A stretch of DNA of 64,000 nt from an uncultured Gemmatimonadales bacterium (GCA_963850905.1 CAWKMU010000004.1:608001-672000); one strand, 5' to 3'. Numbered from the stretch's first letter, positions 1 through 64,000 are shown. Notes: generated by a model from the letters alone, not told the origin. A program made the numbers and translations.

Positions 1-345
1 ACCGAATACCGAAAGCTGCGCGGGCATAACGGGCGACCAGCCAAAGCGGTGGTCGAGCGGCATGATCACGAACACCGCAGGGACCACCAGCCGGGCAATG
101 GATGTGATGCTTTGTTGAACTGCTGTTTTCTCGACAGCCGGGCCCTTGCGCAAACGGCTCTCGAGAAGCGGCTTGTCGTTGCGCGCCAGATAAATCGTGA
201 CGAGGGTCGTCGAGACCATGAGTGTCAGGAAAAATGCCCAACCCTGCCAGTAGTCGAGTGTCCACGCGGGGATGAAGATGACGGCGAAGAACGCGATGGC
301 GCCGGCGAGAGCTGCGTATATGGTGCGGAGGTAAAGGTTTGTCAT
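1..345 (-). CDS. Isoprenylcysteine carboxylmethyltransferase (ICMT/PEMT)-family membrane protein, 5' part; runs off the window edge
   Basis: Not in the ORF track. Manual translation from ATG at 345 gives MTNLYLRTIYAALAGAIAFFAVIFIPAWTLDYWQGWAFFLTL...LLESRLRKGPAVEK...LDHRFGWS, which matches this family's N-terminal motifs. Confidence 0.75.
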   Translation of the reverse strand, partial: MTNLYLRTIYAALAGAIAFFAVIFIPAWTLDYWQGWAFFLTLMVSTTLVTIYLARNDKPLLESRLRKGPAVEKTAVQQSITSIARLVVPAVFVIMPLDHRFGWSPVMPAQLSVFG

Positions 346-471
346 GGTGCGCCGAAAAGTTGGTCTCTGGCCGCGCGACTAGAGACGCGGCGCTCGCAAG
401 TGGTCACCGTCGAGACTTCTGGCGTAGCCGTGGAGTCCGTCCTGTCGACGTGAAGGAACGTGGGTCACGGC

Positions 472-660
472 GGCGGATACTGCGAGCAAAGCGTCGCCGA
501 CGGAACAGGCCAGTGACCACGCCACCCGTCACGTGTCGGCCAGCGCCGACACAATGTACGCGGCAACGCTGACGCCGGTGGCGATGAGTGCGACGGCGAA
601 CAGTCGGCCCCTTGGCGAAAGCGGATGAGGAGCCTCGAGGCCAACCGTGGAGAGGATCAC
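472..660 (-). pseudogene. Degenerate fragment of a 2-TM potassium channel (pore helix plus TM2)
   Basis: VILSTVGLEAPHPLSPRGRLFAVALIATGVSVAAYIVSALAD continues after a frameshift as VTGGVVTGLFRRRRFARSI. This resembles the TVGYGEVHPLS..GRLFT.. channel motif. The filter is degenerate and there is no TM1 or RCK domain. Confidence 0.55.
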
Positions 661-729
661 CGGGGCGTGCCTGTGAGTAATGCCAGGCCCGTGCGGGCCC
701 TCAACGGTGGCGGCTTTGGGGTGGCAGGC

Positions 730-771
730 TGTCAGGCGACCGCCGACAACAAGCAATGGACTGCCCTGACA
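730..771. promoter_or_regulatory. Putative response-regulator operator (19-bp palindrome plus second half-site) upstream of USP
   Basis: TGTCAGG-cgacc-GCCGACA at 730-748 and CCTGACA at 765-771. The same motif recurs at 2550/2572, 7192, 7244, 13117 and 18424. Confidence 0.55.
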
Positions 772-865
772 GCGAAGGCTTTCTTGGTTGACGATCTTCC
801 GTCACGACACCGGCAGGATCGCTTTCCCTCCTCATGACGTCCGTCCGGACGAGGAGAGCACGCAA

Positions 866-1784
866 ATGGCCACCGGATATGACGCCTATCCCAGACCACC
901 GCACGCGACAGCGGCTCCAACGCGCGCGAAGGGCTGGCCGATCGTTGTGGGCACCTGTGGCACCCGGGACTCAAACGGGGCAATCCGTCTCGCGCACCTC
1001 TTGGTGCAACGGAGATGCGAGGGCGGTGTACGTTGTCGGAGTGCTCGACACTGACTGGCAAAGCACGTATGGGACGGGTGAGGGTAGCGAACCCTATGAC
1101 CCCCGGACGGCGGAGGCATTGCTCGCTCGCATCGAGCGTCAGCTCGTCGAGCTCGGGGTACCGGCAGGACACTGGCCGGTCGGCATCGTCGGGGGCGAAC
1201 GCGCTGGCGCGCTGGGGGACATCGCAGGCAACGACCGCACATCGCTCCTTCTGGTTGGCCTGAAGAGTCACATCGCGCTGGCAAGGCTCTGGGGGCGGTC
1301 GACCGCACTCGGTGCAGCGAGCAAGGGCAGGCGCACCGTCCTCGCCGTCGATCCGCTGGCCAGAGCGTTGCCGACGTGCGCGGTGGTGGGCACCACCTTC
1401 GGCCCGGCCAGTGAGAACGCTGCTCGAGCCGCACTCGACTGCCTTGGGTCGTCAGGATCGCTGCACTTGGTGCATGTCCGACCCTTCATGTCCCAAATTG
1501 GAGTGGGGGCGCTATCGACCGACGTGGCGTACGCGCAGGAGATTGCCGACCGCTTGGGGAGCATGGTCTCGGCGCTCGGAGCACCACCTGGCGTCCGGGT
1601 GCGATGTCACGATGTGAGCGGCGACCCAGCGAGCCGCCTGCTCGAACTCGCACAGCAAGAGCACGCCGACCTCATCGCCGTTGGCACGCACGACCGTCCC
1701 GCCTTTGGTGCGTTCCTCGTCGGCACTGTTGCCTCACGTGTGCTTGGGGTCCATCGAACGTCCGTCCTGGTCGCCTCCGCGTGA
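866..1784 (+). CDS. Tandem-domain universal stress protein with a +1 frameshift near 1011
   Basis: RBS GAGGAG and ATG at 866 give PIVVGTCGTRDSNGAIRLAHLLVQR. The frame then switches to DARAVYVVGVLD...GDPASRLLELAQQEHADLIAVGTH...GTVASRVL. Span is 919 bp = 3n+1. Confidence 0.8.
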
Positions 1785-1793
1785 TGGCAGCGT

Positions 1794-1865
1794 ACCGTTC
1801 TTGCGTACGTGGCGTTGACCCAGGCGATCGAACTCCTGCTCATCCGCCGACACTGGATTGCGTAG
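1794..1865 (+). pseudogene. Orphan C-terminal tail resembling an MgtA-type P-type ATPase
   Basis: Translates TVLAYVALTQAIELLLIRRHWIA*, similar to MgtA C-termini (..LLxYVxLTQxVKxWLIRRxWI). No upstream gene body is present. Confidence 0.4.
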
Positions 1866-1870
1866 GAACG

Positions 1871-2323
1871 CTATGATCCCGACGTCGCTTCTCGCCCGGT
1901 GACCTCGTCCAGATGCATGCGAAGCACGAGGAGCCGAAACGGTGCAGGATCGTTCGCCGTGCCCGTGCCGGGTACGAGCTCGCGGAGGAGTTCAACACCA
2001 TGGGCGAAGGAATGTTGATCGATCGGCGGCGAATCCGAGTCGAGGAAATATACGGCGCCGTGCACGACCACACTTCGCCAGTCGAACGTGCCCTTGACCT
2101 CATCGACTTCAAAGGCTGCCCAACAATGATGCGGGAGAATCGCGCTCTTTACTCCGCGCGACGTGCGGCAGTAGATCCAGCCATCGGCGAACACATAGTT
2201 GATCGGCTCAATGTCGACGCGGGCCCCACCGGCGTACGCGATACGCCCCACGTGGTGACGAGCGAGAAGGGCCTCGCATTCGGCACGGGACAAATCTCTG
2301 ATGATCGGTTGAGAGGTCGTCAC
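1871..2323 (-). CDS. Pyridoxamine 5'-phosphate oxidase-like flavin-binding protein
   Basis: LSRAECEALLARHHVGRIAY, AFEVDEV..FDWRSVVVHG and EVTGREA motifs. Likely GTG start at 2323; the ORF track extends to 2428. Confidence 0.85.
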   Translation of the reverse strand: MTTSQPIIRDLSRAECEALLARHHVGRIAYAGGARVDIEPINYVFADGWIYCRTSRGVKSAILPHHCWAAFEVDEVKGTFDWRSVVVHGAVYFLDSDSPPIDQHSFAHGVELLRELVPGTGTANDPAPFRLLVLRMHLDEVTGREATSGS

Positions 2324-2549
2324 AACACCCTGAATGAAGGAGAAAGAATCTAGGATCAGCGGCTTCATAACTATTTTATACCCCCCGGTGCATTCCTTTA
2401 CGTCGATCCACGGTGAGGAATCGTTCACCGCAATGTGATGGTACGCCCTCCCGCATCGACAAAACAGTCGGGGAGGGCCCGTCGCGGCGTCCGGCTTTGC
2501 CTCTCATCAATGCGAGGCGCTCTCGCGAACACGCCTTGAGCGATCGCCG

Positions 2550-2590
2550 CGTCGGGGCGTGCCTGAGTGCATGTCAGGCAACACCTGATC
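2550..2590. promoter_or_regulatory. Tandem operator sites between the divergent PNPOx and USP genes
   Basis: CGTCGGG-gcgtg-CCTGAGT (2550-2568) and TGTCAGG-caaca-CCTGATC (2572-2590), 22 bp apart. Confidence 0.55.
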
Positions 2591-2707
2591 CCTCGATCGA
2601 GGTTCGGCATGCACACTGCACTCAGTACGCGCCGACCTCACGAGGTGGCGACAACGCTGAGACAGCAGGCGGGATTGCCAGCACGGGCCGCGAGAGGAAA
2701 CAACTCG

Positions 2708-3475
2708 TTGAGCAGCGAAGCGCAATCAGAGAGTTCACCAGTTGCGGATCGGCCTGAGGCGCCGGTCGCCCCCGGTTATCATGCAGTGATCGGGGCGATG
2801 GACGGCGACGCGCACGGTCCCGGTGCCCTTCGAGTTGCCCAGGCGCTTGTTTCGCGATTCCGCTCAGAAGCTGTAACTTTGCCGTCGACTGCTGTTCCAT
2901 CGGCTGTGGGGCGAAAGGCCGACGGCTGCGGACATGCGATTGTCGTGCTACCAGCCCCTGATGCGGGGTCCCCTGAGCGACCGACCTACACCGATCGCGC
3001 CTGTCGAGTCGCTGTCTCAACGCGACACCCCGTGCTACTCGTCCCGGACGCCACCGGATGGCCCCCACGCCAATGCGTCGCGGCAATGGACTTTGGCCGA
3101 TCGAGCATCGCAGCCGCGCTGGCCGCATTGGAGTTGCTCGAGGCGCCTGCTGAACTCGCGCTCGTGTTTGTGCATCAAGGGGATGAGGAGGCTCGCCAGG
3201 CGGACTTAGTGCCGCGACACGTGCGCCTGCTGTGCGAAGCCCTAATGCGCACGCTTCTGGCTCCGACGGGGATTACCGTAACGTCGGTGATCTTGAAAGG
3301 CGCCGTGCTCCCCGTGCTGTTGCCCTTTGCTCGACGTTACGGGGCCGACCTCCTATCGCTCGGCCGGCACGGACGATCCTCATCTGCGGGGATCGCCGCG
3401 ACGCCCGTCGGGCCCACGGTGCGTGGATTGCTCCAGGGTGCACCGTGCACCGCGCTGATTTCGAGCGCACCCTGA
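2708..3475 (+). CDS. Universal stress protein (degenerate tandem USP)
   Basis: HPVLLVP, VAAMDFGRSS, ADLLSLGRHG and VGPTVRGLL motifs. The TTG start at 2708 follows GAGAGG; the ORF track starts at 2567. Confidence 0.75.
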   Translation: MSSEAQSESSPVADRPEAPVAPGYHAVIGAMDGDAHGPGALRVAQALVSRFRSEAVTLPSTAVPSAVGRKADGCGHAIVVLPAPDAGSPERPTYTDRACRVAVSTRHPVLLVPDATGWPPRQCVAAMDFGRSSIAAALAALELLEAPAELALVFVHQGDEEARQADLVPRHVRLLCEALMRTLLAPTGITVTSVILKGAVLPVLLPFARRYGADLLSLGRHGRSSSAGIAATPVGPTVRGLLQGAPCTALISSAP

Positions 3476-3705
3476 GGACTGCAGGCTTGACCCACTAGGG
3501 TCTCCATCGCGGTCGCCTTGCGGACTATCGCGGCGGAAGCCTAGAATCCATCAGTGGATGCAGGATCTGGTCGTTGTTTCCTCCGAACGAAGACCCTCGT
3601 TGGCCTCGCGACTGTCAACGGCCGGCAAGGGTGCGGGGCGGGCACCCGACGCACAGCTCGCTGGGGCCGTAGTCACGAGTACCGGCTCGCGATCTTGGTG
3701 CACCC

Positions 3706-6270
3706 ATGGAACCAATGACAACTGACCCGGCCCGCCGATTCAGCGACGAAGGTTCCCGGGAGGCGGCGGAATTGAGCGAGGTGGCGGCGCGCGCCGCGTT
3801 CACGCAGCTGCCGCATCCAATGTACTTGCTATCTCGGGACGGCGTGATTCTCGCGGCGAATCCGGCTGGGCTGCGGTTCGTGGCGAAGGCAGACACGCCA
3901 GTCGTCGGTCAGCGGTTGTGGGACGTCGTGGCGTTGATCGGTCCGCAGGAAGACACGCAATGGTTCCGGCGGGCGATCGACGAGGCGAACGCTGGATCTC
4001 GTACTCCCCTTAGATATGACTTGGATGAGACGGCGCGCGAGCGGACGTCCACGTGGTCGATTCGGCGATTTGAGGGGCCAGAGAGCGGTGGGGTCGCGCT
4101 CATAGCGGAGGCGCGCGACGTCACCGAAGAGCGCCGCGTCGAGATCCAGGGCCGGCTGTTCTCGGATCTCGCACTGGCTCTCGGGCAGACCGACTCTCTC
4201 GAGCTTGCGTTGACCGCAGCACTCCAGACGATGTGCACCGCTGGGGAATGGGCGCTCGGCGAAGCGTGGATGCCGTCGACGCTTGCTGGGGGCGAACAGC
4301 GGTTGACGCGCGCGGCGGTTTGGGCCGTACCCGATCGGCGGCTACAGGGCTTCGTTGCCCAGGGCTCGGGCTTTCGATTCCAAAGAGGAGAAGGGCTGCC
4401 GGGAACGGCCTGGCTGCGACGTGAACCTGTGTGGGCGAACCCGTTGGGCGCCACGCAGGAATTCACGCGTGGTTCTCTGGCTGGCCAAGCAGGGTTGCGC
4501 GCGGCAGTCGCAATCCCGGTGATGGCTCGCGGAGAGGTGGTGGCAGTATTGAGTTGCTATATGGCCGATCTCCGCAATCGCCATACACATCTTGTGCAGG
4601 CCGCCACCGGCGTCGCTGCGCAACTCGGTCCGTTGTTGCTGCAAAAGAAGGCGGAGGAAGCGCATCGCAATGCGGAGGCGCAACTCGCAGGTACGATCGC
4701 TATCGCAACCGACGCGATCATCTCCATCGACGAGACACAGCGAATTACCCTGTTCAACTGGGGGGCCGAGCGCATCTTCGGGTATGCGGCGGACGAAACG
4801 ATCGGGGAGCCGCTCGACATGCTGCTGCCGGAACATCTGCGACGGCACCACGCCACCGACATCGCAGAGTTTGCCAGGTCCGCGCAGACAGCGCGACGCA
4901 TGGGTGAACGGTCAACGATCCTGGGGCGGCGCAAGAACGGCGAGATCTTCCCGGCCGAAGCCTCGATCTCACGCTACATGAGCGGAGGGCAGTGGACCTT
5001 CACCGTGATGTTGCGAGACATCACCGACCGGCGACGCACCGAGGAGGGACTTCGGTTTCTCGCAGAGGTCGGAAGCCTGCTTGGCGATTTGATACAGGAT
5101 CAGACCGTGCTGCAGCGGGTTGCCGAGCGAGCGGTGCCGACGCTGGGTGATGCCTGTGTCATCGATCTGGTTGAGAACGACCTGCCGATCACCGCGGCGG
5201 TCGCCGCACGCGACATTGATATGACCCGCGCGATCCAACGTTTCCGCGATGAGAGGCCGCTGAAGTGGGATGACCGGTCGCCGACAATGGACGCCTTGCG
5301 GACCCGACAGACGCTGCTCCTACCCGAGGGTATTGGAAGCTGGACTGGGCTGGCCGAGCGCCCGGATTATCAACGAGATCTATCGCCGCTTGACGCTGGA
5401 TCGATCCTCGTTGTGCCTCTCGTGGCCCACGACCGGGTAATGGGCGCGCTCAGCCTTGCAATGCAAGCCGGGGGACGCCGCCATGACGATAACTACCGCG
5501 TGCTGGCGGAGGAGGCGGCGGGCCGTATTGCGCTTGCCGTCGACAATGCAATGCTCTATCAGCGGACGCGGCAGGCCGTGGGGGCGCGCGACGAGACGCT
5601 CGCGGTCGTGTCACACGATCTGCGGAATCCGTTGAGCGCGATCAGGATGTACATGAGTGCGCTCCGGGAGGATCCTCCGCCGAGTCCTGAGAGCGTGCGG
5701 GAGCTCGTGGAGCTCGTGCAGGAATCGACGTTGCTCATGTCGCGCATCATCGAAGATCTGCTCGACGTCGCGAGCATCGACAGCGGCCGATTGTCGCTCG
5801 ACCGAAAGGTGCAGCCGCTTCAGCCCTTGCTGGAGCAAATCGAAGACATGTTTCGTGGGGCTGCCGACGAACGGGGGATCGCGCTCGTGCTCGAGCGCAG
5901 TGCGCTCGAACGACTCCCCACGCTGGATGTGGATCGAGACCGCATCGTGCAGGTGCTCGGCAATCTGGTCAACAACGCGCTCAAGTTTACAGAAGCCGGT
6001 GGGATCGTAACCATTAGCGTCGCAACGCGTGGTGAGATGGTCACGGTGGCAGTAACTGACACCGGCGTCGGGATTGCTCCCGACGATCTCGCGCATGTCT
6101 TCGACCGGTTCTGGCACGGTCGCCGCCGAACCAAGATCCGCTCTACCGGGCTGGGTTTGGCGATCGCACGCGGCATCGTGCAGGCACACGGTGGTCGCAT
6201 CTCAGTCGAAAGCACGGTGGGTCGTGGCAGTACGTTTGCCGTCGAGCTGCCGGCCGCCCCAGAGCGCTAG
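3706..6270 (+). CDS. PAS-GAF-PAS-GAF sensor histidine kinase (HisKA/HATPase)
   Basis: H-box SHDLRNPL, N-box NLVNNALKF, G1 DTGVGI and G2 GLGLAI. The second PAS (ITLFNWGAERIFGY...LRRHHATDI...GRRKNGEIFP) resembles FixL-type PAS. No TM segments seen. Confidence 0.92.
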   Translation: MEPMTTDPARRFSDEGSREAAELSEVAARAAFTQLPHPMYLLSRDGVILAANPAGLRFVAKADTPVVGQRLWDVVALIGPQEDTQWFRRAIDEANAGSRTPLRYDLDETARERTSTWSIRRFEGPESGGVALIAEARDVTEERRVEIQGRLFSDLALALGQTDSLELALTAALQTMCTAGEWALGEAWMPSTLAGGEQRLTRAAVWAVPDRRLQGFVAQGSGFRFQRGEGLPGTAWLRREPVWANPLGATQEFTRGSLAGQAGLRAAVAIPVMARGEVVAVLSCYMADLRNRHTHLVQAATGVAAQLGPLLLQKKAEEAHRNAEAQLAGTIAIATDAIISIDETQRITLFNWGAERIFGYAADETIGEPLDMLLPEHLRRHHATDIAEFARSAQTARRMGERSTILGRRKNGEIFPAEASISRYMSGGQWTFTVMLRDITDRRRTEEGLRFLAEVGSLLGDLIQDQTVLQRVAERAVPTLGDACVIDLVENDLPITAAVAARDIDMTRAIQRFRDERPLKWDDRSPTMDALRTRQTLLLPEGIGSWTGLAERPDYQRDLSPLDAGSILVVPLVAHDRVMGALSLAMQAGGRRHDDNYRVLAEEAAGRIALAVDNAMLYQRTRQAVGARDETLAVVSHDLRNPLSAIRMYMSALREDPPPSPESVRELVELVQESTLLMSRIIEDLLDVASIDSGRLSLDRKVQPLQPLLEQIEDMFRGAADERGIALVLERSALERLPTLDVDRDRIVQVLGNLVNNALKFTEAGGIVTISVATRGEMVTVAVTDTGVGIAPDDLAHVFDRFWHGRRRTKIRSTGLGLAIARGIVQAHGGRISVESTVGRGSTFAVELPAAPER

Positions 6271-6281
6271 GACAACAGCCG

Positions 6282-6353
6282 GGGTTCTTTGGGTACTACC
6301 CCGCGCGCAAGGCGGCGCACTTCGATCCCATCGAGGCGTTGAGGTTTGAGTAA
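6282..6353 (+). pseudogene. Orphan C-terminal tail of a MacB/FtsX-family ABC permease
   Basis: Translates GFFGYYPARKAAHFDPIEALRFE*, the characteristic MacB-family C-terminus. It starts about 12 bp after the kinase stop and has no gene body. Confidence 0.7.
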
Positions 6354-6363
6354 GAGGCGGCTA

Positions 6364-6418
6364 GAGACAAACCTCGAGGCCAGCTGGACGCACCGCGGCT
6401 GGCTTCGAGGTTTGTCTC
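6364..6418. terminator. 21-bp inverted repeat between convergent genes
   Basis: GAGACAAACCTCGAGGCCAGC / GCTGGCTTCGAGGTTTGTCTC with one G-U pair and a 13-nt loop. Confidence 0.65.
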
Positions 6419-6445
6419 CAGCGTCCAGCGTCTAGCGTCTAGCCC
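6418..6445. repeat. 7-bp tandem repeat (CYAGCGT) x4
   Basis: ccagcgt ccagcgt ctagcgt ctagccc. Confidence 0.7.
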
Positions 6446-6446
6446 T

Positions 6447-7109
6447 TCACACCTCTGTCAGCAGATTCAACCGCACCGCCAGCTTGACGTAATCGGCCCG
6501 ATGATTGAGCCCAAGCTTCTCGTTGATGCGCTGCTTGTAAGTGTCGACCGTCTTCGGGCTGATGGCGAGCTTGGTCCCGATCTCCGGTGCGGTGAATCCC
6601 TGCGCAGTCAATCGGAGCACATCCTGTTCGCGAGCGCTCAAGCCCTCGAACCGCTCGCGATCGGCCTTGGCGGGGTCGCGCCGCGTCAGTCCATGCACGA
6701 GAACGCGCGACGCGGAGTGCTGCACGTAGACGTCGCCGTGCGCGACGGCTCGGATGGCGTCGACGAGCTCGCGGTCGGCGACGCTCTTCAGGAGGTAGCC
6801 TGCAGCGCCGGCCTGCAGAAGTGGCAGGAGGTGCTCTTCCTCCGTGTGCATCGTGAGGATCAACACCCGCGGCCGCGGTCCCTTGGCGACAATGACTTTC
6901 GTCGCCTGAAGCCCGTCGCCGTCAGGCATGTCCAAGTCCATCACCACCACATCCGGGTCGCAGCGCTCGGCCATCATCACCGCCTGCGTGCCCGTTGCCG
7001 CCTCGCCGACAATGACCATGTCTTTGGCTCCGCCGACCACAGCCTTGAGGCCGCTTCGGACGACGCTGTGATCGTCAGCCAGCATCACTCGAATCACCGC
7101 ATCGTGCAT
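6447..7109 (-). CDS. NarL/FixJ-family response regulator (REC plus LuxR HTH)
   Basis: IRVMLADDH, DVVVMDLDMP and LSAREQDVLRL...ISPKTVDTYK motifs. The ATG at 7109 follows RBS GGAGA. Confidence 0.93.
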   Translation of the reverse strand: MHDAVIRVMLADDHSVVRSGLKAVVGGAKDMVIVGEAATGTQAVMMAERCDPDVVVMDLDMPDGDGLQATKVIVAKGPRPRVLILTMHTEEEHLLPLLQAGAAGYLLKSVADRELVDAIRAVAHGDVYVQHSASRVLVHGLTRRDPAKADRERFEGLSAREQDVLRLTAQGFTAPEIGTKLAISPKTVDTYKQRINEKLGLNHRADYVKLAVRLNLLTEV

Positions 7110-7191
7110 CGTGTCTCCATCGTTGGTTTCACGCTCCCAGAATCTTGTCCTTGGAGGAGGCGGCCTCGTATCGGGGATCACGCTCGGCTTG

Positions 7192-7284
7192 TGTAGGGTA
7201 AGTCCTGACAAGCGACGTGCAAGTGCAGCCAGTGGTTCTGTGACGTCAGGTAGCTCCTTACAAGTAATGACTCCGGGCCTGACG
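7192..7284. promoter_or_regulatory. Operator sites between the divergent response regulator and USP genes
   Basis: TGTAGGG-taagt-CCTGACA (7192-7210), CGTCAGG-tagct-CCTTACA (7244-7262) and half-site CCTGACG (7278-7284). Confidence 0.6.
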
Positions 7285-7361
7285 GCGGTGCGCCTCCCGA
7301 ATTCGCATTTTCAGCTGCCCTGCGATGCAGGCCAATCGAAGTCCCCAAGTCGAGGCGCGCA

Positions 7362-8219
7362 ATGAGCGGAATCCTTCTCGCAAGCGACGGTGGACCAGGC
7401 GCGGACGGTGCGACGCGGGTCGCGGCAGACCTGGCCAAACGGCTGGGCGCTCCGCTCACAGTCCTCGCCGTCTACGAGCCAATGCCAGTAGCAGACTTTG
7501 GCTACGGCGTGGCCTACATCCCAACGACCGACGAAGACAACGCCATCCGAAAAGAGTTGCGCGAGTGTCTCGCGGCGCAACTCGAGCGATGTCGAGTCGA
7601 CGGCTGCGTTCCCGACGTTCGTACCGGCCCCGCGGTCGTGATGATTCCTGCGACTGCCCGCGCGCTCCAGGCCGACTTGATCGTGACGGGACTGGGAGCA
7701 CATGACTTCCTGGATCGCGCTTTCGGTGGTGAGACGGCGCTCCGGCTGGCGCAGACGGCTACGACGCCCATCCTCGCGATCCCCGCGACGGCCACCGCCG
7801 CACCACATCGTGTAATTGTGGCCACGGACGTGAGCGCGACCAGCCGGCGGGCGGCTGCAGTTGTGTCTCAATGGTTGCGCTCGGGTGACGAGCTCCAGCT
7901 CGTGTACGTCGCCGACGAAGGGATCGAGCCCGAGCCGAGACCGACTGCCAAGATTAACTCGGCCATCGCGGAGAAGCTCGCCCAGATGGCGAGCGAGCTA
8001 CATCCCGCGGGCGCCGCAACCGTCAAGACCGTGGGGCTCTCTGGCAACCCCGCTCGCTCATTGCTCTCCTTTGCAAAGGAGATCGACGCTGATCTCATCG
8101 CATTGGGAAGCCATGGTTACGGGCCTATCAAGCGCCTGCTGCTCGGGAGCGTGGCCTCAAAGGTGATCAGATTGGCGACGACTGGCGTGCTGGTCGTGCC
8201 CGCCGGAGCGGTGCAGTAG
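7362..8219 (+). CDS. Tandem-domain universal stress protein
   Basis: ILLASDG, ADLIVTGLG, VIVATDVS and ADLIALGSHGYGPIKRLLLGSVASKV motifs. Confidence 0.93.
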   Translation: MSGILLASDGGPGADGATRVAADLAKRLGAPLTVLAVYEPMPVADFGYGVAYIPTTDEDNAIRKELRECLAAQLERCRVDGCVPDVRTGPAVVMIPATARALQADLIVTGLGAHDFLDRAFGGETALRLAQTATTPILAIPATATAAPHRVIVATDVSATSRRAAAVVSQWLRSGDELQLVYVADEGIEPEPRPTAKINSAIAEKLAQMASELHPAGAATVKTVGLSGNPARSLLSFAKEIDADLIALGSHGYGPIKRLLLGSVASKVIRLATTGVLVVPAGAVQ

Positions 8220-8226
8220 CAGGGCG

Positions 8227-10716
8227 TCAGGCGGTCCACGTCCACTCGGCGATCTCTGGTGCGTCGTTGAAGTGCTCACGCGTACAACGCACGGCGTCCG
8301 CAATCAGCCGGTCGCACTCAGCCATGAGCTCAGTGGCCCGCGTACGCGGAACCGGGGCGTGCTGCAGCGCGAGCGCCGCGAGATGGTAGCGACTCATGCC
8401 GTTGAGCACGACCATGTCGAAGGGTGTCGTCGTCGCCCCCTGCTCGACGAAGCCACGCACATGAAATCGAGCCGGATCGGGGCGACCGTGGACGAGCTGG
8501 TGGATGGCACGCTGATATCCATGGTAGGCAAAGATGACGGGCCTGTCCCGCGTGAACAGCTCCACGAACTGTTCCTCGCTCATGCCATGCGGGTGGACAT
8601 CCGGCGGAAAGAGCGACATGAGGTCGACGACGTTCACGACGCGCACAGCAAGATCCGGTACGCGCTGTCGCAGCCAGTGTGCAGCCGCCACGGTTTCGAG
8701 CGTGGGGGTGTCCCCGGCGCAGGCCAGCACGACATCAGGTTGAGCGCCTGGACGAGTTGGGCCCTCAGTGCCAGCCCACGCCCAGATGCCGGCACCGCGT
8801 CGCGCGTGCTCGATCGCGTCCCCCATGGACAGCCACTGCAACTGCGGTTGCTTGTCGATGACGATGAGATTGACGTAGTTGCATGATCGAAAGCAGTGGT
8901 CCGCGACAGACAGCAGCGTGTTGGCATCGGGCGGCAGGTAGATCCGCGCGACCGTGCCACGCTTCGACAACATGACGTCAATGAGACCGGGACCCTGGTG
9001 GCTGAACCCGTTGTGGTCGTTCCGCCAACAGGTAGACGTCAGGAGGATGTTGAGCGACGGGACGGGAGCACGCCACGGAAGTGTGATCGCGTGCTCCAGC
9101 CACTTCGTGTGTTGCACGGTCATCGACGCCGAGACCATCGCAAACGACTCATAGGTCACGAACAGGCCGTGCCGGCCGGTGAGCGTGTAGCCCTCGAGCC
9201 ACCCTTCGCAGAGGTGCTCGCTCAATACCTCCATGACTCGACCATCGGCTGTGACATGATCGTCAATGGGGATGAGGTGAGCGTCGAGGCAGCGATTCTC
9301 GACGTCGAAGACACTTCCCAACCGGTTCGAGTTCGTCTCGTCGGGACACGTGAGGCGGAAGTTCGCCGCGGGGGCGTTCCGCACGAACATGTCGCGCACC
9401 ATGTCTCCGAGTTGACGCGTCGATTCGCGCCGGACGGTCGCCGGTCGTGGAACGTCGATCGCGTACGTGCGGAAGTCGGGGAGATCGAGCGGTTGTACGA
9501 GCTTGCCGCCATTCGCGTGAGGGTTCGCGCCCATCCGTCGGTCGCCTGTCGGCGAAAGGGCGGCGAGCTCGGGAGCCAGTGCACCGGTCTCCGTGAAGAG
9601 CGACTCCGGCTCGTAACTTCGCATCCACTCTTCCAGCGACCGTAGCTGCGCTGGATCGGTCTGCACGGCCGGGAGGGGGACCTGATGCGCACGGAATGTC
9701 CCCGCGACTGGGTGGCCGTCAACCACAGCCGGACCGGTCCACCCTTTCGGCGTGCGCAAAATGATGGCGGGCCACGTCACTGTCCCGCTGCTCGAGCGGC
9801 CTTTCCCTGCGCGCGCCTCTGCCTGGATGCGCCGAATGCGCGCATAACAGGTGTCGAGGGTCGTAGCGAGTTGCTGATGGATTGTAGCCGGCTCGTCACC
9901 CGCGACCACGTGCACCTCGTAGCCGTGACTCTCGAGCAGCTGCGTGACCGCGGCATCGTCGACCCGGGCCAGAACAGTCGGGCCGCTGATTTTGTAGCCG
10001 TTGAGATGCAGGATGGGGAGAACCGCACCGTCTCGCGCAGGATTGAGGAAGCGAGTGCTTTTCCACGCGCCCTCCAGCGGTGCGGTCTCCGCCTCGCCGT
10101 CGCCAACGACGGCTGCAACGATGAGGTCAGGATTGTCGAATGCGGCGCCAAAGGCATGCGCCAGGACATAGCCAAGCTCGCCGCCCTCGTGAATCGACCC
10201 CGGCGTCGTGACGCTCACGTGACTCGGGATGCCACCCGGTGTGGAGAACTGGCGGAACAACTGGCGAAGTCCCGCAACGTCGCGCGACACGCCGGGATAG
10301 ATCTCCGAGTATGTCCCCTCGAGATACACATTGGCGACGATTGCCGGGCCACCGTGCCCCGGTCCCGCGAGATAAATGACACTTGCCTCGTGCTCGCGAA
10401 TCAGGCGATTGAGGTGAACATAAATCAGGCTCAGTCCAGGTGATGTCCCCCAGTGACCGAGCAGGCGGGGCTTGATGTGCTCGGGCCGAAGCGGTTCACG
10501 GAGAAGCGGGTTGTCCTGGAGGAAGATCTGGCCGACAGTCAAATAGTTGGCCGCCTGCCAATATCGTTGCATCCGTTTCAGGAGCTCCGCTCCGAGCGGC
10601 TTTGAGGGCGTGGCGGGTACTGGTTGCTGCGAGCCGGCGCCCTGCGTGGAGGACGATGGCACGACGCTCGAAACCGACGGGTCGAACACGAAAGCAGGGG
10701 TCTCAGTTCGCATCAC
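8227..10716 (-). CDS. xfp: Xylulose-5-P/fructose-6-P phosphoketolase
   Basis: KPRLLGHWGTSPG, PGSIHEGGELGY, the TPP motif VGDGEAET, SEHLCEGWLEGY and NDHNGFSHQ. Confidence 0.97.
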   Translation of the reverse strand: MMRTETPAFVFDPSVSSVVPSSSTQGAGSQQPVPATPSKPLGAELLKRMQRYWQAANYLTVGQIFLQDNPLLREPLRPEHIKPRLLGHWGTSPGLSLIYVHLNRLIREHEASVIYLAGPGHGGPAIVANVYLEGTYSEIYPGVSRDVAGLRQLFRQFSTPGGIPSHVSVTTPGSIHEGGELGYVLAHAFGAAFDNPDLIVAAVVGDGEAETAPLEGAWKSTRFLNPARDGAVLPILHLNGYKISGPTVLARVDDAAVTQLLESHGYEVHVVAGDEPATIHQQLATTLDTCYARIRRIQAEARAGKGRSSSGTVTWPAIILRTPKGWTGPAVVDGHPVAGTFRAHQVPLPAVQTDPAQLRSLEEWMRSYEPESLFTETGALAPELAALSPTGDRRMGANPHANGGKLVQPLDLPDFRTYAIDVPRPATVRRESTRQLGDMVRDMFVRNAPAANFRLTCPDETNSNRLGSVFDVENRCLDAHLIPIDDHVTADGRVMEVLSEHLCEGWLEGYTLTGRHGLFVTYESFAMVSASMTVQHTKWLEHAITLPWRAPVPSLNILLTSTCWRNDHNGFSHQGPGLIDVMLSKRGTVARIYLPPDANTLLSVADHCFRSCNYVNLIVIDKQPQLQWLSMGDAIEHARRGAGIWAWAGTEGPTRPGAQPDVVLACAGDTPTLETVAAAHWLRQRVPDLAVRVVNVVDLMSLFPPDVHPHGMSEEQFVELFTRDRPVIFAYHGYQRAIHQLVHGRPDPARFHVRGFVEQGATTTPFDMVVLNGMSRYHLAALALQHAPVPRTRATELMAECDRLIADAVRCTREHFNDAPEIAEWTWTA

Positions 10717-11888
10717 ACTGCCCTCCCTGCTCGAGTAATGACCGGAGATGTCGCGCGATCATGAGCTCCTCGTTGGCCGGTACGATCCGGACCGTGACAC
10801 CTGAGTTTATTCCCGAAATGATGGCTGCGTGCTTGGTATTCAGACCCGCATCGAGCGAGACGCCACACCACGACAGGTGCTCACAGACGCGGTCGCGCAC
10901 AACGGCCGCGTGCTCGCCGATTCCGCCGGTGAAGACCAGCGCGTCGATTCCGCCCAGCGCCGTACCAAGGGCGGCAATGGCTTTGGCGACCTGGTAGCAG
11001 AAAATATCGACCGCTTCCGACGCTCGTGCGTCGGTCGGAGAGCGATCAAGCAGAGTCCGCATGTCTCCGGTCGTGCCTGAGAGGCCACGCAACCCGCCTT
11101 CGTCGTTCACGACGCGACTCAGCGCCTCTATGTCGAGTCTTTCGGTTCGAGCGAGGTAAAGCAGCACGCCGGGGTCCAGGTCGCCTGAGCGGGTCGCCAT
11201 GACGATGCCGCCGGTTGGCGTGAACCCCATGGTCGTATCGATGCTTCGGCCGTCACGTATGGCAGCGACGCTTGCTCCACTGCCGAGGTGGGCCGCCACG
11301 AGCCGCAGGGGCAAGGCGCCTGCATGCCCGCAGCTCCTCCACGATGTACTCGTACGACAGGCCGTGAAACCCGAAGCGTACCACTCCTGCATCCGTGAAT
11401 CGGCGGGGCAGCCCGAAGAGCCGTGCACGGTCAGGCAAGGTTGCATGAAACGCCGTGTCAAAGGATGCCGCAGGGCGCACGCTTGGCCATCGCGTGACGA
11501 CCTGTTGCACCGCATCGAGCTCGATCGGCAGATGATCAGGGGCAAGCGGGATGACGCCTCGCAAATCGAGCATCACTGCTGGAGTCAACCACGCCGGGGC
11601 GCGATAGTGGAGCCCACCATGCACGAGTCGATGACCGACCGCCACCAGATGCGGCGCCAACTGCTCCCGCTCGAGCCGAGTGAGCAATTGCTCGATCGCC
11701 GCTCGAGGGGTAGCTGCCTCGGTCGGCTCATCGCGTTGCACATCTGCGGACAAGGAGAGGCTTGCGACCATCCGCTCCTGCGGCTTCGTCACCGCGGCCG
11801 CGAACAGGCGACGCTCCGCACCACCGCCGACGTCGAACACCGCCGATTTCACGCTCGAGGAACCGACGTTCAGGGCGAGGACGAGCAT
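10703..11888 (-). CDS. ackA: Acetate kinase with a +1 frameshift near 11328
   Basis: The N-half (LNVGSSSVK, GHRLVHGG, FDTAFH, FGFHGLSY) and C-half (HLGSGAS, DTTMGFTP, FTGGIGE, NEELMIAR) are in different frames. Removing one G from CGGGCAT restores EELRHAGALP. Span is 1186 bp = 3n+1. Confidence 0.9.
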
Positions 11889-11894
11889 GTAGTG

Positions 11895-11936
11895 GCGTTG
11901 GATGTTGGACGTTGGACGTCGGACGCTGGAGAGTGG
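11895..11936. repeat. 7-bp tandem repeat (ACGTTGG-like) x6 directly upstream of the ackA start
   Basis: gcgttgg atgttgg acgttgg acgtcgg acgctgg agagtgg. Confidence 0.75.
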
Positions 11937-12051
11937 CCGCTAGGGAACGCTAGCGGCCCGGGCCACGTTTCTCCAAGCATGAATCCCAGCGCTTCATCGC
12001 GAAGTGCCGGGTCGCATTCAACTGACAGCGGGCAATAGCGCAAATCAGGTG

Positions 12052-12540
12052 CTAAAGGCTCGACGGGGCCACCACACATCCCGGCGTCCCGCTGTGCGCA
12101 TCCGTGACGCGGACTTCGCTGCGCATTCCGTGCGCGCCCTCCACGCACTCGAGCGCTCGCTCGACAGCCGCGTATTCGGCCGTCGTCGCAACGGTGCCGG
12201 TCAGGATCAACCACCCCTTCTCGACGCGAATGATCACGTCGCGGCCGATCGGATGCTCCCCGGTCGTCAATGCGTCGAGGGCGCGGTGGGCCAGCCCTTC
12301 GTCATCGGTCGCGTTGCCGTGACCGTTAGCGACCTGCAATGTGACGACAACTGCATGGGCGCCAGGCTCGCGTTGCATCGCCCGTTCCGCGGCAACCTTG
12401 TCGTCTGGCGTGTCGACCACGCCACTGAGCGTCACTACGCCGTCCTGCACATTGACGGTGACCTTCGACGCCGCTGGACCAAGTGTGGTCCGCAGCGCGC
12501 CTGACACGGCCGCATGGAGGTTCAAATCTGTTCGCATCAC
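12052..12540 (-). CDS. Dual BON-domain protein
   Basis: Two repeats: VTVNVQDGVVTLSGVVDT and IIRVEKGWLILTGTV. Confidence 0.85.
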   Translation of the reverse strand: MMRTDLNLHAAVSGALRTTLGPAASKVTVNVQDGVVTLSGVVDTPDDKVAAERAMQREPGAHAVVVTLQVANGHGNATDDEGLAHRALDALTTGEHPIGRDVIIRVEKGWLILTGTVATTAEYAAVERALECVEGAHGMRSEVRVTDAHSGTPGCVVAPSSL

Positions 12541-12575
12541 GTGAGTACCCTCACTCTCGAGTCCGAACGTGATTG

Positions 12576-12971
12576 CTACGGCTTGGCCTTACCGTGACCG
12601 ACGGCCCAGACATAGGCCGCGACCTTCTTGACATCATCGTCGCTGATACCACCTGGATGACTGACCATGGCGGTCCCGGACACTCCGTTCGTCACGACCC
12701 CGACGATCGCCTCATATGTGCCACCCTTCGCATCCTTCCAGTCGTGCGCCATCAACGTCGGTGCGATCGGCGTGCCCTCGAGATTCGAGCCGTGACAGGT
12801 GATGCAGCTGCCCTGCCCGTGGAAGACCTTACGTCCGGCATCGATGGCGGCGGGCGAGGCCGAATCAGCCGAAGAGCCGGTCTGCGCGTTCGCGGGTTGC
12901 AGCGCTGCAAGCAAACAAATGGCATTCGCAGCGCAGGTAATGAATGCGAGTCGCAGCATGGCCCTAAGCAT
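12576..12971 (-). CDS. Periplasmic monoheme class I cytochrome c
   Basis: Signal peptide, CITCH heme motif, distal Met (GTAMV) and DVKKVAAYVW. Confidence 0.9.
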   Translation of the reverse strand: MLRAMLRLAFITCAANAICLLAALQPANAQTGSSADSASPAAIDAGRKVFHGQGSCITCHGSNLEGTPIAPTLMAHDWKDAKGGTYEAIVGVVTNGVSGTAMVSHPGGISDDDVKKVAAYVWAVGHGKAKP

Positions 12972-13060
12972 TGGGTCTCCAGGTCAATGGTGAACGGCGA
13001 TCTAGGTGGTACACGGGTCGTTGACGACACGTAAACCTAGGCAGCGCCTCCAAAAACGAG

Positions 13061-13158
13061 CATCAGGGAAAATCCGCCCGGACGTCAGGCAATCCGCCGG
13101 CGACACGCATGGTCGCTGTAGGGGAATCCATTACACGGGCGGCGGCATTTACCGGATT
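13061..13158. promoter_or_regulatory. Operator sites between the divergent cytochrome c and cyc2 genes
   Basis: TGTAGGG-gaatc-CATTACA (13117-13135), half-sites CATCAGG (13061) and CGTCAGG (13083), and a weak site CGGCGGC-attta-CCGGATT (13140-13158). Confidence 0.5.
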
Positions 13159-13322
13159 GAGCAACTCGGCGGCCTGAGGCAGCTTGGCGGCGTAGCACCG
13201 GAATGCTCGCGCCGTTGCGGGCCACAACTCAACTCACGCCGGAGTTTGCGGTGGTTCCTCACAAGTCCAAACTGCGAAGACGGGTTCCGAGTTCCTGGCT
13301 CCCGATGCCGGGAAATACAACT

Positions 13323-14828
13323 ATGAAGAACGAATCAGGCCGAGGACGAGCCGCAGGGGTGCTGCGACGCGCGCTCGCCGCCGCGATCGTGCTGATGTTG
13401 GTGGCCAATGCGGCGGTTGCCGTCGCAAGCGCGCCAAATGCCGGCAACAACGACGATAGAGGTAACGAGGACGCCAGGGGGAAGGAGGACCCCGCGATCG
13501 CCGGTTCCGCGGCTCGTCGAGTGGTGATGCCCTCTGGGATGCACGAGCTGCTCGCCTCGCTCCACAGGAAGGTGCCGGCGTTTTCGCGTCAGACCGGTCT
13601 CGCATGTTCCGCGTGCCACTACCAATTCCCGCAACTGACGCCATTCGGACGCTCGTTCAAGCTGAACGGGTATACGCTGACTGGGCTCAAGCCGATCACT
13701 GAGCCGAATGCGAAAAAGGGGGCGGCACTCTCGCTGCTACCGATCCCGCCAGTCGCCGTCATGCTCATGGCCTCAGGCTCGCACTTGGGTGATGCCCGTC
13801 CGGGTGCGCAGAACGATGTCGCGGAAATGCCGCAGCAATTGAGCCTCTTTCTCGCGGGCTCGCTGACGCCGCATATCGGCGCGTTGCTGCAAGCGACGTA
13901 TTCCGGGAGTGGAGGTTCGTTCGGCATCGACAACAGCGACGTCCGGTACGTGACGCGTGCGCGCCTCGCGGACAAAGATGCGATCTTCGGCCTGACGCTG
14001 CACAACAATCCAACGGTCCAGGACGTGTGGAACACCACACCTGCCTGGGGCTATCCTTTCATTAGCTCCAATGTGCCACCCGGAACGATTGCGGCGCCGG
14101 TCATCAGCGGGCAGCTGGCGCAGCAAGTGCTCGGGTTTGGCGGATACGGACTCTGGAACAACCTCGTCTACGTTGAGGCCACGGCGTACCGAAGCGCACT
14201 GCAGGGCATCTCGCCTGCTGACTCGACCGCGGCCAACACGATCCAAGGAGTGACGCCATATTGGCGTCTCGCTCTCGAGCATCAATTCGGGCCGACGTAC
14301 GGCATGATCGGCGTCTATGGCCTGGTCAGTCATCTCTACCCGACTGGCGTCACGGGGCTGACGAATCGCTTCACCAATGCCGCGGTCGACGCGCAACTCG
14401 AGCATACCTTCGGTGCTGCTGGCGTCGTCATTGGTCGCGCGACCTGGATCAACGAGAGTCAGGTCTTGAGTCCGCTCTTCGCCTCGGGCGCCGCAAGCCA
14501 GGTCGACAACACGCTCAACACAGGGCAGGTCAACGTCAGCGTAGAACCCAACGCGCGCTACGGGGTGACGCTGGGGTACTTCTCCACGACCGGCACGCGC
14601 GATTCACTGCTCTACGCGCCCGCCCCGCTGGTCGGGAGCCGAGTGGGATCACCGCAAACGAACGGCTTCATCGAGGAGCTGGACTACAATCCGTGGCAGA
14701 ACATCCGCATCGGTCTGCAGGGGGTGCAGTACTCGAAGTTCAACGGTGCGGCAACCAACTACGACGGAGCAGAACGAGCGGCAACGGGGAACAACACGGT
14801 CTACGTGTTTGCATGGGTGGCGTTCTGA
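13323..14828 (+). CDS. cyc2: Cyc2-family outer-membrane cytochrome-porin fusion
   Basis: Signal peptide and the Cyc2 signature VPAFSRQTGLACSACHYQFPQLTPFGRSFKLNGY. Also NNPTVQDVWNTTPAWGYP, a beta-rich body and a beta-barrel-type C-terminus VYVFAWVAF. Confidence 0.85.
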   Translation: MKNESGRGRAAGVLRRALAAAIVLMLVANAAVAVASAPNAGNNDDRGNEDARGKEDPAIAGSAARRVVMPSGMHELLASLHRKVPAFSRQTGLACSACHYQFPQLTPFGRSFKLNGYTLTGLKPITEPNAKKGAALSLLPIPPVAVMLMASGSHLGDARPGAQNDVAEMPQQLSLFLAGSLTPHIGALLQATYSGSGGSFGIDNSDVRYVTRARLADKDAIFGLTLHNNPTVQDVWNTTPAWGYPFISSNVPPGTIAAPVISGQLAQQVLGFGGYGLWNNLVYVEATAYRSALQGISPADSTAANTIQGVTPYWRLALEHQFGPTYGMIGVYGLVSHLYPTGVTGLTNRFTNAAVDAQLEHTFGAAGVVIGRATWINESQVLSPLFASGAASQVDNTLNTGQVNVSVEPNARYGVTLGYFSTTGTRDSLLYAPAPLVGSRVGSPQTNGFIEELDYNPWQNIRIGLQGVQYSKFNGAATNYDGAERAATGNNTVYVFAWVAF

Positions 14829-14914
14829 TGAAACCGGAACGGCGGGATCGGGGGCCGCGGGCGCTTTGCGCCCCAGAAAGGAGAAACGCAGAAAGTAGAG
14901 AGGAGACATTGACC

Positions 14915-15661
14915 ATGTCAGAAGAGACACATCAGGCTGTGCATCCGCCGTCGGGATCGTCCGTCCACGAGGCGGCGAGTGAGCGGCGCGCATTTCTTCA
15001 GCGCGTGACCGGCGTGGCGGCCGCGCTGGCCGTTGCGCCGTTGGTGCGTCATCCATTCGCCAGCGTCGGATCGGGGCCGGCTCCCGCGGTGACATTGCCC
15101 ACCGGGCTGCAACCTCGTGCGCCGTGGAGTGACGCCTGGTTGCAGAAGCTGACGGGCAAGCACAAACAGTTCTTCGATACGCTGCAGCCCAATGATGGAT
15201 TCTCGCTGGCGTTCGCGATGTACTTTCTCGATCTCAACCACGAAGCGTACGGGCTCACGGACAATCAGCTCACTGCTGTAGTCGGTCTTCGGCACTTCGC
15301 GATGCCCATGGCGCTTCCGGATGCGCTCTGGGAGCGCTATCGCATCGGTGAGAACATGCAGATCAGCGACCGCACGACCGGCGGGCCCGCAACACGGAAC
15401 CCATTCCTGCACCGAGACGGCGTACCGACCCCTGGGGCGGATGTTACGACGTTGATGCAGCGTGGCGTCCTCTTCACAGTCTGTAACGTCGCGCTCACGA
15501 TCCTGAGTGCGCGGATGGCTAGCGCGGCTGGCGTATCAGGGGAGGCAGCGAAGGCCGAGTGGACGAAGAGCATCGTCCCAGGCATGATCCTGGTGCCGGT
15601 CGGTGTCATGGCGGTGAATCTGGCCCAAGAACGCGGGTGCACCTATTGTTACGGAGGGTGA
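14915..15661 (+). CDS. Tat-exported DsrE-like protein with C-terminal CxxC
   Basis: RBS AGGAG, Tat motif ERRAFL, RGVLFTVCNVAL and a C-terminus AQERGCTYCYGG. The fold assignment is inference. Confidence 0.7.
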   Translation: MSEETHQAVHPPSGSSVHEAASERRAFLQRVTGVAAALAVAPLVRHPFASVGSGPAPAVTLPTGLQPRAPWSDAWLQKLTGKHKQFFDTLQPNDGFSLAFAMYFLDLNHEAYGLTDNQLTAVVGLRHFAMPMALPDALWERYRIGENMQISDRTTGGPATRNPFLHRDGVPTPGADVTTLMQRGVLFTVCNVALTILSARMASAAGVSGEAAKAEWTKSIVPGMILVPVGVMAVNLAQERGCTYCYGG

Positions 15662-15827
15662 TGCGTCCCGCCGCCGGTCGTCCGCAACGCCGAGCGCCAC
15701 TAACGCGCCATGTTCGGCAGCCATACCGTTGCCGCGTGGCTGGGCCAATGTCGTACACGGCCTCGCAGGTCGCGGACGGTCATTTATGCGTACCACCGGA
15801 GGCCCCTGACTAAGGAGAAACTCATGG

Positions 15828-16049
15828 ATGCGGCGACCGAAAGTCGGTTCGCTCGTCCTCATCACCGTATTCGCTGTGGGGCTCGTCATCGGGAGTTCCG
15901 AGCACTTCTTTGTCACGGGTCCTAACAACGTGTTCGACGTGGGCACCGGCGACTGGACGGTCCCGTTCAAAATCAGTGTTGCGATGCTTGTCTTGCTCGA
16001 GGTTGCGGGCCTGTCGGCCGCTGGACGCGTGCTGACCACGCGCTCATGA
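15828..16049 (+). CDS. Small 2-TM membrane protein, possibly the C-terminal remnant of a larger protein
   Basis: Two hydrophobic helices. There is an in-frame stop just upstream and the RBS is better placed for another frame. Confidence 0.35.
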   Translation: MRRPKVGSLVLITVFAVGLVIGSSEHFFVTGPNNVFDVGTGDWTVPFKISVAMLVLLEVAGLSAAGRVLTTRS

Positions 16050-16057
16050 GGTGAAGT

Positions 16058-16708
16058 GTGCCTGTCCGCGTAGCTGCCAGGTCTTTGGTGCCACGGCCTA
16101 GAAAGGTCCTTCAGGAGCGCACGAGCGCAAACAGAACGCGCCAACGGATTCTCGACGCGGCACAGCGCCTGCTCGAGACGGGCGGACTCGCGCGCCTGAC
16201 CACAAAGGAGCTCGCGCACACCGCCGACTGCGCCGAAGGCACGCTGTTCAAGCATTTCCGAAGCAAGGAAGACATCGTCCTCGCGGTCGTGATGGAGAAC
16301 GCTCCGCGATTCCGCGATGCCGTGTCGCAATCACGTCGCACCAGCCGGCCCGTCGAGAAAAACCTCGCGGAGATCGCACTCGCGTGCATTCGATTTTCCG
16401 AGAAGCTCATTCCCCTCGGTGCGTCCCTGCTCGGCGACGCAGCGCTGCTCCAGCGCCGCCGGAGGCTCGAGCCCGGGCGCGGGCCGAAGGAGGCGTTCCA
16501 GCTCATTGCCGATTACGTAGCGCAAGAGCAGGCTGCCGGCCGTATCGACGTGAGGGCGGAGCCGGCAAGCGTCGCGCTGCTTCTGTTCGGACCATGCTTT
16601 CAGCGGGTCTTCATTCGTCAGGTCGTGGGCGAGAACCCCGCACCCACAAACGATCGGCAGTTCATCGCCGGCATCGTAAGTACGATCATGCAGGGACTCA
16701 AGCCGTGA
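16058..16708 (+). CDS. TetR/AcrR-family regulator
   Basis: TRQRILDAA...LTTKELAHTADCAEGTLFKHFRSKEDI helix-turn-helix. Confidence 0.9.
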   Translation: MPVRVAARSLVPRPRKVLQERTSANRTRQRILDAAQRLLETGGLARLTTKELAHTADCAEGTLFKHFRSKEDIVLAVVMENAPRFRDAVSQSRRTSRPVEKNLAEIALACIRFSEKLIPLGASLLGDAALLQRRRRLEPGRGPKEAFQLIADYVAQEQAAGRIDVRAEPASVALLLFGPCFQRVFIRQVVGENPAPTNDRQFIAGIVSTIMQGLKP

Positions 16709-16730
16709 CCAGCCCCGCTGACGAGCAACT

Positions 16731-17357
16731 ATGATACGGGATCACGACTGCGCTCCGATGACACGTGTGCGGCTCACCCGCCTTGCAAGTCGTACGATAA
16801 CGCTTGCGTTCGTCGCGATGGGCTGCACCAGAAGTCCGTCGACGTCGACCGGGTCGCGTCCATCGGTCGTGGTGCTCGTCCGCCACGGGGAGAAGGCGAC
16901 GTCTGCCGGTGACGATCCCTCGCTCAGCGACGCTGGCCATGCGCGCGCTGCCGCCCTCGCCGACGCGCTTGGCGACGCGCACGTCACGCACGTGATCACG
17001 ACGCAGTTTCGCCGGACGCAGGAAACTGCGGCGCCGTTGGCCGAACGGCTGGGACTCCGCCCGACCGTGATACCGATCGATCTTAGCGACATCAGGCGCT
17101 ATGTGGCTGCCGTCAGCGATTCCGTGCGGCGCAGCGGTGGCGTGACGCTCATTGTCGGACACCAGAACACGGTACCTGCCGTTATCCGCGCATTGGGTGG
17201 CCCTGCTACCCCGGAGATCTGCGCCGAGGATTATGGCGATTTGTATATCCTGGTTCTCGGCGTACGCCCCGGTCCATCACTCATGCACGAGACGTTCGGA
17301 GTCCCGCACCCAGCACACAGCGCGACGTGCGCCGCGGCGCCCACAACACCGCACTGA
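16731..17357 (+). CDS. Histidine phosphatase (SixA/PGM family), probably a lipoprotein
   Basis: LVRHGEK, RTQETA and IVGHQNT motifs; lipobox-like AMGC. Confidence 0.85.
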   Translation: MIRDHDCAPMTRVRLTRLASRTITLAFVAMGCTRSPSTSTGSRPSVVVLVRHGEKATSAGDDPSLSDAGHARAAALADALGDAHVTHVITTQFRRTQETAAPLAERLGLRPTVIPIDLSDIRRYVAAVSDSVRRSGGVTLIVGHQNTVPAVIRALGGPATPEICAEDYGDLYILVLGVRPGPSLMHETFGVPHPAHSATCAAAPTTPH

Positions 17358-17457
17358 GCCTCGCTTTCTTCCGCCGCCATCACCAGGCTCGCACTGAGAA
17401 GCGACGTGAGGTGTCCTTCTCGGTCAGAGATGATTCCTATTCGCGATACCGGGCGGC

Positions 17458-18189
17458 TCACCCGCCACCTCTCGCGATCGCCATATACAGGCCAAGCCCG
17501 ATCAGCAGGAGCGCGATCACGCGTCGGAACATGCGTTGGGGGAGATGCCCTAGCAGGCGGGTGCCGAGCGAGGTGCCGATCACCACGCCGAGCGTCGCTG
17601 CGAGGAGCAGCGGCCACACGTGGGCGATGGCGCGCGCTTCCGTGGCCAGATACACCGGCAACCGCGCCACATCGACAAAAAGCCCGATCGCCGTGGCGGT
17701 CGCGACGAACGACTCCTTTGGCACGTCGAAGCCGAGCATCGCCGCCGAGCGTATACCACCTTGATTGCCGACCAGACCTCCGAACGTCCCGGAGAGCAAT
17801 CCCGCGAACCATGCTGTTCGCCGCCCCCAGTGAACTCGCTCGACCCACCCCGTGAGCTGTGATGTACCAGCGAAGATGAGCAAGCAACCAAAGACAACGG
17901 CCAGCCCGCGGCTCGAGATCCGTGTGTGCAGGAGTGCGCCGGCGAGCCCGCCGACCGCGCTCGCGATGCCGAATCCGAGGAGGACGCGTCGATCGACATG
18001 GCGTCGCAGCAGCCAGAATCGTTGCGCGGTACCGACGAAATGCGGGAATGCGACCGCGGCTACCGCGAGCTTCGTCCCGGTTGTGAGCGCCAGAACCGGG
18101 GTGAGCAGGCTCCCAATGCCGAAGCCAGTGACGGCAGCAATGCCGCCAGCAACAATCGCAGTCAGCGCGAGCAGTGCGCCGAATAGCAC
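17458..18189 (-). CDS. TauE/SafE sulfite-exporter-family membrane protein
   Basis: About 8 TM segments; VTGFGIGSLLTP and GGLVGNQGGIRS repeats. Confidence 0.85.
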   Translation of the reverse strand: MLFGALLALTAIVAGGIAAVTGFGIGSLLTPVLALTTGTKLAVAAVAFPHFVGTAQRFWLLRRHVDRRVLLGFGIASAVGGLAGALLHTRISSRGLAVVFGCLLIFAGTSQLTGWVERVHWGRRTAWFAGLLSGTFGGLVGNQGGIRSAAMLGFDVPKESFVATATAIGLFVDVARLPVYLATEARAIAHVWPLLLAATLGVVIGTSLGTRLLGHLPQRMFRRVIALLLIGLGLYMAIARGGG

Positions 18190-18399
18190 GCGCGGGCGAT
18201 CCTACCGAGGGCGAGTGCCCGTCGCGTGCTCCCGGGATGCGGAGCGGATCCCGGGCGCGCGACCTGGACGCGGGGGCTCGACGAAGAGCTCGGCAACCAC
18301 GTGTTGCACAGTTCAATAATATATCGACCTTCCGCTATCGGCTTTGGGAGGCAATCGCCGATTTCGTGGACTGGGCGCGCGGTCGTCGTGGCCAACGTC

Positions 18400-18465
18400 C
18401 GTCGGGGAAACCACGCACAGGCCTGTCAAGCGATCGCCGACGGCAGGGTGGTACATCCGCCGACG
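18400..18465. promoter_or_regulatory. Operator sites upstream of the hypothetical gene at 18561
   Basis: TGTCAAG-cgatc-GCCGACG (18424-18442), with half-sites CGTCGGG (18400) and GCCGACG (18459-18465). Confidence 0.45.
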
Positions 18466-18560
18466 CTGCCCCCGCACCCACTCCTCTAGGTTGTACTCGT
18501 GTGGGATGGATCCTTGGGCGCCATCACGATAGCGGCGTCGGCATGTGAGAGGAGGCCCCG

Positions 18561-18908
18561 ATGTCACCGGTCACCCTGCAGCAGACCTTGCCGCTGTATC
18601 AAGCCCGCTGCTCACTGGTGCGCGCCATCAGGCGCGCGCACATTGGGCGCGGATACGACGCATTCCTGCTCCGAGTCGCCGTGTCGGAATTCACTGAGAG
18701 GCTCCGCCAGGCTCGGATCCCACTGAATCGTACGCTCACCGCGCTCACCGATGCGATCGATGACGGTCTGCTCAGTGGCGGAGGAGAAGCGCTGCGCGCG
18801 ACCATGCTCGATCGTGCAACGTCGTGGGCGACGGAGGTATACGTCGATTGCGCGTCTCGGGCGCGATGCAATACGTGGCCCGCGGGGGTTGGCCTGCTAG
18901 CATCCTAG
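18561..18908 (+). CDS. Hypothetical helical protein
   Basis: Strong RBS GAGGAGG and a protein-like 115-aa ORF with no recognised family. Confidence 0.5.
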   Translation: MSPVTLQQTLPLYQARCSLVRAIRRAHIGRGYDAFLLRVAVSEFTERLRQARIPLNRTLTALTDAIDDGLLSGGGEALRATMLDRATSWATEVYVDCASRARCNTWPAGVGLLAS

Positions 18909-19189
18909 TGCCGCTTCCAACCAACCCCTTGGATATGCATTACGGGCGATGGGGAATCGACTATCTCGTTTCGAGAGCACCTAAGGCCTTGCAGTCCGGC
19001 GCATCATGGCTTGTGGCTATCCATTTGTCCTAGGCCCTTGCCTTCTCGAGTCTGCCGACCGTCCCCTGTACGAGATGAAGCGATCAAAACACTAAGAGTG
19101 CTGGCGCAGACCCCCTGTCCTTCCCCCGATGGTACTGTTCGACGTCACTGATTGTCGGCAATCGACGGCACACCGAAGAGACACTCCCA

Positions 19190-19678
19190 ATGAGCAAACG
19201 GCGCGAGGTACGCTGCTACGACTACGTGAACCATCCGTACGATCGCGTCAGCAGTGCTTTGAGACAGGACGCCCTCAGCGTTTTCCGGTCAGCTACGAAG
19301 GCCGCGGCTGCCCGTGCGCAATCAGTAGCTGCCGAATTGCACGTCGACATTGGCGGCGTGGGGGTGAAGACGGATATAAACATTGCTGTGCAGAGCGTCC
19401 AAGAGACGATTGATGCAACCTCGGGTCCCACCACGCGTTTGATTCTCGAGTGGGAAGCCACAACGACGCCGCGGCTGTTCCCGCTGATGAGGGGCGAGCT
19501 TGCGATCTACCCGCTGACACGGACGGAAACGCAGTTGGATTTCTCGGGGATGTACGAACCGCCGTTCGGAGCCTTGGGAAAGACTCTAGACGCAATTGCC
19601 GGCCATCGCATCGCCGAGGTGTCGGTTCATCGCTTCATTGACGACGTGGCCGCGTATCTCCGACAGACCCTCGTGTAA
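19190..19678 (+). CDS. Conserved hypothetical protein (SRPBCC/cyclase-like fold, inferred)
   Basis: LFPLMRGELAIYPL..TQLDFSGMYEPPFGALGKTLDAIAGHRIAE; normal codon usage. Confidence 0.7.
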   Translation: MSKRREVRCYDYVNHPYDRVSSALRQDALSVFRSATKAAAARAQSVAAELHVDIGGVGVKTDINIAVQSVQETIDATSGPTTRLILEWEATTTPRLFPLMRGELAIYPLTRTETQLDFSGMYEPPFGALGKTLDAIAGHRIAEVSVHRFIDDVAAYLRQTLV

Positions 19679-19989
19679 TCGACGGCCTGAGCCCACCGGC
19701 GCTGGCTACTATGGCGTCACGCTTCCGTGGCCTCACGTTCGGTCGTCCACGGCACGCTGCCACCGCTGCGTCACAACTGTGCCGAATGCCCCGTCCGCCC
19801 TGCCCTACGGCACCTTATTGGATCGACCTTAGTAGTGGACGCCGATCGTCGCCGTCTGCAGCAACCTATATTGAACGCTCGTTCAACATGATCTAATGGT
19901 GGATTGGGTGGTTGTGCACATGTCGCACGACCCCCCCAACGCTTTTTGACTCGATCTCGCCGATCGACTGAGCTGATCGCATAGCGCGA

Positions 19990-21651
19990 ATGCTGGTCCC
20001 GAAGCTGGTCTCGACCCTGAGAGACTACGACCGTGCGCAGTTCGGCCGGGACGTCACGGCCGGCGTCATCGTCGGCATCGTCGCGCTTCCGCTGGCGATC
20101 GCGTTCGCCATCGCGAGTGGCGTCACACCGGGCCGGGGCCTTTGGACCGCGATCGTGGCCGGGTTCCTCATTTCGGCGCTCGGCGGCTCTCGCGTCCAGA
20201 TCGGAGGGCCGACGGGCGCATTTGTCGTGATCGTCTACGGCATCGTCCAAAAATACGGAATCGACGGACTCACGGTGGCGACGCTGATGGCGGGTGCGCT
20301 CCTCGTCGTCATGGGCCTCGCCAAGCTGGGAAGCGCGATCAAGTTCATTCCATACCCCGTGGTCATCGGCTTCACGAGCGGGATCGCGGTCATCATTTTT
20401 TCGAGCCAGATCAAGGACTTGTTCGGCTTGGCGATGGGTGCCGTGCCGGCGGAGTTTCTCAGCAAGTGGATCGCGTTCGTCGAGCACGCGACGGCGTTCA
20501 CACCCGCAGCGATCGCCGTCGGAGGCGCCGCGCTCGCGATCATTGTGGTCTGGCCAAAGATCACTCAGCGGATTCCCGGGCCATTCGTTGCCCTGATCGT
20601 CACGACCGTCGCTGTTCATGTGATGGGACTACAGGTGGAGACGATCGGTACGCGCTTTGGCGAGTTGAACGCCGCAGTGCCGCATCCACAACTGCCACAT
20701 CTGTCCATGGCGCAGGTCACCGGGCTGGTTGGGCCGGCGTTCACGATCGCGATGCTCGCCGCGATCGAGTCGCTCCTCTCCGCCGTCGTCGCGGACGGAA
20801 TGATCGGCGGTCGCCACCGCTCGAACATGGAGTTGGTGGCCCAAGGCGTAGCGAACATTGCCTCTCCGCTGTTCGGCGGCATCCCGGCCACCGGGGCTAT
20901 CGCACGCACGGCGACGAACATCAAGAATGGCGGCCGCACACCAATTGCCGGGATGACCCACGCTGTCACGCTGCTTTTCATCACGCTTTTCTTCGGTCGG
21001 TATGCGGCGCTGATTCCGCTGTCGACCCTGGCCGCCATTCTCGTGGTCGTGGCGTATCACATGAGCGAATGGCGCACTTTTCGGGGTGCGTTGCGCGCGC
21101 CCAAGAGCGACGTCGCCGTGCTGCTCACGACGTTCGGCCTGACGGTGCTCGTCGACCTGACGGTTGCGATATCGGTCGGCATGCTGCTGGCCGCATTTCT
21201 CTTCATCCGCCGCATGGCGACGCTGACCAACGTCAATATTCTCACGGGCGGCATCGAGGATGACTTGTCATTCGATCCGGCGGAGCCGTGGCGTAGAGAC
21301 ATCCCACGAGGAGTCAGCGTCTTCGAAGTCAACGGTCCGTTGTTTTTCGGCGCCGTCGAGACCTTCAGGGAAACACTCGATCACCTCGCGGAGCATCCCA
21401 GAGTATTGATCATCAGAATGCGCGACGTGCATGCGCTGGATTCGACCGGCATCCATGCGCTCACGGATGTGATGCGCCGGAGCCGCCGGGCGGGATCGGA
21501 CGTTCTCTTCACCGAGGTTCAGGCTCAGCCCCTGGCCGCGCTCACCGCTTCGGGCACGCTGGACGAAATCGGCACGGCCAATGTCTTTCCGGAAATCGAC
21601 GATGCACTCGCGCGGACGTACGAGATGGTTCCCTACCGGGCCAATAGCTAG
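19990..21651 (+). CDS. sulP: SulP-family anion permease with STAS domain
   Basis: DVTAGVIVGIVALPLAIAF, QIGGPTGAF, ESLLSA, TGAIART and the STAS motif NGPLFFGA. Confidence 0.95.
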   Translation: MLVPKLVSTLRDYDRAQFGRDVTAGVIVGIVALPLAIAFAIASGVTPGRGLWTAIVAGFLISALGGSRVQIGGPTGAFVVIVYGIVQKYGIDGLTVATLMAGALLVVMGLAKLGSAIKFIPYPVVIGFTSGIAVIIFSSQIKDLFGLAMGAVPAEFLSKWIAFVEHATAFTPAAIAVGGAALAIIVVWPKITQRIPGPFVALIVTTVAVHVMGLQVETIGTRFGELNAAVPHPQLPHLSMAQVTGLVGPAFTIAMLAAIESLLSAVVADGMIGGRHRSNMELVAQGVANIASPLFGGIPATGAIARTATNIKNGGRTPIAGMTHAVTLLFITLFFGRYAALIPLSTLAAILVVVAYHMSEWRTFRGALRAPKSDVAVLLTTFGLTVLVDLTVAISVGMLLAAFLFIRRMATLTNVNILTGGIEDDLSFDPAEPWRRDIPRGVSVFEVNGPLFFGAVETFRETLDHLAEHPRVLIIRMRDVHALDSTGIHALTDVMRRSRRAGSDVLFTEVQAQPLAALTASGTLDEIGTANVFPEIDDALARTYEMVPYRANS

Positions 21652-21657
21652 GCGAAT

Positions 21658-22401
21658 GTGAGTGTCGACCCCGGGCGGGGGTTCGCAAACCGAGGAGAGT
21701 CCATCATGCGTGGCGGCAAGATCGAACAGCACCGCACAGAGCGCGCTGGGTGGCTCCGCGCGGCAGTACTGGGCGCGAACGACGGCGTGCTGTCAACATC
21801 GAGTCTCGTGCTCGGCGTCGCGTCTGCCAACGCGACCCACAGCAATGTGCTCGTCGCAGGGATAGCCGGCCTGGTGGCTGGTGCTATGTCGATGGCGGCC
21901 GGGGAGTACGTGTCCGTGCATTCGCAGGCGGACGCCGAAGCGGCCGACCTCGAGCGTGAGCGCGCAGAGCTTAAAGCGGATGACCAGGGCGAGCACAAGG
22001 AACTGATGGCGATCTACGTGGCTCGCGGTCTCGATGCTCCCCTTGCGAAACAAGTCGCTGACCAACTGATGGCCCATGATGCATTGGGGGCACACGCCCG
22101 TGACGAACTCGGCATCTCAACGCAGATGCGTGCGCGCCCGATCCAGGCTGCCGTGACCTCCGCCGCGAGCTTCGGCGTTGGGGCCGCGATGCCCCTAGTA
22201 GTCACCGTTGTCTCCCCGGCGGTCGGCCTGATCCCACTTGTATCTGCATGCTCTCTGGCGTTTCTCGCCCTTCTCGGCGGGTTGGCTGCATACGCTGGCG
22301 GCGCCAGGGTGATCATCGGCGCGGTGCGTGTCACGTTTTGGGGAGCGTTGGCAATGGGCGTCACATCTGGCATCGGTTCACTCTTCGGAACGGCCCGCTG
22401 A
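21658..22401 (+). CDS. VIT1/CCC1 Fe/Mn transporter family protein
   Basis: WLRAAVLGANDG, MSMAAGEYVSV and HARDELG. The real start may be ATG 21706. Confidence 0.93.
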   Translation: MSVDPGRGFANRGESIMRGGKIEQHRTERAGWLRAAVLGANDGVLSTSSLVLGVASANATHSNVLVAGIAGLVAGAMSMAAGEYVSVHSQADAEAADLERERAELKADDQGEHKELMAIYVARGLDAPLAKQVADQLMAHDALGAHARDELGISTQMRARPIQAAVTSAASFGVGAAMPLVVTVVSPAVGLIPLVSACSLAFLALLGGLAAYAGGARVIIGAVRVTFWGALAMGVTSGIGSLFGTAR

Positions 22402-22700
22402 GCAGGATCCTATCGGTGCCAGAGTTGGGCGACGAAGCGATCATCAAACAGAGTCCCCATTTTTGGGCCGCTATGCGGCCAAAAATAGGGGCGCTCTCGA
22501 GGCGCAATAGCAACCCCGGCGGCTTGTAACGACCGTGCCTGTCGCTCGCCAACGGCTGAAGGTTACTGTTCAGAGTCGAGTATCGCACGCGGATCGAGAC
22601 TCAGCCGGAAATGGCACCAGGGTGCGGATCGCATCATCCGAATTACAACGCGATCTAGCCACAATTTCACGAGTCGCCACCCAAGCGGAGGAGAACGTTT

Positions 22701-23384
22701 TTGGATATCAGTCTGCCGAAACATCTAGAGTCCAAAGTCTCCCCAAGACGCGGATCGCCGGAACGTCGGCAGCGACTCGGCCACGAGTACGGCCTGTTCC
22801 TTTCCGAGGCGCTGCGATCGCTCTCCGTCACGGCTTCGCTGTTTCCAAGCTCCCGGTTCCTGGCCTCTGCTCTGCTACGGGCCATCGACTTCGATGCCGC
22901 GAGGGTGATTGTCGAGCTTGGAGTCGGCACGGGCGCAATTACGAAGGAGATTCTGCGGCGGTTGCAGCCCAACGCCGTTTTGCTCGGCGTCGATCTCAAT
23001 CCAGCCTTCGTCAACCACGTCGGGCGGACGACTGAGGACTCCCGTTTTGTCCCAATCCTCGGGCAAGCGGAGCGGCTGGGTACCCTGCTGAGCCAGCACG
23101 GCATCGGCCGGGCGGATGCAATCGTGTCGTCTCTTGGCCTGACCGGTATGCACCCATCTCAACGGTCGACCATCATGACGCAAGCCGCCGCGTGCCTGAC
23201 ACGCGACGGCGTGCTGACACAGTATCAATATTTGCACGCCAACGGCGAGCCAAACTGGGTTTCCTCACTCGGTCTGACGCGTTTCCCGGAAAAGGAGTTT
23301 CTGAAAGCGCACTTCCGTCACGTCGCTTCCGAGCGCGTCATCTGGAATCTTCCGCCAGCGAGAGTCTACTCTTGTCGCGTCTAG
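22701..23384 (+). CDS. Phospholipid N-methyltransferase (PmtA-like SAM methyltransferase)
   Basis: PSSRFLA, VELGVGTGAIT, TQYQY and WNLPPARVY; RBS GGAGGAG. Confidence 0.85.
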   Translation: MDISLPKHLESKVSPRRGSPERRQRLGHEYGLFLSEALRSLSVTASLFPSSRFLASALLRAIDFDAARVIVELGVGTGAITKEILRRLQPNAVLLGVDLNPAFVNHVGRTTEDSRFVPILGQAERLGTLLSQHGIGRADAIVSSLGLTGMHPSQRSTIMTQAAACLTRDGVLTQYQYLHANGEPNWVSSLGLTRFPEKEFLKAHFRHVASERVIWNLPPARVYSCRV

Positions 23385-23497
23385 ACAGCTAAAGCACTCA
23401 CCGAATAGAGTGTACGGTGTGGACTGACTTCTTCATGGCGACTACCGGCGCATTAGCGGCTACTCCTCCTTAACGCTTACACACTGAGGTTGCCATC

Positions 23498-23878
23498 ATG
23501 CAGGGGTACGACGTTGGTGCACTGGCCGTCCGACTGATGGTGGCCGGAGAGTTTCTGCCCAGCGGTATTTTCAGTCTTCGGGATCCGACCGGCCGCGCGA
23601 AGTTGAACGGCGTGAGTCCGGCTCTCATGGTGTTCATCGCCGTCGCGGAGATTGCCGCCGGTTTCGGGCTGATCGCCGGAGTTCTGGCGCGGGCGGCGGC
23701 ACTCGGTCTGATCGCGATCATGGCCGGCGCTATCTATAAGAAGGCGTTCGTCTGGCACACCGGGTATTGGGGCAAGGGCAGCATGGGATGGCACTACGAG
23801 CTCATGCTGGTCACGATGAACCTCCTGATCGCCCTCGCGGGCCCAGGCCGGCTCTCGCTCCTGCCGACGCCGTTCTAA
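23498..23878 (+). CDS. DoxX-family membrane protein
   Basis: AEIAAG..L..G..AR.AALGL, GWHYEL and GPGRLSL. Confidence 0.85.
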   Translation: MQGYDVGALAVRLMVAGEFLPSGIFSLRDPTGRAKLNGVSPALMVFIAVAEIAAGFGLIAGVLARAAALGLIAIMAGAIYKKAFVWHTGYWGKGSMGWHYELMLVTMNLLIALAGPGRLSLLPTPF

Positions 23879-23944
23879 CGGGGATCCCAGCGCCCGTTTG
23901 GCGCGATCAACCTGACCCAGACCGCTTTTCATCGAGGAGGAGTC

Positions 23945-24889
23945 ATGCGCGCCGTCACGGTAAGCGACTATGGGCAGGAGCCCGTGGTCTCTGAGCTCCC
24001 AAAGCCTCAGCCTGGCCCCGGACAAATCCTTATCAAGGTGCGCGCCGCGGGCATGAATCCGATCGACCGCCAGATCGCGGCGGGTGTCTGGAAGGCACTA
24101 ATGCCGGCAACGTTCCCACTCGTCCTCGGTAGCGATGTCTCCGGCGTGGTGGATGCGGTCGGCCCAGATGAGACAGTATTCCAACCCGGCGACGAAGTGT
24201 TCGGCCAGCTCATGGAACTGCCACTCGGCTCGACGGGCACCTTCGCCGAGTACGTCGCAGTTGCCGCAGGCGCTCCGCTCGCGCGGACGCCCGAGAAGGT
24301 TGATCCCGTCGTCGCGGCCGCTCTTCCAACCTCCGGCGTCACGGCGCTCGAGATCGTAGACACGCTTTCGCCCCTTCCGGGGAAGACGATGCTCCTGATT
24401 GGCGCGGGCGGTGGCGTCGGGTCTTTCCTCACCCAGTTTGCCGCGCGAGGTGGCGCAGAAATCCTGGCAAGTGTCCGCGGGAGATCCGCCAAACGAGTGC
24501 GCAACTATGGCGCAGCCGAGACGATCGACTACACCACGACGTCGGTGATCGATGCCGTCGGACGCGCCCATCCCGACGGCATCGACCTGCTCGTCGACCT
24601 CGCGAGCGATGCACCCGAGTTCGCGGCACTCGCTCGGCTCGTCCGGCGTGGCGGCAGCGCGTTGACGACACGCCACGTCGCCGATGTCGACGCCCTCGGC
24701 GCGGCAGGCATCAAGGGAATCAACTTCCGGGAAAAGGTGTCGGCCGATGCGATGCGACGTCTGGCCGACGCTGTCGGAAACCGGGGCATCGAGCCGCCGC
24801 CGATCACGCGCATCAAACTGGCCGACGTGCCCGCAGTCATGAACAATCCGGCCGGTCAGGCGGACGGCAAGACCGTCATCACGCCATGA
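23945..24889 (+). CDS. NADP-dependent quinone oxidoreductase-like MDR
   Basis: AAGMNPID, LGSDVSGVV and GAGGGVGS. Confidence 0.9.
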   Translation: MRAVTVSDYGQEPVVSELPKPQPGPGQILIKVRAAGMNPIDRQIAAGVWKALMPATFPLVLGSDVSGVVDAVGPDETVFQPGDEVFGQLMELPLGSTGTFAEYVAVAAGAPLARTPEKVDPVVAAALPTSGVTALEIVDTLSPLPGKTMLLIGAGGGVGSFLTQFAARGGAEILASVRGRSAKRVRNYGAAETIDYTTTSVIDAVGRAHPDGIDLLVDLASDAPEFAALARLVRRGGSALTTRHVADVDALGAAGIKGINFREKVSADAMRRLADAVGNRGIEPPPITRIKLADVPAVMNNPAGQADGKTVITP

Positions 24890-25030
24890 AGGTTCGCGCG
24901 GAGGCCAGGTGCTGCGGGGGACTGGTTCGGCACACCCACCCTTTTCCCGCAGCACGCTCATCGCGTTCGCGTGGCGCGAGGGGTGCATCTCGTTAGCTAG
25001 CGTTCCCAACCGCGTATATAGGAGGAGCTC

Positions 25031-25201
25031 ATGGACCGAGACCCTGACGAGCAGCCCGCGGACGACATCGAGGCACAGCGCGGCGATCAACCTGGCGAAC
25101 AGCACTCACGCCGACTGCTAGAAAGCGAGGAGGCGCAGGAGCCCCCCGACGGCGCCATGCCGGTGGACAAGGAAATCGAGCAGAACGACCGCAAGATGTA
25201 G
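25031..25201 (+). CDS. Small acidic hydrophilic protein (56 aa), below the ORF-track cut-off
   Basis: GGAGGAG precedes the ATG: MDRDPDEQPADDIEAQRGDQPGEQHSRRLLESEEAQEPPDGAMPVDKEIEQNDRKM*; GC3-rich codons. Confidence 0.55.
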   Translation: MDRDPDEQPADDIEAQRGDQPGEQHSRRLLESEEAQEPPDGAMPVDKEIEQNDRKM

Positions 25202-25282
25202 CCGTCACCGGCGGTGCGACGGCCAGCGATTCGCCGCTGGTCTGTCGTACCCTCGGCGCCAGCGTCGCGACTGGACGTCCGT

Positions 25283-25672
25283 TCACGTTACCTCCACCGA
25301 TGGCGGCGTGACGGTCGCCCACCGCTCGGCGATTTTGCTGCCCTCGATGCGCCAGAGCACAAAGCCGTTGAACCGCATCCGCTTGCCGGATCCCAGGTCG
25401 GTCCATCTCCAGACGTTCTTGCAGACGACTTTGTCGCGTTCGGCAATCATGTCCTCGATCGTGACCTTGAGATCGGGCATCGCCGTGTACATCGCGAGCA
25501 TCATCTGCTCATCGCCAGCCACGTCGGTAGGCCTGCCGCCAGGTCCATCGTGATCGAAGAAATCCGGCGTCATGTTCTTCCGAATGGCGGCGGCGTCTCG
25601 CTTGTTGACGAACTCCTCGAAATGACTGCTGACCAATTGCTTCATTTGGTCGGGTGTGAGCTGGGTCGCCAT
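25283..25672 (-). CDS. SnoaL-like ester cyclase
   Basis: AMPDLKVTIEDMIAERDKV and GSKIAERW. Confidence 0.88.
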   Translation of the reverse strand: MATQLTPDQMKQLVSSHFEEFVNKRDAAAIRKNMTPDFFDHDGPGGRPTDVAGDEQMMLAMYTAMPDLKVTIEDMIAERDKVVCKNVWRWTDLGSGKRMRFNGFVLWRIEGSKIAERWATVTPPSVEVT

Positions 25673-25761
25673 GAGTCACTCTTCCGCTGAGGGTGATGTC
25701 CCAACGCAGCGTTCGCAATGTGCGACGAGGAGATCGAGCAACCCCGTGCGTAGCCTGCCGG

Positions 25762-26334
25762 CTAGTTGGCCAACCAATCATCCGTGGCGGTCGTGCTGTC
25801 CCCCATGTTGGTGAACGTAATCTTTTGGAACGTCAGTTGAAACTCTTCCAGCTCATTCGTGTGGACCTGCTCCGTCGCCGTCCCTCCGCTGAAGGTGTGC
25901 GTCGCCACGACCTGCCCGCTCGGACCCAACTGGTCGATCTGAATCACGCACGCCGGCGGGTTGCACAAACTCACGTGGGATAGCGCTTCGCTAGCCTGGC
26001 TTCGGGCTTGCACCTGGATCAGCAGGATGCCTGGCGGTCGCCGCAGCTGTCCGAGCTGATGCTGCGCCCGGATTTGCGCCCCCGTAGGGAGCGCAGCGCC
26101 GCCGGGACCGGTGGCGGCCGTCAGTCCGTTGAAAACAGTCCCCCTGCCATTGATCCACATGACGAGTCGAAGCGTCGGCGACACCGCATTCATTCCGACC
26201 ACGCCTTGTGGCTGCACGGGCAGTCGCGCAGTCGGCACGGTAGTGCGAGGAATCTGCGCCTGACTGGCATTCGCCAGGGTCACGGCCAGAGTGGCAGCCA
26301 CCACGCGCCACACGAGTGACGATGAGCAATGCAC
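25762..26334 (-). CDS. Secreted protein with a divergent Hcp/TssD-like C-terminus
   Basis: Signal peptide ending ASQA-Q. The C-terminus HTNELEEFQLTFQKITFTNMGDSTTATDDW resembles Hcp ends. The GTG start follows GGAGA. Confidence 0.55.
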   Translation of the reverse strand: MHCSSSLVWRVVAATLAVTLANASQAQIPRTTVPTARLPVQPQGVVGMNAVSPTLRLVMWINGRGTVFNGLTAATGPGGAALPTGAQIRAQHQLGQLRRPPGILLIQVQARSQASEALSHVSLCNPPACVIQIDQLGPSGQVVATHTFSGGTATEQVHTNELEEFQLTFQKITFTNMGDSTTATDDWLAN

Positions 26335-26656
26335 ACGGTCTCCATGGAAAGAGTGAGGACAGCAGATCCTGCGCTCGACGATGTGTCTGACAGGCGCTGC
26401 GCGAGCGCTGATCCCCACCCGGACGGGTGAGTATCGCTCTCGCCTTATTTGTGTCACCACCTCGCTAGCGGTTTCGTCCCACCCCGCCGCGGACAGTACA
26501 TGGGCGTTCGGTGTACACTAAGGCGGCGCGCACCCCGCGCTGTATCGGCCTGGCGACCCGACCGACTCCCGCTACATCCGGCGATAATATCGCCCAGCCC
26601 GAACGCGGAACGGCTCGCGTCGAGAAACGAGAATCAACACGCGCAAGGAGGCTCAC

Positions 26657-26899
26657 TTGAGGGTGTCCGTTTTTGTCGGGACCAGCGTGGATGGCTGTAT
26701 CGCCCGTCCGAGCGCCGAGCTCGATTTTCTACCGGTCGGAGGTGGTGAGCCACACGGCTACAACGAATTCATCGCCACGGTCGACACGATTGTCATAGGC
26801 CGCAAGACATTCGAGACGGTTGTGGCACTTGGGGCATGGCCTTATGAGGACAAACGCGTCGTGGTGCTGAGGACGCCGGGCAGGCTGACGGCGAATTAG
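26657..26899 (+). pseudogene. Truncated DHFR/RibD C-terminal-domain family gene (N-terminal half only)
   Basis: GTSVDGCIARP and IVIGRKTFETV..WPY..KRVVVL, after which similarity ends at about 71 aa. Confidence 0.8.
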
Positions 26900-26959
26900 G
26901 ACCTTGGCCAAACCGACGGGCGTCGCCATCCTGACGGGATGTGGAACGCAACAGGCGGC

Positions 26960-27947
26960 CTATCGCGCCAGCCGCCGCCGGGAACGGCGAAGCGTCCCAA
27001 GCGCCACGCGGAGATCCGCCAGGCTGTTGAGCGGAACGGCGCTGATCTCGGCAAGCGATGAGCCATAGGCCGTTGCCCCCGCGCCACCGACCAGCACTGT
27101 GATGTCCTTGGGCAGAGCGCTCCGCAGGCGGCGCAGCTCGTCGCCTACTGCGAGGTCGCCCGTCGGATATACGATACTCAGCGCCACGGCACGCGCCCGC
27201 GTCCGAATGGCGGCCTCGGCGATGTCCTCGGCTGGCAGGTCTGGGCCAAGGTAGGTGACCCGCCACCCCTCGGCCGTCGCGGTTGCCGCGACGAGCAGTG
27301 CGCCAAACTCGTGGACCTGACCAGTGGGCGTCGCGACGACGAGGTTCGCTGTGGCGAACGGCGAGGTCGCACTTTCAACGACGCGTTCCAGCACGCGGCG
27401 TAGTACCGCCGCTGCGAGGTGCTCGTGCACGGGACGCAGTGTCCCTTCCCGCCAGCCTGTGCCAACGCGCTCGAGCAACGGCACCACAACCGCATCGAGG
27501 AGCGCCGCGACGGGGAGCGTGACTGCCGCGCGCCGGAGGACCGCGTCGAGCGCCGTCGCATTCGAGGCGTGCGACCGCCCGAAATGCGTCGTCCAGGAAA
27601 TCAGTGGCCGCAGGTAGTGCGCCGCGGTCCCGGGCCGGCGCTCCTGGGCTCCCGAGTCCCGCCTCGGCGTCGGCGGTCACGTCTCTGCGGACCAGCGCGG
27701 CGAGTGCTTCGGTCGGAAGGTCGGCCACTTGTCCAATGCTTCGGCCCGCCAGCGTGGCGCGATAGAGCAGGCGTAGTCGCTCGATGTCGGCGTCCGAGTA
27801 AAGACGACGGCCACCCTCCGATCGTGCCGGCGTGACGACGTCGTACCGTCGCTCCCATGCGCGCAAGAGATCGGCGCTCAGCCCGGTGCGACGGGTCACG
27901 ACCCGCATCGGATGGCGGTGCTGCTTGGACGTCGCCTGCGAGGGCAT
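26960..27947 (-). CDS. carH: CarH/LitR-type MerR-HTH plus cobalamin-binding regulator with a +1 frameshift near 27561
   Basis: MerR HTH (LRAWERRY..P.RSEGGRRLYS), W-x9-EH (WREGTLRPVHEH), QVHEFG and YLGPDLP. Removing one A from CTCGAATGCG joins the two ORFs. Span is 988 bp = 3n+1. Confidence 0.8.
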
Positions 27948-27954
27948 GGGTCGA

Positions 27955-28034
27955 ATGCTAGCGAGGGCGGTCAGCCGGTGTCAAGATTATGTATTGGACA
28001 AAAGCTTGACAAATACCGGGTGCTCGGATAGGTT
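27955..28034. promoter_or_regulatory. Back-to-back sigma70 promoters overlapped by CarH-type 11-bp repeats
   Basis: Plus strand: TTGACA (28006-28011)-17-TAGGTT. Minus strand: TTGACA (27984-27979)-18-TAGCAT. TGGACA (27995) and TTGACA (28006) are 11 bp apart. Confidence 0.65.
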
Positions 28035-28116
28035 GCTAGAAGGCAAGCTGGAGGCCATCGGGGCCCGGTTGTCCGGTGCGGCTGAAGTCGGGGTCCCTAC
28101 TGAAGGGGAGGCATGT

Positions 28117-28647
28117 ATGGTGTACGCCACGATGACTCCAACCGCGCCGGTGTTCGGTTTGCGGCGCGAGATCGACAGGTTGTTCGAGGATGCGTTCCGA
28201 CTCGGGCACACGGGACGGGGTGACTGGAGCCCGGCCGTCAATGTCCGCGAGCTCGATCAAGAGTTGATTTTTACCATCGAAATTCCTGGCATGGTGGAGA
28301 AGCACGTCGAGGTAACGACGGAGAATGGGGTATTGACGGTGCGCGGCGAGCGGACCGAGGAGCGACTGGAGGCAGAGGATGGGCGCTATCACCTCGCTGA
28401 GCGCAGTTACGGGTCGTTTGTCCGCAGATTCCAACTGCCCCAAGGCGTCATGAACGAGGAGATCAAGGCCGACGTCGAGAACGGTCTGCTCACCATCCAT
28501 GTCCGGAAAGCGGCGCTGCCGCAGGCAAAGCAGATCAACATCACCGCGGGCATGAACGCGAGTAAGCACCCGCAGAAGGTCTTGGCTGATGTCGGGAGCC
28601 CCGTGGAGGCACCGACGAAGGCGAGCGGGACACTCCAGCCGAAGTAA
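28117..28647 (+). CDS. Hsp20/alpha-crystallin small heat-shock protein
   Basis: LRREIDRLF, WSPAVNV, ERSYGSFVRRFQLP and ENGLLTIHV; RBS GGGGAGG. Confidence 0.93.
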   Translation: MVYATMTPTAPVFGLRREIDRLFEDAFRLGHTGRGDWSPAVNVRELDQELIFTIEIPGMVEKHVEVTTENGVLTVRGERTEERLEAEDGRYHLAERSYGSFVRRFQLPQGVMNEEIKADVENGLLTIHVRKAALPQAKQINITAGMNASKHPQKVLADVGSPVEAPTKASGTLQPK

Positions 28648-28692
28648 ACGCCGGCCGCTGTGTCGACCCCGCCACTCGGCCCAGATGGTGGA

Positions 28693-28720
28693 ACGGCGCA
28701 GGCTCCTTAGCCTGCGCCGT
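28693..28720. terminator. Hairpin between convergent hsp20 and SPFH genes
   Basis: Perfect 12-bp stem ACGGCGCAGGCT-cctt-AGCCTGCGCCGT. Confidence 0.6.
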
Positions 28721-28834
28721 AGTATTTGCGGTGGTCCCCAATGGGTGACGGACAGCAACCAACGTCGCTACGCGCACCCACATGCCGACATCTACCCGCT
28801 GCGATCGACCTGCACCGCAGTCTGAAGTGCGTTG

Positions 28835-29653
28835 TCACGGCGAGGGGTCGCTGGGGCGCGTCGCCACCGCCCCAGGCACCGGACGCTGTCCCGGGTTGAG
28901 CAGGGCCGAGACACCCCCGAGCAGCTCGAGCGGCAGCGGGAACACGATGGTGGTGTTCTTCTCTGTCCCGATCTCGATCAGGGTCTGGAGATACCGCAGC
29001 GTGATGGCCGCTGGCTCCCGGTTCAACACCGCAGCCGCCTCCGCCAGCTTCGCGGACGCTTGGAACTCGCCTTCGGCCGCGATGATCTTGGCCCGTCGTT
29101 CGCGTTCCGCCTCGGCCTGGGCCGCAATGGCCCGCTGCATGTCCTGCGGCAAGTCCACTTGCTTCACCTGGACCTGTGTGACCTTGACGCCCCACGCCTC
29201 GGTGTGTTCGTCGAGGATCGCCTGTAGTCGGACGTTCAACTTTTCACGCTGTGAGAGGAGATCGTCCAACTCGACCTCCCCAAGTACCGAACGCAGCCCG
29301 GTTTGAGCCGCCTGTTCGACCGCATAGCGATAGCTTTCTACTTCGACGACTGCTCGTGTGGCGTTGGTTACCCGGAAGTAGACAACAGCATTCACCTTCA
29401 ATGACACGTTGTCCCGTGTGATGATGTCCTGCGGCGGTACCTCCCAGGTCACGACGCGGAGCGACACGCCGACGATCTTGTCGATCGGCCAAAGGATAAG
29501 GACGACGCCCGGCCCCTTCTCCTTTTGGAGTACCCGACCCAGCCGGAACACGACCGCCCGTTCGTATTCGCGGAAGATGTTCAGGCACTTGAATATCCAG
29601 GTCAGAAAAAGGAAGACGACAAACGCAAGCGGCGCAAGCACCGTGATGTCCAT
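28835..29653 (-). CDS. SPFH/stomatin (slipin) family protein
   Basis: [27 protein letters not shown] and [13 protein letters not shown]. Confidence 0.93.
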
Positions 29654-29777
29654 AGCGATTCTCCGTTGCTCCTCAGGATGACCGGCGAATGTCGCGACAA
29701 CGATCAGTTCCCCTTTCAGGATCAAACGTGGCTAACGGGATGGCGGAGCGCCATGCAGACGGGAGGCCGTAACTGGT

Positions 29778-30821
29778 ATGCGTAGGCCCTTCCTCGGATT
29801 TAGATCGCGGTCCCTGTTCCCAACGAACGCGATTGCCGTTGATCTCGGCACAGCGAATACGCTCATCTACGTGAAGGGCGAGGGCATCGTGCTCAACGAG
29901 CCGTCGGTCGTGGCGCTCGATCGCGAGTCCAGGAAGATCAAGGCCGTCGGGCTCGACGCCAAACGCATGCTCGGCCGCACCCCGGCTGGCGTGCTCGCCG
30001 TGCGACCCATGAAGGACGGCGTGATCGCCGACTTCGACGTCACCGAGCAGATGCTCCGCCACTTCCTGACGCTCGTCATTGGAAACCACGTATTAAAGAG
30101 AAAGCCTCGCGTCGTTGTGTGCGTCCCATCAGGAATTACGGAGGTGGAACGGCGTGCGGTCCGCGACGCTGCCCTCGGCGCCGGCGCGAGCGACGTGTTC
30201 ATGGTTGCCGAACCAATGGCCGCGGCGATCGGCGTCGGCCTCCCGGTGGAGACGCCGACCGGCAACATGGTGATCGACATCGGGGGTGGCACGACCGAGA
30301 TTGCGGTCATCGCGCTGTCCGGCATTGTCAGCAACACGTCGATCCGCGCAGGCGGCGATGAGCTCGACACGTCGATCGTGCAGTTCGTGCGCAGGAACTA
30401 CAACTTACTGATCGGCGAGCCCACAGCCGAGCTGATCAAGATGCAGATCGGATCGGCGGTGCCGGTGGGCGAAGAGCAGACGATGGAGGTCAAGGGGCGC
30501 GACCTCGTCTCGGGCATCCCGAAGACCGTCACTGTCCATTCCGCGGAAATCCGCGAGGCGATCCAGGAGTCGATTCAACAGATCGTCGACGCCGTCCGGC
30601 GCGCGCTCGAGATCACGCCGCCCGAGCTCGCGAGCGACATTGTCGATCGCGGAATGGTCTTGACCGGCGGCGGGGCATTGATCCGCGGGCTAGACCTGCT
30701 CCTGAGCCAGGAGACGAGCCTGCCGATCCACGTCGACGAGGACCCTCTGACGTGTGTCGTTCGCGGCGCTGGTCGCATACTGGACGACGAAGACAAGTAC
30801 TGGTCTCTTCTGAGCACTTGA
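29778..30821 (+). CDS. mreB: Rod shape-determining actin MreB (no mreC/mreD beside it)
   Basis: [34 protein letters not shown] and LTGGGAL. Confidence 0.95.
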
Positions 30822-30945
30822 ACCCTGAGCGTGCGTGGCCGCCAGAAGAATCGCAGGCATCGTGTCATTCCTCTTCGACTGCGATGGTCTTCAGGGCCTC
30901 AGGCAGTTCCGTTCCGACCCGGAATTCGCGACGTTGATGCGCGCT

Positions 30946-31452
30946 TCAGCCCGATCGTCGCGCGCGGACCTTAGCGAGCGTCCGAGTCCAGACCAGTTGC
31001 CACAGCGAGGCGCGCCGCGGCGGTCGGGCATTGCGCGTTGGCTCTCGCCCCGGATCTCCGAAGTGCTGTAATCGTGGCAAGCTGTCCATGGCGATTGCAC
31101 GCTGCGCGAGATAGTGCTCCAGAAGGGCGGCCTCCGCTCGTCGATGCCCGGTAGCCGGCTCGCCAGGGACCGCGGAGTCAGCCGCCGCGGCGGCATCCGA
31201 ATGACCCCGGTGAAAGAGTGTATCAATTGCATCGAGCGACGCGGCGGCTCGGCTGGCCTCGTCTTCGCCTCGGGCCAGCGCTCGCGTCAACACACCGAGC
31301 TCTTCGATCTCAGCCGGCGACCACGGGACGCGCCCGCGAGGCGGAAGGCTCAGATTCGGGAGAGCCGCCACGTATCCCTGCAGACGGATGGACAGATAGC
31401 GAAGGTCCCCTGCTGCTTCGCTCCATGCTCTGCGGTCGGCGGGCGACATCAC
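30946..31452 (-). CDS. Hypothetical helical protein, possibly degraded
   Basis: Ala/Leu/Glu-rich ORF with no recognised motif; the 3' end looks out of frame. Confidence 0.3.
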   Translation of the reverse strand: MMSPADRRAWSEAAGDLRYLSIRLQGYVAALPNLSLPPRGRVPWSPAEIEELGVLTRALARGEDEASRAAASLDAIDTLFHRGHSDAAAAADSAVPGEPATGHRRAEAALLEHYLAQRAIAMDSLPRLQHFGDPGREPTRNARPPRRASLWQLVWTRTLAKVRARRSG

Positions 31453-31623
31453 GACCGAACGGGACGCAGGGTCCGCATAGTGATCTGCTCATCTGAGGTG
31501 CGAGACATCGACAACCTACGAGAGTCCATCCTCTCTATTGCAGAATAGCACAATGCGCGCGTGTGGGCTCGACAACGTGGCGCAACTGACTCCGGCATGG
31601 TACGGTCGTGTGGGGACAAGGGA

Positions 31624-31652
31624 AGACGGGGGCCGGTAACCGGGCCCCCGTC
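31624..31652 (-). terminator. Stem-loop downstream of groEL
   Basis: AGACGGGGGCC...GGCCCCCGTCT, about 25 bp after the groEL stop. Confidence 0.65.
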
Positions 31653-31677
31653 TCAACTATCGCGCTGAGCACATTTC

Positions 31678-33327
<1,650 letters not shown>

Positions 33328-33344
33328 TCACTCGTGGGGTGGGT

Positions 33345-33653
33345 TTAGCTGATGACCGCGAGTACGTCCGACTCGCGAAGGATGAGCAGCGGTTCATTGT
33401 CGATGGTGACTTCGGTGCCGCTGTATTTCCCATAGAGGATCCTGTCGCCGACCTTGACCTCCATGGGCACGCGCGTCCCTTCGTCGAAGCGGCCCGGCCC
33501 GGCGGCGACGATCTCGCCCTGCTGGGGCTTCTCCTTGGCTGTATCCGGGATATAGAGCCCGCCACGCTTCTGCTCCGTTTCTTCCATTGCCTTCACGACG
33601 ACCCGGTCTGCCAATGGACCGAGCCGGGTGGCGGTCGCACTTTTTGTCGCCAT
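33345..33653 (-). CDS. groES: Co-chaperonin GroES
   Basis: [21 protein letters not shown] and YGKYSGTEV. Confidence 0.98.
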
Positions 33654-33706
33654 GACGATCCCTCTCTCCGTGCTGATGGGCCTTGGGGAACCAACTCATT
33701 CTACCG

Positions 33707-33733
33707 TTAGCACTCATCGATGCTGAGTGCTAA
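33707..33733. promoter_or_regulatory. CIRCE element (HrcA operator)
   Basis: Perfect TTAGCACTC-N9-GAGTGCTAA upstream of groES. Confidence 0.97.
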
Positions 33734-33741
33734 CAAAGAGG

Positions 33742-33770
33742 AGTATACCCCACGCCGCGCACAGCGTCAA
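33742..33770 (-). promoter_or_regulatory. sigma70 promoter of groESL
   Basis: TTGACG-17-TATACT on the minus strand, immediately upstream of CIRCE. Confidence 0.8.
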
Positions 33771-34001
33771 TAGCTAAATCGCGTTGCCACAAATATTTAT
33801 ACGGATGGTAACGGACACGAGTACGACCGAGCCTCCCTTTGCTCTTCACCATCTCGTGGCTGTTCCGGCTGCCGATCGAAGGGAGCTTCACCCCGGACGC
33901 TCCCGAAGGACGCGACAAATGACCGTCGCCAGCAGCCGTCTCATGCCGGTCGACCTAGACTAAAAGGCCAGCGTCTTTCACCGCGGACGGGAGGCAGCAG
34001 T

Positions 34002-34637
34002 ATGGCTCAAAGAATCGACGACTCAGCGTTGGACACACTCTTTCGTGAAGCGCGTACCTACACGGCGTGGCAGTCGCGACCGGTGGCCGATCAGACGATC
34101 CGGGATCTCTACGACCTTCTCAAGTGGGCGCCGACGAGCGCGAACGCCGAACCGGCGCGGTTTGCGTTTCTTCGGTCGAAGGAGGCCAAAGAACGGCTCC
34201 GTCCGGCGCTGGCCCCGGGCAATGTCGAGAAGACGATGACGGCTCCGGTTACCGTGATCGTGGCGTATGACCTCAAATTCTACGAGCAACTGCCCAAGCT
34301 GTTCCCGCATAGCCCGGGCATGAAGGGGCTGTTTGAGAGTAATCCCCAGTTCGTCGAGGCGACCGCCAAGCGGAATTCCAGCTTGCAGGGCGCATACCTG
34401 ATCCTGGCCGCACGGGCGCTCGGCCTCGATTGCGGGCCGATGTCCGGCTTCGATAACGCCAAGGTGGACGAGGAGTTCTTTGCCGCCGGGAAGCCGTGTT
34501 TCGGCTGCGATCAGGAATTCTTTCCTGAAGGGCACGTCAAGTCGAATTTCCTCTGCAACCTTGGGTACGGTGATCCAAGTACGTTGCTCCCTCGACTTCC
34601 ACGTTTGCCGTTCAACGAGGTGTGTTCCCTCCTATAG
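34002..34637 (+). CDS. Malonic semialdehyde reductase / RutE-like nitroreductase
   Basis: [33 protein letters not shown] and [10 protein letters not shown]. Confidence 0.92.
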
Positions 34638-34685
34638 TCCCGTGGGCGAAGGGCGTGGCGCCCACCTACATCTCGTCGGCATTCC

Positions 34686-36197
34686 TCAAATCGGCACTGC
34701 CGCCGCAGACGCTGAAAGACTCGGCATCGATAACGTAGGGGATGACGTCATCCTGAAACTGATTGGGACCCGGGCCCGGATCGTTGTTCCACTGTGTGGC
34801 GTCGAGGTGATGAAAAGCTGCCCGCCTACCGCGGCCAGTCGTTCCTTCATGCTCGTCAGGCCAAGACCCCGCGCGCGGACAGCCTCGTCTGCTCGAAACC
34901 CGATCCCCGAATCACGCACCGCCAGCTCGATCGCGTCGTCCCCACCCTTGAGTGTGACTTCGAACGAGCGCGAGCCACTGTGTCGGATCGCGTTCTGAAG
35001 AGATTCCTGCAGCACGCGGTACAGGCACAAAGACTGCTCGTTCGATAGGTCTGGCGGGACGTTTTCGGAGTGATAGTCAACCTGCGCCTGCTCTCGATCG
35101 GCGAATTCGCGACAAAAACTGGGTGCTGCTGCGGCAAGCCCCAACAGCTCCAGCTTCGCGGAGTGTAGCCGGTGTGCCAGAGCCTGAACGTCTCTCCCAA
35201 GATCACCGAGTTGCGCGCTCACTGCCTCGATCTGCCTTACTAGATCAGGCGACGAGTCGGGAAGCCTCTGCTTCATGCCATCGAGCTGCACCGCCAGCAT
35301 GGCGAGTCGCTGATTGATGTCGTCGTGAAGCTCTCGGGCAATACGCGCGCGCTCTTCTTCCTGCGCTTGAATCAACCGACGGTGTACGGTCGAAAGAGCC
35401 TCCTGCGCGAGTTTGTGGTCGGTGATGTCGATGCACGATCCAATGTAGCCGGCGAAAGCGCCGTCCGCGAGGAATCTCGGTACTCCTACGTCCAAGACCC
35501 AGCGGTATTCCCCATCATGCCTCCGAAGACGGCACTCCTTCCTGAGAGGCTGTCGAGCATCAAATGCCGTGTAGTAGAGGATGCGGCACTGCTCGAAATC
35601 GTCAGGGTGCGTAACCGTGGCCAACCCCGATCGAAGCTCCGTCTCGAGGGTTCGGCCGGTAAAGTCCAGCCAGGTCTGGTTGAAATAGGTAGGCCGTTTG
35701 TCGGTCCCGGACATCCAAATCATCACGGGAGCCCCATTGGCCATTAGCCGGAAGCGCTCTTCGCTCTCCCGCTGACGCGCCTCTGCCAGCTTGCGTTCCG
35801 TGACGTCATGGAGAATACAGGCGACTCGATCAATGCCGTTGGCGCCCTCGATAGGAAAGTACGAGACCAAGAGCTCTCGCTCGCCCACCAACGGATACGT
35901 GTCTCTCTTCTCGTACCTGACGACCTTGCCTTGAAAGCATTCGTCCAGTCGCTCCTTGACCACTGTCTCAAACATTTCTTTGCCCAAGACATCGTAGACG
36001 AAGCGACCGACCACTTCCTCCTTCGTCGCCTGGCGCATCTGCAACAACCTGGCATTCGCGCTCAGATACCGGTACTCTCGGTCAACGACCAAGATCATCT
36101 CTTCCGCGCCTTCCACCGCCCTTTGGTATTCCTGCAGCCTGCTTGCAGCGAACTCGAGGGCGGTCACGTCACGGCTTTGTCGTTTCATGGTATTCAA
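34686..36197 (-). CDS. PAS-PAS sensor histidine kinase (HisKA_3 type)
   Basis: EERARIARELHDDINQ, QESLQNAIRHS, DSGIGF and GLGLTSMKER. Confidence 0.92.
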   Translation of the reverse strand: MNTMKRQSRDVTALEFAASRLQEYQRAVEGAEEMILVVDREYRYLSANARLLQMRQATKEEVVGRFVYDVLGKEMFETVVKERLDECFQGKVVRYEKRDTYPLVGERELLVSYFPIEGANGIDRVACILHDVTERKLAEARQRESEERFRLMANGAPVMIWMSGTDKRPTYFNQTWLDFTGRTLETELRSGLATVTHPDDFEQCRILYYTAFDARQPLRKECRLRRHDGEYRWVLDVGVPRFLADGAFAGYIGSCIDITDHKLAQEALSTVHRRLIQAQEEERARIARELHDDINQRLAMLAVQLDGMKQRLPDSSPDLVRQIEAVSAQLGDLGRDVQALAHRLHSAKLELLGLAAAAPSFCREFADREQAQVDYHSENVPPDLSNEQSLCLYRVLQESLQNAIRHSGSRSFEVTLKGGDDAIELAVRDSGIGFRADEAVRARGLGLTSMKERLAAVGGQLFITSTPHSGTTIRARVPISFRMTSSPTLSMPSLSASAAAVPI

Positions 36198-36230
36198 TGC
36201 GAGGTGGCATATAGGGCCTTCGCAATGCGT

Positions 36231-37154
36231 TCACCGGGAATACACGGCCACGTGCTCGGCACAAATATGCCGGAGCGTGGAATCGTCTGCTCTACCTCCG
36301 AGCGCCGGGTACGGGCACAGAATGTCTACGGCATGGCCGGCGATCAAGGTGTTACCCAACTGCTCGAGCCCAATCGCCTCCTCCGTTTTGCCTCCTGCCC
36401 ACAAGCGACCTGCCCGCTCGGCCCAAATGACAACACGGGGTTGCTCGTTCCCTTGTCTCGAGACTGCGTCTCTCAGTCTTGTGACCGTCTCGGGAAATCG
36501 CACCGGGTTCGGTGGCTCATCCGCGTTCCACGCGACACATGTTCCTCCATCGATGGCCGCGCCGATATCCACGCCGCGTCCGGCCAATCGCTGGAACGCC
36601 TGGTCGCGGTGAGCGTCGGTAATCCATAGGAGAGCCGCGTTCCCCGCTTCGAGGCTTGCGGCAACAGAACGAGTCAGATTCTCCAGATGAACCTCCTCGT
36701 TAGAGCAGAGAAGCAACTCGTGGCGATAGCGCGCCCGAGGTTCCATGATCTCAACGAAGTCCAGACCTTTGCCAACGAACCGTGCGCCCGCAAGGATGCT
36801 GTTGACGGCGACGAACAGCTCGATTTGGGCGCGCGACTTCAGAACGTACCCCGATACGCCGGCGATCAGCGCCTCACGCAGCACGTCACCGGACGACTCT
36901 TGGCTCACCACCAGGATTCTGGAATGCGGAGCCAGTTCACGCATGCGGCGGGCGGCCTCCAGACCATAGAGCTTGGGCAAGCCGAGATCAAGTAGAACCA
37001 CATCCGGTTGCAGCTCTCTGACCTTCGCGACCGCTTCCAATCCATCTGCCGCCTCGCCTGCGACTCGAAACTCTGGCCTGCGCTGAAACGACGAACAAAT
37101 GAATCGGCGGAACTGTTCGTGGTCCTCGACGACCAGAATAGTCACCGGAACCAT
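36231..37154 (-). CDS. Response regulator with REC and a C-terminal MEDS-like domain
   Basis: ILVVEDH and DVVLLDLGLP. The C-terminal half (HELLL.., LWAGGKTEEAIGLEQL, ILCPYP, ICAEH) is MEDS-like and has no HTH. Confidence 0.8.
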   Translation of the reverse strand: MVPVTILVVEDHEQFRRFICSSFQRRPEFRVAGEAADGLEAVAKVRELQPDVVLLDLGLPKLYGLEAARRMRELAPHSRILVVSQESSGDVLREALIAGVSGYVLKSRAQIELFVAVNSILAGARFVGKGLDFVEIMEPRARYRHELLLCSNEEVHLENLTRSVAASLEAGNAALLWITDAHRDQAFQRLAGRGVDIGAAIDGGTCVAWNADEPPNPVRFPETVTRLRDAVSRQGNEQPRVVIWAERAGRLWAGGKTEEAIGLEQLGNTLIAGHAVDILCPYPALGGRADDSTLRHICAEHVAVYSR

Positions 37155-37587
37155 CGAACGTCCATCAGCAGGCCGTTTGGGCTCACGGGGTCGTGCCGGA
37201 GCCTAGTCCGTTCGAATGGCCACCAAATCACCAGTTCGATTCTCCAAGAAGACGAGGGAAGAACGCGTAGTGGCCACGAATCCTCGACAGTCGATCTCGC
37301 CACATCGTTGGCACACGCTGGGGTCTTTGCTGTAATACGTCCAATGGATGCCACGGGCAACCCAACCGGTCTACGAGGCCAGGCTTCAGCTGGTGGGTGA
37401 AACGCCGCCGCGTAGGCTGGACGGCACCCCAGCAGGCGCGACCAAGCCCTATATCTCAGCCTTACAGGGATCGGATCGCGTACTTATTGAGGAGCTAGGT
37501 ACTATGTAGGCACCCACGTGTGGTACAATGCGAGGAAGCCCCCCCGTTAGGTCATTGGAGAAGCCATAAATCAGGAAGGGAGCGCTG

Positions 37588-38655
37588 ATGCCGCGTCCAC
37601 ACGATGATATGACCGCCGATCCGCTGCACAATGTTGCGCTCCAGTTGGTCTCGGGGGGACGCGGGCTGCTCGCCGCCGACGAAAGTGTCGGGACGGCCAA
37701 CCGGCGCTTCGCACCGCTCGGAATTCCACAGACCGAGGCAATGCGCCGTGCGTATCGAGAAGTCTTGTTCACGGCGCCGGACCTGGGGCGCTACATCAAT
37801 GGCGTGATTCTCTTCGACGAGACCATCCGTCAGAATCGCAGCGATGGCGTGAGCTTCGTTCGGACGTTGCAAGACGGCGGGATGATCCCCGGGATCAAGC
37901 CGGATAAGGGCACAGTCGATCTCGCCTTGCACCCGGGCGAACAGGTAACGGAGGGGCTCGACGGACTGGCCGCCAGGGTCGCTGAGTATGTCCGGCTGGG
38001 AGCGAAGTTCGCCAAATGGCGCGCTGTCGTCTCGATCGGCCCTGGCACGCCGACGGATGGCGCACTGCACGCAAACGCGCACGCCCTCGCGCGGTATGCA
38101 GCCATTTGCCAGGCGGGCGGACTCGCTCCGATCGTGGAGTGTGAAGTTCTGATGGACGGCGGCCGTACGCATACCATCGAGCAGTCGTTCGTCGCACACG
38201 AGCGCGCGCTCCGGTCCGTGTTCGACGCGTTGGCCGATCAGGGCGTCGCGCTCGAGCGCATGCTGCTCAAGCCGAGCATGGTCATACCAGGCGAGAAATC
38301 CGCCCAGGTGGTGAGCGCGAACGACGTCGCCACCGCCACGTTGCAATGCTTCGAGCGCTGGGTGCCGGCGGCCGTGGTCGGCATCGCGTTTCTCTCCGGT
38401 GGTCAGGGGCCCGAAGCAGCAACGGCAAACCTCAACGAGATCAATCGCGTCGCACAGAACGAACGCGTGCCATGGCCACTGACGTTCTCATACAGCCGTG
38501 CGCTGGAGCAGCCGGCGCTTGCCGCATGGAACGGAAATGACGCAAACACGGGGCGCGCGCAGCGAGAGTTGCTCAAGCGCGCCAGGTTGAACTCGCTGGC
38601 GGCACAAGGGAAGTATGAGCCGAATATGGAGGCCGACTCGACAACAACCCTCTAA
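37588..38655 (+). CDS. Class I fructose-bisphosphate aldolase (glycolytic, eukaryote-like type)
   Basis: GLLAADES, ILFDET, FAKWRAV, LLKPSMV, FLSGGQ and LTFSYSRAL. Confidence 0.95.
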   Translation: MPRPHDDMTADPLHNVALQLVSGGRGLLAADESVGTANRRFAPLGIPQTEAMRRAYREVLFTAPDLGRYINGVILFDETIRQNRSDGVSFVRTLQDGGMIPGIKPDKGTVDLALHPGEQVTEGLDGLAARVAEYVRLGAKFAKWRAVVSIGPGTPTDGALHANAHALARYAAICQAGGLAPIVECEVLMDGGRTHTIEQSFVAHERALRSVFDALADQGVALERMLLKPSMVIPGEKSAQVVSANDVATATLQCFERWVPAAVVGIAFLSGGQGPEAATANLNEINRVAQNERVPWPLTFSYSRALEQPALAAWNGNDANTGRAQRELLKRARLNSLAAQGKYEPNMEADSTTTL

Positions 38656-39610
38656 GGAGCGATCGACGAAGACGCGCCCATCCTCAGCCGTTTGGGATGT
38701 CCCCTGCGACACCCGAGAAGCCGTCGTCGGAACCGGCGACCGGTCCGTGCATTTGACGAACCTCGACAAAGTCTTCTGGCCGCGACTGGGAACGACGAAA
38801 GGCGACCTACTCAGATACTACGTCGCCGTCGCCCCGGCGCTTGTGCCTCACCTGGTTGGTCGCGCCATGGTAATGAAGCGGTATCCGCACGGCATTGACG
38901 GTCCGTTCTTCTTCATGAAGCGCACGCCGACACCGCGCCCCAGCTGGCTCTCAATGTGCTCCATTCGACACGCGTCCGGAAACGTCATTGACTTTCCCAT
39001 CGTTGATGACCCAGCCGCGCTCCTCTGGATGGTCAACCTGGGCTGTATCGACCTCAATCCGTGGTACGCACGGTGTGACGACGTGGATCGGCCGGATTAT
39101 CTGCACTTCGATCTCGACCCGACCCCGCGCACGCCGTTTGCGCTGGTACGGGAGGCAGCGCTGCTAGTCCGTGACGCGCTCGCAGAGCAGGGCATGCCTG
39201 CCTTCCCCAAGACTACGGGATCTCGCGGAGTGCACATCTACGTTCCGATCCGCAGAGGGCCCACGCAAAAGACCGTGTGGACAGTTGCCAAGGAGCTCGC
39301 GCGCACCCTGGCTGCGCAAGTACCGCGCGTGCTCACCGCGGAGTATCGCGTTGCACGCCGTCCCCAGCGGCGCGTACTGATAGACTACAATCAGAACGCG
39401 TGGGGGCGGACCTTGGCGTCGGTGTATTCGGTCCGGCCGACACCCTTGGCGACGGTGTCGACCCCAGTGACGTGGGAAGAAATGGAAGCCGGCGTGGAGA
39501 CTGAGGACTTTCGTCTCTCCAACGTTCCCGAACGCGTCCGCGCGCTGGGAGATCTCTGGGCCGATGTGGACCGGCCAGGCGGGCGCTTCGACCTTCGACG
39601 GGTGGTCTGA
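38615..39610 (+). CDS. Stand-alone LigD polymerase domain (AEP primase-polymerase, Prim-PolC-like); start uncertain
   Basis: LTNLDKVFWP, KRYPHG, FDLDP, KTTGSRGVHI and IDYNQN. Confidence 0.9.
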   Translation: MSRIWRPTRQQPSKERSTKTRPSSAVWDVPCDTREAVVGTGDRSVHLTNLDKVFWPRLGTTKGDLLRYYVAVAPALVPHLVGRAMVMKRYPHGIDGPFFFMKRTPTPRPSWLSMCSIRHASGNVIDFPIVDDPAALLWMVNLGCIDLNPWYARCDDVDRPDYLHFDLDPTPRTPFALVREAALLVRDALAEQGMPAFPKTTGSRGVHIYVPIRRGPTQKTVWTVAKELARTLAAQVPRVLTAEYRVARRPQRRVLIDYNQNAWGRTLASVYSVRPTPLATVSTPVTWEEMEAGVETEDFRLSNVPERVRALGDLWADVDRPGGRFDLRRVV

Positions 39611-39615
39611 CGCGA

Positions 39616-40683
39616 GTGGCACTCTCCATTGAAAGCCGCTTTGCCCCGGCGGAAGCCAAGCCGGTGCACGACTTGCCGGTCGGTCCGGAGTGGTCGTACG
39701 AACCGAAATGGGATGGCTTTCGTTGCCTGGCATTTCGAGACCGGGAGCAGGTGTCGCTCATGTCGAAGGCCGGGAAGCCGTTGACGCGATACTTCCCGGA
39801 CGTCGTCGCGACCATCCTGGCACTCCGCGCGCAGCGATTGGTTCTCGATGGGGAGATCGTCGTACCAGCCGGCGGAACACTGTCTTTTGATCAGTTGTTG
39901 CAACGCATTCATCCGGCTGCCAGCCGCGTGCGCATGTTGGCCGCGAGCTTCCCCGCTCTGCTCATCGCGTTCGACATTCTGGCGATCGGCGAGACGTCCC
40001 TGATCGACCGCCCATTTGCCGAACGACGCCGGCGACTCGAGTCATTCGTGCGCCAGTTCGGCGTGACCGTGTCCGGGCTGCGGCTGTCGCCGATGACGCG
40101 CAGCGCCGTGGTGGCGCGGCGTTGGCTCGGTGGTGAGCGGCGCGGCCTCAATGGCGTCGTCGCGAAGCGGCTGGATCTGCCTTACGAGTCCGGAAAGCGC
40201 ACGGGGATGGAGAAGGTCAAGAACGTCCACACAGCGGACTGCGTCGTCGGCGGCTTCAGGTACGCCTCAAAAGGCCGAGCGATCGGATCGCTATTGCTCG
40301 GCCTCTACGATGCCGCTGGGCTCCTTGACCACGTCGGATTCGTGTCGTCGTTCACGTCGGCGGAGCGAGCAACGTTGGCGTCGCGCGTCACGCCCCTCGT
40401 TGGTGGATCGGGCTTCACGGGACGGGCGCCGGGCGGCCCCAGTCGGTGGAGCACCGAACGGTCGGGCCAGTGGATTCCACTTCGCCCCGCTCTCGTTGTC
40501 GAAGTTGCCTACGACCACTTTGCCGACGGCCGCTTCCGTCACGGAACCGCTTTTCGTCGTTGGCGTCCAGACAAGGCCCCACGACAGTGCACGACGGCCC
40601 AGCTGCGTGCCGAAGGGCGCTCTGCCCTTCATCTGCTGCGCCTCGGCGCCAACCCCAAACGCACGGACGCCCGACGGTCGTGA
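39616..40683 (+). CDS. ligC: ATP-dependent DNA ligase, LigC type
   Basis: YEPKWDGFR, LDGEIVV, LLQRIHPAASR, PGGPSRW and RFRHG..F.RWRPDK. Confidence 0.9.
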   Translation: MALSIESRFAPAEAKPVHDLPVGPEWSYEPKWDGFRCLAFRDREQVSLMSKAGKPLTRYFPDVVATILALRAQRLVLDGEIVVPAGGTLSFDQLLQRIHPAASRVRMLAASFPALLIAFDILAIGETSLIDRPFAERRRRLESFVRQFGVTVSGLRLSPMTRSAVVARRWLGGERRGLNGVVAKRLDLPYESGKRTGMEKVKNVHTADCVVGGFRYASKGRAIGSLLLGLYDAAGLLDHVGFVSSFTSAERATLASRVTPLVGGSGFTGRAPGGPSRWSTERSGQWIPLRPALVVEVAYDHFADGRFRHGTAFRRWRPDKAPRQCTTAQLRAEGRSALHLLRLGANPKRTDARRS

Positions 40684-40747
40684 GGGGCGTAACGGTGGCC
40701 GGGGACGGCCAGCTCAATGGTTTCGGACACCTATCACATGATATTTC

Positions 40748-41740
40748 TTGAGAACCGTGACATCCGAGCCCTTACGATCGCCATCGATTTCCGTCCCGGA
40801 TGATGGGGGAACGGTGTTGAGGAATCGCATTCCATTTCGCGTTCAGCCCATGCTGGCGACGCTCGTTGCTGAGCCATTCGATCGACCCGGGTGGGTCTAC
40901 GAAGAGAAATACGACGGAGATAGGATTCTCGCCTACAAAGAGGGCCACCGGGTCCGGCTGCTTTCCAGGAATGGCAAGGATCGCACGGACCGGCTGCCAC
41001 ACATAGCGGCCGCCATCGGGAGTCTTCAACCCGTCACCCTGTTGCTCGACGGGGAAGTCGTTGTGTTTGATAAAAAAGGAGTCTCGCGATTCCAGTTGGT
41101 CCAGCAGAGTAAAGGTGATCCGGTGTACGCGGTGTTTGACTGCCTGTATTGTGAGGGCAAGGATGTACGGCGTGCGCCTCTCTCCGAACGGCGCGGCGTA
41201 ATGGAGAGGGCGATCGGATCGAGTGAGCTGCTATTGCCGTCGCACAGACTCGCGAGCAACGGGCTCCAGGCTTTTCGCATTGCACGGCGCCGAGGATACG
41301 AGGGTCTAGTTGCGAAGGACCTGTCCTCCCCGTACGTCGAAGGGCGCTCGACGGCGTGGTTGAAAGTCAAAGTGCACCAGGAGGACGAGTTCGTGATCGC
41401 CGGCTACACGGAACCGTCCGGGTCCCGGCAACATTTTGGTGCCCTTCTGCTCGGCGCGTACGACAAGGAGAAGCTGCACTATGTCGGCAAGGTCGGCACG
41501 GGGTTCGATCGAAACGCCCTCGGCGCGTTGTACCGACAATTTCAGCCGTTCGTCAGATCACGATCGGCGCTGGTGGACCCCCCGCGTGAGCAGGGCCTTG
41601 TGTTTCTTGCGCCGCGGCTCGTCGCTCAGGTCTCGTACCAGGAGTGGACCGCTGACCGGAAGCTGCGACAGCCGGTCTTTCTGGGCCTGCGCCACGACAA
41701 ACGTCCGCGAGACGTGATCCTGCCAGAGGCGCACGCGTGA
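40748..41740 (+). CDS. ligD: LigD-type ATP-dependent ligase domain protein
   Basis: PMLATL, YEEKYDGDR, EGLVAK, WLKVK and LRQPVFLGLR.DK. Confidence 0.9.
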   Translation: MRTVTSEPLRSPSISVPDDGGTVLRNRIPFRVQPMLATLVAEPFDRPGWVYEEKYDGDRILAYKEGHRVRLLSRNGKDRTDRLPHIAAAIGSLQPVTLLLDGEVVVFDKKGVSRFQLVQQSKGDPVYAVFDCLYCEGKDVRRAPLSERRGVMERAIGSSELLLPSHRLASNGLQAFRIARRRGYEGLVAKDLSSPYVEGRSTAWLKVKVHQEDEFVIAGYTEPSGSRQHFGALLLGAYDKEKLHYVGKVGTGFDRNALGALYRQFQPFVRSRSALVDPPREQGLVFLAPRLVAQVSYQEWTADRKLRQPVFLGLRHDKRPRDVILPEAHA

Positions 41741-41813
41741 AGGGCGCCGCGCCCGGCGGCGAAACGTGCCACTTCGCCGATTTGCGGCCCGCGTGGCCAG
41801 CGACGATTGGCGC

Positions 41814-43769
41814 TCAAGGCGCACCCGCGCCTTCCATCTGTCGGACCACCGCCTGCAGGGCGCTGACACGTTGCGCATCGCTCGCGGTGCTCGCGTCGTT
41901 GCCCAGCTGCGTTGCCAGTCGCTTCAACTCGCTCACGCGCTGAGGGCCGCTCGCCTGCTCCGCCCGATCGAGGGCGCCGGAGATGGCCGACGTCTGGTCG
42001 GCACTCAAGCCATGGTCGCGCACCAACTGGTCGACGTAAGCGCGTGCGACGGGGAACGCGGCGGGCCAGACGATCTTGGGCTGCGTCTGGACATTGAGCT
42101 GGGCGAAGTGCACGAGGTTCGCCGCGTCGATCTCGTTCTGCGTGAGGTCAGCAGTCGGCGTCAGCTTGAAGATGTCGAACCCCCGCGCCTTGTCCGATCC
42201 GTACAGGTAGCCGTTGTAGTAGTACGCCGCCCAGTAGCCGCCCCGGACCAACTTCGTAGAATCGATCGGGCCACGGTCGAAGTAGGCAATCTCCTTGGGG
42301 TGCGCGGGATCGGTGAAGTCGAAGATCGAGATGCCACCCTGATACCACGCCTGTGCCATGATGTCGCGGCCCGGTACCGGGATCAGCGACCCGTTGTGCG
42401 CGACGCAGTTTTCCTGCGCGGTCTGGGCCGCCGGCAGCTTGAAGTAGCCCACATGTGTCAAGCTGCTCTGATGCAGCCTGAAGATCGCGTCCGCACCCCA
42501 GTCGATGGGGTCCGTCGGGAGGCACTTGGCCGCGCCACCGCCGCCCCACTCGTCGGTGAAGAGCAGCGTTGTCGCAGTGTTGTTGAACGTCGCCGAGTGC
42601 CAGAAGGCGAAGTTCGAGTCGGCCACCGCCTGCAACCTCACCGGATGCATCGGATCCTTGATGTTGAGCAGCAAGCCGTAGCCGGAGCACGCACCAGCAG
42701 CCAGTCCCATCGCCGGATAGGCGGTCATGTCATGGCACTGCGACGGGCCGCCGGGACTGGAGAATTGCGCTAGAAACGAAGGTGGCGTCACGCCCATCTG
42801 CCGCAGCGAATCGGTGAGCACTCGGACCATGGCGGCGTCGTCCAGGTCGAGAAGCAGCAGCGAAAACGTCCGGATGATGCGCGCGGAGTCCGCCGCGGAT
42901 GTGTTGGGCGGCATCTGAGGCATGGACTGGCGCGGCAGGTGCAGCAACGCCCCGCTGGCAGTGTCCCCCAGGGCCAGCCCGTGATGCGGCGGTGCTAGGA
43001 GGCCGTTGAAAAGACGGGCCGAGCTGACGATCCGGGCTTGCTCCGGATGCGCCAGCGGGACTCGAATGATCTCGATGCGGAACAGCGCGCTGTTCGGATC
43101 GCTGACATCACCCGTGCGGCATCCAGGCATCTCCGTGCTCGAGCGCACTGGTGCGAGGCCAGACACGTAGATGTAGACGACACCCTTGTCGACCGGGTCC
43201 GGCACCATCGTATTGGTATGCGAGCCTCGGCAGGTCTGCACATCGGCGACCTCCTTCGGTTGAGCCGGATTGGACACGTCGAAGATGCGAACCCCGATCA
43301 TGCGCTCCTTGCTGACACTGTCCTGCACACCCTGCGTCCCGCAGTCCAGACGGCTCCCCCTGTTCTCCGCAGAGACAAACAGCAGGTGGCCGGCAATGGA
43401 GACATCGCCCTGCTCGGTGAAGCAGGCGAGGGCGGTGACCAGCTTCGGATCTTGGGGATTCCCGATATCCCAGATTTGCAAGCCGCTGAAGTTCCCCTGA
43501 TACACGTAGTTGCCGCCGAACGCGAGATCCGAATTGGAGTACGTCTGCACGGGTTCATTGGGCTTCAAAACGTCAGCCCTGTTGCGGTGGGCGACCAGAT
43601 CGAGCCCTTTTGCGGCAACACCGGCGTCGTACAGCCCGGCCTTGAGGTGGTAGCGCACGTCCGTGGTGTCCTGGCCCTGGACCAGCACCGGGAAGGTCAG
43701 AGGGGCGGCGGCGAGGAGCAGGAACCAACGGGCGACGCGTCGCGTGACGGACATGGCGTGACACCTCAT
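41814..43769 (-). CDS. Secreted LVIVD-repeat beta-propeller protein
   Basis: NSDLAF, VQTCRGSHT, QCHD, FWHSATF, ENCVAHNGS and EIAYFDRGP; signal peptide present. The start may be 43754. Confidence 0.85.
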   Translation of the reverse strand: MRCHAMSVTRRVARWFLLLAAAPLTFPVLVQGQDTTDVRYHLKAGLYDAGVAAKGLDLVAHRNRADVLKPNEPVQTYSNSDLAFGGNYVYQGNFSGLQIWDIGNPQDPKLVTALACFTEQGDVSIAGHLLFVSAENRGSRLDCGTQGVQDSVSKERMIGVRIFDVSNPAQPKEVADVQTCRGSHTNTMVPDPVDKGVVYIYVSGLAPVRSSTEMPGCRTGDVSDPNSALFRIEIIRVPLAHPEQARIVSSARLFNGLLAPPHHGLALGDTASGALLHLPRQSMPQMPPNTSAADSARIIRTFSLLLLDLDDAAMVRVLTDSLRQMGVTPPSFLAQFSSPGGPSQCHDMTAYPAMGLAAGACSGYGLLLNIKDPMHPVRLQAVADSNFAFWHSATFNNTATTLLFTDEWGGGGAAKCLPTDPIDWGADAIFRLHQSSLTHVGYFKLPAAQTAQENCVAHNGSLIPVPGRDIMAQAWYQGGISIFDFTDPAHPKEIAYFDRGPIDSTKLVRGGYWAAYYYNGYLYGSDKARGFDIFKLTPTADLTQNEIDAANLVHFAQLNVQTQPKIVWPAAFPVARAYVDQLVRDHGLSADQTSAISGALDRAEQASGPQRVSELKRLATQLGNDASTASDAQRVSALQAVVRQMEGAGAP

Positions 43770-44464
43770 CAGGATTTACTCGCGGTGAGTGTGTTCAACA
43801 GCGCTTGCATGCGCGCGATCTCGGCGCGTTGACCCGCGTCGATATCGTTGGCGAACCCGGAGATGTCCGGTTGTTGGCCGCCGGCCGGGCTTGCGTAGAG
43901 ATGCGCAACCATCGTGAGGGCTCCCTCGTGATGTGGGATCATCCCACTCAGGTAGAGACGGTCGAATTCCGCACCGTGAGCGGCGTCGAGCTGTCGCATC
44001 TGTTCGGATGTCAGCATCCCAGACATAATCATCGGGTGTGGACCCATGTCCATGCCAGGCATGTTCAGTGGGCTCGTGTCGTGCACCGGACCGGCCTGCT
44101 TCGCGAGCATGCGGAGGGGATCGGGCACCGCGAGGTGGCGGTCCAGGAGCCAGTCCTGCATCAACCGGATCTCGTCCCGCTGTGACAGCGCGATGCGCTT
44201 GGCGAGGATGAGTAGCGTCTGGCTCGCGCCGTGGGTCGGCGCCCACTCGGACATGACGACCGCTTGCGCGTGATGAAAGATCATGTCCTGCATGAAGCTG
44301 GCGTCCGCCGCGGTGTAGTCGGGCCGAGCTGGCCCGGGCGCCTGGGCCAGGAGGCGCGGCGCAAGGAGGACGAGGCTAGCCAGGAGGATGCGTCCGGACG
44401 AAGGTGCTGGCCCGCGTCGGAACGCGAGGGCGCGCCGTTTACGCGCCGTCGTGAGAGGCCGCAT
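43769..44464 (-). CDS. DUF305 (ferritin-like HH) protein
   Basis: FMQDMIFHHAQAVVMS and FDRLYLSGMIPHHEGALTM; adjacent to the LVIVD gene. Confidence 0.9.
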   Translation of the reverse strand: MRPLTTARKRRALAFRRGPAPSSGRILLASLVLLAPRLLAQAPGPARPDYTAADASFMQDMIFHHAQAVVMSEWAPTHGASQTLLILAKRIALSQRDEIRLMQDWLLDRHLAVPDPLRMLAKQAGPVHDTSPLNMPGMDMGPHPMIMSGMLTSEQMRQLDAAHGAEFDRLYLSGMIPHHEGALTMVAHLYASPAGGQQPDISGFANDIDAGQRAEIARMQALLNTLTASKS

Positions 44465-44589
44465 GGGGCCGCGTACTGCAACGACTGCGGGCGTTAAGAT
44501 GATCCGGGCTCCTGCTTGGAGGCGCTACGTTGTTGGAACGGCACCTGGGCGCGCCCCGTGTGAGGCTTGCAGGCTCGGAGGATAACACA

Positions 44590-45324
44590 ATGAGTGAGGA
44601 ACTTAAGGGAAGAACGGCCCTCGTCACCGGGGCAAGTCGCGGCATCGGCCGCGCGATCGCTCGTGCGATGGCAGGAGCGGGAGCCGATGTGGCCGTGAGC
44701 TACCGGAGCAACGACAGCGAGGCCGAAAAAGTGTGCGCGGAGGTCCGGGGGTACGGTCGGCGCTGCGTCGTCGTGCGCGCCGACGTTGCCGGGCCGAGCG
44801 ACGTGGGACGACTACTGGAGAGTGTACACGGAAGCCTGGGCCAAATCACGATCCTGGTGAACAATGCCGGCGTCGGCCAGGGACGCACGATTGAGAACAT
44901 CACGGAGCAGGACTGGGATCAGATGCTCGCGACCAATCTCAAAGGCGTCTTCCTGCTCACCCAGGCGGTGCTGCCGGACATGCGCGCCGCAGGGTGGGGC
45001 CGGATCATCAATCTGTCGTCCGCGGCCGCACAAATCGGCGGTGTGGTCGGGCCACACTACGCGGCCTCCAAAGCGGGCGTGCTCGGCCTCACGCACTACT
45101 ACGCCGCGCACCTGGCCAGAGAGGGAATTACCGTCAACGCCATCGCCCCGGGGCCCATCAGTACTGACATGGCCAGCGCGCTGCCGCAACTGACGCCTGA
45201 AAGCTTGCCCGTAGGGCGCTTCGGCACGGTCGAGGAGGTCGCTCAAGTGGCGTTGATGCTGGCGACCAACGGATTCATCACCGGGCAGACGATAAACGTG
45301 AACGGAGGCCGCTACCTCGCCTGA
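44590..45324 (+). CDS. SDR oxidoreductase (FabG-like)
   Basis: TGASRGIG, NNAG and YAASK. Confidence 0.93.
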   Translation: MSEELKGRTALVTGASRGIGRAIARAMAGAGADVAVSYRSNDSEAEKVCAEVRGYGRRCVVVRADVAGPSDVGRLLESVHGSLGQITILVNNAGVGQGRTIENITEQDWDQMLATNLKGVFLLTQAVLPDMRAAGWGRIINLSSAAAQIGGVVGPHYAASKAGVLGLTHYYAAHLAREGITVNAIAPGPISTDMASALPQLTPESLPVGRFGTVEEVAQVALMLATNGFITGQTINVNGGRYLA

Positions 45325-46598
45325 GTCAGCTCTCCGGCATATTGATCCACGGACGCTCGAACCATGGCGTCGCCGCCCGGTCGGACTCCAAGCCAGAACA
45401 TGGCTCCCGCGAAGGCGACCGCTGCGCCTACGCCCATCGACCAGGTCCATCCAAAATGAGTACCGACCCATGGGGTGACGATTGGCGCGAGTACGCCGCC
45501 CAACTGGCCGCCGGTGTTGAGCAGTCCGGCCGCCGTGGTGCCGTGTGCTCCTCCAAGCTCCACCGCAGTCATCCAGGAGGCAGCCTCGGCCGCGACCGCG
45601 GCGGCAAGGGCCACGCTGAACCAAACAACAACCCACCGCGGATCCTTGGCGAGCACCCCGACGATGAGCAGCACAGCACCAGCGGATAGACCGAGCACGG
45701 GCACCAATGCCCGGCCCTTCCGCAGTCCCATACGTCGAACACACAGATCGGTTAGCCAACCTCCTGCCAGCACGCCCCCCGCCATCGCCAACGTCACAAT
45801 CGTCGAGTACAGCCGGCTAGTGTCCGTGCCAAGCTTCAGTACATCGCCGAAGTAGTACTGCATCCAGTAGAAAAACAAATACTCGAAGTAGTCGAGCGCC
45901 GCATAGGCGGCCGTGACCCGCAGGAGATTGCGGTTCTTGAGCAGCTGCATCCAGGACGCCTTACTGGCTGGCTTGTATGCGGGAGCTCTGGCGCGCCGAT
46001 TCGTGGGCGTGTCGCCGGCCAGGAGCCACCACAGGGCGGCGACACAGAGGGTGACAGCCCCGGACACAATGAAGGCCACAGGCCATCCTACATCGTCACT
46101 GAGCCGGCCGAAGATGATATAGGTCGATGCGATGCCCAGAAGCGCGGCGCCCAACGCGAACCCGTTGGCGAGTCCTTGAGACCGCTGTGGAATCCAGCTC
46201 GAGACCGCGCGGGCGCTGGAAGGGTGGAGCGGCCCGTTGCTCGCCCCGATGAGACTTCGCACCACCAAGAGGCCAACCCACAGTGGCCCAGCAGATGCCA
46301 CGGCGAGCCCCAGCGTGCCGGTAAGCGCGGTGAGTACGGCGCTAGCCGTTACCATGATCCCCAAGGTGATCCAGATCCCGAATCGATCCGCAAACATGCC
46401 TGCCGGCGTCTGCAACAGGGTGTACCCGACGAGGAAGGCGGAATACACAATACCCATGCGCTCAGCGCTGATCCCCAAATCGGGAATCAGGTGTTCGGTG
46501 CCCGCGACCGCTATGCTCACCCGATTGAAGTGGCCGAAGAAGCTAATGGCCATGAGGAGGGGTACGATGCGCCACGAACTGCGGGAGGTCTCGGTCAT
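45312..46598 (-). CDS. MFS transporter (ACS/sugar-acid type)
   Basis: 12-TM pattern; NRVSIAVA, PAGMFADRFG and GLLNTGGQLGG. Confidence 0.88.
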   Translation of the reverse strand: MTETSRSSWRIVPLLMAISFFGHFNRVSIAVAGTEHLIPDLGISAERMGIVYSAFLVGYTLLQTPAGMFADRFGIWITLGIMVTASAVLTALTGTLGLAVASAGPLWVGLLVVRSLIGASNGPLHPSSARAVSSWIPQRSQGLANGFALGAALLGIASTYIIFGRLSDDVGWPVAFIVSGAVTLCVAALWWLLAGDTPTNRRARAPAYKPASKASWMQLLKNRNLLRVTAAYAALDYFEYLFFYWMQYYFGDVLKLGTDTSRLYSTIVTLAMAGGVLAGGWLTDLCVRRMGLRKGRALVPVLGLSAGAVLLIVGVLAKDPRWVVVWFSVALAAAVAAEAASWMTAVELGGAHGTTAAGLLNTGGQLGGVLAPIVTPWVGTHFGWTWSMGVGAAVAFAGAMFWLGVRPGGDAMVRASVDQYAGELTQAR

Positions 46599-46714
46599 CG
46601 GTCGGCGAGGAGGTGAAGGCGCCAATCATGTACGGCCGTCTGATATATCGGAAGTGCGAATTGACCGCCAAAGGGACTGGCCTGTTCCCGCCCCCGCGCC
46701 GACATTTCCCGGCC

Positions 46715-48034
46715 ATGAGTGAGGCGGCGGCCCTTCCGTCTAGCGGCGCGGCCCGCACGTCGGCAGCCACGCGATGGTGCCAGCTCGCCCTCGGCGTCAT
46801 CTGCATGTCGATGATCGCCAACCTGCAGTACGGCTGGACGCTCTTCGTGAATCCCATCCACGACCGCCACGGGTGGGGACTCCCCTCGATCCAGTTCGCG
46901 TTCGCGGTGTTCGTCTTCTTCGAGACGTGGCTCGTCCCGCTCGAGGGGTACATCGTCGATCGGATCGGCCCCCAGTTCGTCGGCGTGATCGCCGGCGTGC
47001 TCGTCGCGATCGCCTGGGTGATCAACGGCGCGGCGAGTTCGCTCGCGATGCTCTATGTGGGCGCTGCGGTTGGCGGGGTGGGCGCGGGCGCCGTGTACGG
47101 CGCAACCGTCGGTAACGCGCTCAAGTGGTTCCCCGACCGGCGCGGGCTCGCCGCGGGACTCACGGCGATGGGGTTCGGCGCTGGCTCCGCGCTCACCGTG
47201 TTCCCGATCGCCAACATGATCAGGTCGCAGGGCTACGAGGCGACGTTTGTGAAGTTCGGCCTGGCCCAGGGCGCGGTCGTATTCGTGGTCAGCTGGTTCC
47301 TCCGCGCGCCCGATGCGTCCTTCGCCGCCGCCAGGTCGGCGCCGAAACGCCTCACGTCGTCCACCGCGCGCGAACACACGCCGATCGAGATGCTGCGCAC
47401 GCCGGCATTCTGGGTGATGTACGTCATGTTCGTGCTCACGGCGACGGGCGGACTGATTGCGACTGCACAGCTTGCGCCGATCGCGAAAGACTTCGGGATT
47501 GCCGACATCCCGGTGTCGCTCCTCGGCCTCACCGGCGCGGCGCTCCCGTTCGCGCTCTCGCTTAACCGCGTTTTGAACGGCGTGAGCCGTCCCGCGTTCG
47601 GCTGGGTGTCGGATCACGTCGGCCGTGAGAACACGATGTTCCTCGCCTTCGGGCTCGAGGGGATCGCGATCCTGCTCCTGGGCAGCTTCGGGCACGACCC
47701 ACTGGCATTCGTGCTGCTCACTAGCCTGTTGTTCTTCGCGTACGGCGAGATCTACTCGCTTTTCCCGGCGACCGTCGGCGACGAGTACGGCCGCAAGTTC
47801 GCCGCGGCGAACGCCGGGCTACTGTACACCGGCAAGGGGATGGCATCGATCCTCGTCTGGGTGAGCAGCGTGATCGGCGGCTCGACACGCGGGGGATGGC
47901 ATACGGTGTTCATCGTCGCGGCGGCGATGAGTCTGGTCGCGTCGGCGCTGGCGCTCGTGGTGCTCAAGCCGGCGCGGCGCGCCGCTGCGGCGGCGACAGC
48001 CAGATCGACGACGGCGCCCGCACCGGCGGATTGA
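46715..48034 (+). CDS. oxlT: Oxalate/formate antiporter (OFA-family MFS)
   Basis: MIANLQYGWTLFVNPI, GNALKWFPDRRGLAAG, SDHVGRENTM and GLLYTGKG (OxlT-type substrate Lys). Confidence 0.92.
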   Translation: MSEAAALPSSGAARTSAATRWCQLALGVICMSMIANLQYGWTLFVNPIHDRHGWGLPSIQFAFAVFVFFETWLVPLEGYIVDRIGPQFVGVIAGVLVAIAWVINGAASSLAMLYVGAAVGGVGAGAVYGATVGNALKWFPDRRGLAAGLTAMGFGAGSALTVFPIANMIRSQGYEATFVKFGLAQGAVVFVVSWFLRAPDASFAAARSAPKRLTSSTAREHTPIEMLRTPAFWVMYVMFVLTATGGLIATAQLAPIAKDFGIADIPVSLLGLTGAALPFALSLNRVLNGVSRPAFGWVSDHVGRENTMFLAFGLEGIAILLLGSFGHDPLAFVLLTSLLFFAYGEIYSLFPATVGDEYGRKFAAANAGLLYTGKGMASILVWVSSVIGGSTRGGWHTVFIVAAAMSLVASALALVVLKPARRAAAAATARSTTAPAPAD

Positions 48035-48041
48035 TCGCACG

Positions 48042-49058
48042 GTGAAGATCGCCGTCGTCGGCGCGGGCTCCATCGGCGGGTTCGTGGGCGGCTGGCTCGC
48101 CGCCGCCGGCGAGGACGTCACGTTCATCGCCCGCGGCGCGAACCTCGCCGCGATCCGCGCAAGCGGCATGCGCGTGATCGGCGAGCACGGCAAGGAGACT
48201 GTCGCGAGAAACGCGCGCGCAGTCGAGTCTGCGGCCGACGCGGGCGCTCAGGATGTGGTGGTGCTCGCGGTGAAGGCGCATCAGGTGGGCGCCGTTGTCG
48301 GCACCGTCCAGCACCTCTGCGACGCGGACACGCCGATCATCACGATGCAGAACGGCGTGCCGTGGTGGTACTTCCAGCGATACGGCGGCCAGTACGAAGG
48401 CACGCCTATCCAGGCTGCGGACCCTGACGGCGCCATCGCCCACGCGATCGACCCCGCCCGCATCATCGGGAGCGTCGTCTATCCGGCAGCGGTGCTCGAG
48501 GCACCCGGTGTCGTACGCGTCCTCGAGGGACGACGCATCACCCTCGGCGAGCTCGACGGCTCGACGACGCCCCGCATCGAGCGCATCGCCGCGGCGTTCA
48601 CACGCGCAGGGTTCAAGGCGCCGATCACCGACGACATCCGCGGTGAGATCTGGCTCAAGATGTGGGGCAATCTCAGCTTCAACCCGATCAGCGCGCTCAC
48701 GCATGCGACGCTCGTCGATCTCCTCGAGTTCCCGCTCACGCGGGAGTTGTCCGCCGAGATGATGCGCGAGGCGGAGGCAATTGCGGCCAAGCTGGGCGTT
48801 ACGTTTCGGATCGGCATCGACAAGCGGCTCGCCGGCGCCGAGAGGGTCGGCGCGCACAAGACGTCGATGCTGCAGGACGTCGAAGCCGGCCGGCCGATGG
48901 AGATCGAGGCTTTGGTCGGCGCAGTCGTGGAGTTGGGACGTCTCACGAGCACGCCGACGCCGCACGTCGACGCCGTGTACGCCTGCGCACGCCTGCTCGC
49001 GCAAACGCTCGCTGTCACCGGCGGGTCGTTGACCGTTGCGCCAGCGAAGGCGCGCTGA
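48042..49058 (+). CDS. panE: 2-dehydropantoate 2-reductase family; from context, a probable oxalyl-CoA reductase (PanE2-like)
   Basis: GAGSIGG, MQNGVPWWYF, WLKMWGNLSFNPISALT and HKTSMLQD; lies between oxlT and an acyl-CoA ligase. Confidence 0.88.
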   Translation: MKIAVVGAGSIGGFVGGWLAAAGEDVTFIARGANLAAIRASGMRVIGEHGKETVARNARAVESAADAGAQDVVVLAVKAHQVGAVVGTVQHLCDADTPIITMQNGVPWWYFQRYGGQYEGTPIQAADPDGAIAHAIDPARIIGSVVYPAAVLEAPGVVRVLEGRRITLGELDGSTTPRIERIAAAFTRAGFKAPITDDIRGEIWLKMWGNLSFNPISALTHATLVDLLEFPLTRELSAEMMREAEAIAAKLGVTFRIGIDKRLAGAERVGAHKTSMLQDVEAGRPMEIEALVGAVVELGRLTSTPTPHVDAVYACARLLAQTLAVTGGSLTVAPAKAR

Positions 49059-49080
49059 CTCTCTAAGGGGATCGCGCAGC

Positions 49081-50616
49081 ATGACCGACGCAGGACAGAC
49101 GATCGTCGAAGTTCTGGAAGCCGGCGCGGAGCATGCGCCCGCGCTGAGCGCACCGGGCGGGAAGCCGCTCACCTACGCCGCGCTCCGCGCGCACGTGAAG
49201 ACCATCGTGGCGGCGCTCGCGACGCAGGGAATCGGCCCAAACGATCGCGTCGCAATCGTGCTCGACAACGGCCCCGAAGCCGCGTCGGCGTTCCTGAGCA
49301 TCGGCACGGCCGCAACGGCGGCGCCCCTCAATCCAGCCTATCGCGCGGACGAGTTCGAGTTCTACCTCACCGACCTGCGCGCGAAGCTCCTCGTCATCGC
49401 GCAGGGCAAGGAGTCGGCGGCCGTCGAGGTCGCGACGCGCCTCGGCGTCCCCATCGCGCGGTTGGAGCCGAGACCGGAGCGCGGCGCGGGCAGTTTCGAC
49501 CTCGCGTTCGCGACCAGCGCATCGAGGGCACCACGCGCCACGTCGCCGAGCCGTGCGACGAGTGACGACATCGCGCTCGTGCTGCACACGTCGGGGACGA
49601 CGTCGCGACCCAAGATCGTTCCGCTCGCGCACAAGAACGTCTGCGCGTCGGCGGCGCACATCCGCTCCACGCTCGCGCTCACGGCGGACGACTGCGGCCT
49701 CGTAGTCATGCCGCTCTTCCACATCCACGGCCTCGTCGCCGCCCTCCTCGCGCCGCTCTCAGCGGGCGGCGAGGTGTCGTGCACGAGCGGGTTCAACGCG
49801 CTCAAGTTCTTCGCCTGGATGGGCGAGGTGCGGCCGACGTGGTACACCGGCGTACCGACGATGCACCAGGCGATGCTGCTGCGCGCGCCGCACAACGCCG
49901 ATGTCGTGCGGTCGCAGCGGCTTCGATTCATCCGCTCGTCGTCGTCGGCACTCCCGCCGACGGTGACCGCCGAGCTCGAGCGCGTGTTCGGCGTGCCGGT
50001 GATCGAAGCGTACGGGATGACCGAGGCAGCTCACCAAATGGCGAGCAATCCTTTGCCGCCCGGGAAGCGCAAGCCAGGGACAGTGGGGCGCGCCGCCGGC
50101 CCCGAAGTGCGCGTGGTCGACTCGCTCGGGAAATCGGTTCCCGCAGGCACGCCGGGCGAGATCGTGATCCGCGGCCCGAATGTAATGAAGGAGTACGAGA
50201 GCAATCCGAGGGCGAACGCCGAGGCATTCTACGACGGATGGTTTCGCACCGGCGATCAGGGGATGATGGATGCGGAGGACTACCTGAGCATCACCGGCCG
50301 ACTCAAGGAGATCATCAATCGCGGCGGCGAGAAGATTTCACCGCGCGAAGTCGACGAGATCATCATGCTCCACCCGGCCGTGCATCAGTGCGTGACATTC
50401 GCACTCCCGCACAAGATGCTCGGCGAAGACGTCGCGGCCGCAGTCGTGCTTCGGCAAGGCGTCTCGGCCGACGACAGGGAGCTGCGCGCCTTCGCGTCGA
50501 CGCGCCTCGCACCGTTCAAGGTGCCGTGCAAGATCGTCATTCTCCCCGAGATTCCGGTGGGCGCGACGGGGAAGTTGCAGCGCATCGGCCTCGCCAAGAA
50601 ACTGGGACTCGCATGA
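49081..50616 (+). CDS. Acyl-CoA ligase; probable oxalate-CoA ligase
   Basis: HTSGTTSRPK, PLFHIHGL, RFIRSSSS and EAYGMTEAAHQMASN, like AAE3/Pcs60-type oxalyl-CoA synthetases. Confidence 0.88.
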   Translation: MTDAGQTIVEVLEAGAEHAPALSAPGGKPLTYAALRAHVKTIVAALATQGIGPNDRVAIVLDNGPEAASAFLSIGTAATAAPLNPAYRADEFEFYLTDLRAKLLVIAQGKESAAVEVATRLGVPIARLEPRPERGAGSFDLAFATSASRAPRATSPSRATSDDIALVLHTSGTTSRPKIVPLAHKNVCASAAHIRSTLALTADDCGLVVMPLFHIHGLVAALLAPLSAGGEVSCTSGFNALKFFAWMGEVRPTWYTGVPTMHQAMLLRAPHNADVVRSQRLRFIRSSSSALPPTVTAELERVFGVPVIEAYGMTEAAHQMASNPLPPGKRKPGTVGRAAGPEVRVVDSLGKSVPAGTPGEIVIRGPNVMKEYESNPRANAEAFYDGWFRTGDQGMMDAEDYLSITGRLKEIINRGGEKISPREVDEIIMLHPAVHQCVTFALPHKMLGEDVAAAVVLRQGVSADDRELRAFASTRLAPFKVPCKIVILPEIPVGATGKLQRIGLAKKLGLA

Positions 50617-51911
50617 CGCAGCTAATCCGTTGGATTCAAACCGCAAGACCCTTCTCGGGATGGATGAAGGGCATGCCCGATGGGATCGACCAGGCTAATT
50701 CCGACGACATCGCGGCACTAAGCCTGAACGTTCTTGCGGAGGATATCGCCCTGCCGTGTGCGATTCTCAAGGAGAATGCACTGCGTGGGAATGAGGAGTG
50801 GATGCGTGAATTCTGCAGCCGGGCGGGCGTGCAGCTCTGCCCTCACGGGAAAACCACAATGAGCCCGGAGTTGTTCGCCCGTCAGCTCCTCAATGGCGCT
50901 TGGGGAATCACAGCCGCGACTCCCCACCAGGTGCGGATCCTGCGTTCATTTGGGATCGATCGAATCTTCTATGCCAACCAGTTGATGGGCGGACCCGCTG
51001 TCCGTTTCGTCGTCGGCGAACTGCAGTCTAATCCGCAGTTTGAGTTCTATTGCCTCGTAGATTCGGTAGCGAATGTGCAGGCTCTGGGCGCCGCAACGGA
51101 CGGTTGCAAGCGCCCCTTGCACGTATTGCTCGAGGTCGGGCAGCAGGGTGGTCGGACAGGAGTACGGTCACGGGACCAGGCAATGCAGGTTGCTGAGGCA
51201 GTGCAGCGGTGTCGGGGGCTCGCCCTGGCAGGTATCGAGACCTTTGAGTTCGTTGTTCCAGCACACGACGATGATGAGCGCGAACGCAATATCACCACGC
51301 TGTTTGAGGACATTGCGACCCTTGCCCATGAGCTGGATCGTGCCGGCTTGTTCCACGGTCCTCAGGTGATATTGTCGGCGGGCGGCTCGACGTACTTCGA
51401 TGTGGCTGCGAAGTCGCTCACTTCGATTCAGCTCAGTCTACCGACCTTGTCGTTGATCCGAGCTGGTTGTTATTTGACGCAGGACTCTGGCTGGATGCCC
51501 GGTTATGTCGACCGAATGCGTGAACGGTCGCCCCTAGTCGCGAGCATCCCGGGACGACCTGAGGATGCCCTGGAAGTATGGGGTTACGTGCAGTCGCGCC
51601 CCGAGCCCCAGCTGGCCCTGATCAATGTCGGAAAGCGGGACGTTTCGTACGACATCCGCCTGCCACAGCCGAAATTCTGGTTCCGGCCCCGAGTGCATTC
51701 GCGTCCACAGATAATCCCTGATGGAACCCAGATCGTTGCACTGAATGATCAGCATGGTTACTTGAGATTGCCCGACGACTCACCCCTGAGCGTTGGAGAT
51801 CTCATTGGGCTCGGCATATCCCATCCCTGTACCACAATGGACAAATGGAGGGCCGTGCTGATCGTCGATGGCGAGTACAGTGTCAAAGGTGCGATCTCCA
51901 CCTGGTTCTAA
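50613..51911 (+). CDS. PLP fold-type III D-amino acid deaminase/aldolase (D-serine dehydratase-like)
   Basis: PHGKTTMSP, SAGGST, NDQHGY and HPCTT. Its ATG overlaps the ligase stop (ATGA). Confidence 0.88.
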   Translation: MTQLIRWIQTARPFSGWMKGMPDGIDQANSDDIAALSLNVLAEDIALPCAILKENALRGNEEWMREFCSRAGVQLCPHGKTTMSPELFARQLLNGAWGITAATPHQVRILRSFGIDRIFYANQLMGGPAVRFVVGELQSNPQFEFYCLVDSVANVQALGAATDGCKRPLHVLLEVGQQGGRTGVRSRDQAMQVAEAVQRCRGLALAGIETFEFVVPAHDDDERERNITTLFEDIATLAHELDRAGLFHGPQVILSAGGSTYFDVAAKSLTSIQLSLPTLSLIRAGCYLTQDSGWMPGYVDRMRERSPLVASIPGRPEDALEVWGYVQSRPEPQLALINVGKRDVSYDIRLPQPKFWFRPRVHSRPQIIPDGTQIVALNDQHGYLRLPDDSPLSVGDLIGLGISHPCTTMDKWRAVLIVDGEYSVKGAISTWF

Positions 51912-52048
51912 CTACGCTCGCGCAGCGGCGCGAAGAACCCGTGTTTCGCGCACCGTGATCGAGGCGTAGGGTGACCGAGGCAGCGCACCAGAGAGCAATC
52001 CTTTGCCTTTTCTATTCGGGGCTGCGTTGTTCGTTGTCGCTCCTCTCT

Positions 52049-52075
52049 ATTGTGGCCCGCTGTGCGGGCCACAAT
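52049..52075. terminator. Hairpin just downstream of the deacylase stop
   Basis: ATTGTGGCCCGC-tgt-GCGGGCCACAAT. Confidence 0.6.
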
Positions 52076-52077
52076 CG

Positions 52078-53049
52078 TCACGCGCCGACAGCTAGAAGAG
52101 GATCACTCTTGTTGATCGCTAACGACGAGACGATAAAAAGAACCACGCCATCGCCCGGACTGACTGCTGTCTGGAGCACGCCCCCTTCGCAGTCCTTCAC
52201 GCAGCCGAGGTTCTGACCGGTCTTTACGGCTTCATTCACCGCAACCGCCGGATACCAAAAGCCCGCATGGTCGCTGCGCAACCACATAAACCGTTCGAGC
52301 AGGGTGAACGGCACGGGCTCTGGAGCGCCGCCTGGAATCATCTTGAGGTAGCGCATGAGACGGTTGAGACCATTCGCATGCCATCGCACATCCTCGGGTG
52401 TCCAAATTCCCTGTCCGCCGGATTCCGTCAGGATGGATGGAATGCCTGCGACCGAAGCGGCGCGCACCGTCGACCCCAGCACCTCGCTGCCTACTAGAAA
52501 ATGAATGCCGAAGATCTTGGCCATTTCCAGCGACATTTCATCGACATGGTTGTCGCCGGTGCGGGAGAAGATCGTGAACGGAACCAGCGCTTCGATCAAA
52601 TCGCCGCCGTGCAAGTCCACATAACAAGTGGCCTGCCTGATGACGTTGCTGAACAGCCAATCGGCAATTTGTTCAGAGGCAGTGCCGTGCGGATTGCCCG
52701 GAAACACGCGATTCGGATTCTTGCCGTCGAGCGGACAGACGTAAATGGAACGCGCGGGAAACGCAGGCATATCCACGACCGGCACCACAATCACGCGCCC
52801 GCAAAGGCTTGCCGGATCGAGAGAGCGTCCTAGGTCGAGCGCCGCGGCGATACTGGCGTACTCCGCCGCGTGGACGCCGGCTGTCACCACGAGCGTCGGC
52901 CCTTCCCCGGCTCCATTGATGAGCCACATCGGAAGCCGGTACGGCCCGTCCTGCACCACAAATTCGTTGACGCCGTAACGTTTTTCCCCATGTCCGGCTG
53001 AAAGCGTACCGACGGTTAACACGTTCTTTGACATCGTCGTGTTCCTCAC
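52078..53049 (-). CDS. AstE/AspA-family (M14) deacylase
   Basis: AGVHAAE, NPNRVFPG, DLHGG and ESGG. Confidence 0.9.
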   Translation of the reverse strand: MRNTTMSKNVLTVGTLSAGHGEKRYGVNEFVVQDGPYRLPMWLINGAGEGPTLVVTAGVHAAEYASIAAALDLGRSLDPASLCGRVIVVPVVDMPAFPARSIYVCPLDGKNPNRVFPGNPHGTASEQIADWLFSNVIRQATCYVDLHGGDLIEALVPFTIFSRTGDNHVDEMSLEMAKIFGIHFLVGSEVLGSTVRAASVAGIPSILTESGGQGIWTPEDVRWHANGLNRLMRYLKMIPGGAPEPVPFTLLERFMWLRSDHAGFWYPAVAVNEAVKTGQNLGCVKDCEGGVLQTAVSPGDGVVLFIVSSLAINKSDPLLAVGA

Positions 53050-54398
53050 CGTGCTCGATCAACGGCTAAGCTTCGTGAAGGAGTTGATGGCTCCGGCAAT
53101 CGGCTGCGCTCAATCGTTATCGTTTCGAGCCCGTGCGGCGACGGCCCCGTTTCGACACGCCACAACACGTAGGCGACGAACACGGCGAGCACCGCTATCC
53201 CGGTGAATGTGTACATGCTGGTATCGTAGCCTGCTGCGTTTGCGGCACTTGCCAGCCAGTGGTCGTTGGTCCAGCCGATCAGCAAGTTGATAATGACCAG
53301 ACCGAGCTGCTGCACCGAGTCCAACATTCCGTTGGCCAACCCCAGCCGCGGCCTGTCGACAACATACACAAGCGCCGGCCACATGACCGCCGGCACCAGC
53401 GCGAACGCCACACCCATCATGGCCATGGGGATGATAGGCTGGATGTTCGTGAACCCCAGTATGGGAAACGCCGGTACGAGTAGCAACGACCCAAACATCA
53501 TGAGCAGTGACCGGTGTCCGTACCGGTCGGCGAGTAGGCCGAAGACCGGCATGCCGATCAGCGAGAAAAAAGGTTCCATGCCCACCAGTAGAGATGCGGT
53601 TTGCGGTGAGACATGCCGAGCCTCGATCAGGAATTTCTGCCCGAAGGTTTCAAACGGGAAAATGCAACCGTAGAAGGTGAAACACAGCGCCGCAATCAGC
53701 CAGAATGAGCGATTAAAGCGGAACACTTCGCTCAAGGGGACCTTCGTCGTTCGGGCGCGATGTCCCAAAGTGAACCGCCGTTCACCGCGGGCATCGAGAA
53801 TCCAGTAGACCGCAGCGCCGAGCAGGCAGAGTCCGCCAAAGGCCACGCCAAGAAGAAGAGGCCAGCGCCAATGAGTGTATGCGCGCGGCAACCAAGCCGG
53901 AGAGACTTGCGCGGTCAGCGAGCCCAATCGCCCAGCTGACGCGCGGACACCGAAGGCCAGACTCATTTCACTTGCGTAAAACCACCGCGCCACGGCGACA
54001 TTCGCCGCGATTGCGAGGGCCTCACCCCCCGAGCCGACGAGCAGACGGCCAACGGCCATGACAGCCAAACGAGGGCTCAGGGCCGTGATAACCAACCCAA
54101 TGAACGTGAAGATGCCGAAAATCGACAGCGACTTCCGCGTTCCAATCCGGTCAACGATGACACCGCAGGCCAGCGCCATGACGATGTTGGGGAAGCTGTA
54201 GATGGCCTGCAGCAGGCCAATATCCGCGTTCGAAAAGTGGAGTTGGCGACTGAGCAGCGGCGCGAGCGGCCCGATGTAATCGAACGCGTAATAGCCGCCG
54301 TAACAGGCAATGCCAATCGCCACGAGGACAACCCAGCGCGAGGCACGCGATGGCTCGGGCTTCTGACGCACTTCCGCTTCGATCAAGGCGGCGCTCAT
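53046..54398 (-). CDS. MFS transporter (MFSD1-like)
   Basis: CYGGYYAFD, YSFPNI..G...DRIG, GSGGE and ALVPAVMWP; overlaps the deacylase start. Confidence 0.85.
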   Translation of the reverse strand: MSAALIEAEVRQKPEPSRASRWVVLVAIGIACYGGYYAFDYIGPLAPLLSRQLHFSNADIGLLQAIYSFPNIVMALACGVIVDRIGTRKSLSIFGIFTFIGLVITALSPRLAVMAVGRLLVGSGGEALAIAANVAVARWFYASEMSLAFGVRASAGRLGSLTAQVSPAWLPRAYTHWRWPLLLGVAFGGLCLLGAAVYWILDARGERRFTLGHRARTTKVPLSEVFRFNRSFWLIAALCFTFYGCIFPFETFGQKFLIEARHVSPQTASLLVGMEPFFSLIGMPVFGLLADRYGHRSLLMMFGSLLLVPAFPILGFTNIQPIIPMAMMGVAFALVPAVMWPALVYVVDRPRLGLANGMLDSVQQLGLVIINLLIGWTNDHWLASAANAAGYDTSMYTFTGIAVLAVFVAYVLWRVETGPSPHGLETITIERSRLPEPSTPSRSLAVDRAR

Positions 54399-54571
54399 TC
54401 TGAGGCGCGTATCGAGATGAGCGTCTCCACGCCTAGAGCATGACTATTTTGCTACCGCTCCGCAATGCTGACAGGGGGTGCGTGCTTGATCAACCCCTTT
54501 GCGCGCGCGCGACATCCGCGGCGGAGATGCCTTCCAATGCAAGGCCGTAGCCGACGCTTTCGTCGACGCCC

Positions 54572-54970
54572 TCAACCCTTGTTGATCTGGCGCACCTCTG
54601 GCAAGCGCCGCACGTCAGCCACGAAGCGCGCGAGCAACGGAGACCTGTTGTCCGTTCTCCAGGCGAGAGCCAGCAACTCCGGCGCGTTCAAATCAGCAAC
54701 GGACATGATGACAACACTCGTTGGACGCCGCCAACGTGCCGTTCCAAGGACCCATCCAACCCCCAAGCCGGTCGCAACCAGACTGAGGATTGTGGCCTCG
54801 TCTAGTCCCTCCTGAACGACATGGGGGGACTTCAAGCCACCGCGAAGGCATGCCTGCGCTAGGCGGTCGTATAGCGCCGGCACTGCCCGTCTAGGAAAAG
54901 CGACAAACGGTGCGCCGACGAGGTCACGTAGGCGGAGTTCCTTGAGCTTGGTTAGAGGATGTCCTCTCGG
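54572..54970 (-). pseudogene. C-terminal fragment of a LysR regulator (no HTH)
   Basis: PRGHPL...LRDLVGAPFV..., TILSLVATGLGV and LALAWR; similarity stops at about 54970. Confidence 0.8.
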
Positions 54971-55023
54971 GTCATCGGCGGGAAGCCGATCGCATTGGCC
55001 GAATTAGAACGCGATGACCGCAG

Positions 55024-55170
55024 CAAGCGGAGCGGCTGGGCACACTACTGCGTCAGCACGGCATAAGCTGTGCTGACGCCATCGTGTCTTCACTCGGCCT
55101 GACCGGTAAGCACCCATCTCAACGGTCGACCATCATGAGGCAAGCATCCGCGTACCTGACTCGCAACTAA
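55024..55170 (+). pseudogene. Internal fragment of a second PmtA-like methyltransferase gene
   Basis: Aligns without gaps to 23064-23207; 40 of 48 aa identical by manual count. Confidence 0.85.
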
Positions 55171-55171
55171 A

Positions 55172-56143
55172 ATGACGATGCGCTCGTTCGCCGTCGAGCA
55201 TTTTGGCGAAGCACCGGCGATCCACGCCCTACCGATCCCCGCCGCCGACGGCGCGTTCCTGATACGGGTGACGTACGCTGGGGTAAATCCGGTCGACTAC
55301 AAGAATCTCGACCACTTGACCGCCGCGTCGAGGTATCCATACGTCATGGGCGTCGACTTCGCCGGTGTCGTCGAACGCGTGCCGGTAGGAGCAGGGGACG
55401 TCCACATCGGGGACCGTGTCCTCGGTCTGGCCCGCACACGCGGCTCGTACGCCGAGTACACCGCCGTCGCACCGGGTGTGAAGATAGAACCACTGGCCGG
55501 TATCCCCGACGGCGTCACTGACGAACAGGCGGCCGCGCTCCCGATGGCAGGAATAACTGCGCTGGGGTCGCTCGAACTATTGGGTATTGGTGCCGGACAG
55601 CGCCTCGTCGTGATGGGCGCGACGGGCGGCGTCGGCGGCTACGCCGTGCAGATCGCACGCTCCCGCAAGGCGCACGTCATCGCGACTGTTCGTGGCGACG
55701 TGGACGAAGCACGCCGGCTCGGCGCCGACGAAGTCTACGATACCAAAGTGGTCGACGTCATCGACGCGCTGCGGTCGACGCATCCCGAAGGCGTGGACGC
55801 GGTCCTCGATCTCGTCAACGACTCGGACGCAATCCGCCGGGACGCTGAGATTCTCAAGTCCGGTGGAACCCTCGTCTCGGCCGTGATGGCGGCGGACAGA
55901 GACTGGTTCGCCGGGCGTCACATTACGGCGCACAACATTGGCTCGAGCTCGCCGACCGATACCTCATTGGTCACGGCGAATCCCGCATCATCTCCGCAAG
56001 GGCTGACCCAGCTTGCGCGCATGGTCCACGACGGGACGATCACTGCGCGCATTGGCTCCGTGGTTGCATTGGAAGCCGCGGGTCAACTGCTCGCACAGCT
56101 TCGCACAGGCGGCATCCGCGGCAAGGCCATCATCCGCCTCTAA
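55172..56143 (+). CDS. NADP-dependent quinone oxidoreductase-like MDR
   Basis: AGVNPVD, MGVDFAGVV and GATGGVG. Confidence 0.9.
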   Translation: MTMRSFAVEHFGEAPAIHALPIPAADGAFLIRVTYAGVNPVDYKNLDHLTAASRYPYVMGVDFAGVVERVPVGAGDVHIGDRVLGLARTRGSYAEYTAVAPGVKIEPLAGIPDGVTDEQAAALPMAGITALGSLELLGIGAGQRLVVMGATGGVGGYAVQIARSRKAHVIATVRGDVDEARRLGADEVYDTKVVDVIDALRSTHPEGVDAVLDLVNDSDAIRRDAEILKSGGTLVSAVMAADRDWFAGRHITAHNIGSSSPTDTSLVTANPASSPQGLTQLARMVHDGTITARIGSVVALEAAGQLLAQLRTGGIRGKAIIRL

Positions 56144-56193
56144 GGCAGGCTAGCCACCACGATCGGACTCCGTGGCGAGGTCCACGGGCACCC

Positions 56194-56255
56194 TTGACAA
56201 GGGCGTGGCGATTGCTGTATATAACTAACAGGTTGTAGAATCTATGGGTTATATA
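56194..56255 (+). promoter_or_regulatory. Promoter and autoregulatory inverted repeat of the ArsR gene
   Basis: TTGACA at 56194 and an inverted repeat TATATAAC (56218-56225)/GTTATATA (56248-56255). Confidence 0.6.
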
Positions 56256-56611
56256 TGACATTGTCTGACCGTTTGGATATCACATTCGCGGCGCTGGCCG
56301 ATCCGACTCGGCGGGCGATTCTGGCGAAGCTAGCCTCTGGCGAGGCGTCCGTCAGCGAGCTGGCTCGACCGTTCGCGATGAGCCAGCCCGCGATCTCGAA
56401 GCATCTCAAGGTCCTCGAGCGTGCCGGGCTCGTCTCTGGTGCGCGCGACGCGCAACGCCGGCCGCGGCGCCTCGAAGGCGGTCGACTTGCAGAAGCTGCG
56501 CAATGGCTCGAGGGATATAGAAAGTTCTGGGAAGGTCGATTCCGCGAGTTGGACCTGGTTCTTGAGGAGCTCAAGGCCGCCGAGAAACGGCGGAAGCGTA
56601 CGAAGCCCTAG
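56255..56611 (+). CDS. ArsR/SmtB-family regulator
   Basis: FAALADPTRRAIL and SQPAISKHLKVLERAGL. Confidence 0.93.
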   Translation: MTLSDRLDITFAALADPTRRAILAKLASGEASVSELARPFAMSQPAISKHLKVLERAGLVSGARDAQRRPRRLEGGRLAEAAQWLEGYRKFWEGRFRELDLVLEELKAAEKRRKRTKP

Positions 56612-56623
56612 CGAGGAGAAACG

Positions 56624-57181
56624 ATGGCGACGATTGGCAAGCTTACGGTGACAACGCAAGGCGAGCGGGAGGTCGCGATCACACGAGAGTTCGACGCGCC
56701 CCGTCACCTGGTGTTCGAGGCGCTGACCACGCCTGAATTGCTCAGGCGATGGCTGATTGGACCACCCGGTTGGGCCATGACCGAGTGCGAGGTCAATGCA
56801 AGGGTAGGAGGTGCCTACCGGTACGCATGGCGCCACACGGACGGTTCGGCTATGGGGATGCGCGGCATCTGCACAGAGGTGGTTCCACCCGAGTTGCTCG
56901 TTGCGAAAGAGCGTTTCGATGAGGCGTGGTTCGAGCGTGCGCGTGGGGTGCAAGACGCAAAGCTCCTCGACAGTCTCCGCCCGGGTCTTGAACGCTTCGA
57001 TCCCGGGGAAACAGTCGTGTCCCAAAGGCTTGCCGAGCGCGGCGGCAAGACCACGCTCAACATGACGATCCGGTACGACTCGCCGGAGACGCGCGACATG
57101 GCCTTGAAGACGCCGATGGCGAGGGGGATGGAAGCCGGGTATGGGAAGTTGGATGAGCTGCTTGCAGGGGTCAAAGTGTGA
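56624..57181 (+). CDS. SRPBCC/AHA1-domain protein with an internal insertion
   Basis: ITREFDAPRHLVFEA, RVGGAYRY.W and GMEAGY.KLD. Confidence 0.9.
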   Translation: MATIGKLTVTTQGEREVAITREFDAPRHLVFEALTTPELLRRWLIGPPGWAMTECEVNARVGGAYRYAWRHTDGSAMGMRGICTEVVPPELLVAKERFDEAWFERARGVQDAKLLDSLRPGLERFDPGETVVSQRLAERGGKTTLNMTIRYDSPETRDMALKTPMARGMEAGYGKLDELLAGVKV

Positions 57182-57301
57182 TGCTCGACGTTGGACGTTA
57201 GATGTTGAACATTGGACGTTGAATGTTTACCCGGTCCGAGGGTCAGCCACATCGACAGTGGTTGGCCCTCGAGCTTGCTCTCCAACGTCTAGCGTCAAAC
57301 G
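57180..57301. repeat. Two oppositely oriented 7-bp tandem arrays (GACGTTG x7; CCAACGT-like x3)
   Basis: gatgctc gacgttg gacgtta gatgttg aacattg gacgttg aatgttt (57180-57228) and tccaacg tctagcg tcaaacg (57281-57301). Confidence 0.75.
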
Positions 57302-57389
57302 TGTCAGAATCGGTTCCGGGCAACGCGGTGCGCCTCTCAGGCAGCGTGGCGGCCGCCGGCGCAAACCATCTAGTAGAGAGAGACTCGCC

Positions 57390-57998
57390 ATGAGAAAGAT
57401 CAGGATCTGCGAACACATCTCGCTGGACGGCGTGATCTCGCCCGGCGGACGGGGCGAAGACAGCGACTTCGCGCATGGCGGATGGTCGGCACCGTATCGA
57501 ACTGCGGCCGGGGCAGAGGCCCTCGCCGAGGCACAGGGCAGGAGCTTCGATCTGCTGCTTGGCCGCCGCACCTACGATCTCTGGGCCGGCTTCTGGCCGA
57601 AGGTCAAGAGCGGTCCGTTCGCGGACGGTCTGAACGCCGCGACGAAATACGTCGCGACCCACAGGCCGGACAGCCTCGGATGGGGTCCGGTCGGGGACCT
57701 GGGCGCGGACATCATGGAGGGTGTTCGCGGCGTCAAGTCAAAGGACGGCCCCGACCTGATCGTCTGGGGAAGTTCGACGCTGACGTCCGTGCTGCTCGAG
57801 CAGGGACTGGTCGACGAGGTTGTGCTGATCGTCTACCCGGTCTTGCTGGGCCGGGGCAAACGCTTCTTTTCGGACAGTGCCGACCCGCGCGAACTCGCTC
57901 TCGTCAGCACGAAGGCCACGCCCACGGGCGTGCTCATCAACACGTATCGACACGTTGGATCGCTGCGAAGCGAACCTGTCGCCGACGCGAGGCGTTGA
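57390..57998 (+). CDS. DHFR/RibD C-terminal-domain family protein
   Basis: ISLDGVI, LLLGRRTY, VWGSSTL and PVLLGRGKRFF. Confidence 0.9.
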   Translation: MRKIRICEHISLDGVISPGGRGEDSDFAHGGWSAPYRTAAGAEALAEAQGRSFDLLLGRRTYDLWAGFWPKVKSGPFADGLNAATKYVATHRPDSLGWGPVGDLGADIMEGVRGVKSKDGPDLIVWGSSTLTSVLLEQGLVDEVVLIVYPVLLGRGKRFFSDSADPRELALVSTKATPTGVLINTYRHVGSLRSEPVADARR

Positions 57999-58053
57999 GC
58001 GGGCGCCCAAGTCGCGTAGGTTTGTTCGTCGATCGAGTCGGCGGTGCGCGAAC

Positions 58054-59316
58054 TCAGTCTCGCAATGCCCGCGCGCGGTCGAGGAGAAGGGTGCGTTCGC
58101 GCGCGTTCCGCGTCAGTGACGCTGCGCGCAGAAACTCCTGCTGGGCCTCTTCGCGGCGCCCCAACTTGGCGAGTAGGTCGCCGCGGACGCTGGGCAGCAG
58201 ATGATAGTTGGCGAGTGAGGGCTCGGTGCTGAGGGCGTCGACCAGCTCCAGTCCCGTGGCCGGTCCAAACGCCATCCCAGCCGCGACCGCACGGTTGAGC
58301 TCCACTACCGGATTGGGCGTCACCTGTGCCAGCACATCGTAGAGTGCGACGATCCGGGGCCAGTCCGTTTCGCCGGGTGTCCCTGCCCTGGCGTGGCAGG
58401 CAGCGATCTCCGCCTGCAGCACGTACGGTCCACGTGGACGGTCGAGAGCCGATGCGCGCGCGAGCGCCGCCAACCCGCGGCGGATGAGCATCTGATCCCA
58501 TCGACCGCGATCCTGGTCGAGCAGGAGAATCGGCTCCCCTTTCGGTCCGACTCGGGCCGCCGCGCGCGACGCCTGGATCTCCATCAACGCGACCAGTCCG
58601 TGCACCTCTGGCTCGCGCGGCAGAAGCTCCGCCAGCACGCGCCCTACCCGCAGCGCATCCTCGCACAGCGCTGGACGCATCCAGTCATCGCCCATGGTGG
58701 CCGAGTAGCCCTCGTTGAAGATGAGGTAGATCACCTCCAGCACGGATGAGAGCCGCATCGCCATCTCGTCGCCCCGCGGTACCTCGAACGACACGCGCGC
58801 CTCGCGCAGCGCACGTTTGGCCCGCACGATCCGTTGGGCGATCGTCGCCTCGGACGTGAGATACGCCCGCGCGATTTCCTCGGTCGTGAGTCCGCCCAGA
58901 AGACGGAGTGTGAGCGCTACGCGCGCCTCGCTCGATAACACGGGATGACAGGCGGTGAAGATGAGACGCAAAAGGTCATCCCCAATGTGATCGTCCAATC
59001 GTTCATCGAGGTCCGGCGACGCGCCTTCGAGCTGCGATTCGAGCGTCGCATCGAGCGCGTCGTGTGTCCGATCGATTCGGGATGTCCGCCGCAGGGAGTC
59101 GATCGCGCGGTGCTTCGCCGTGGCCATGAGCCAGGCCCCGGGACTGTCCGGGATGCCGACCTCCGGCCAGCGCTCGAGCGCGGCGACGAGAGCATCCTGC
59201 GCGAGATCCTCAGCGATCCCGACGTCGCGCACGATCCTGGCGAGCCCGGCAATCAGTCGCGCCGACTCGATCCGCCAGACCGCCTCGATCGTGCGCCGAA
59301 CGTCGGGTGTCGTCAC
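58054..59316 (-). CDS. ECF sigma factor, ECF42 type (C-terminal TPR-like extension)
   Basis: AEDLAQDA, DDLLRLIFTACHP, AQRIVRAK, YLIFNEGY and PVVELNRAVA. Its GTG start overlaps the yciI stop. Confidence 0.92.
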   Translation of the reverse strand: MTTPDVRRTIEAVWRIESARLIAGLARIVRDVGIAEDLAQDALVAALERWPEVGIPDSPGAWLMATAKHRAIDSLRRTSRIDRTHDALDATLESQLEGASPDLDERLDDHIGDDLLRLIFTACHPVLSSEARVALTLRLLGGLTTEEIARAYLTSEATIAQRIVRAKRALREARVSFEVPRGDEMAMRLSSVLEVIYLIFNEGYSATMGDDWMRPALCEDALRVGRVLAELLPREPEVHGLVALMEIQASRAAARVGPKGEPILLLDQDRGRWDQMLIRRGLAALARASALDRPRGPYVLQAEIAACHARAGTPGETDWPRIVALYDVLAQVTPNPVVELNRAVAAGMAFGPATGLELVDALSTEPSLANYHLLPSVRGDLLAKLGRREEAQQEFLRAASLTRNARERTLLLDRARALRD

Positions 59317-59744
59317 ACTCCCCGAGCGGCAGGTCTCTGAGCCTCCAGCCCTTCTACCTGCGCTACCAGCTCGGGCGTCATATCGGCTCCGAAGTCCTCG
59401 GGCCCGATTACCTGCCGGATCTCGATCTCGATGTCCTCCGCCCACACATTGGGAACGCGCTTGAACCACTCGATCGCCTCCTCCTTCGACTTGGCCTGAA
59501 TCAGCCAAAATCCGGCGACGAGCTCCTTCGTCTCGGTGAACGGCCCATCGATGACCGTCCGCTTCTTCCCCGAGATCCGAATACGCGCACCCTTCGAGCT
59601 CGGGTGCAGCCCCTGGGCGTCCAGCAGCACTCCGGCCTTCACCAGCTCTTCGTGGAAGTTGACCATTGTCGTTATCTGGTCGGTCGTCGGCGGCACGCCG
59701 GCCTCGCTGTCCTTCGTGGCTTTCTGAATTATCATGAATTGCAT
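59313..59744 (-). CDS. YciI/DGPF-family protein
   Basis: VIDGPFTETKELVAGFWLI. Confidence 0.93.
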   Translation of the reverse strand: MQFMIIQKATKDSEAGVPPTTDQITTMVNFHEELVKAGVLLDAQGLHPSSKGARIRISGKKRTVIDGPFTETKELVAGFWLIQAKSKEEAIEWFKRVPNVWAEDIEIEIRQVIGPEDFGADMTPELVAQVEGLEAQRPAARGV

Positions 59745-59803
59745 GGTCCGAATCCTCAGCTAGGGTCAGAGATCGGGGATCGGAAGCGCCCCCGTATAGT
59801 GGC

Positions 59804-59892
59804 GTCGAACGAGGGGGGCGGGAATCGACGGGCGAACAGCAACTGGGCTTGCGGCGGACAGCTGATGTCGCTAACCGTAGCCGTGATCGACA
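59804..59892 (-). promoter_or_regulatory. Two tandem ECF42-type promoters
   Basis: TGTCGA-N16-CGAC (59892-59867) and CGTCGA-N17-CGAC (59830-59804) upstream of yciI. Confidence 0.6.
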
Positions 59893-60183
59893 TTTACCCC
59901 GCACGTGACTCAACAATGCCGCAGGCCGACGCCTCTAGCTCTGAAACTGAAGCCCGCGCGGCCGCCCACCCACAACACGAAGAGATACGTCGCCCTTATC
60001 GAGCCTTCCGAGTTCGATTGGAGCCAAGCCAAGGTGAGTTGCGAGGGCCGCGACAGTCGCGCTGGCATCCGCGTCGTTATTCGATACCGTGGGCGCCCAT
60101 CGGTTGTGTCCCATCTCATCCCGCTTTCGCGATCGCGATGGTCGAACGACGAGTTTGTCACTAGCTCAACACTCGCGACGGCC

Positions 60184-61389
60184 TCACTCGGAGTAGTCCA
60201 CCGGGAACTCGTGCGTCGCGTCGTTGTAGAGGATACCGATCAACGGAATGCCAGGCTCGGCCGTCGCGTCTGAGCGACGAGCCATGACCTCGCCGGCCAC
60301 CCCGCTCGTGTATTCCGCCACCACTTCGCCAAACGTATTGCGCTGGATGGCAACCTTCTGCCCAACGTTGACCTTGTCCTTCAGCTTGACCAGAAGCTCC
60401 ACGAATCCGCCATGCGTTGCCAGGATGGTGTGCCCGCTGTTGGCGATGAAGATGTCCGTGTCCTTCCCGGTGCGGCCGATCTGACCGGAGATAATCCCGT
60501 GGTGCTTGAGCACATTCATCGTGCCTTCCACGAACAACGGGATCATGTTGAGGTCCAGGATGCGCGAAGCGCCAATCTCGGGCGTGAGTGCCGGGATGCC
60601 CACTTTGATGAATGCGTTCGCGAGCAGCGTGGGATAGGCGGCATTGTCGAAGATCTGGTCGATGGGAAAGAGCTCCGCCATCGCCCGCACCTCAGGCAAC
60701 TCCATCCGGGCGAGATTGAACGCGGTCACATCCATACCCGTCGTCCCGGTATGAAAATCCAGGGCGTAATCGGCGTTCGGTCGGAAGAGTTTGTTGAACA
60801 GGATCCCAGCGTGCCGGCTGGCAGCGCTGGCACCATTCTCATTTCCGGGCCATTCGCGGTTGATGTCGATGAGGTCGATTCCTCTTCCTGAATTCGGCCA
60901 TCTGCGCGCCATGCCTTCCAGCGCCGGACGGGATACGTCAGGGACCGCCAGTACCGTACCCGACATCTGGGCCGGATCGAGCTGGCTCATGACGGTTTGT
61001 ATCGTGTGCACCGGACTGATCTCATCGCCGTGCACACCACTGGTGAGAGCGATGCGCTTACCCGGCTTCGTCCCCACGGCGACGATCACCGATACATACC
61101 AGTGCTGCCCCGTGGGCATTTGCACACCCTCGAAGTAGAACGCGTGCTTCTTGCCACGTTCCAGATCATTCACGTCAAGCACGCTGATGACTTTCTTTCC
61201 CTGAATCACATCGCCGGTATAGACCGTTCGTTGTGGTGCAGCCGGTGCCGGGCCAACAGGCGGCGCTTTCGCGTCCTGGGTATTCGCGGTGCCGGCACTA
61301 TTCGCAAAAATGGCCGACGTGCCAACCAGGCCGATAGCTGCAATCATGAAGTCGCGGCGATCGAGGCCCTCCTTTTGTTCGTTCGGCAT
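60184..61389 (-). CDS. Tat-exported AstE/AspA-family (M14) deacylase
   Basis: Tat motif DRRDFM, SGVHGDE, DINREWPG and DFHTG. Confidence 0.9.
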   Translation of the reverse strand: MPNEQKEGLDRRDFMIAAIGLVGTSAIFANSAGTANTQDAKAPPVGPAPAAPQRTVYTGDVIQGKKVISVLDVNDLERGKKHAFYFEGVQMPTGQHWYVSVIVAVGTKPGKRIALTSGVHGDEISPVHTIQTVMSQLDPAQMSGTVLAVPDVSRPALEGMARRWPNSGRGIDLIDINREWPGNENGASAASRHAGILFNKLFRPNADYALDFHTGTTGMDVTAFNLARMELPEVRAMAELFPIDQIFDNAAYPTLLANAFIKVGIPALTPEIGASRILDLNMIPLFVEGTMNVLKHHGIISGQIGRTGKDTDIFIANSGHTILATHGGFVELLVKLKDKVNVGQKVAIQRNTFGEVVAEYTSGVAGEVMARRSDATAEPGIPLIGILYNDATHEFPVDYSE

Positions 61390-62092
61390 GGCGCAGGCTC
61401 CGTACGTTACGTACGAGTCAGGGATCTGGTCCCTGCCGTCGCGAAGTCAAAGAACGTCGCCTGGTGACGCAGCACGGCTCACGGCTATTCCTCCCGATCA
61501 CGTCACCCGGAAGCACTACTCGATCAAAGCAGCCGGGCCATTTAGGTGCCATTCGACCTAAGTCGCCACTAACCGGAACGCTGTGAATGGCCACGCAGAA
61601 GTGACGAGACGATGGCCGCGCCTTCTGGGCGCCAGCTCGCACGTGGTGCAGGGACTCTTGGGCCCCGCGGAAGAACCGCCTCTGACGCAGCTCTTGCTCT
61701 ACAGATTGCCCAATCACGGAAGGACCCGGCAGCCACCATCGAGGTAGGGAGCGTCGCCTTCTTCTCCACACGTGCCGTGAAGTCGTCGGGCACTGTATGG
61801 CGACAGGTCGCAGCATTCGAGAATGGCGCTCAGGTCGTGGGAAACAAGTTCCATGCAACGAGTGGAAGGTCTCTCCGTTCAGAACGGGCTTGCCCGTACC
61901 CATCGACACTGCATAGCCGACGGCTATCGACTCCAGCGAAACGAAATATTGGAACAGATGATGCGAGCACCGTACGATCGGTTTTCCCACGCGCGATGGC
62001 ACGCGCCCCGCGCGCGAGAACTACCATCGCGACCGCGATGAATGCCGTCGCGTAGGCCTTTCAGACACATCCTCCAGAGCAAGGAGCCGCAG

Positions 62093-63157
62093 ATGTCAAA
62101 TCCACCTAGTGGCAGCGGGGGTACCGTTAAGATTCCCGTCCCATCGCCAGCGCCCTCTCCGAAGCCAGGCTCAGGTGTGCCCGTAGCACCGCCCTCACCC
62201 TTCGAGAACATCGACATCGTGACCGCGCTCTCGTGGGTAGGAGCGGGATCAAACCCGGCAGCGTACGCGCCAAATCCCCAAATGCCAGTCGCGTATCCGG
62301 ATCCCACCAAGGGCAATGTCGCGGCCGTTGCGGGTTATGTCGGTCCGGTGCTTCAGTCCCTCTTACAGACCAGTACGCCTCCCATGACATGCGCCGTTTT
62401 GGGCCAAGGCAACCTGAGCTGCCCGGGAGTTGTTGGTATAAACGGCCGGCTAGAAGATGAGAACGGCCACCCGGTGAGCGATCCAGACGCGAGTGGCGAC
62501 GGGATCTTCGGGTTCGGGAGCATTAATGGTGTGCACGGAGTTGGCACCAGCGGTACGGGCGTGGGCGGAACTAGTACAAGCGGCTCCGGCGTTTTTGGCA
62601 AGACGACGACTGGCGTTGGAGTCCGTGGTCAGAGCCTCGGTTCTGGACTGGCCGGGCAATTCGACGGAAACGTGAAGATCAGTGGCGACCTCACCGCGAC
62701 GGACGTCGATGCGACCGGCAACATCACCGCGAAGGACGTGATTCTCTCAGGCGCGGATTGCGCAGAGGAGTTCGACCTGCTGCACCCGAGCGTCGAGTCG
62801 GGGACAGTCGTGGTGATCGATGAGGAGGGAAAGTTGCGGGAGAGTCGGACCGCGTATGACAAGCGAGTAGCGGGTGTCGTATCCGGCGCCGGCGACTACA
62901 GACCTGGCGTCCTGCTCGATCGTCGGGTGTCATCGGTGGGCCGCGCAGCCGTCGCGCTTGTTGGCAAGGTCTATTGCAAGGTGGACGCCGATCCTGCACC
63001 AATCACTGTGGGCGATCTGCTGACCACCTCAGAGCGTCCGGGGTTCGGTATGAAAGCGACGGACGCTGCGCAGGCCTTCGGCGCTGTCATCGGAAAGGCG
63101 CTCAAACCGCTTCCGGCGGGTCAAGCCGTGATCCCGATCTTGGTTGGACTGCACTAA
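62093..63157 (+). CDS. Gly-rich fibre/adhesin-like protein with a C-terminal GADxAE domain
   Basis: RBS AAGGAG and G-V-x-G repeats. The C-terminal domain reads GADCAEEF...VAGVVSG...VALVGKVYCKV...GDLLTTS..PG..MKA. Confidence 0.7.
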   Translation: MSNPPSGSGGTVKIPVPSPAPSPKPGSGVPVAPPSPFENIDIVTALSWVGAGSNPAAYAPNPQMPVAYPDPTKGNVAAVAGYVGPVLQSLLQTSTPPMTCAVLGQGNLSCPGVVGINGRLEDENGHPVSDPDASGDGIFGFGSINGVHGVGTSGTGVGGTSTSGSGVFGKTTTGVGVRGQSLGSGLAGQFDGNVKISGDLTATDVDATGNITAKDVILSGADCAEEFDLLHPSVESGTVVVIDEEGKLRESRTAYDKRVAGVVSGAGDYRPGVLLDRRVSSVGRAAVALVGKVYCKVDADPAPITVGDLLTTSERPGFGMKATDAAQAFGAVIGKALKPLPAGQAVIPILVGLH

Positions 63158-63249
63158 GGGTTGACCGACTCAACGGTTCCGCTAGCGATCCTGAACTCTA
63201 CGTCCACCCGCGATCAGCGCCGCCAGTCTTGCGTCTGGAGGGCCGGCCC

Positions 63250-64000
63250 ATGTGGAGCTTGAAACAGGGCTTGATGTACTTAGGGCCCCATCTCCCTTCG
63301 GGGTTTGACGCCCGTCACGGCGTAAAATCCTTGTTTCCCCACGGCTACAAAGGGAGCATCTCTCCTCTGAAGGGTTACGTCTTTTCGGCTTACGCCCGCC
63401 TCGGGACCTACTTCAATTTCGGTGGAACCGACACGGGCGACGGGTCGGCTGCAAATACGTACGTTATGGCCGACGGTACAGGGCGCTGGTTCTTCTCCTG
63501 GCTCTGGTGGCCGGTGGACTTCAGCGCGGTCTACATACGGCAGAGCGGTTTCGTCTTTCACTACTCGAATGATGGGCGCGCTCATGGCTTTGTAGACACG
63601 AGCCAACCGTCGCAGAACGTAAAAAGCTGTATCTCGGGGACCGACGCCTGGATTGCCAACAATTGGCCACAGGTTCTTCAGGCCGGCCGGCACATCATGT
63701 TGCAGGACGGCTCGGAACCGCCCGATGAATCTGCCGTCTGGACAGGGGCTGGTTTCGGCTCATCAGATTTCGTCCAATTGGATGGCTCGAGCACCACTTG
63801 CGCGCCGACCGTGAGCGGATCCGTGCTCTTTCCATTTCCTACCTACCCTACCAGGCTGCTGTCGCCGGTGGGCGTGCTCCTCGGCTATTGTCTTGGAACT
63901 GCTGCACAGTTGCTCGCCCGATGCCTCTCAACGATTCCCAAGACGTTCGTGTCCAAGAACGGTTTGACGTTCACGGCAACCATCCCACCGGGGCTGAATC
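63250..64000 (+). CDS. Hypothetical protein, 5' part; runs off the window edge
   Basis: Not in the ORF track because it has no stop. GGAGG precedes ATG 63250 and the frame stays open for 250 codons: MWSLKQGLMYLGPHLPSGFDARHGVKSLFPHG...GFVFHYSNDGRAHGF...DAWIANNWPQV... Confidence 0.65.
   Translation, partial: MWSLKQGLMYLGPHLPSGFDARHGVKSLFPHGYKGSISPLKGYVFSAYARLGTYFNFGGTDTGDGSAANTYVMADGTGRWFFSWLWWPVDFSAVYIRQSGFVFHYSNDGRAHGFVDTSQPSQNVKSCISGTDAWIANNWPQVLQAGRHIMLQDGSEPPDESAVWTGAGFGSSDFVQLDGSSTTCAPTVSGSVLFPFPTYPTRLLSPVGVLLGYCLGTAAQLLARCLSTIPKTFVSKNGLTFTATIPPGLN

Follow-up and report, generated by a model that had tools for sequence, protein, structure and literature searches.

A helically phased palindrome marks a candidate low-oxygen two-component regulon that includes cyc2 in Gemmatimonadaceae

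DosS and DosT have a heme-GAF architecture, and the output of FixL-FixJ(-FixK) is the cbb3 oxidase. Promoters of the DosR/DevR regulon pair a strong with a weak box in tandem, 3 bp apart and in helical phase, at –63.5 and –42.5 in tgs1 (PMC3177182). UvrY has an 18-bp TGTAAG-N6-CTTACA box (PMC4682653) and the Burkholderia lxa locus an Anr/Fnr-type TGA-N6-TCA motif (PMC3721108), and Cyc2 has as hallmarks PxF[AS]RQT-xxx-CxxCH-xxx-PxL, more than 365 aa and a 16-strand OprO/P-like barrel (Keffer et al., bioRxiv 10.1101/228056). The locus studied here lies in a 64,000-nucleotide stretch (the window) from an uncultured Gemmatimonadales bacterium, and our best reading is that it encodes a two-component low-oxygen switch specific to the phylum, in which the regulator is UvrY-like; the switch is DosR/FixLJ-like in its working and neither in identity. 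No description of the box or regulon was found in the literature searched.

The likeness to DosR/DevR comprises a NarL-family regulator, universal stress protein (USP) and flavoprotein cargo and a heme-based gas sensor (PMC3177182); strong and weak boxes in phase with a proximal site near –43 recur here at about –65 and –43, as judged from -10-like hexamers. However, the DosR box is 18 bp with GGGACT, whereas the box here is 19 bp with YGTMRGG half-sites and a 22-bp period, the core targets here are cbb3, nosZ and cyc2, the recognition helix is unlike that of DosR and the likely sensor is a heme-PAS HisKA kinase instead of heme-GAF. A Dev box pattern with GGGACT half-sites had no match with up to two mismatches in window positions 1–19.8 kb and occurred in 2/30 ccoN and 0/30 nosZ upstreams. 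DevR orthology was rejected (114 bits, against 123 for VraR and 114 for NarL, with a different recognition helix), so the DosR-like label of an earlier sequence-only reading does not stand in its original form, there being neither a DosR orthologue nor a DosR box. FixL-FixJ is echoed by a heme-PAS with a proximal His on a HisKA kinase, for which heme binding is predicted; orthology was again rejected, the kinase reaching 161 of 850 bits and the regulator 62.5 of 255, far below the cut-offs. Because the box directly precedes ccoN and nosZ, no FixK/Fnr relay is needed.

As for UvrY/SirA/GacA, the TGTMRG half-site resembles TGTAAG and UvrY is among the two best NCBIfam matches of the regulator (155 bits), but the box here is one base longer in its spacer (19 versus 18 bp) and its targets are protein genes instead of Csr/Rsm RNAs. 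Membership in UvrY/GacA was rejected at the equivalog cut-off of 280. The 18-bp UvrY box was absent from 60 ccoN and nosZ upstreams and from window positions 1–19.8 kb, and the regulator loci contained no BarA-type hybrid kinase. Staphylococcal NreBC is likewise an oxygen-sensing two-component system that stands in for FNR, and its binding site ahead of respiratory genes is a GC-rich palindrome, but NreB senses through an Fe-S cluster (PMC8139620), whereas a heme-PAS is predicted here. For this comparison, a variant of our box shortened by one base was not enriched before ccoN (0/30; 3/30 at nosZ). The lxa locus forms a similarly patchy low-oxygen island, in which metabolic enzymes accompany USPs and an alpha-crystallin protein (PMC3721108). 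An FNR/Anr/FixK or lxa regulon was rejected, the TTGA-N6-TCAA type of box being unenriched and the two Crp-family proteins of G000 devoid of the Fe-S Cys cluster.

Motif discovery in the DNA flanking orthologues of the 6447–7109 regulator, at 16 loci from 16 other genera and with the window left out of training, recovered YGTMRGGNAWTNCCYKACR de novo, a 19-bp palindrome of odd symmetry with the consensus YGTMRGG-NAWTN-CCYKACR. The sequence-only reading had listed seven such 19-mers, all of which are present where it placed them, and recovery from orthologous loci bears out its motif; a shuffling comparison with its own pattern is less telling, since the excess (30 matches with up to two mismatches against a mean of 17.5 and a maximum of 29) comes from a circular test. 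Six of the seven score 12–20 bits with the other-genus matrix, the exception being 2550, a weak partner at 6 bits. The matrix also added sites at 2466 + 2488, 13061 + 13083 and 18400 (Table 1). The 18424 site has an identical copy on C2. The box, its 22-bp phasing, its placement and the heme-PAS and receiver residues can be read from the sequence directly, and we regard it as almost certain that the box is functional.

Table 1. Boxes, -10-like elements and genes of the locus, in window positions
Feature	Position	Strand	Score or basis
Primary box + half-site, 5' of USP1	730-748 + 753-771		15.4 bits
-10-like CAGGAT	814-819		65 bp past 730 box
USP1, universal stress protein	834..1784	+	PF00582
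PNPOx-like flavoprotein	1871..2428	-	PF12900, starting residue 47
-10-like TACCAT	2443-2438	-	offsets 22 + 44 from 2466/2488 boxes
Box pair facing PNPOx	2466-2484 + 2488-2506		7.5 + 11.9 bits, 22 bp apart
Box pair facing USP2	2550-2568 + 2572-2590		6.0 + 13.1 bits, 22 bp apart
USP2 open frame	2567..3475	+	PF00582
-10-like CACACT	2612-2617		USP2 side of 2550/2572 pair
Soluble PAS-GAF-PAS-GAF-HisKA-HATPase kinase	3706..6270	+	Pfam
NarL/LuxR-family response regulator	6447..7109	-	PF00072+PF00196
-10-like CAAGAT	7147-7142		regulator side of 7192 box
Box + half-site, 5' of regulator gene	7192-7210 + 7169-7187		16.5 bits; conserved in G004
Box + half-site, 5' of USP3	7244-7262 + 7266-7284		13.2 bits
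-10-like CATTTT	7306-7311		USP3 side of 7244 box
USP3, tandem-domain	7362..8219	+	PF00582 twice
Phosphoketolase xfp	8227..10716	-	NF003619, over cut-off
Acetate kinase ackA, two frames	10703..11888	-	one base more than G004 near 11323
Two-domain BON protein	12052..12540	-	PF04972
Monoheme class I cytochrome c (CITCH)	12576..12971	-	PF13442
-10-like TAGGTT	13039-13034		offsets 21 + 43 from 13061/13083 boxes
Weak box pair facing cytochrome c gene	13061-13079 + 13083-13101		8.4 + 1.4 bits
Strongest box + partner, facing cyc2	13117-13135 + 13140-13158		20.2 + 4.5 bits; conserved in G004
-10-like CAGCTT	13180-13185		cyc2 side of 13117 box
Cyc2-type fused cytochrome-porin, 501 aa	13323..14828	+	motif, C-terminal Phe
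Uncharacterised protein	14915..15661	+	RR-xFL export-like motif; weak DsrE/TetH-like lead
Additional site next to 18424 box	18400-18418		8.2 bits
Box + partner facing 115-aa gene	18424-18442 + 18447-18465		11.7 + 6.9 bits
-10-like TAGGTT	18487-18492		115-aa-gene side of 18424 box
115-aa hypothetical protein	18561..18908	+	nearest clusters Gemmatimonadota hypotheticals

Spacings among 212 sites peak at 22, 23, 44 and 45 bp (34, 14, 16 and 6, versus 0–5 elsewhere), confirming a helically phased tandem operator. Partner sites fall on the gene side in 23 cases versus 3, and TAnnnT at offsets 18–22, 42–44 and 64–66 from the box is gene-facing 57 times and opposite 6 times; these -10-like hexamers, as distinct from mapped starts, place box centres near –43, –65 and –87. 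The second site claimed 22–23 bp away does exist in the window, but most partners are degenerate: 13140 and 18447 reach 4.5 and 6.9 bits, and those at 753, 7169 and 7266 amount to half-sites.

Orthologues of the regulator occur in 205 of 251 Gemmatimonadaceae genomes. The receiver residues D58, T86 and K108 are all present, the recognition helix ISPKTVDTYKQRI is UvrY-like, and the nearest NCBIfam models, MctR and UvrY, each score under cut-off. Outside the family, four loci whose helix lacks the DTY/ETY residues have no box, and the other 12 all have one, two of them weak. Three genomes of genus g63 have the regulator but lack both a kinase and a box up to 10 kb from it. The local NarL-type protein, already proposed as the reader of the box, very probably does read it. 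The earlier reading overlooked a likely sensor, the 3706–6270 kinase. Its second PAS domain is a FixL-type heme-PAS, for which the top PDB entries are FixL (E 9e-17) and DosP; His382 matches the heme ligand of FixL in the alignment and is kept in 14/14 relatives covering the position, and the phospho-His is His637. Such a kinase lies beside the regulator in 43/80 loci (22 of the 34 full-length ones); heme-PAS matches also occur in regulator-less genomes, namely G161 and, more weakly, G194 and G196. Low oxygen is the likely main signal, and we lean, somewhat less firmly, towards this kinase as the direct phosphodonor of the regulator.

The explanation that we favour with reasonable confidence is that the box is the likely operator of the 6447–7109 regulator, which is predicted to be phosphorylated by the heme-PAS kinase at low oxygen. 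As oxygen falls, deoxy-heme would release the kinase and the regulator would become phosphorylated; its dimers would load the strong distal box, centred near –87 or –65, spread to the degenerate proximal one, which lies next to the –35 region at about –43, and activate sigma70-type promoters whose -10 elements are weak. Autoregulation through the 7192 box would amplify the response. The membrane HAMP-HisKA_3 protein co-encoded in most relatives could be a second input or a phosphatase; the source genome yielded no such protein. Alternatively, with the same regulator and box, that protein could be the true input (quinone redox, heme, NO or copper) and the heme-PAS kinase a mere regulon member: NarL-type regulators usually work with HisKA_3 kinases, this one adjoins the regulator in 73/80 loci and keeps its His in 67/72, and many box targets are copper or heme enzymes. 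However, the His is replaced in 5/72 while the phosphatase Gln is invariant (72/72), G000, G004, G006, G007, G026 and G082 all keep the regulator yet gave no orthologue of this protein, and in G006 and G034 it is the heme-PAS kinase that adjoins the regulator, co-oriented. We rate this alternative as unlikely, though it is the strongest competitor.

That some other transcription factor, of the Crp/Fnr family or unseen, binds the box and has the response regulator as one target seems improbable. A strict pattern match occurs in 116/205 genomes with the regulator and still in 9/46 without a detected one (reversed-pattern control, 15/205 and 4/46; all hand counts), Crp-family genes are present in 5/5 relatives checked and in G000, and the comparable lxa regulon has an Anr/Fnr-like box (PMC3721108). 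Against this, FNR, CRP and lxa-type boxes before ccoN or nosZ number 0–2/30, no more than in controls, neither of the two Crp-family proteins in G000 has a Cys cluster at its N terminus, and the odd symmetry, the UvrY-like half-site and the tracking of the regulator helix by the box favour the response regulator. G161 (96% complete) has ccoN and lacks both regulator and box.

Across Gemmatimonadaceae, a major family of soil bacteria, the targets serve respiration and comprise cbb3 oxidase, clade II nosZ, a non-aa3 oxidase and copper oxidases. The box lies upstream of ccoN in 28/30, clade II nosZ in 22/30 and cyc2 units in 22/30 best loci, versus 0/30, 0/30 and 1/30 coding controls, counts that are not independent because the loci (the 30 best matches per gene, with one nosZ and one ccoN locus also in the training set) are kin. 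At 80 regulator loci, 97 of 102 sites of at least 13 bits are intergenic, in DNA that is 15% intergenic. Eight of the 30 best nosZ loci, five from one genus, lack a 12-bit site, and hemN has the box in just 1/11 loci, though it is induced in G. phototrophica.

The low-oxygen theme of the sequence-only reading stands, as does its mention of Gemmatimonadota. A micro-oxic respiration kit would be the output, which in the source genome includes Cyc2 and a monoheme cytochrome c, with xfp-ackA as local cargo. A DosR-type dormancy programme, in which shutdown and substrate-level ATP (xfp-ackA, PFK, PPDK, USPs) are the main output instead of respiratory switching, appears slightly less probable still than another binding factor. 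The source-genus island does place USPs, BON, Hsp20, xfp-ackA, PFK, PPDK and FtsH behind boxes, cargo resembling that of DosR and lxa, but just 5/80 loci have xfp and ackA close to the regulator (PNPOx, 30/80), which makes the proposed xfp-ackA dormancy part lineage-specific, and ccoN and nosZ stand out as the most constant targets. Moreover, growth of G. phototrophica is better at 10% O2, where cbb3 is induced, ccoN rising 1.8–2.3 log2 at 10% versus 21% O2 (PMC11406998 Table S2); in the same RNA-seq 4/5 USPs, 3/3 PNPOx-family genes and, among the rows listed, 13/13 response-regulator rows were unchanged.

In the source genome the box is enriched locally and not across the genome as a whole. 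A site of at least 12 bits lies within 400 bp of operon-leading genes in 6/15 cases in window positions 1–19.8 kb, 8/27 on C2 and 13/27 on C5, against a background of 6/2021 on the 3.65-Mb contig C3. At 14 bits, the genome total of 27 sites shows no excess over column-permuted matrices (mean 28.5), and only the intergenic sites exceed them (13, versus a mean of 3.4 and maximum of 12). That total is in keeping with chance hits, or with a repeat dispersed through GC-rich DNA, an explanation we consider negligible given the independent recovery, gene-specific placement, 22-bp phasing and intergenic, nosZ and ccoN counts. A true dispersed repeat, at 6360–6449 with many C3 copies, differs in sequence from the box. 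The source genome (82% complete) gave no match for nosZ or ccoN.

The window protein reads PAFSRQT-GLA-CSACH-YQF-PQL followed by about 16 beta strands, agreeing with PXFAR[QK][TY]-CXXCH-PXL except for one Ala-to-Ser change; most family members here share this Ser in place of the Ala of PXFAR, with FARQT in L095 and L097. Its length exceeds 365 aa, and its structure model (pLDDT 64) is a porin fold with about 16 long strands whose Foldseek matches are porins (best TM 0.54, OprP/OprO); the Pfam and NCBIfam searches had no Cyc2 model. Membership of cyc2 in the regulon, as first suggested, is highly likely given the family counts. In 20/30 best loci a homologue of the cytochrome c is no more than about 1.5 kb from cyc2, and the 12576–12971 protein is likely the Cyc2 partner and head of a cytc-BON-ackA-xfp unit. 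Most likely the two pass outside electrons to a high-affinity oxidase. The best-known Cyc2 donor is Fe(II), but the host here belongs to a heterotroph lineage with the gene apparently under an O2 switch, and Fe(II) oxidation by Cyc2 in the source organism is a tentative proposal.

If the proposed switch is right, it would explain how these bacteria start removing N2O in the absence of the usual FNR control. More speculatively, Gemmatimonadota could have a one-step oxygen switch in which a FixL-type heme kinase, trimmed by a membrane HisKA_3 phosphatase, acts through a UvrY-type regulator and one 22-bp-phased box, with no FNR/FixK, to turn on cbb3, clade II N2O reductase and Cyc2 directly. With Cyc2 and its cytochrome c regulated together with NosZ or a high-affinity oxidase, common soil heterotrophs could take up Fe(II) electrons at oxic-anoxic boundaries and some could spend them on N2O; nosZ is present in 19 of the 51 genomes that have cyc2 (hand count).

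Several gene models merit comment. PNPOx probably starts near 2326, and USP2 probably after about 2624 because a -10-like promoter element sits inside the open frame. The ackA frame split is probably an assembly error, and the 14915–15661 gene is possibly co-transcribed with cyc2. The 115-aa protein had zero Pfam or NCBIfam matches; its atlas scores of 0.85–0.86 offer a lead only.

All seven 19-bp palindromes named in the sequence-only reading were found where it had placed them in the window (table). Motif discovery on orthologous intergenic DNA also recovered the box: in 139 intergenic stretches from regions of at most 20 kb around regulator orthologues, taken from 16 loci of other genera with the window and its genus excluded, a palindromic EM (palindromy being imposed) placed nGTcgGGgantcCCcgACn at rank 1 for widths 17 and 19 and at rank 2 for width 21. 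A diffuse pattern ranked first at widths 16, 18, 20, 21 and 22, and counts of exact dyads over the 16 training loci did not decide the matter. Scanning 80 regulator loci, some from training genomes, with the box matrix (about 42 sites, 13 bits) placed 97 of 102 sites of at least 13 bits between genes, compared with 15% of the DNA being intergenic. The box is a real and conserved element, with a predicted role as an operator.

Box sites with matrix scores, and genes around the boxes, in the window
Feature	Position	Matrix score (bits)	Gene call
Box	730	15.4	
Box	2550	6.0	
Box	2572	13.1	
Box	7192	16.5	
Box	7244	13.2	
Box	13117	20.2	
Box	18424	11.7	
Further possible site, within a gene's end	19647	12.5	
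Further possible site	24415		
Further possible site	63007		
Universal stress proteins (USPs)	starts 834, 2567, 7362		Pfam/NCBIfam
PAS-GAF-PAS-GAF-HisKA kinase	3706-6270		Pfam/NCBIfam
Receiver-LuxR regulator	6447-7109		Pfam/NCBIfam
PNPOx-like flavoprotein, xfp, ackA, BON, class I cytochrome c	near boxes		Pfam/NCBIfam
Unannotated frames	starts 13323, 14915, 18561		no Pfam/NCBIfam annotation

The boxes had been described as standing in tandem, and this holds because, among 212 distinct sites of at least 15 bits, partner sites (at least 4 bits, most of them weak) peak at spacings of 22, 23, 44 and 45 bp (34, 14, 16 and 6, against 0–5 elsewhere) and lie mostly toward the gene (23 vs 3, of 130). TAnnnT hexamers cluster 18–22, 42–44 and 64–66 bp past the box, 57 gene-ward against 6 at the same offsets in the other direction, in peak windows picked from the same data in which they were counted. 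With the hexamer start at –12, box centres would lie near –43, –65 and –87. A [TC]AnnnT hexamer at offset 21–22, 43–44 or 65 is found in eight of the nine window promoters tried, the TauE promoter being the one without. At tgs1, DosR has boxes at –63.5 and –42.5 with 3 bp between them, for which helical phase is required (PMC3177182).

The candidate reader of the box is the NarL/LuxR-family response regulator, all 80 listed matches of which are named Gemmatimonadaceae or Gemmatimonadota. Orthologues with a near-invariant helix occur in 205 of 251 family genomes. By hand count, the strict box pattern is present in 116 of the 205 genomes with the regulator and in 9 of the 46 without it, a reversed-pattern control giving 15 and 4, respectively; the Fisher P value for this association (6e-6) is overstated, the genomes being kin. 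Outside the family, the regulator has matches in 26 of 162 phylum genomes. Among 16 such loci, no site was found in the four whose helix has lost DTY/ETY; each of the remaining 12 has one or more (weak in two). In other families (loci L263, L268-L273, L275 and L276) the helix usually reads DTYRSRIME and, over just 10 sites, the box tends toward TGTRGGG, a possible protein–DNA co-change. Counter-evidence comes from three loci of genus g63 (L259-L261), where neither a kinase nor an intergenic box lies near the regulator. In this genus both kinases are separate from the regulator, and the heme-PAS kinase is encoded at another locus, next to a P-type ATPase in two of three genomes. The box half-site resembles the UvrY box, except that the spacer here is one base longer (PMC4682653). 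One of the NCBIfam models closest to the regulator is UvrY, with a score under cut-off. A TetR protein (16058-16708) was rejected as the reader since it was seen only in the island of the window's genus. In one genome without a regulator match (G094, locus L082), the cytochrome c-cyc2 unit has no box and the divergent gene is Crp-like by eye, possibly a regulator swap.

Family-wide, the predicted targets were assessed in the best 30 matching loci per gene, one ccoN and one nosZ locus also being in the training set. cbb3 ccoN, present in 43 of 151 genomes, has a site of at least 12 bits within 400 bp in 28 of these loci (coding controls, 0/30); of the two misses, one has a site farther upstream and the other belongs to a genome with no regulator match (G161). 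Clade II nosZ, present in 123 of 251 family genomes, has an upstream site in 22 of its 30 best loci (controls, 0/30), with five misses in a single genus. For cyc2, present in 51 of 251, the 30 loci include the window itself and genome G004; a site lies within 450 bp in 11 of them (null 0.9%) and within the available upstream DNA (0.5–1.75 kb) in 22, against one of 30 controls. FNR, CRP, lxa, UvrY and DosR boxes were not enriched upstream of ccoN or nosZ. The box precedes hemN in one of 11 loci (one left out or skipped), a hemW-like gene in none of 14 (four left out or skipped) and aa3 coxA in none of 27 (four left out or skipped), the last a weak control because coxA is operon-internal. The window's own genome (82% complete) has no ccoN or nosZ match. 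Three unpublished genomes (G016, G067 and G165) were counted in the family tallies but not used for training. One of the 22 positive cyc2 loci (L091) comes from G016, as do a few sites of the spacing set; the conclusions are independent of all three. A small multicopper protein is often encoded first in the kinase–regulator operon, with a box immediately upstream (30 of 80 regulator loci, e.g. L037:7641-8753 and L046:7693-8775); TIGR02376 identifies some of these proteins as NirK, but not the majority.

The component parts are of known kinds. No earlier description of the box, of the regulator–regulon pairing or of the predicted direct control of ccoN, nosZ and cyc2 was found in the open-access literature. 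Gemmatimonadota occur widely, many of them with an atypical (clade II) nosZ (PMC11316326), which makes them a potential sink for N2O, a greenhouse gas; no described regulator of their clade II nosZ was found in the open-access literature. The box supplies a named protein, a site and a promoter layout that can be tested in cultured strains. Plasmid 1 of Gemmatirosa kalamazoonensis KBS708 unites a kinase–regulator pair, boxes and a nos cluster on one replicon: in locus L313 (NZ_CP007129.1:515001-565000) boxes lie upstream of the HisKA_3–regulator pair, and others precede a YceI-to-nos gene run and USP genes. The matrix could also be used to predict low-oxygen genes phylum-wide, hypothetical proteins included.

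The Cyc2 cytochrome motif is present in the frame at 13323 apart from a single Ala-to-Ser substitution, and sequence searches of PDB, Pfam and NCBIfam did not recognise the protein. A model from 30 sequences (pLDDT 64; single-sequence AlphaFold gave 31) predicts a small helical domain and a porin barrel, closest by TM-score to OprP/OprO. A homologue of the cytochrome c at 12576-12971 lies within about 1.5 kb of cyc2 in 20 of 30 loci. Gemmatimonadota Cyc2 homologues have been noted, with no direction of electron flow given (PMC11316326); by analogy, our best guess is inward flow, to a high-affinity oxidase. The function of Cyc2 homologues in non-iron-oxidisers is uncertain according to the Cyc2 authors (bioRxiv 10.1101/228056). 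The box gives these homologues a regulatory context, in which they seem to be produced for low-oxygen conditions, with a partner cytochrome. Directly after cyc2, and in G004 and G006 too, is a conserved uncharacterised protein (14915-15661). It has an RR-xFL motif resembling an export signal and is weakly similar to DsrE/TetH, which may hint at a sulfur substrate.

In the heme-PAS kinase, the second PAS domain (residues about 324-446) best matches FixL (E 9e-17), then DosP, and the His aligned to the FixL heme ligand is conserved in every one of the 14 relatives covering that position. A kinase of this type is encoded at most 6 kb from the regulator in 43 of 80 loci, and three of the seven regulator-negative genomes checked have heme-PAS matches too. 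A membrane HAMP-HisKA_3 protein lies within 6 kb in 73 of 80 loci and was not found in G000 (the window's genome) or its relatives G004, G006, G007, G026 and G082. Its His is lost in five of 72 proteins and its DxxxQ Gln, a residue with a phosphatase-related role in HisKA_3 proteins, never; a phosphatase or second input would fit this pattern. The sole oxygen-shift data set found for the family compares G. phototrophica at 10% and 21% O2. At 10%, ccoN rises 1.8–2.3 log2 and one USP (RS19235) 2.0–2.4, and hemN and a nitronate monooxygenase are up; the induced units include RS16575. No change was seen for four USPs, for three PNPOx-family genes or for any of the 13 response-regulator rows covered (PMC11406998).

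The proposed dormancy programme with xfp-ackA fits less well, the two genes lying near the regulator in only five of 80 loci. The stable core is respiratory, so "low-oxygen switch" is the better label. ackA is split by one base in the window and intact in G004. A true pseudogene is doubtful, since two near-identical short-read contigs are each one base shorter over this stretch, other strains lack the base at 11323, and eight of 105 gene matches to G004 in the G000 assembly are frame-split, aa3 coxA also being in pieces; the split is probably an assembly error.

Within G000, sites are confined to the first 19.8 kb of the window and contigs C2 and C5: operon-leading genes have one in 6/15, 8/27 and 13/27 cases, respectively, against 6/2021 on the 3.65-Mb contig C3 and 5/380 plus 1/54 on the rest of C4. 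Genome-wide at 14 bits, the total number of sites does not exceed that of permuted matrices, and the intergenic count does so narrowly. C2 and C5 repeat portions of the window at 80–97% identity and match the longer island of G004, and for these reasons are probably a second allele of the window's island. Among the genes that boxes precede there are PFK, PPDK, FtsH, a non-aa3 oxidase and a NiFe hydrogenase, and the extra units of these longer versions also include ABC exporters; the window seems to hold this island as a deleted haplotype. Palindromic intergenic repeats at 6360-6449 and 14837-14915, with many copies on C3, are REP-like and unrelated to the box. Window 27832-33653 encodes Hsp20 (split frame), Band 7, MreB and groES-groEL, with no box upstream of these genes. 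It is possibly an outer part of the island, and second mreB and groEL copies lie on C3 at 80–82% identity.
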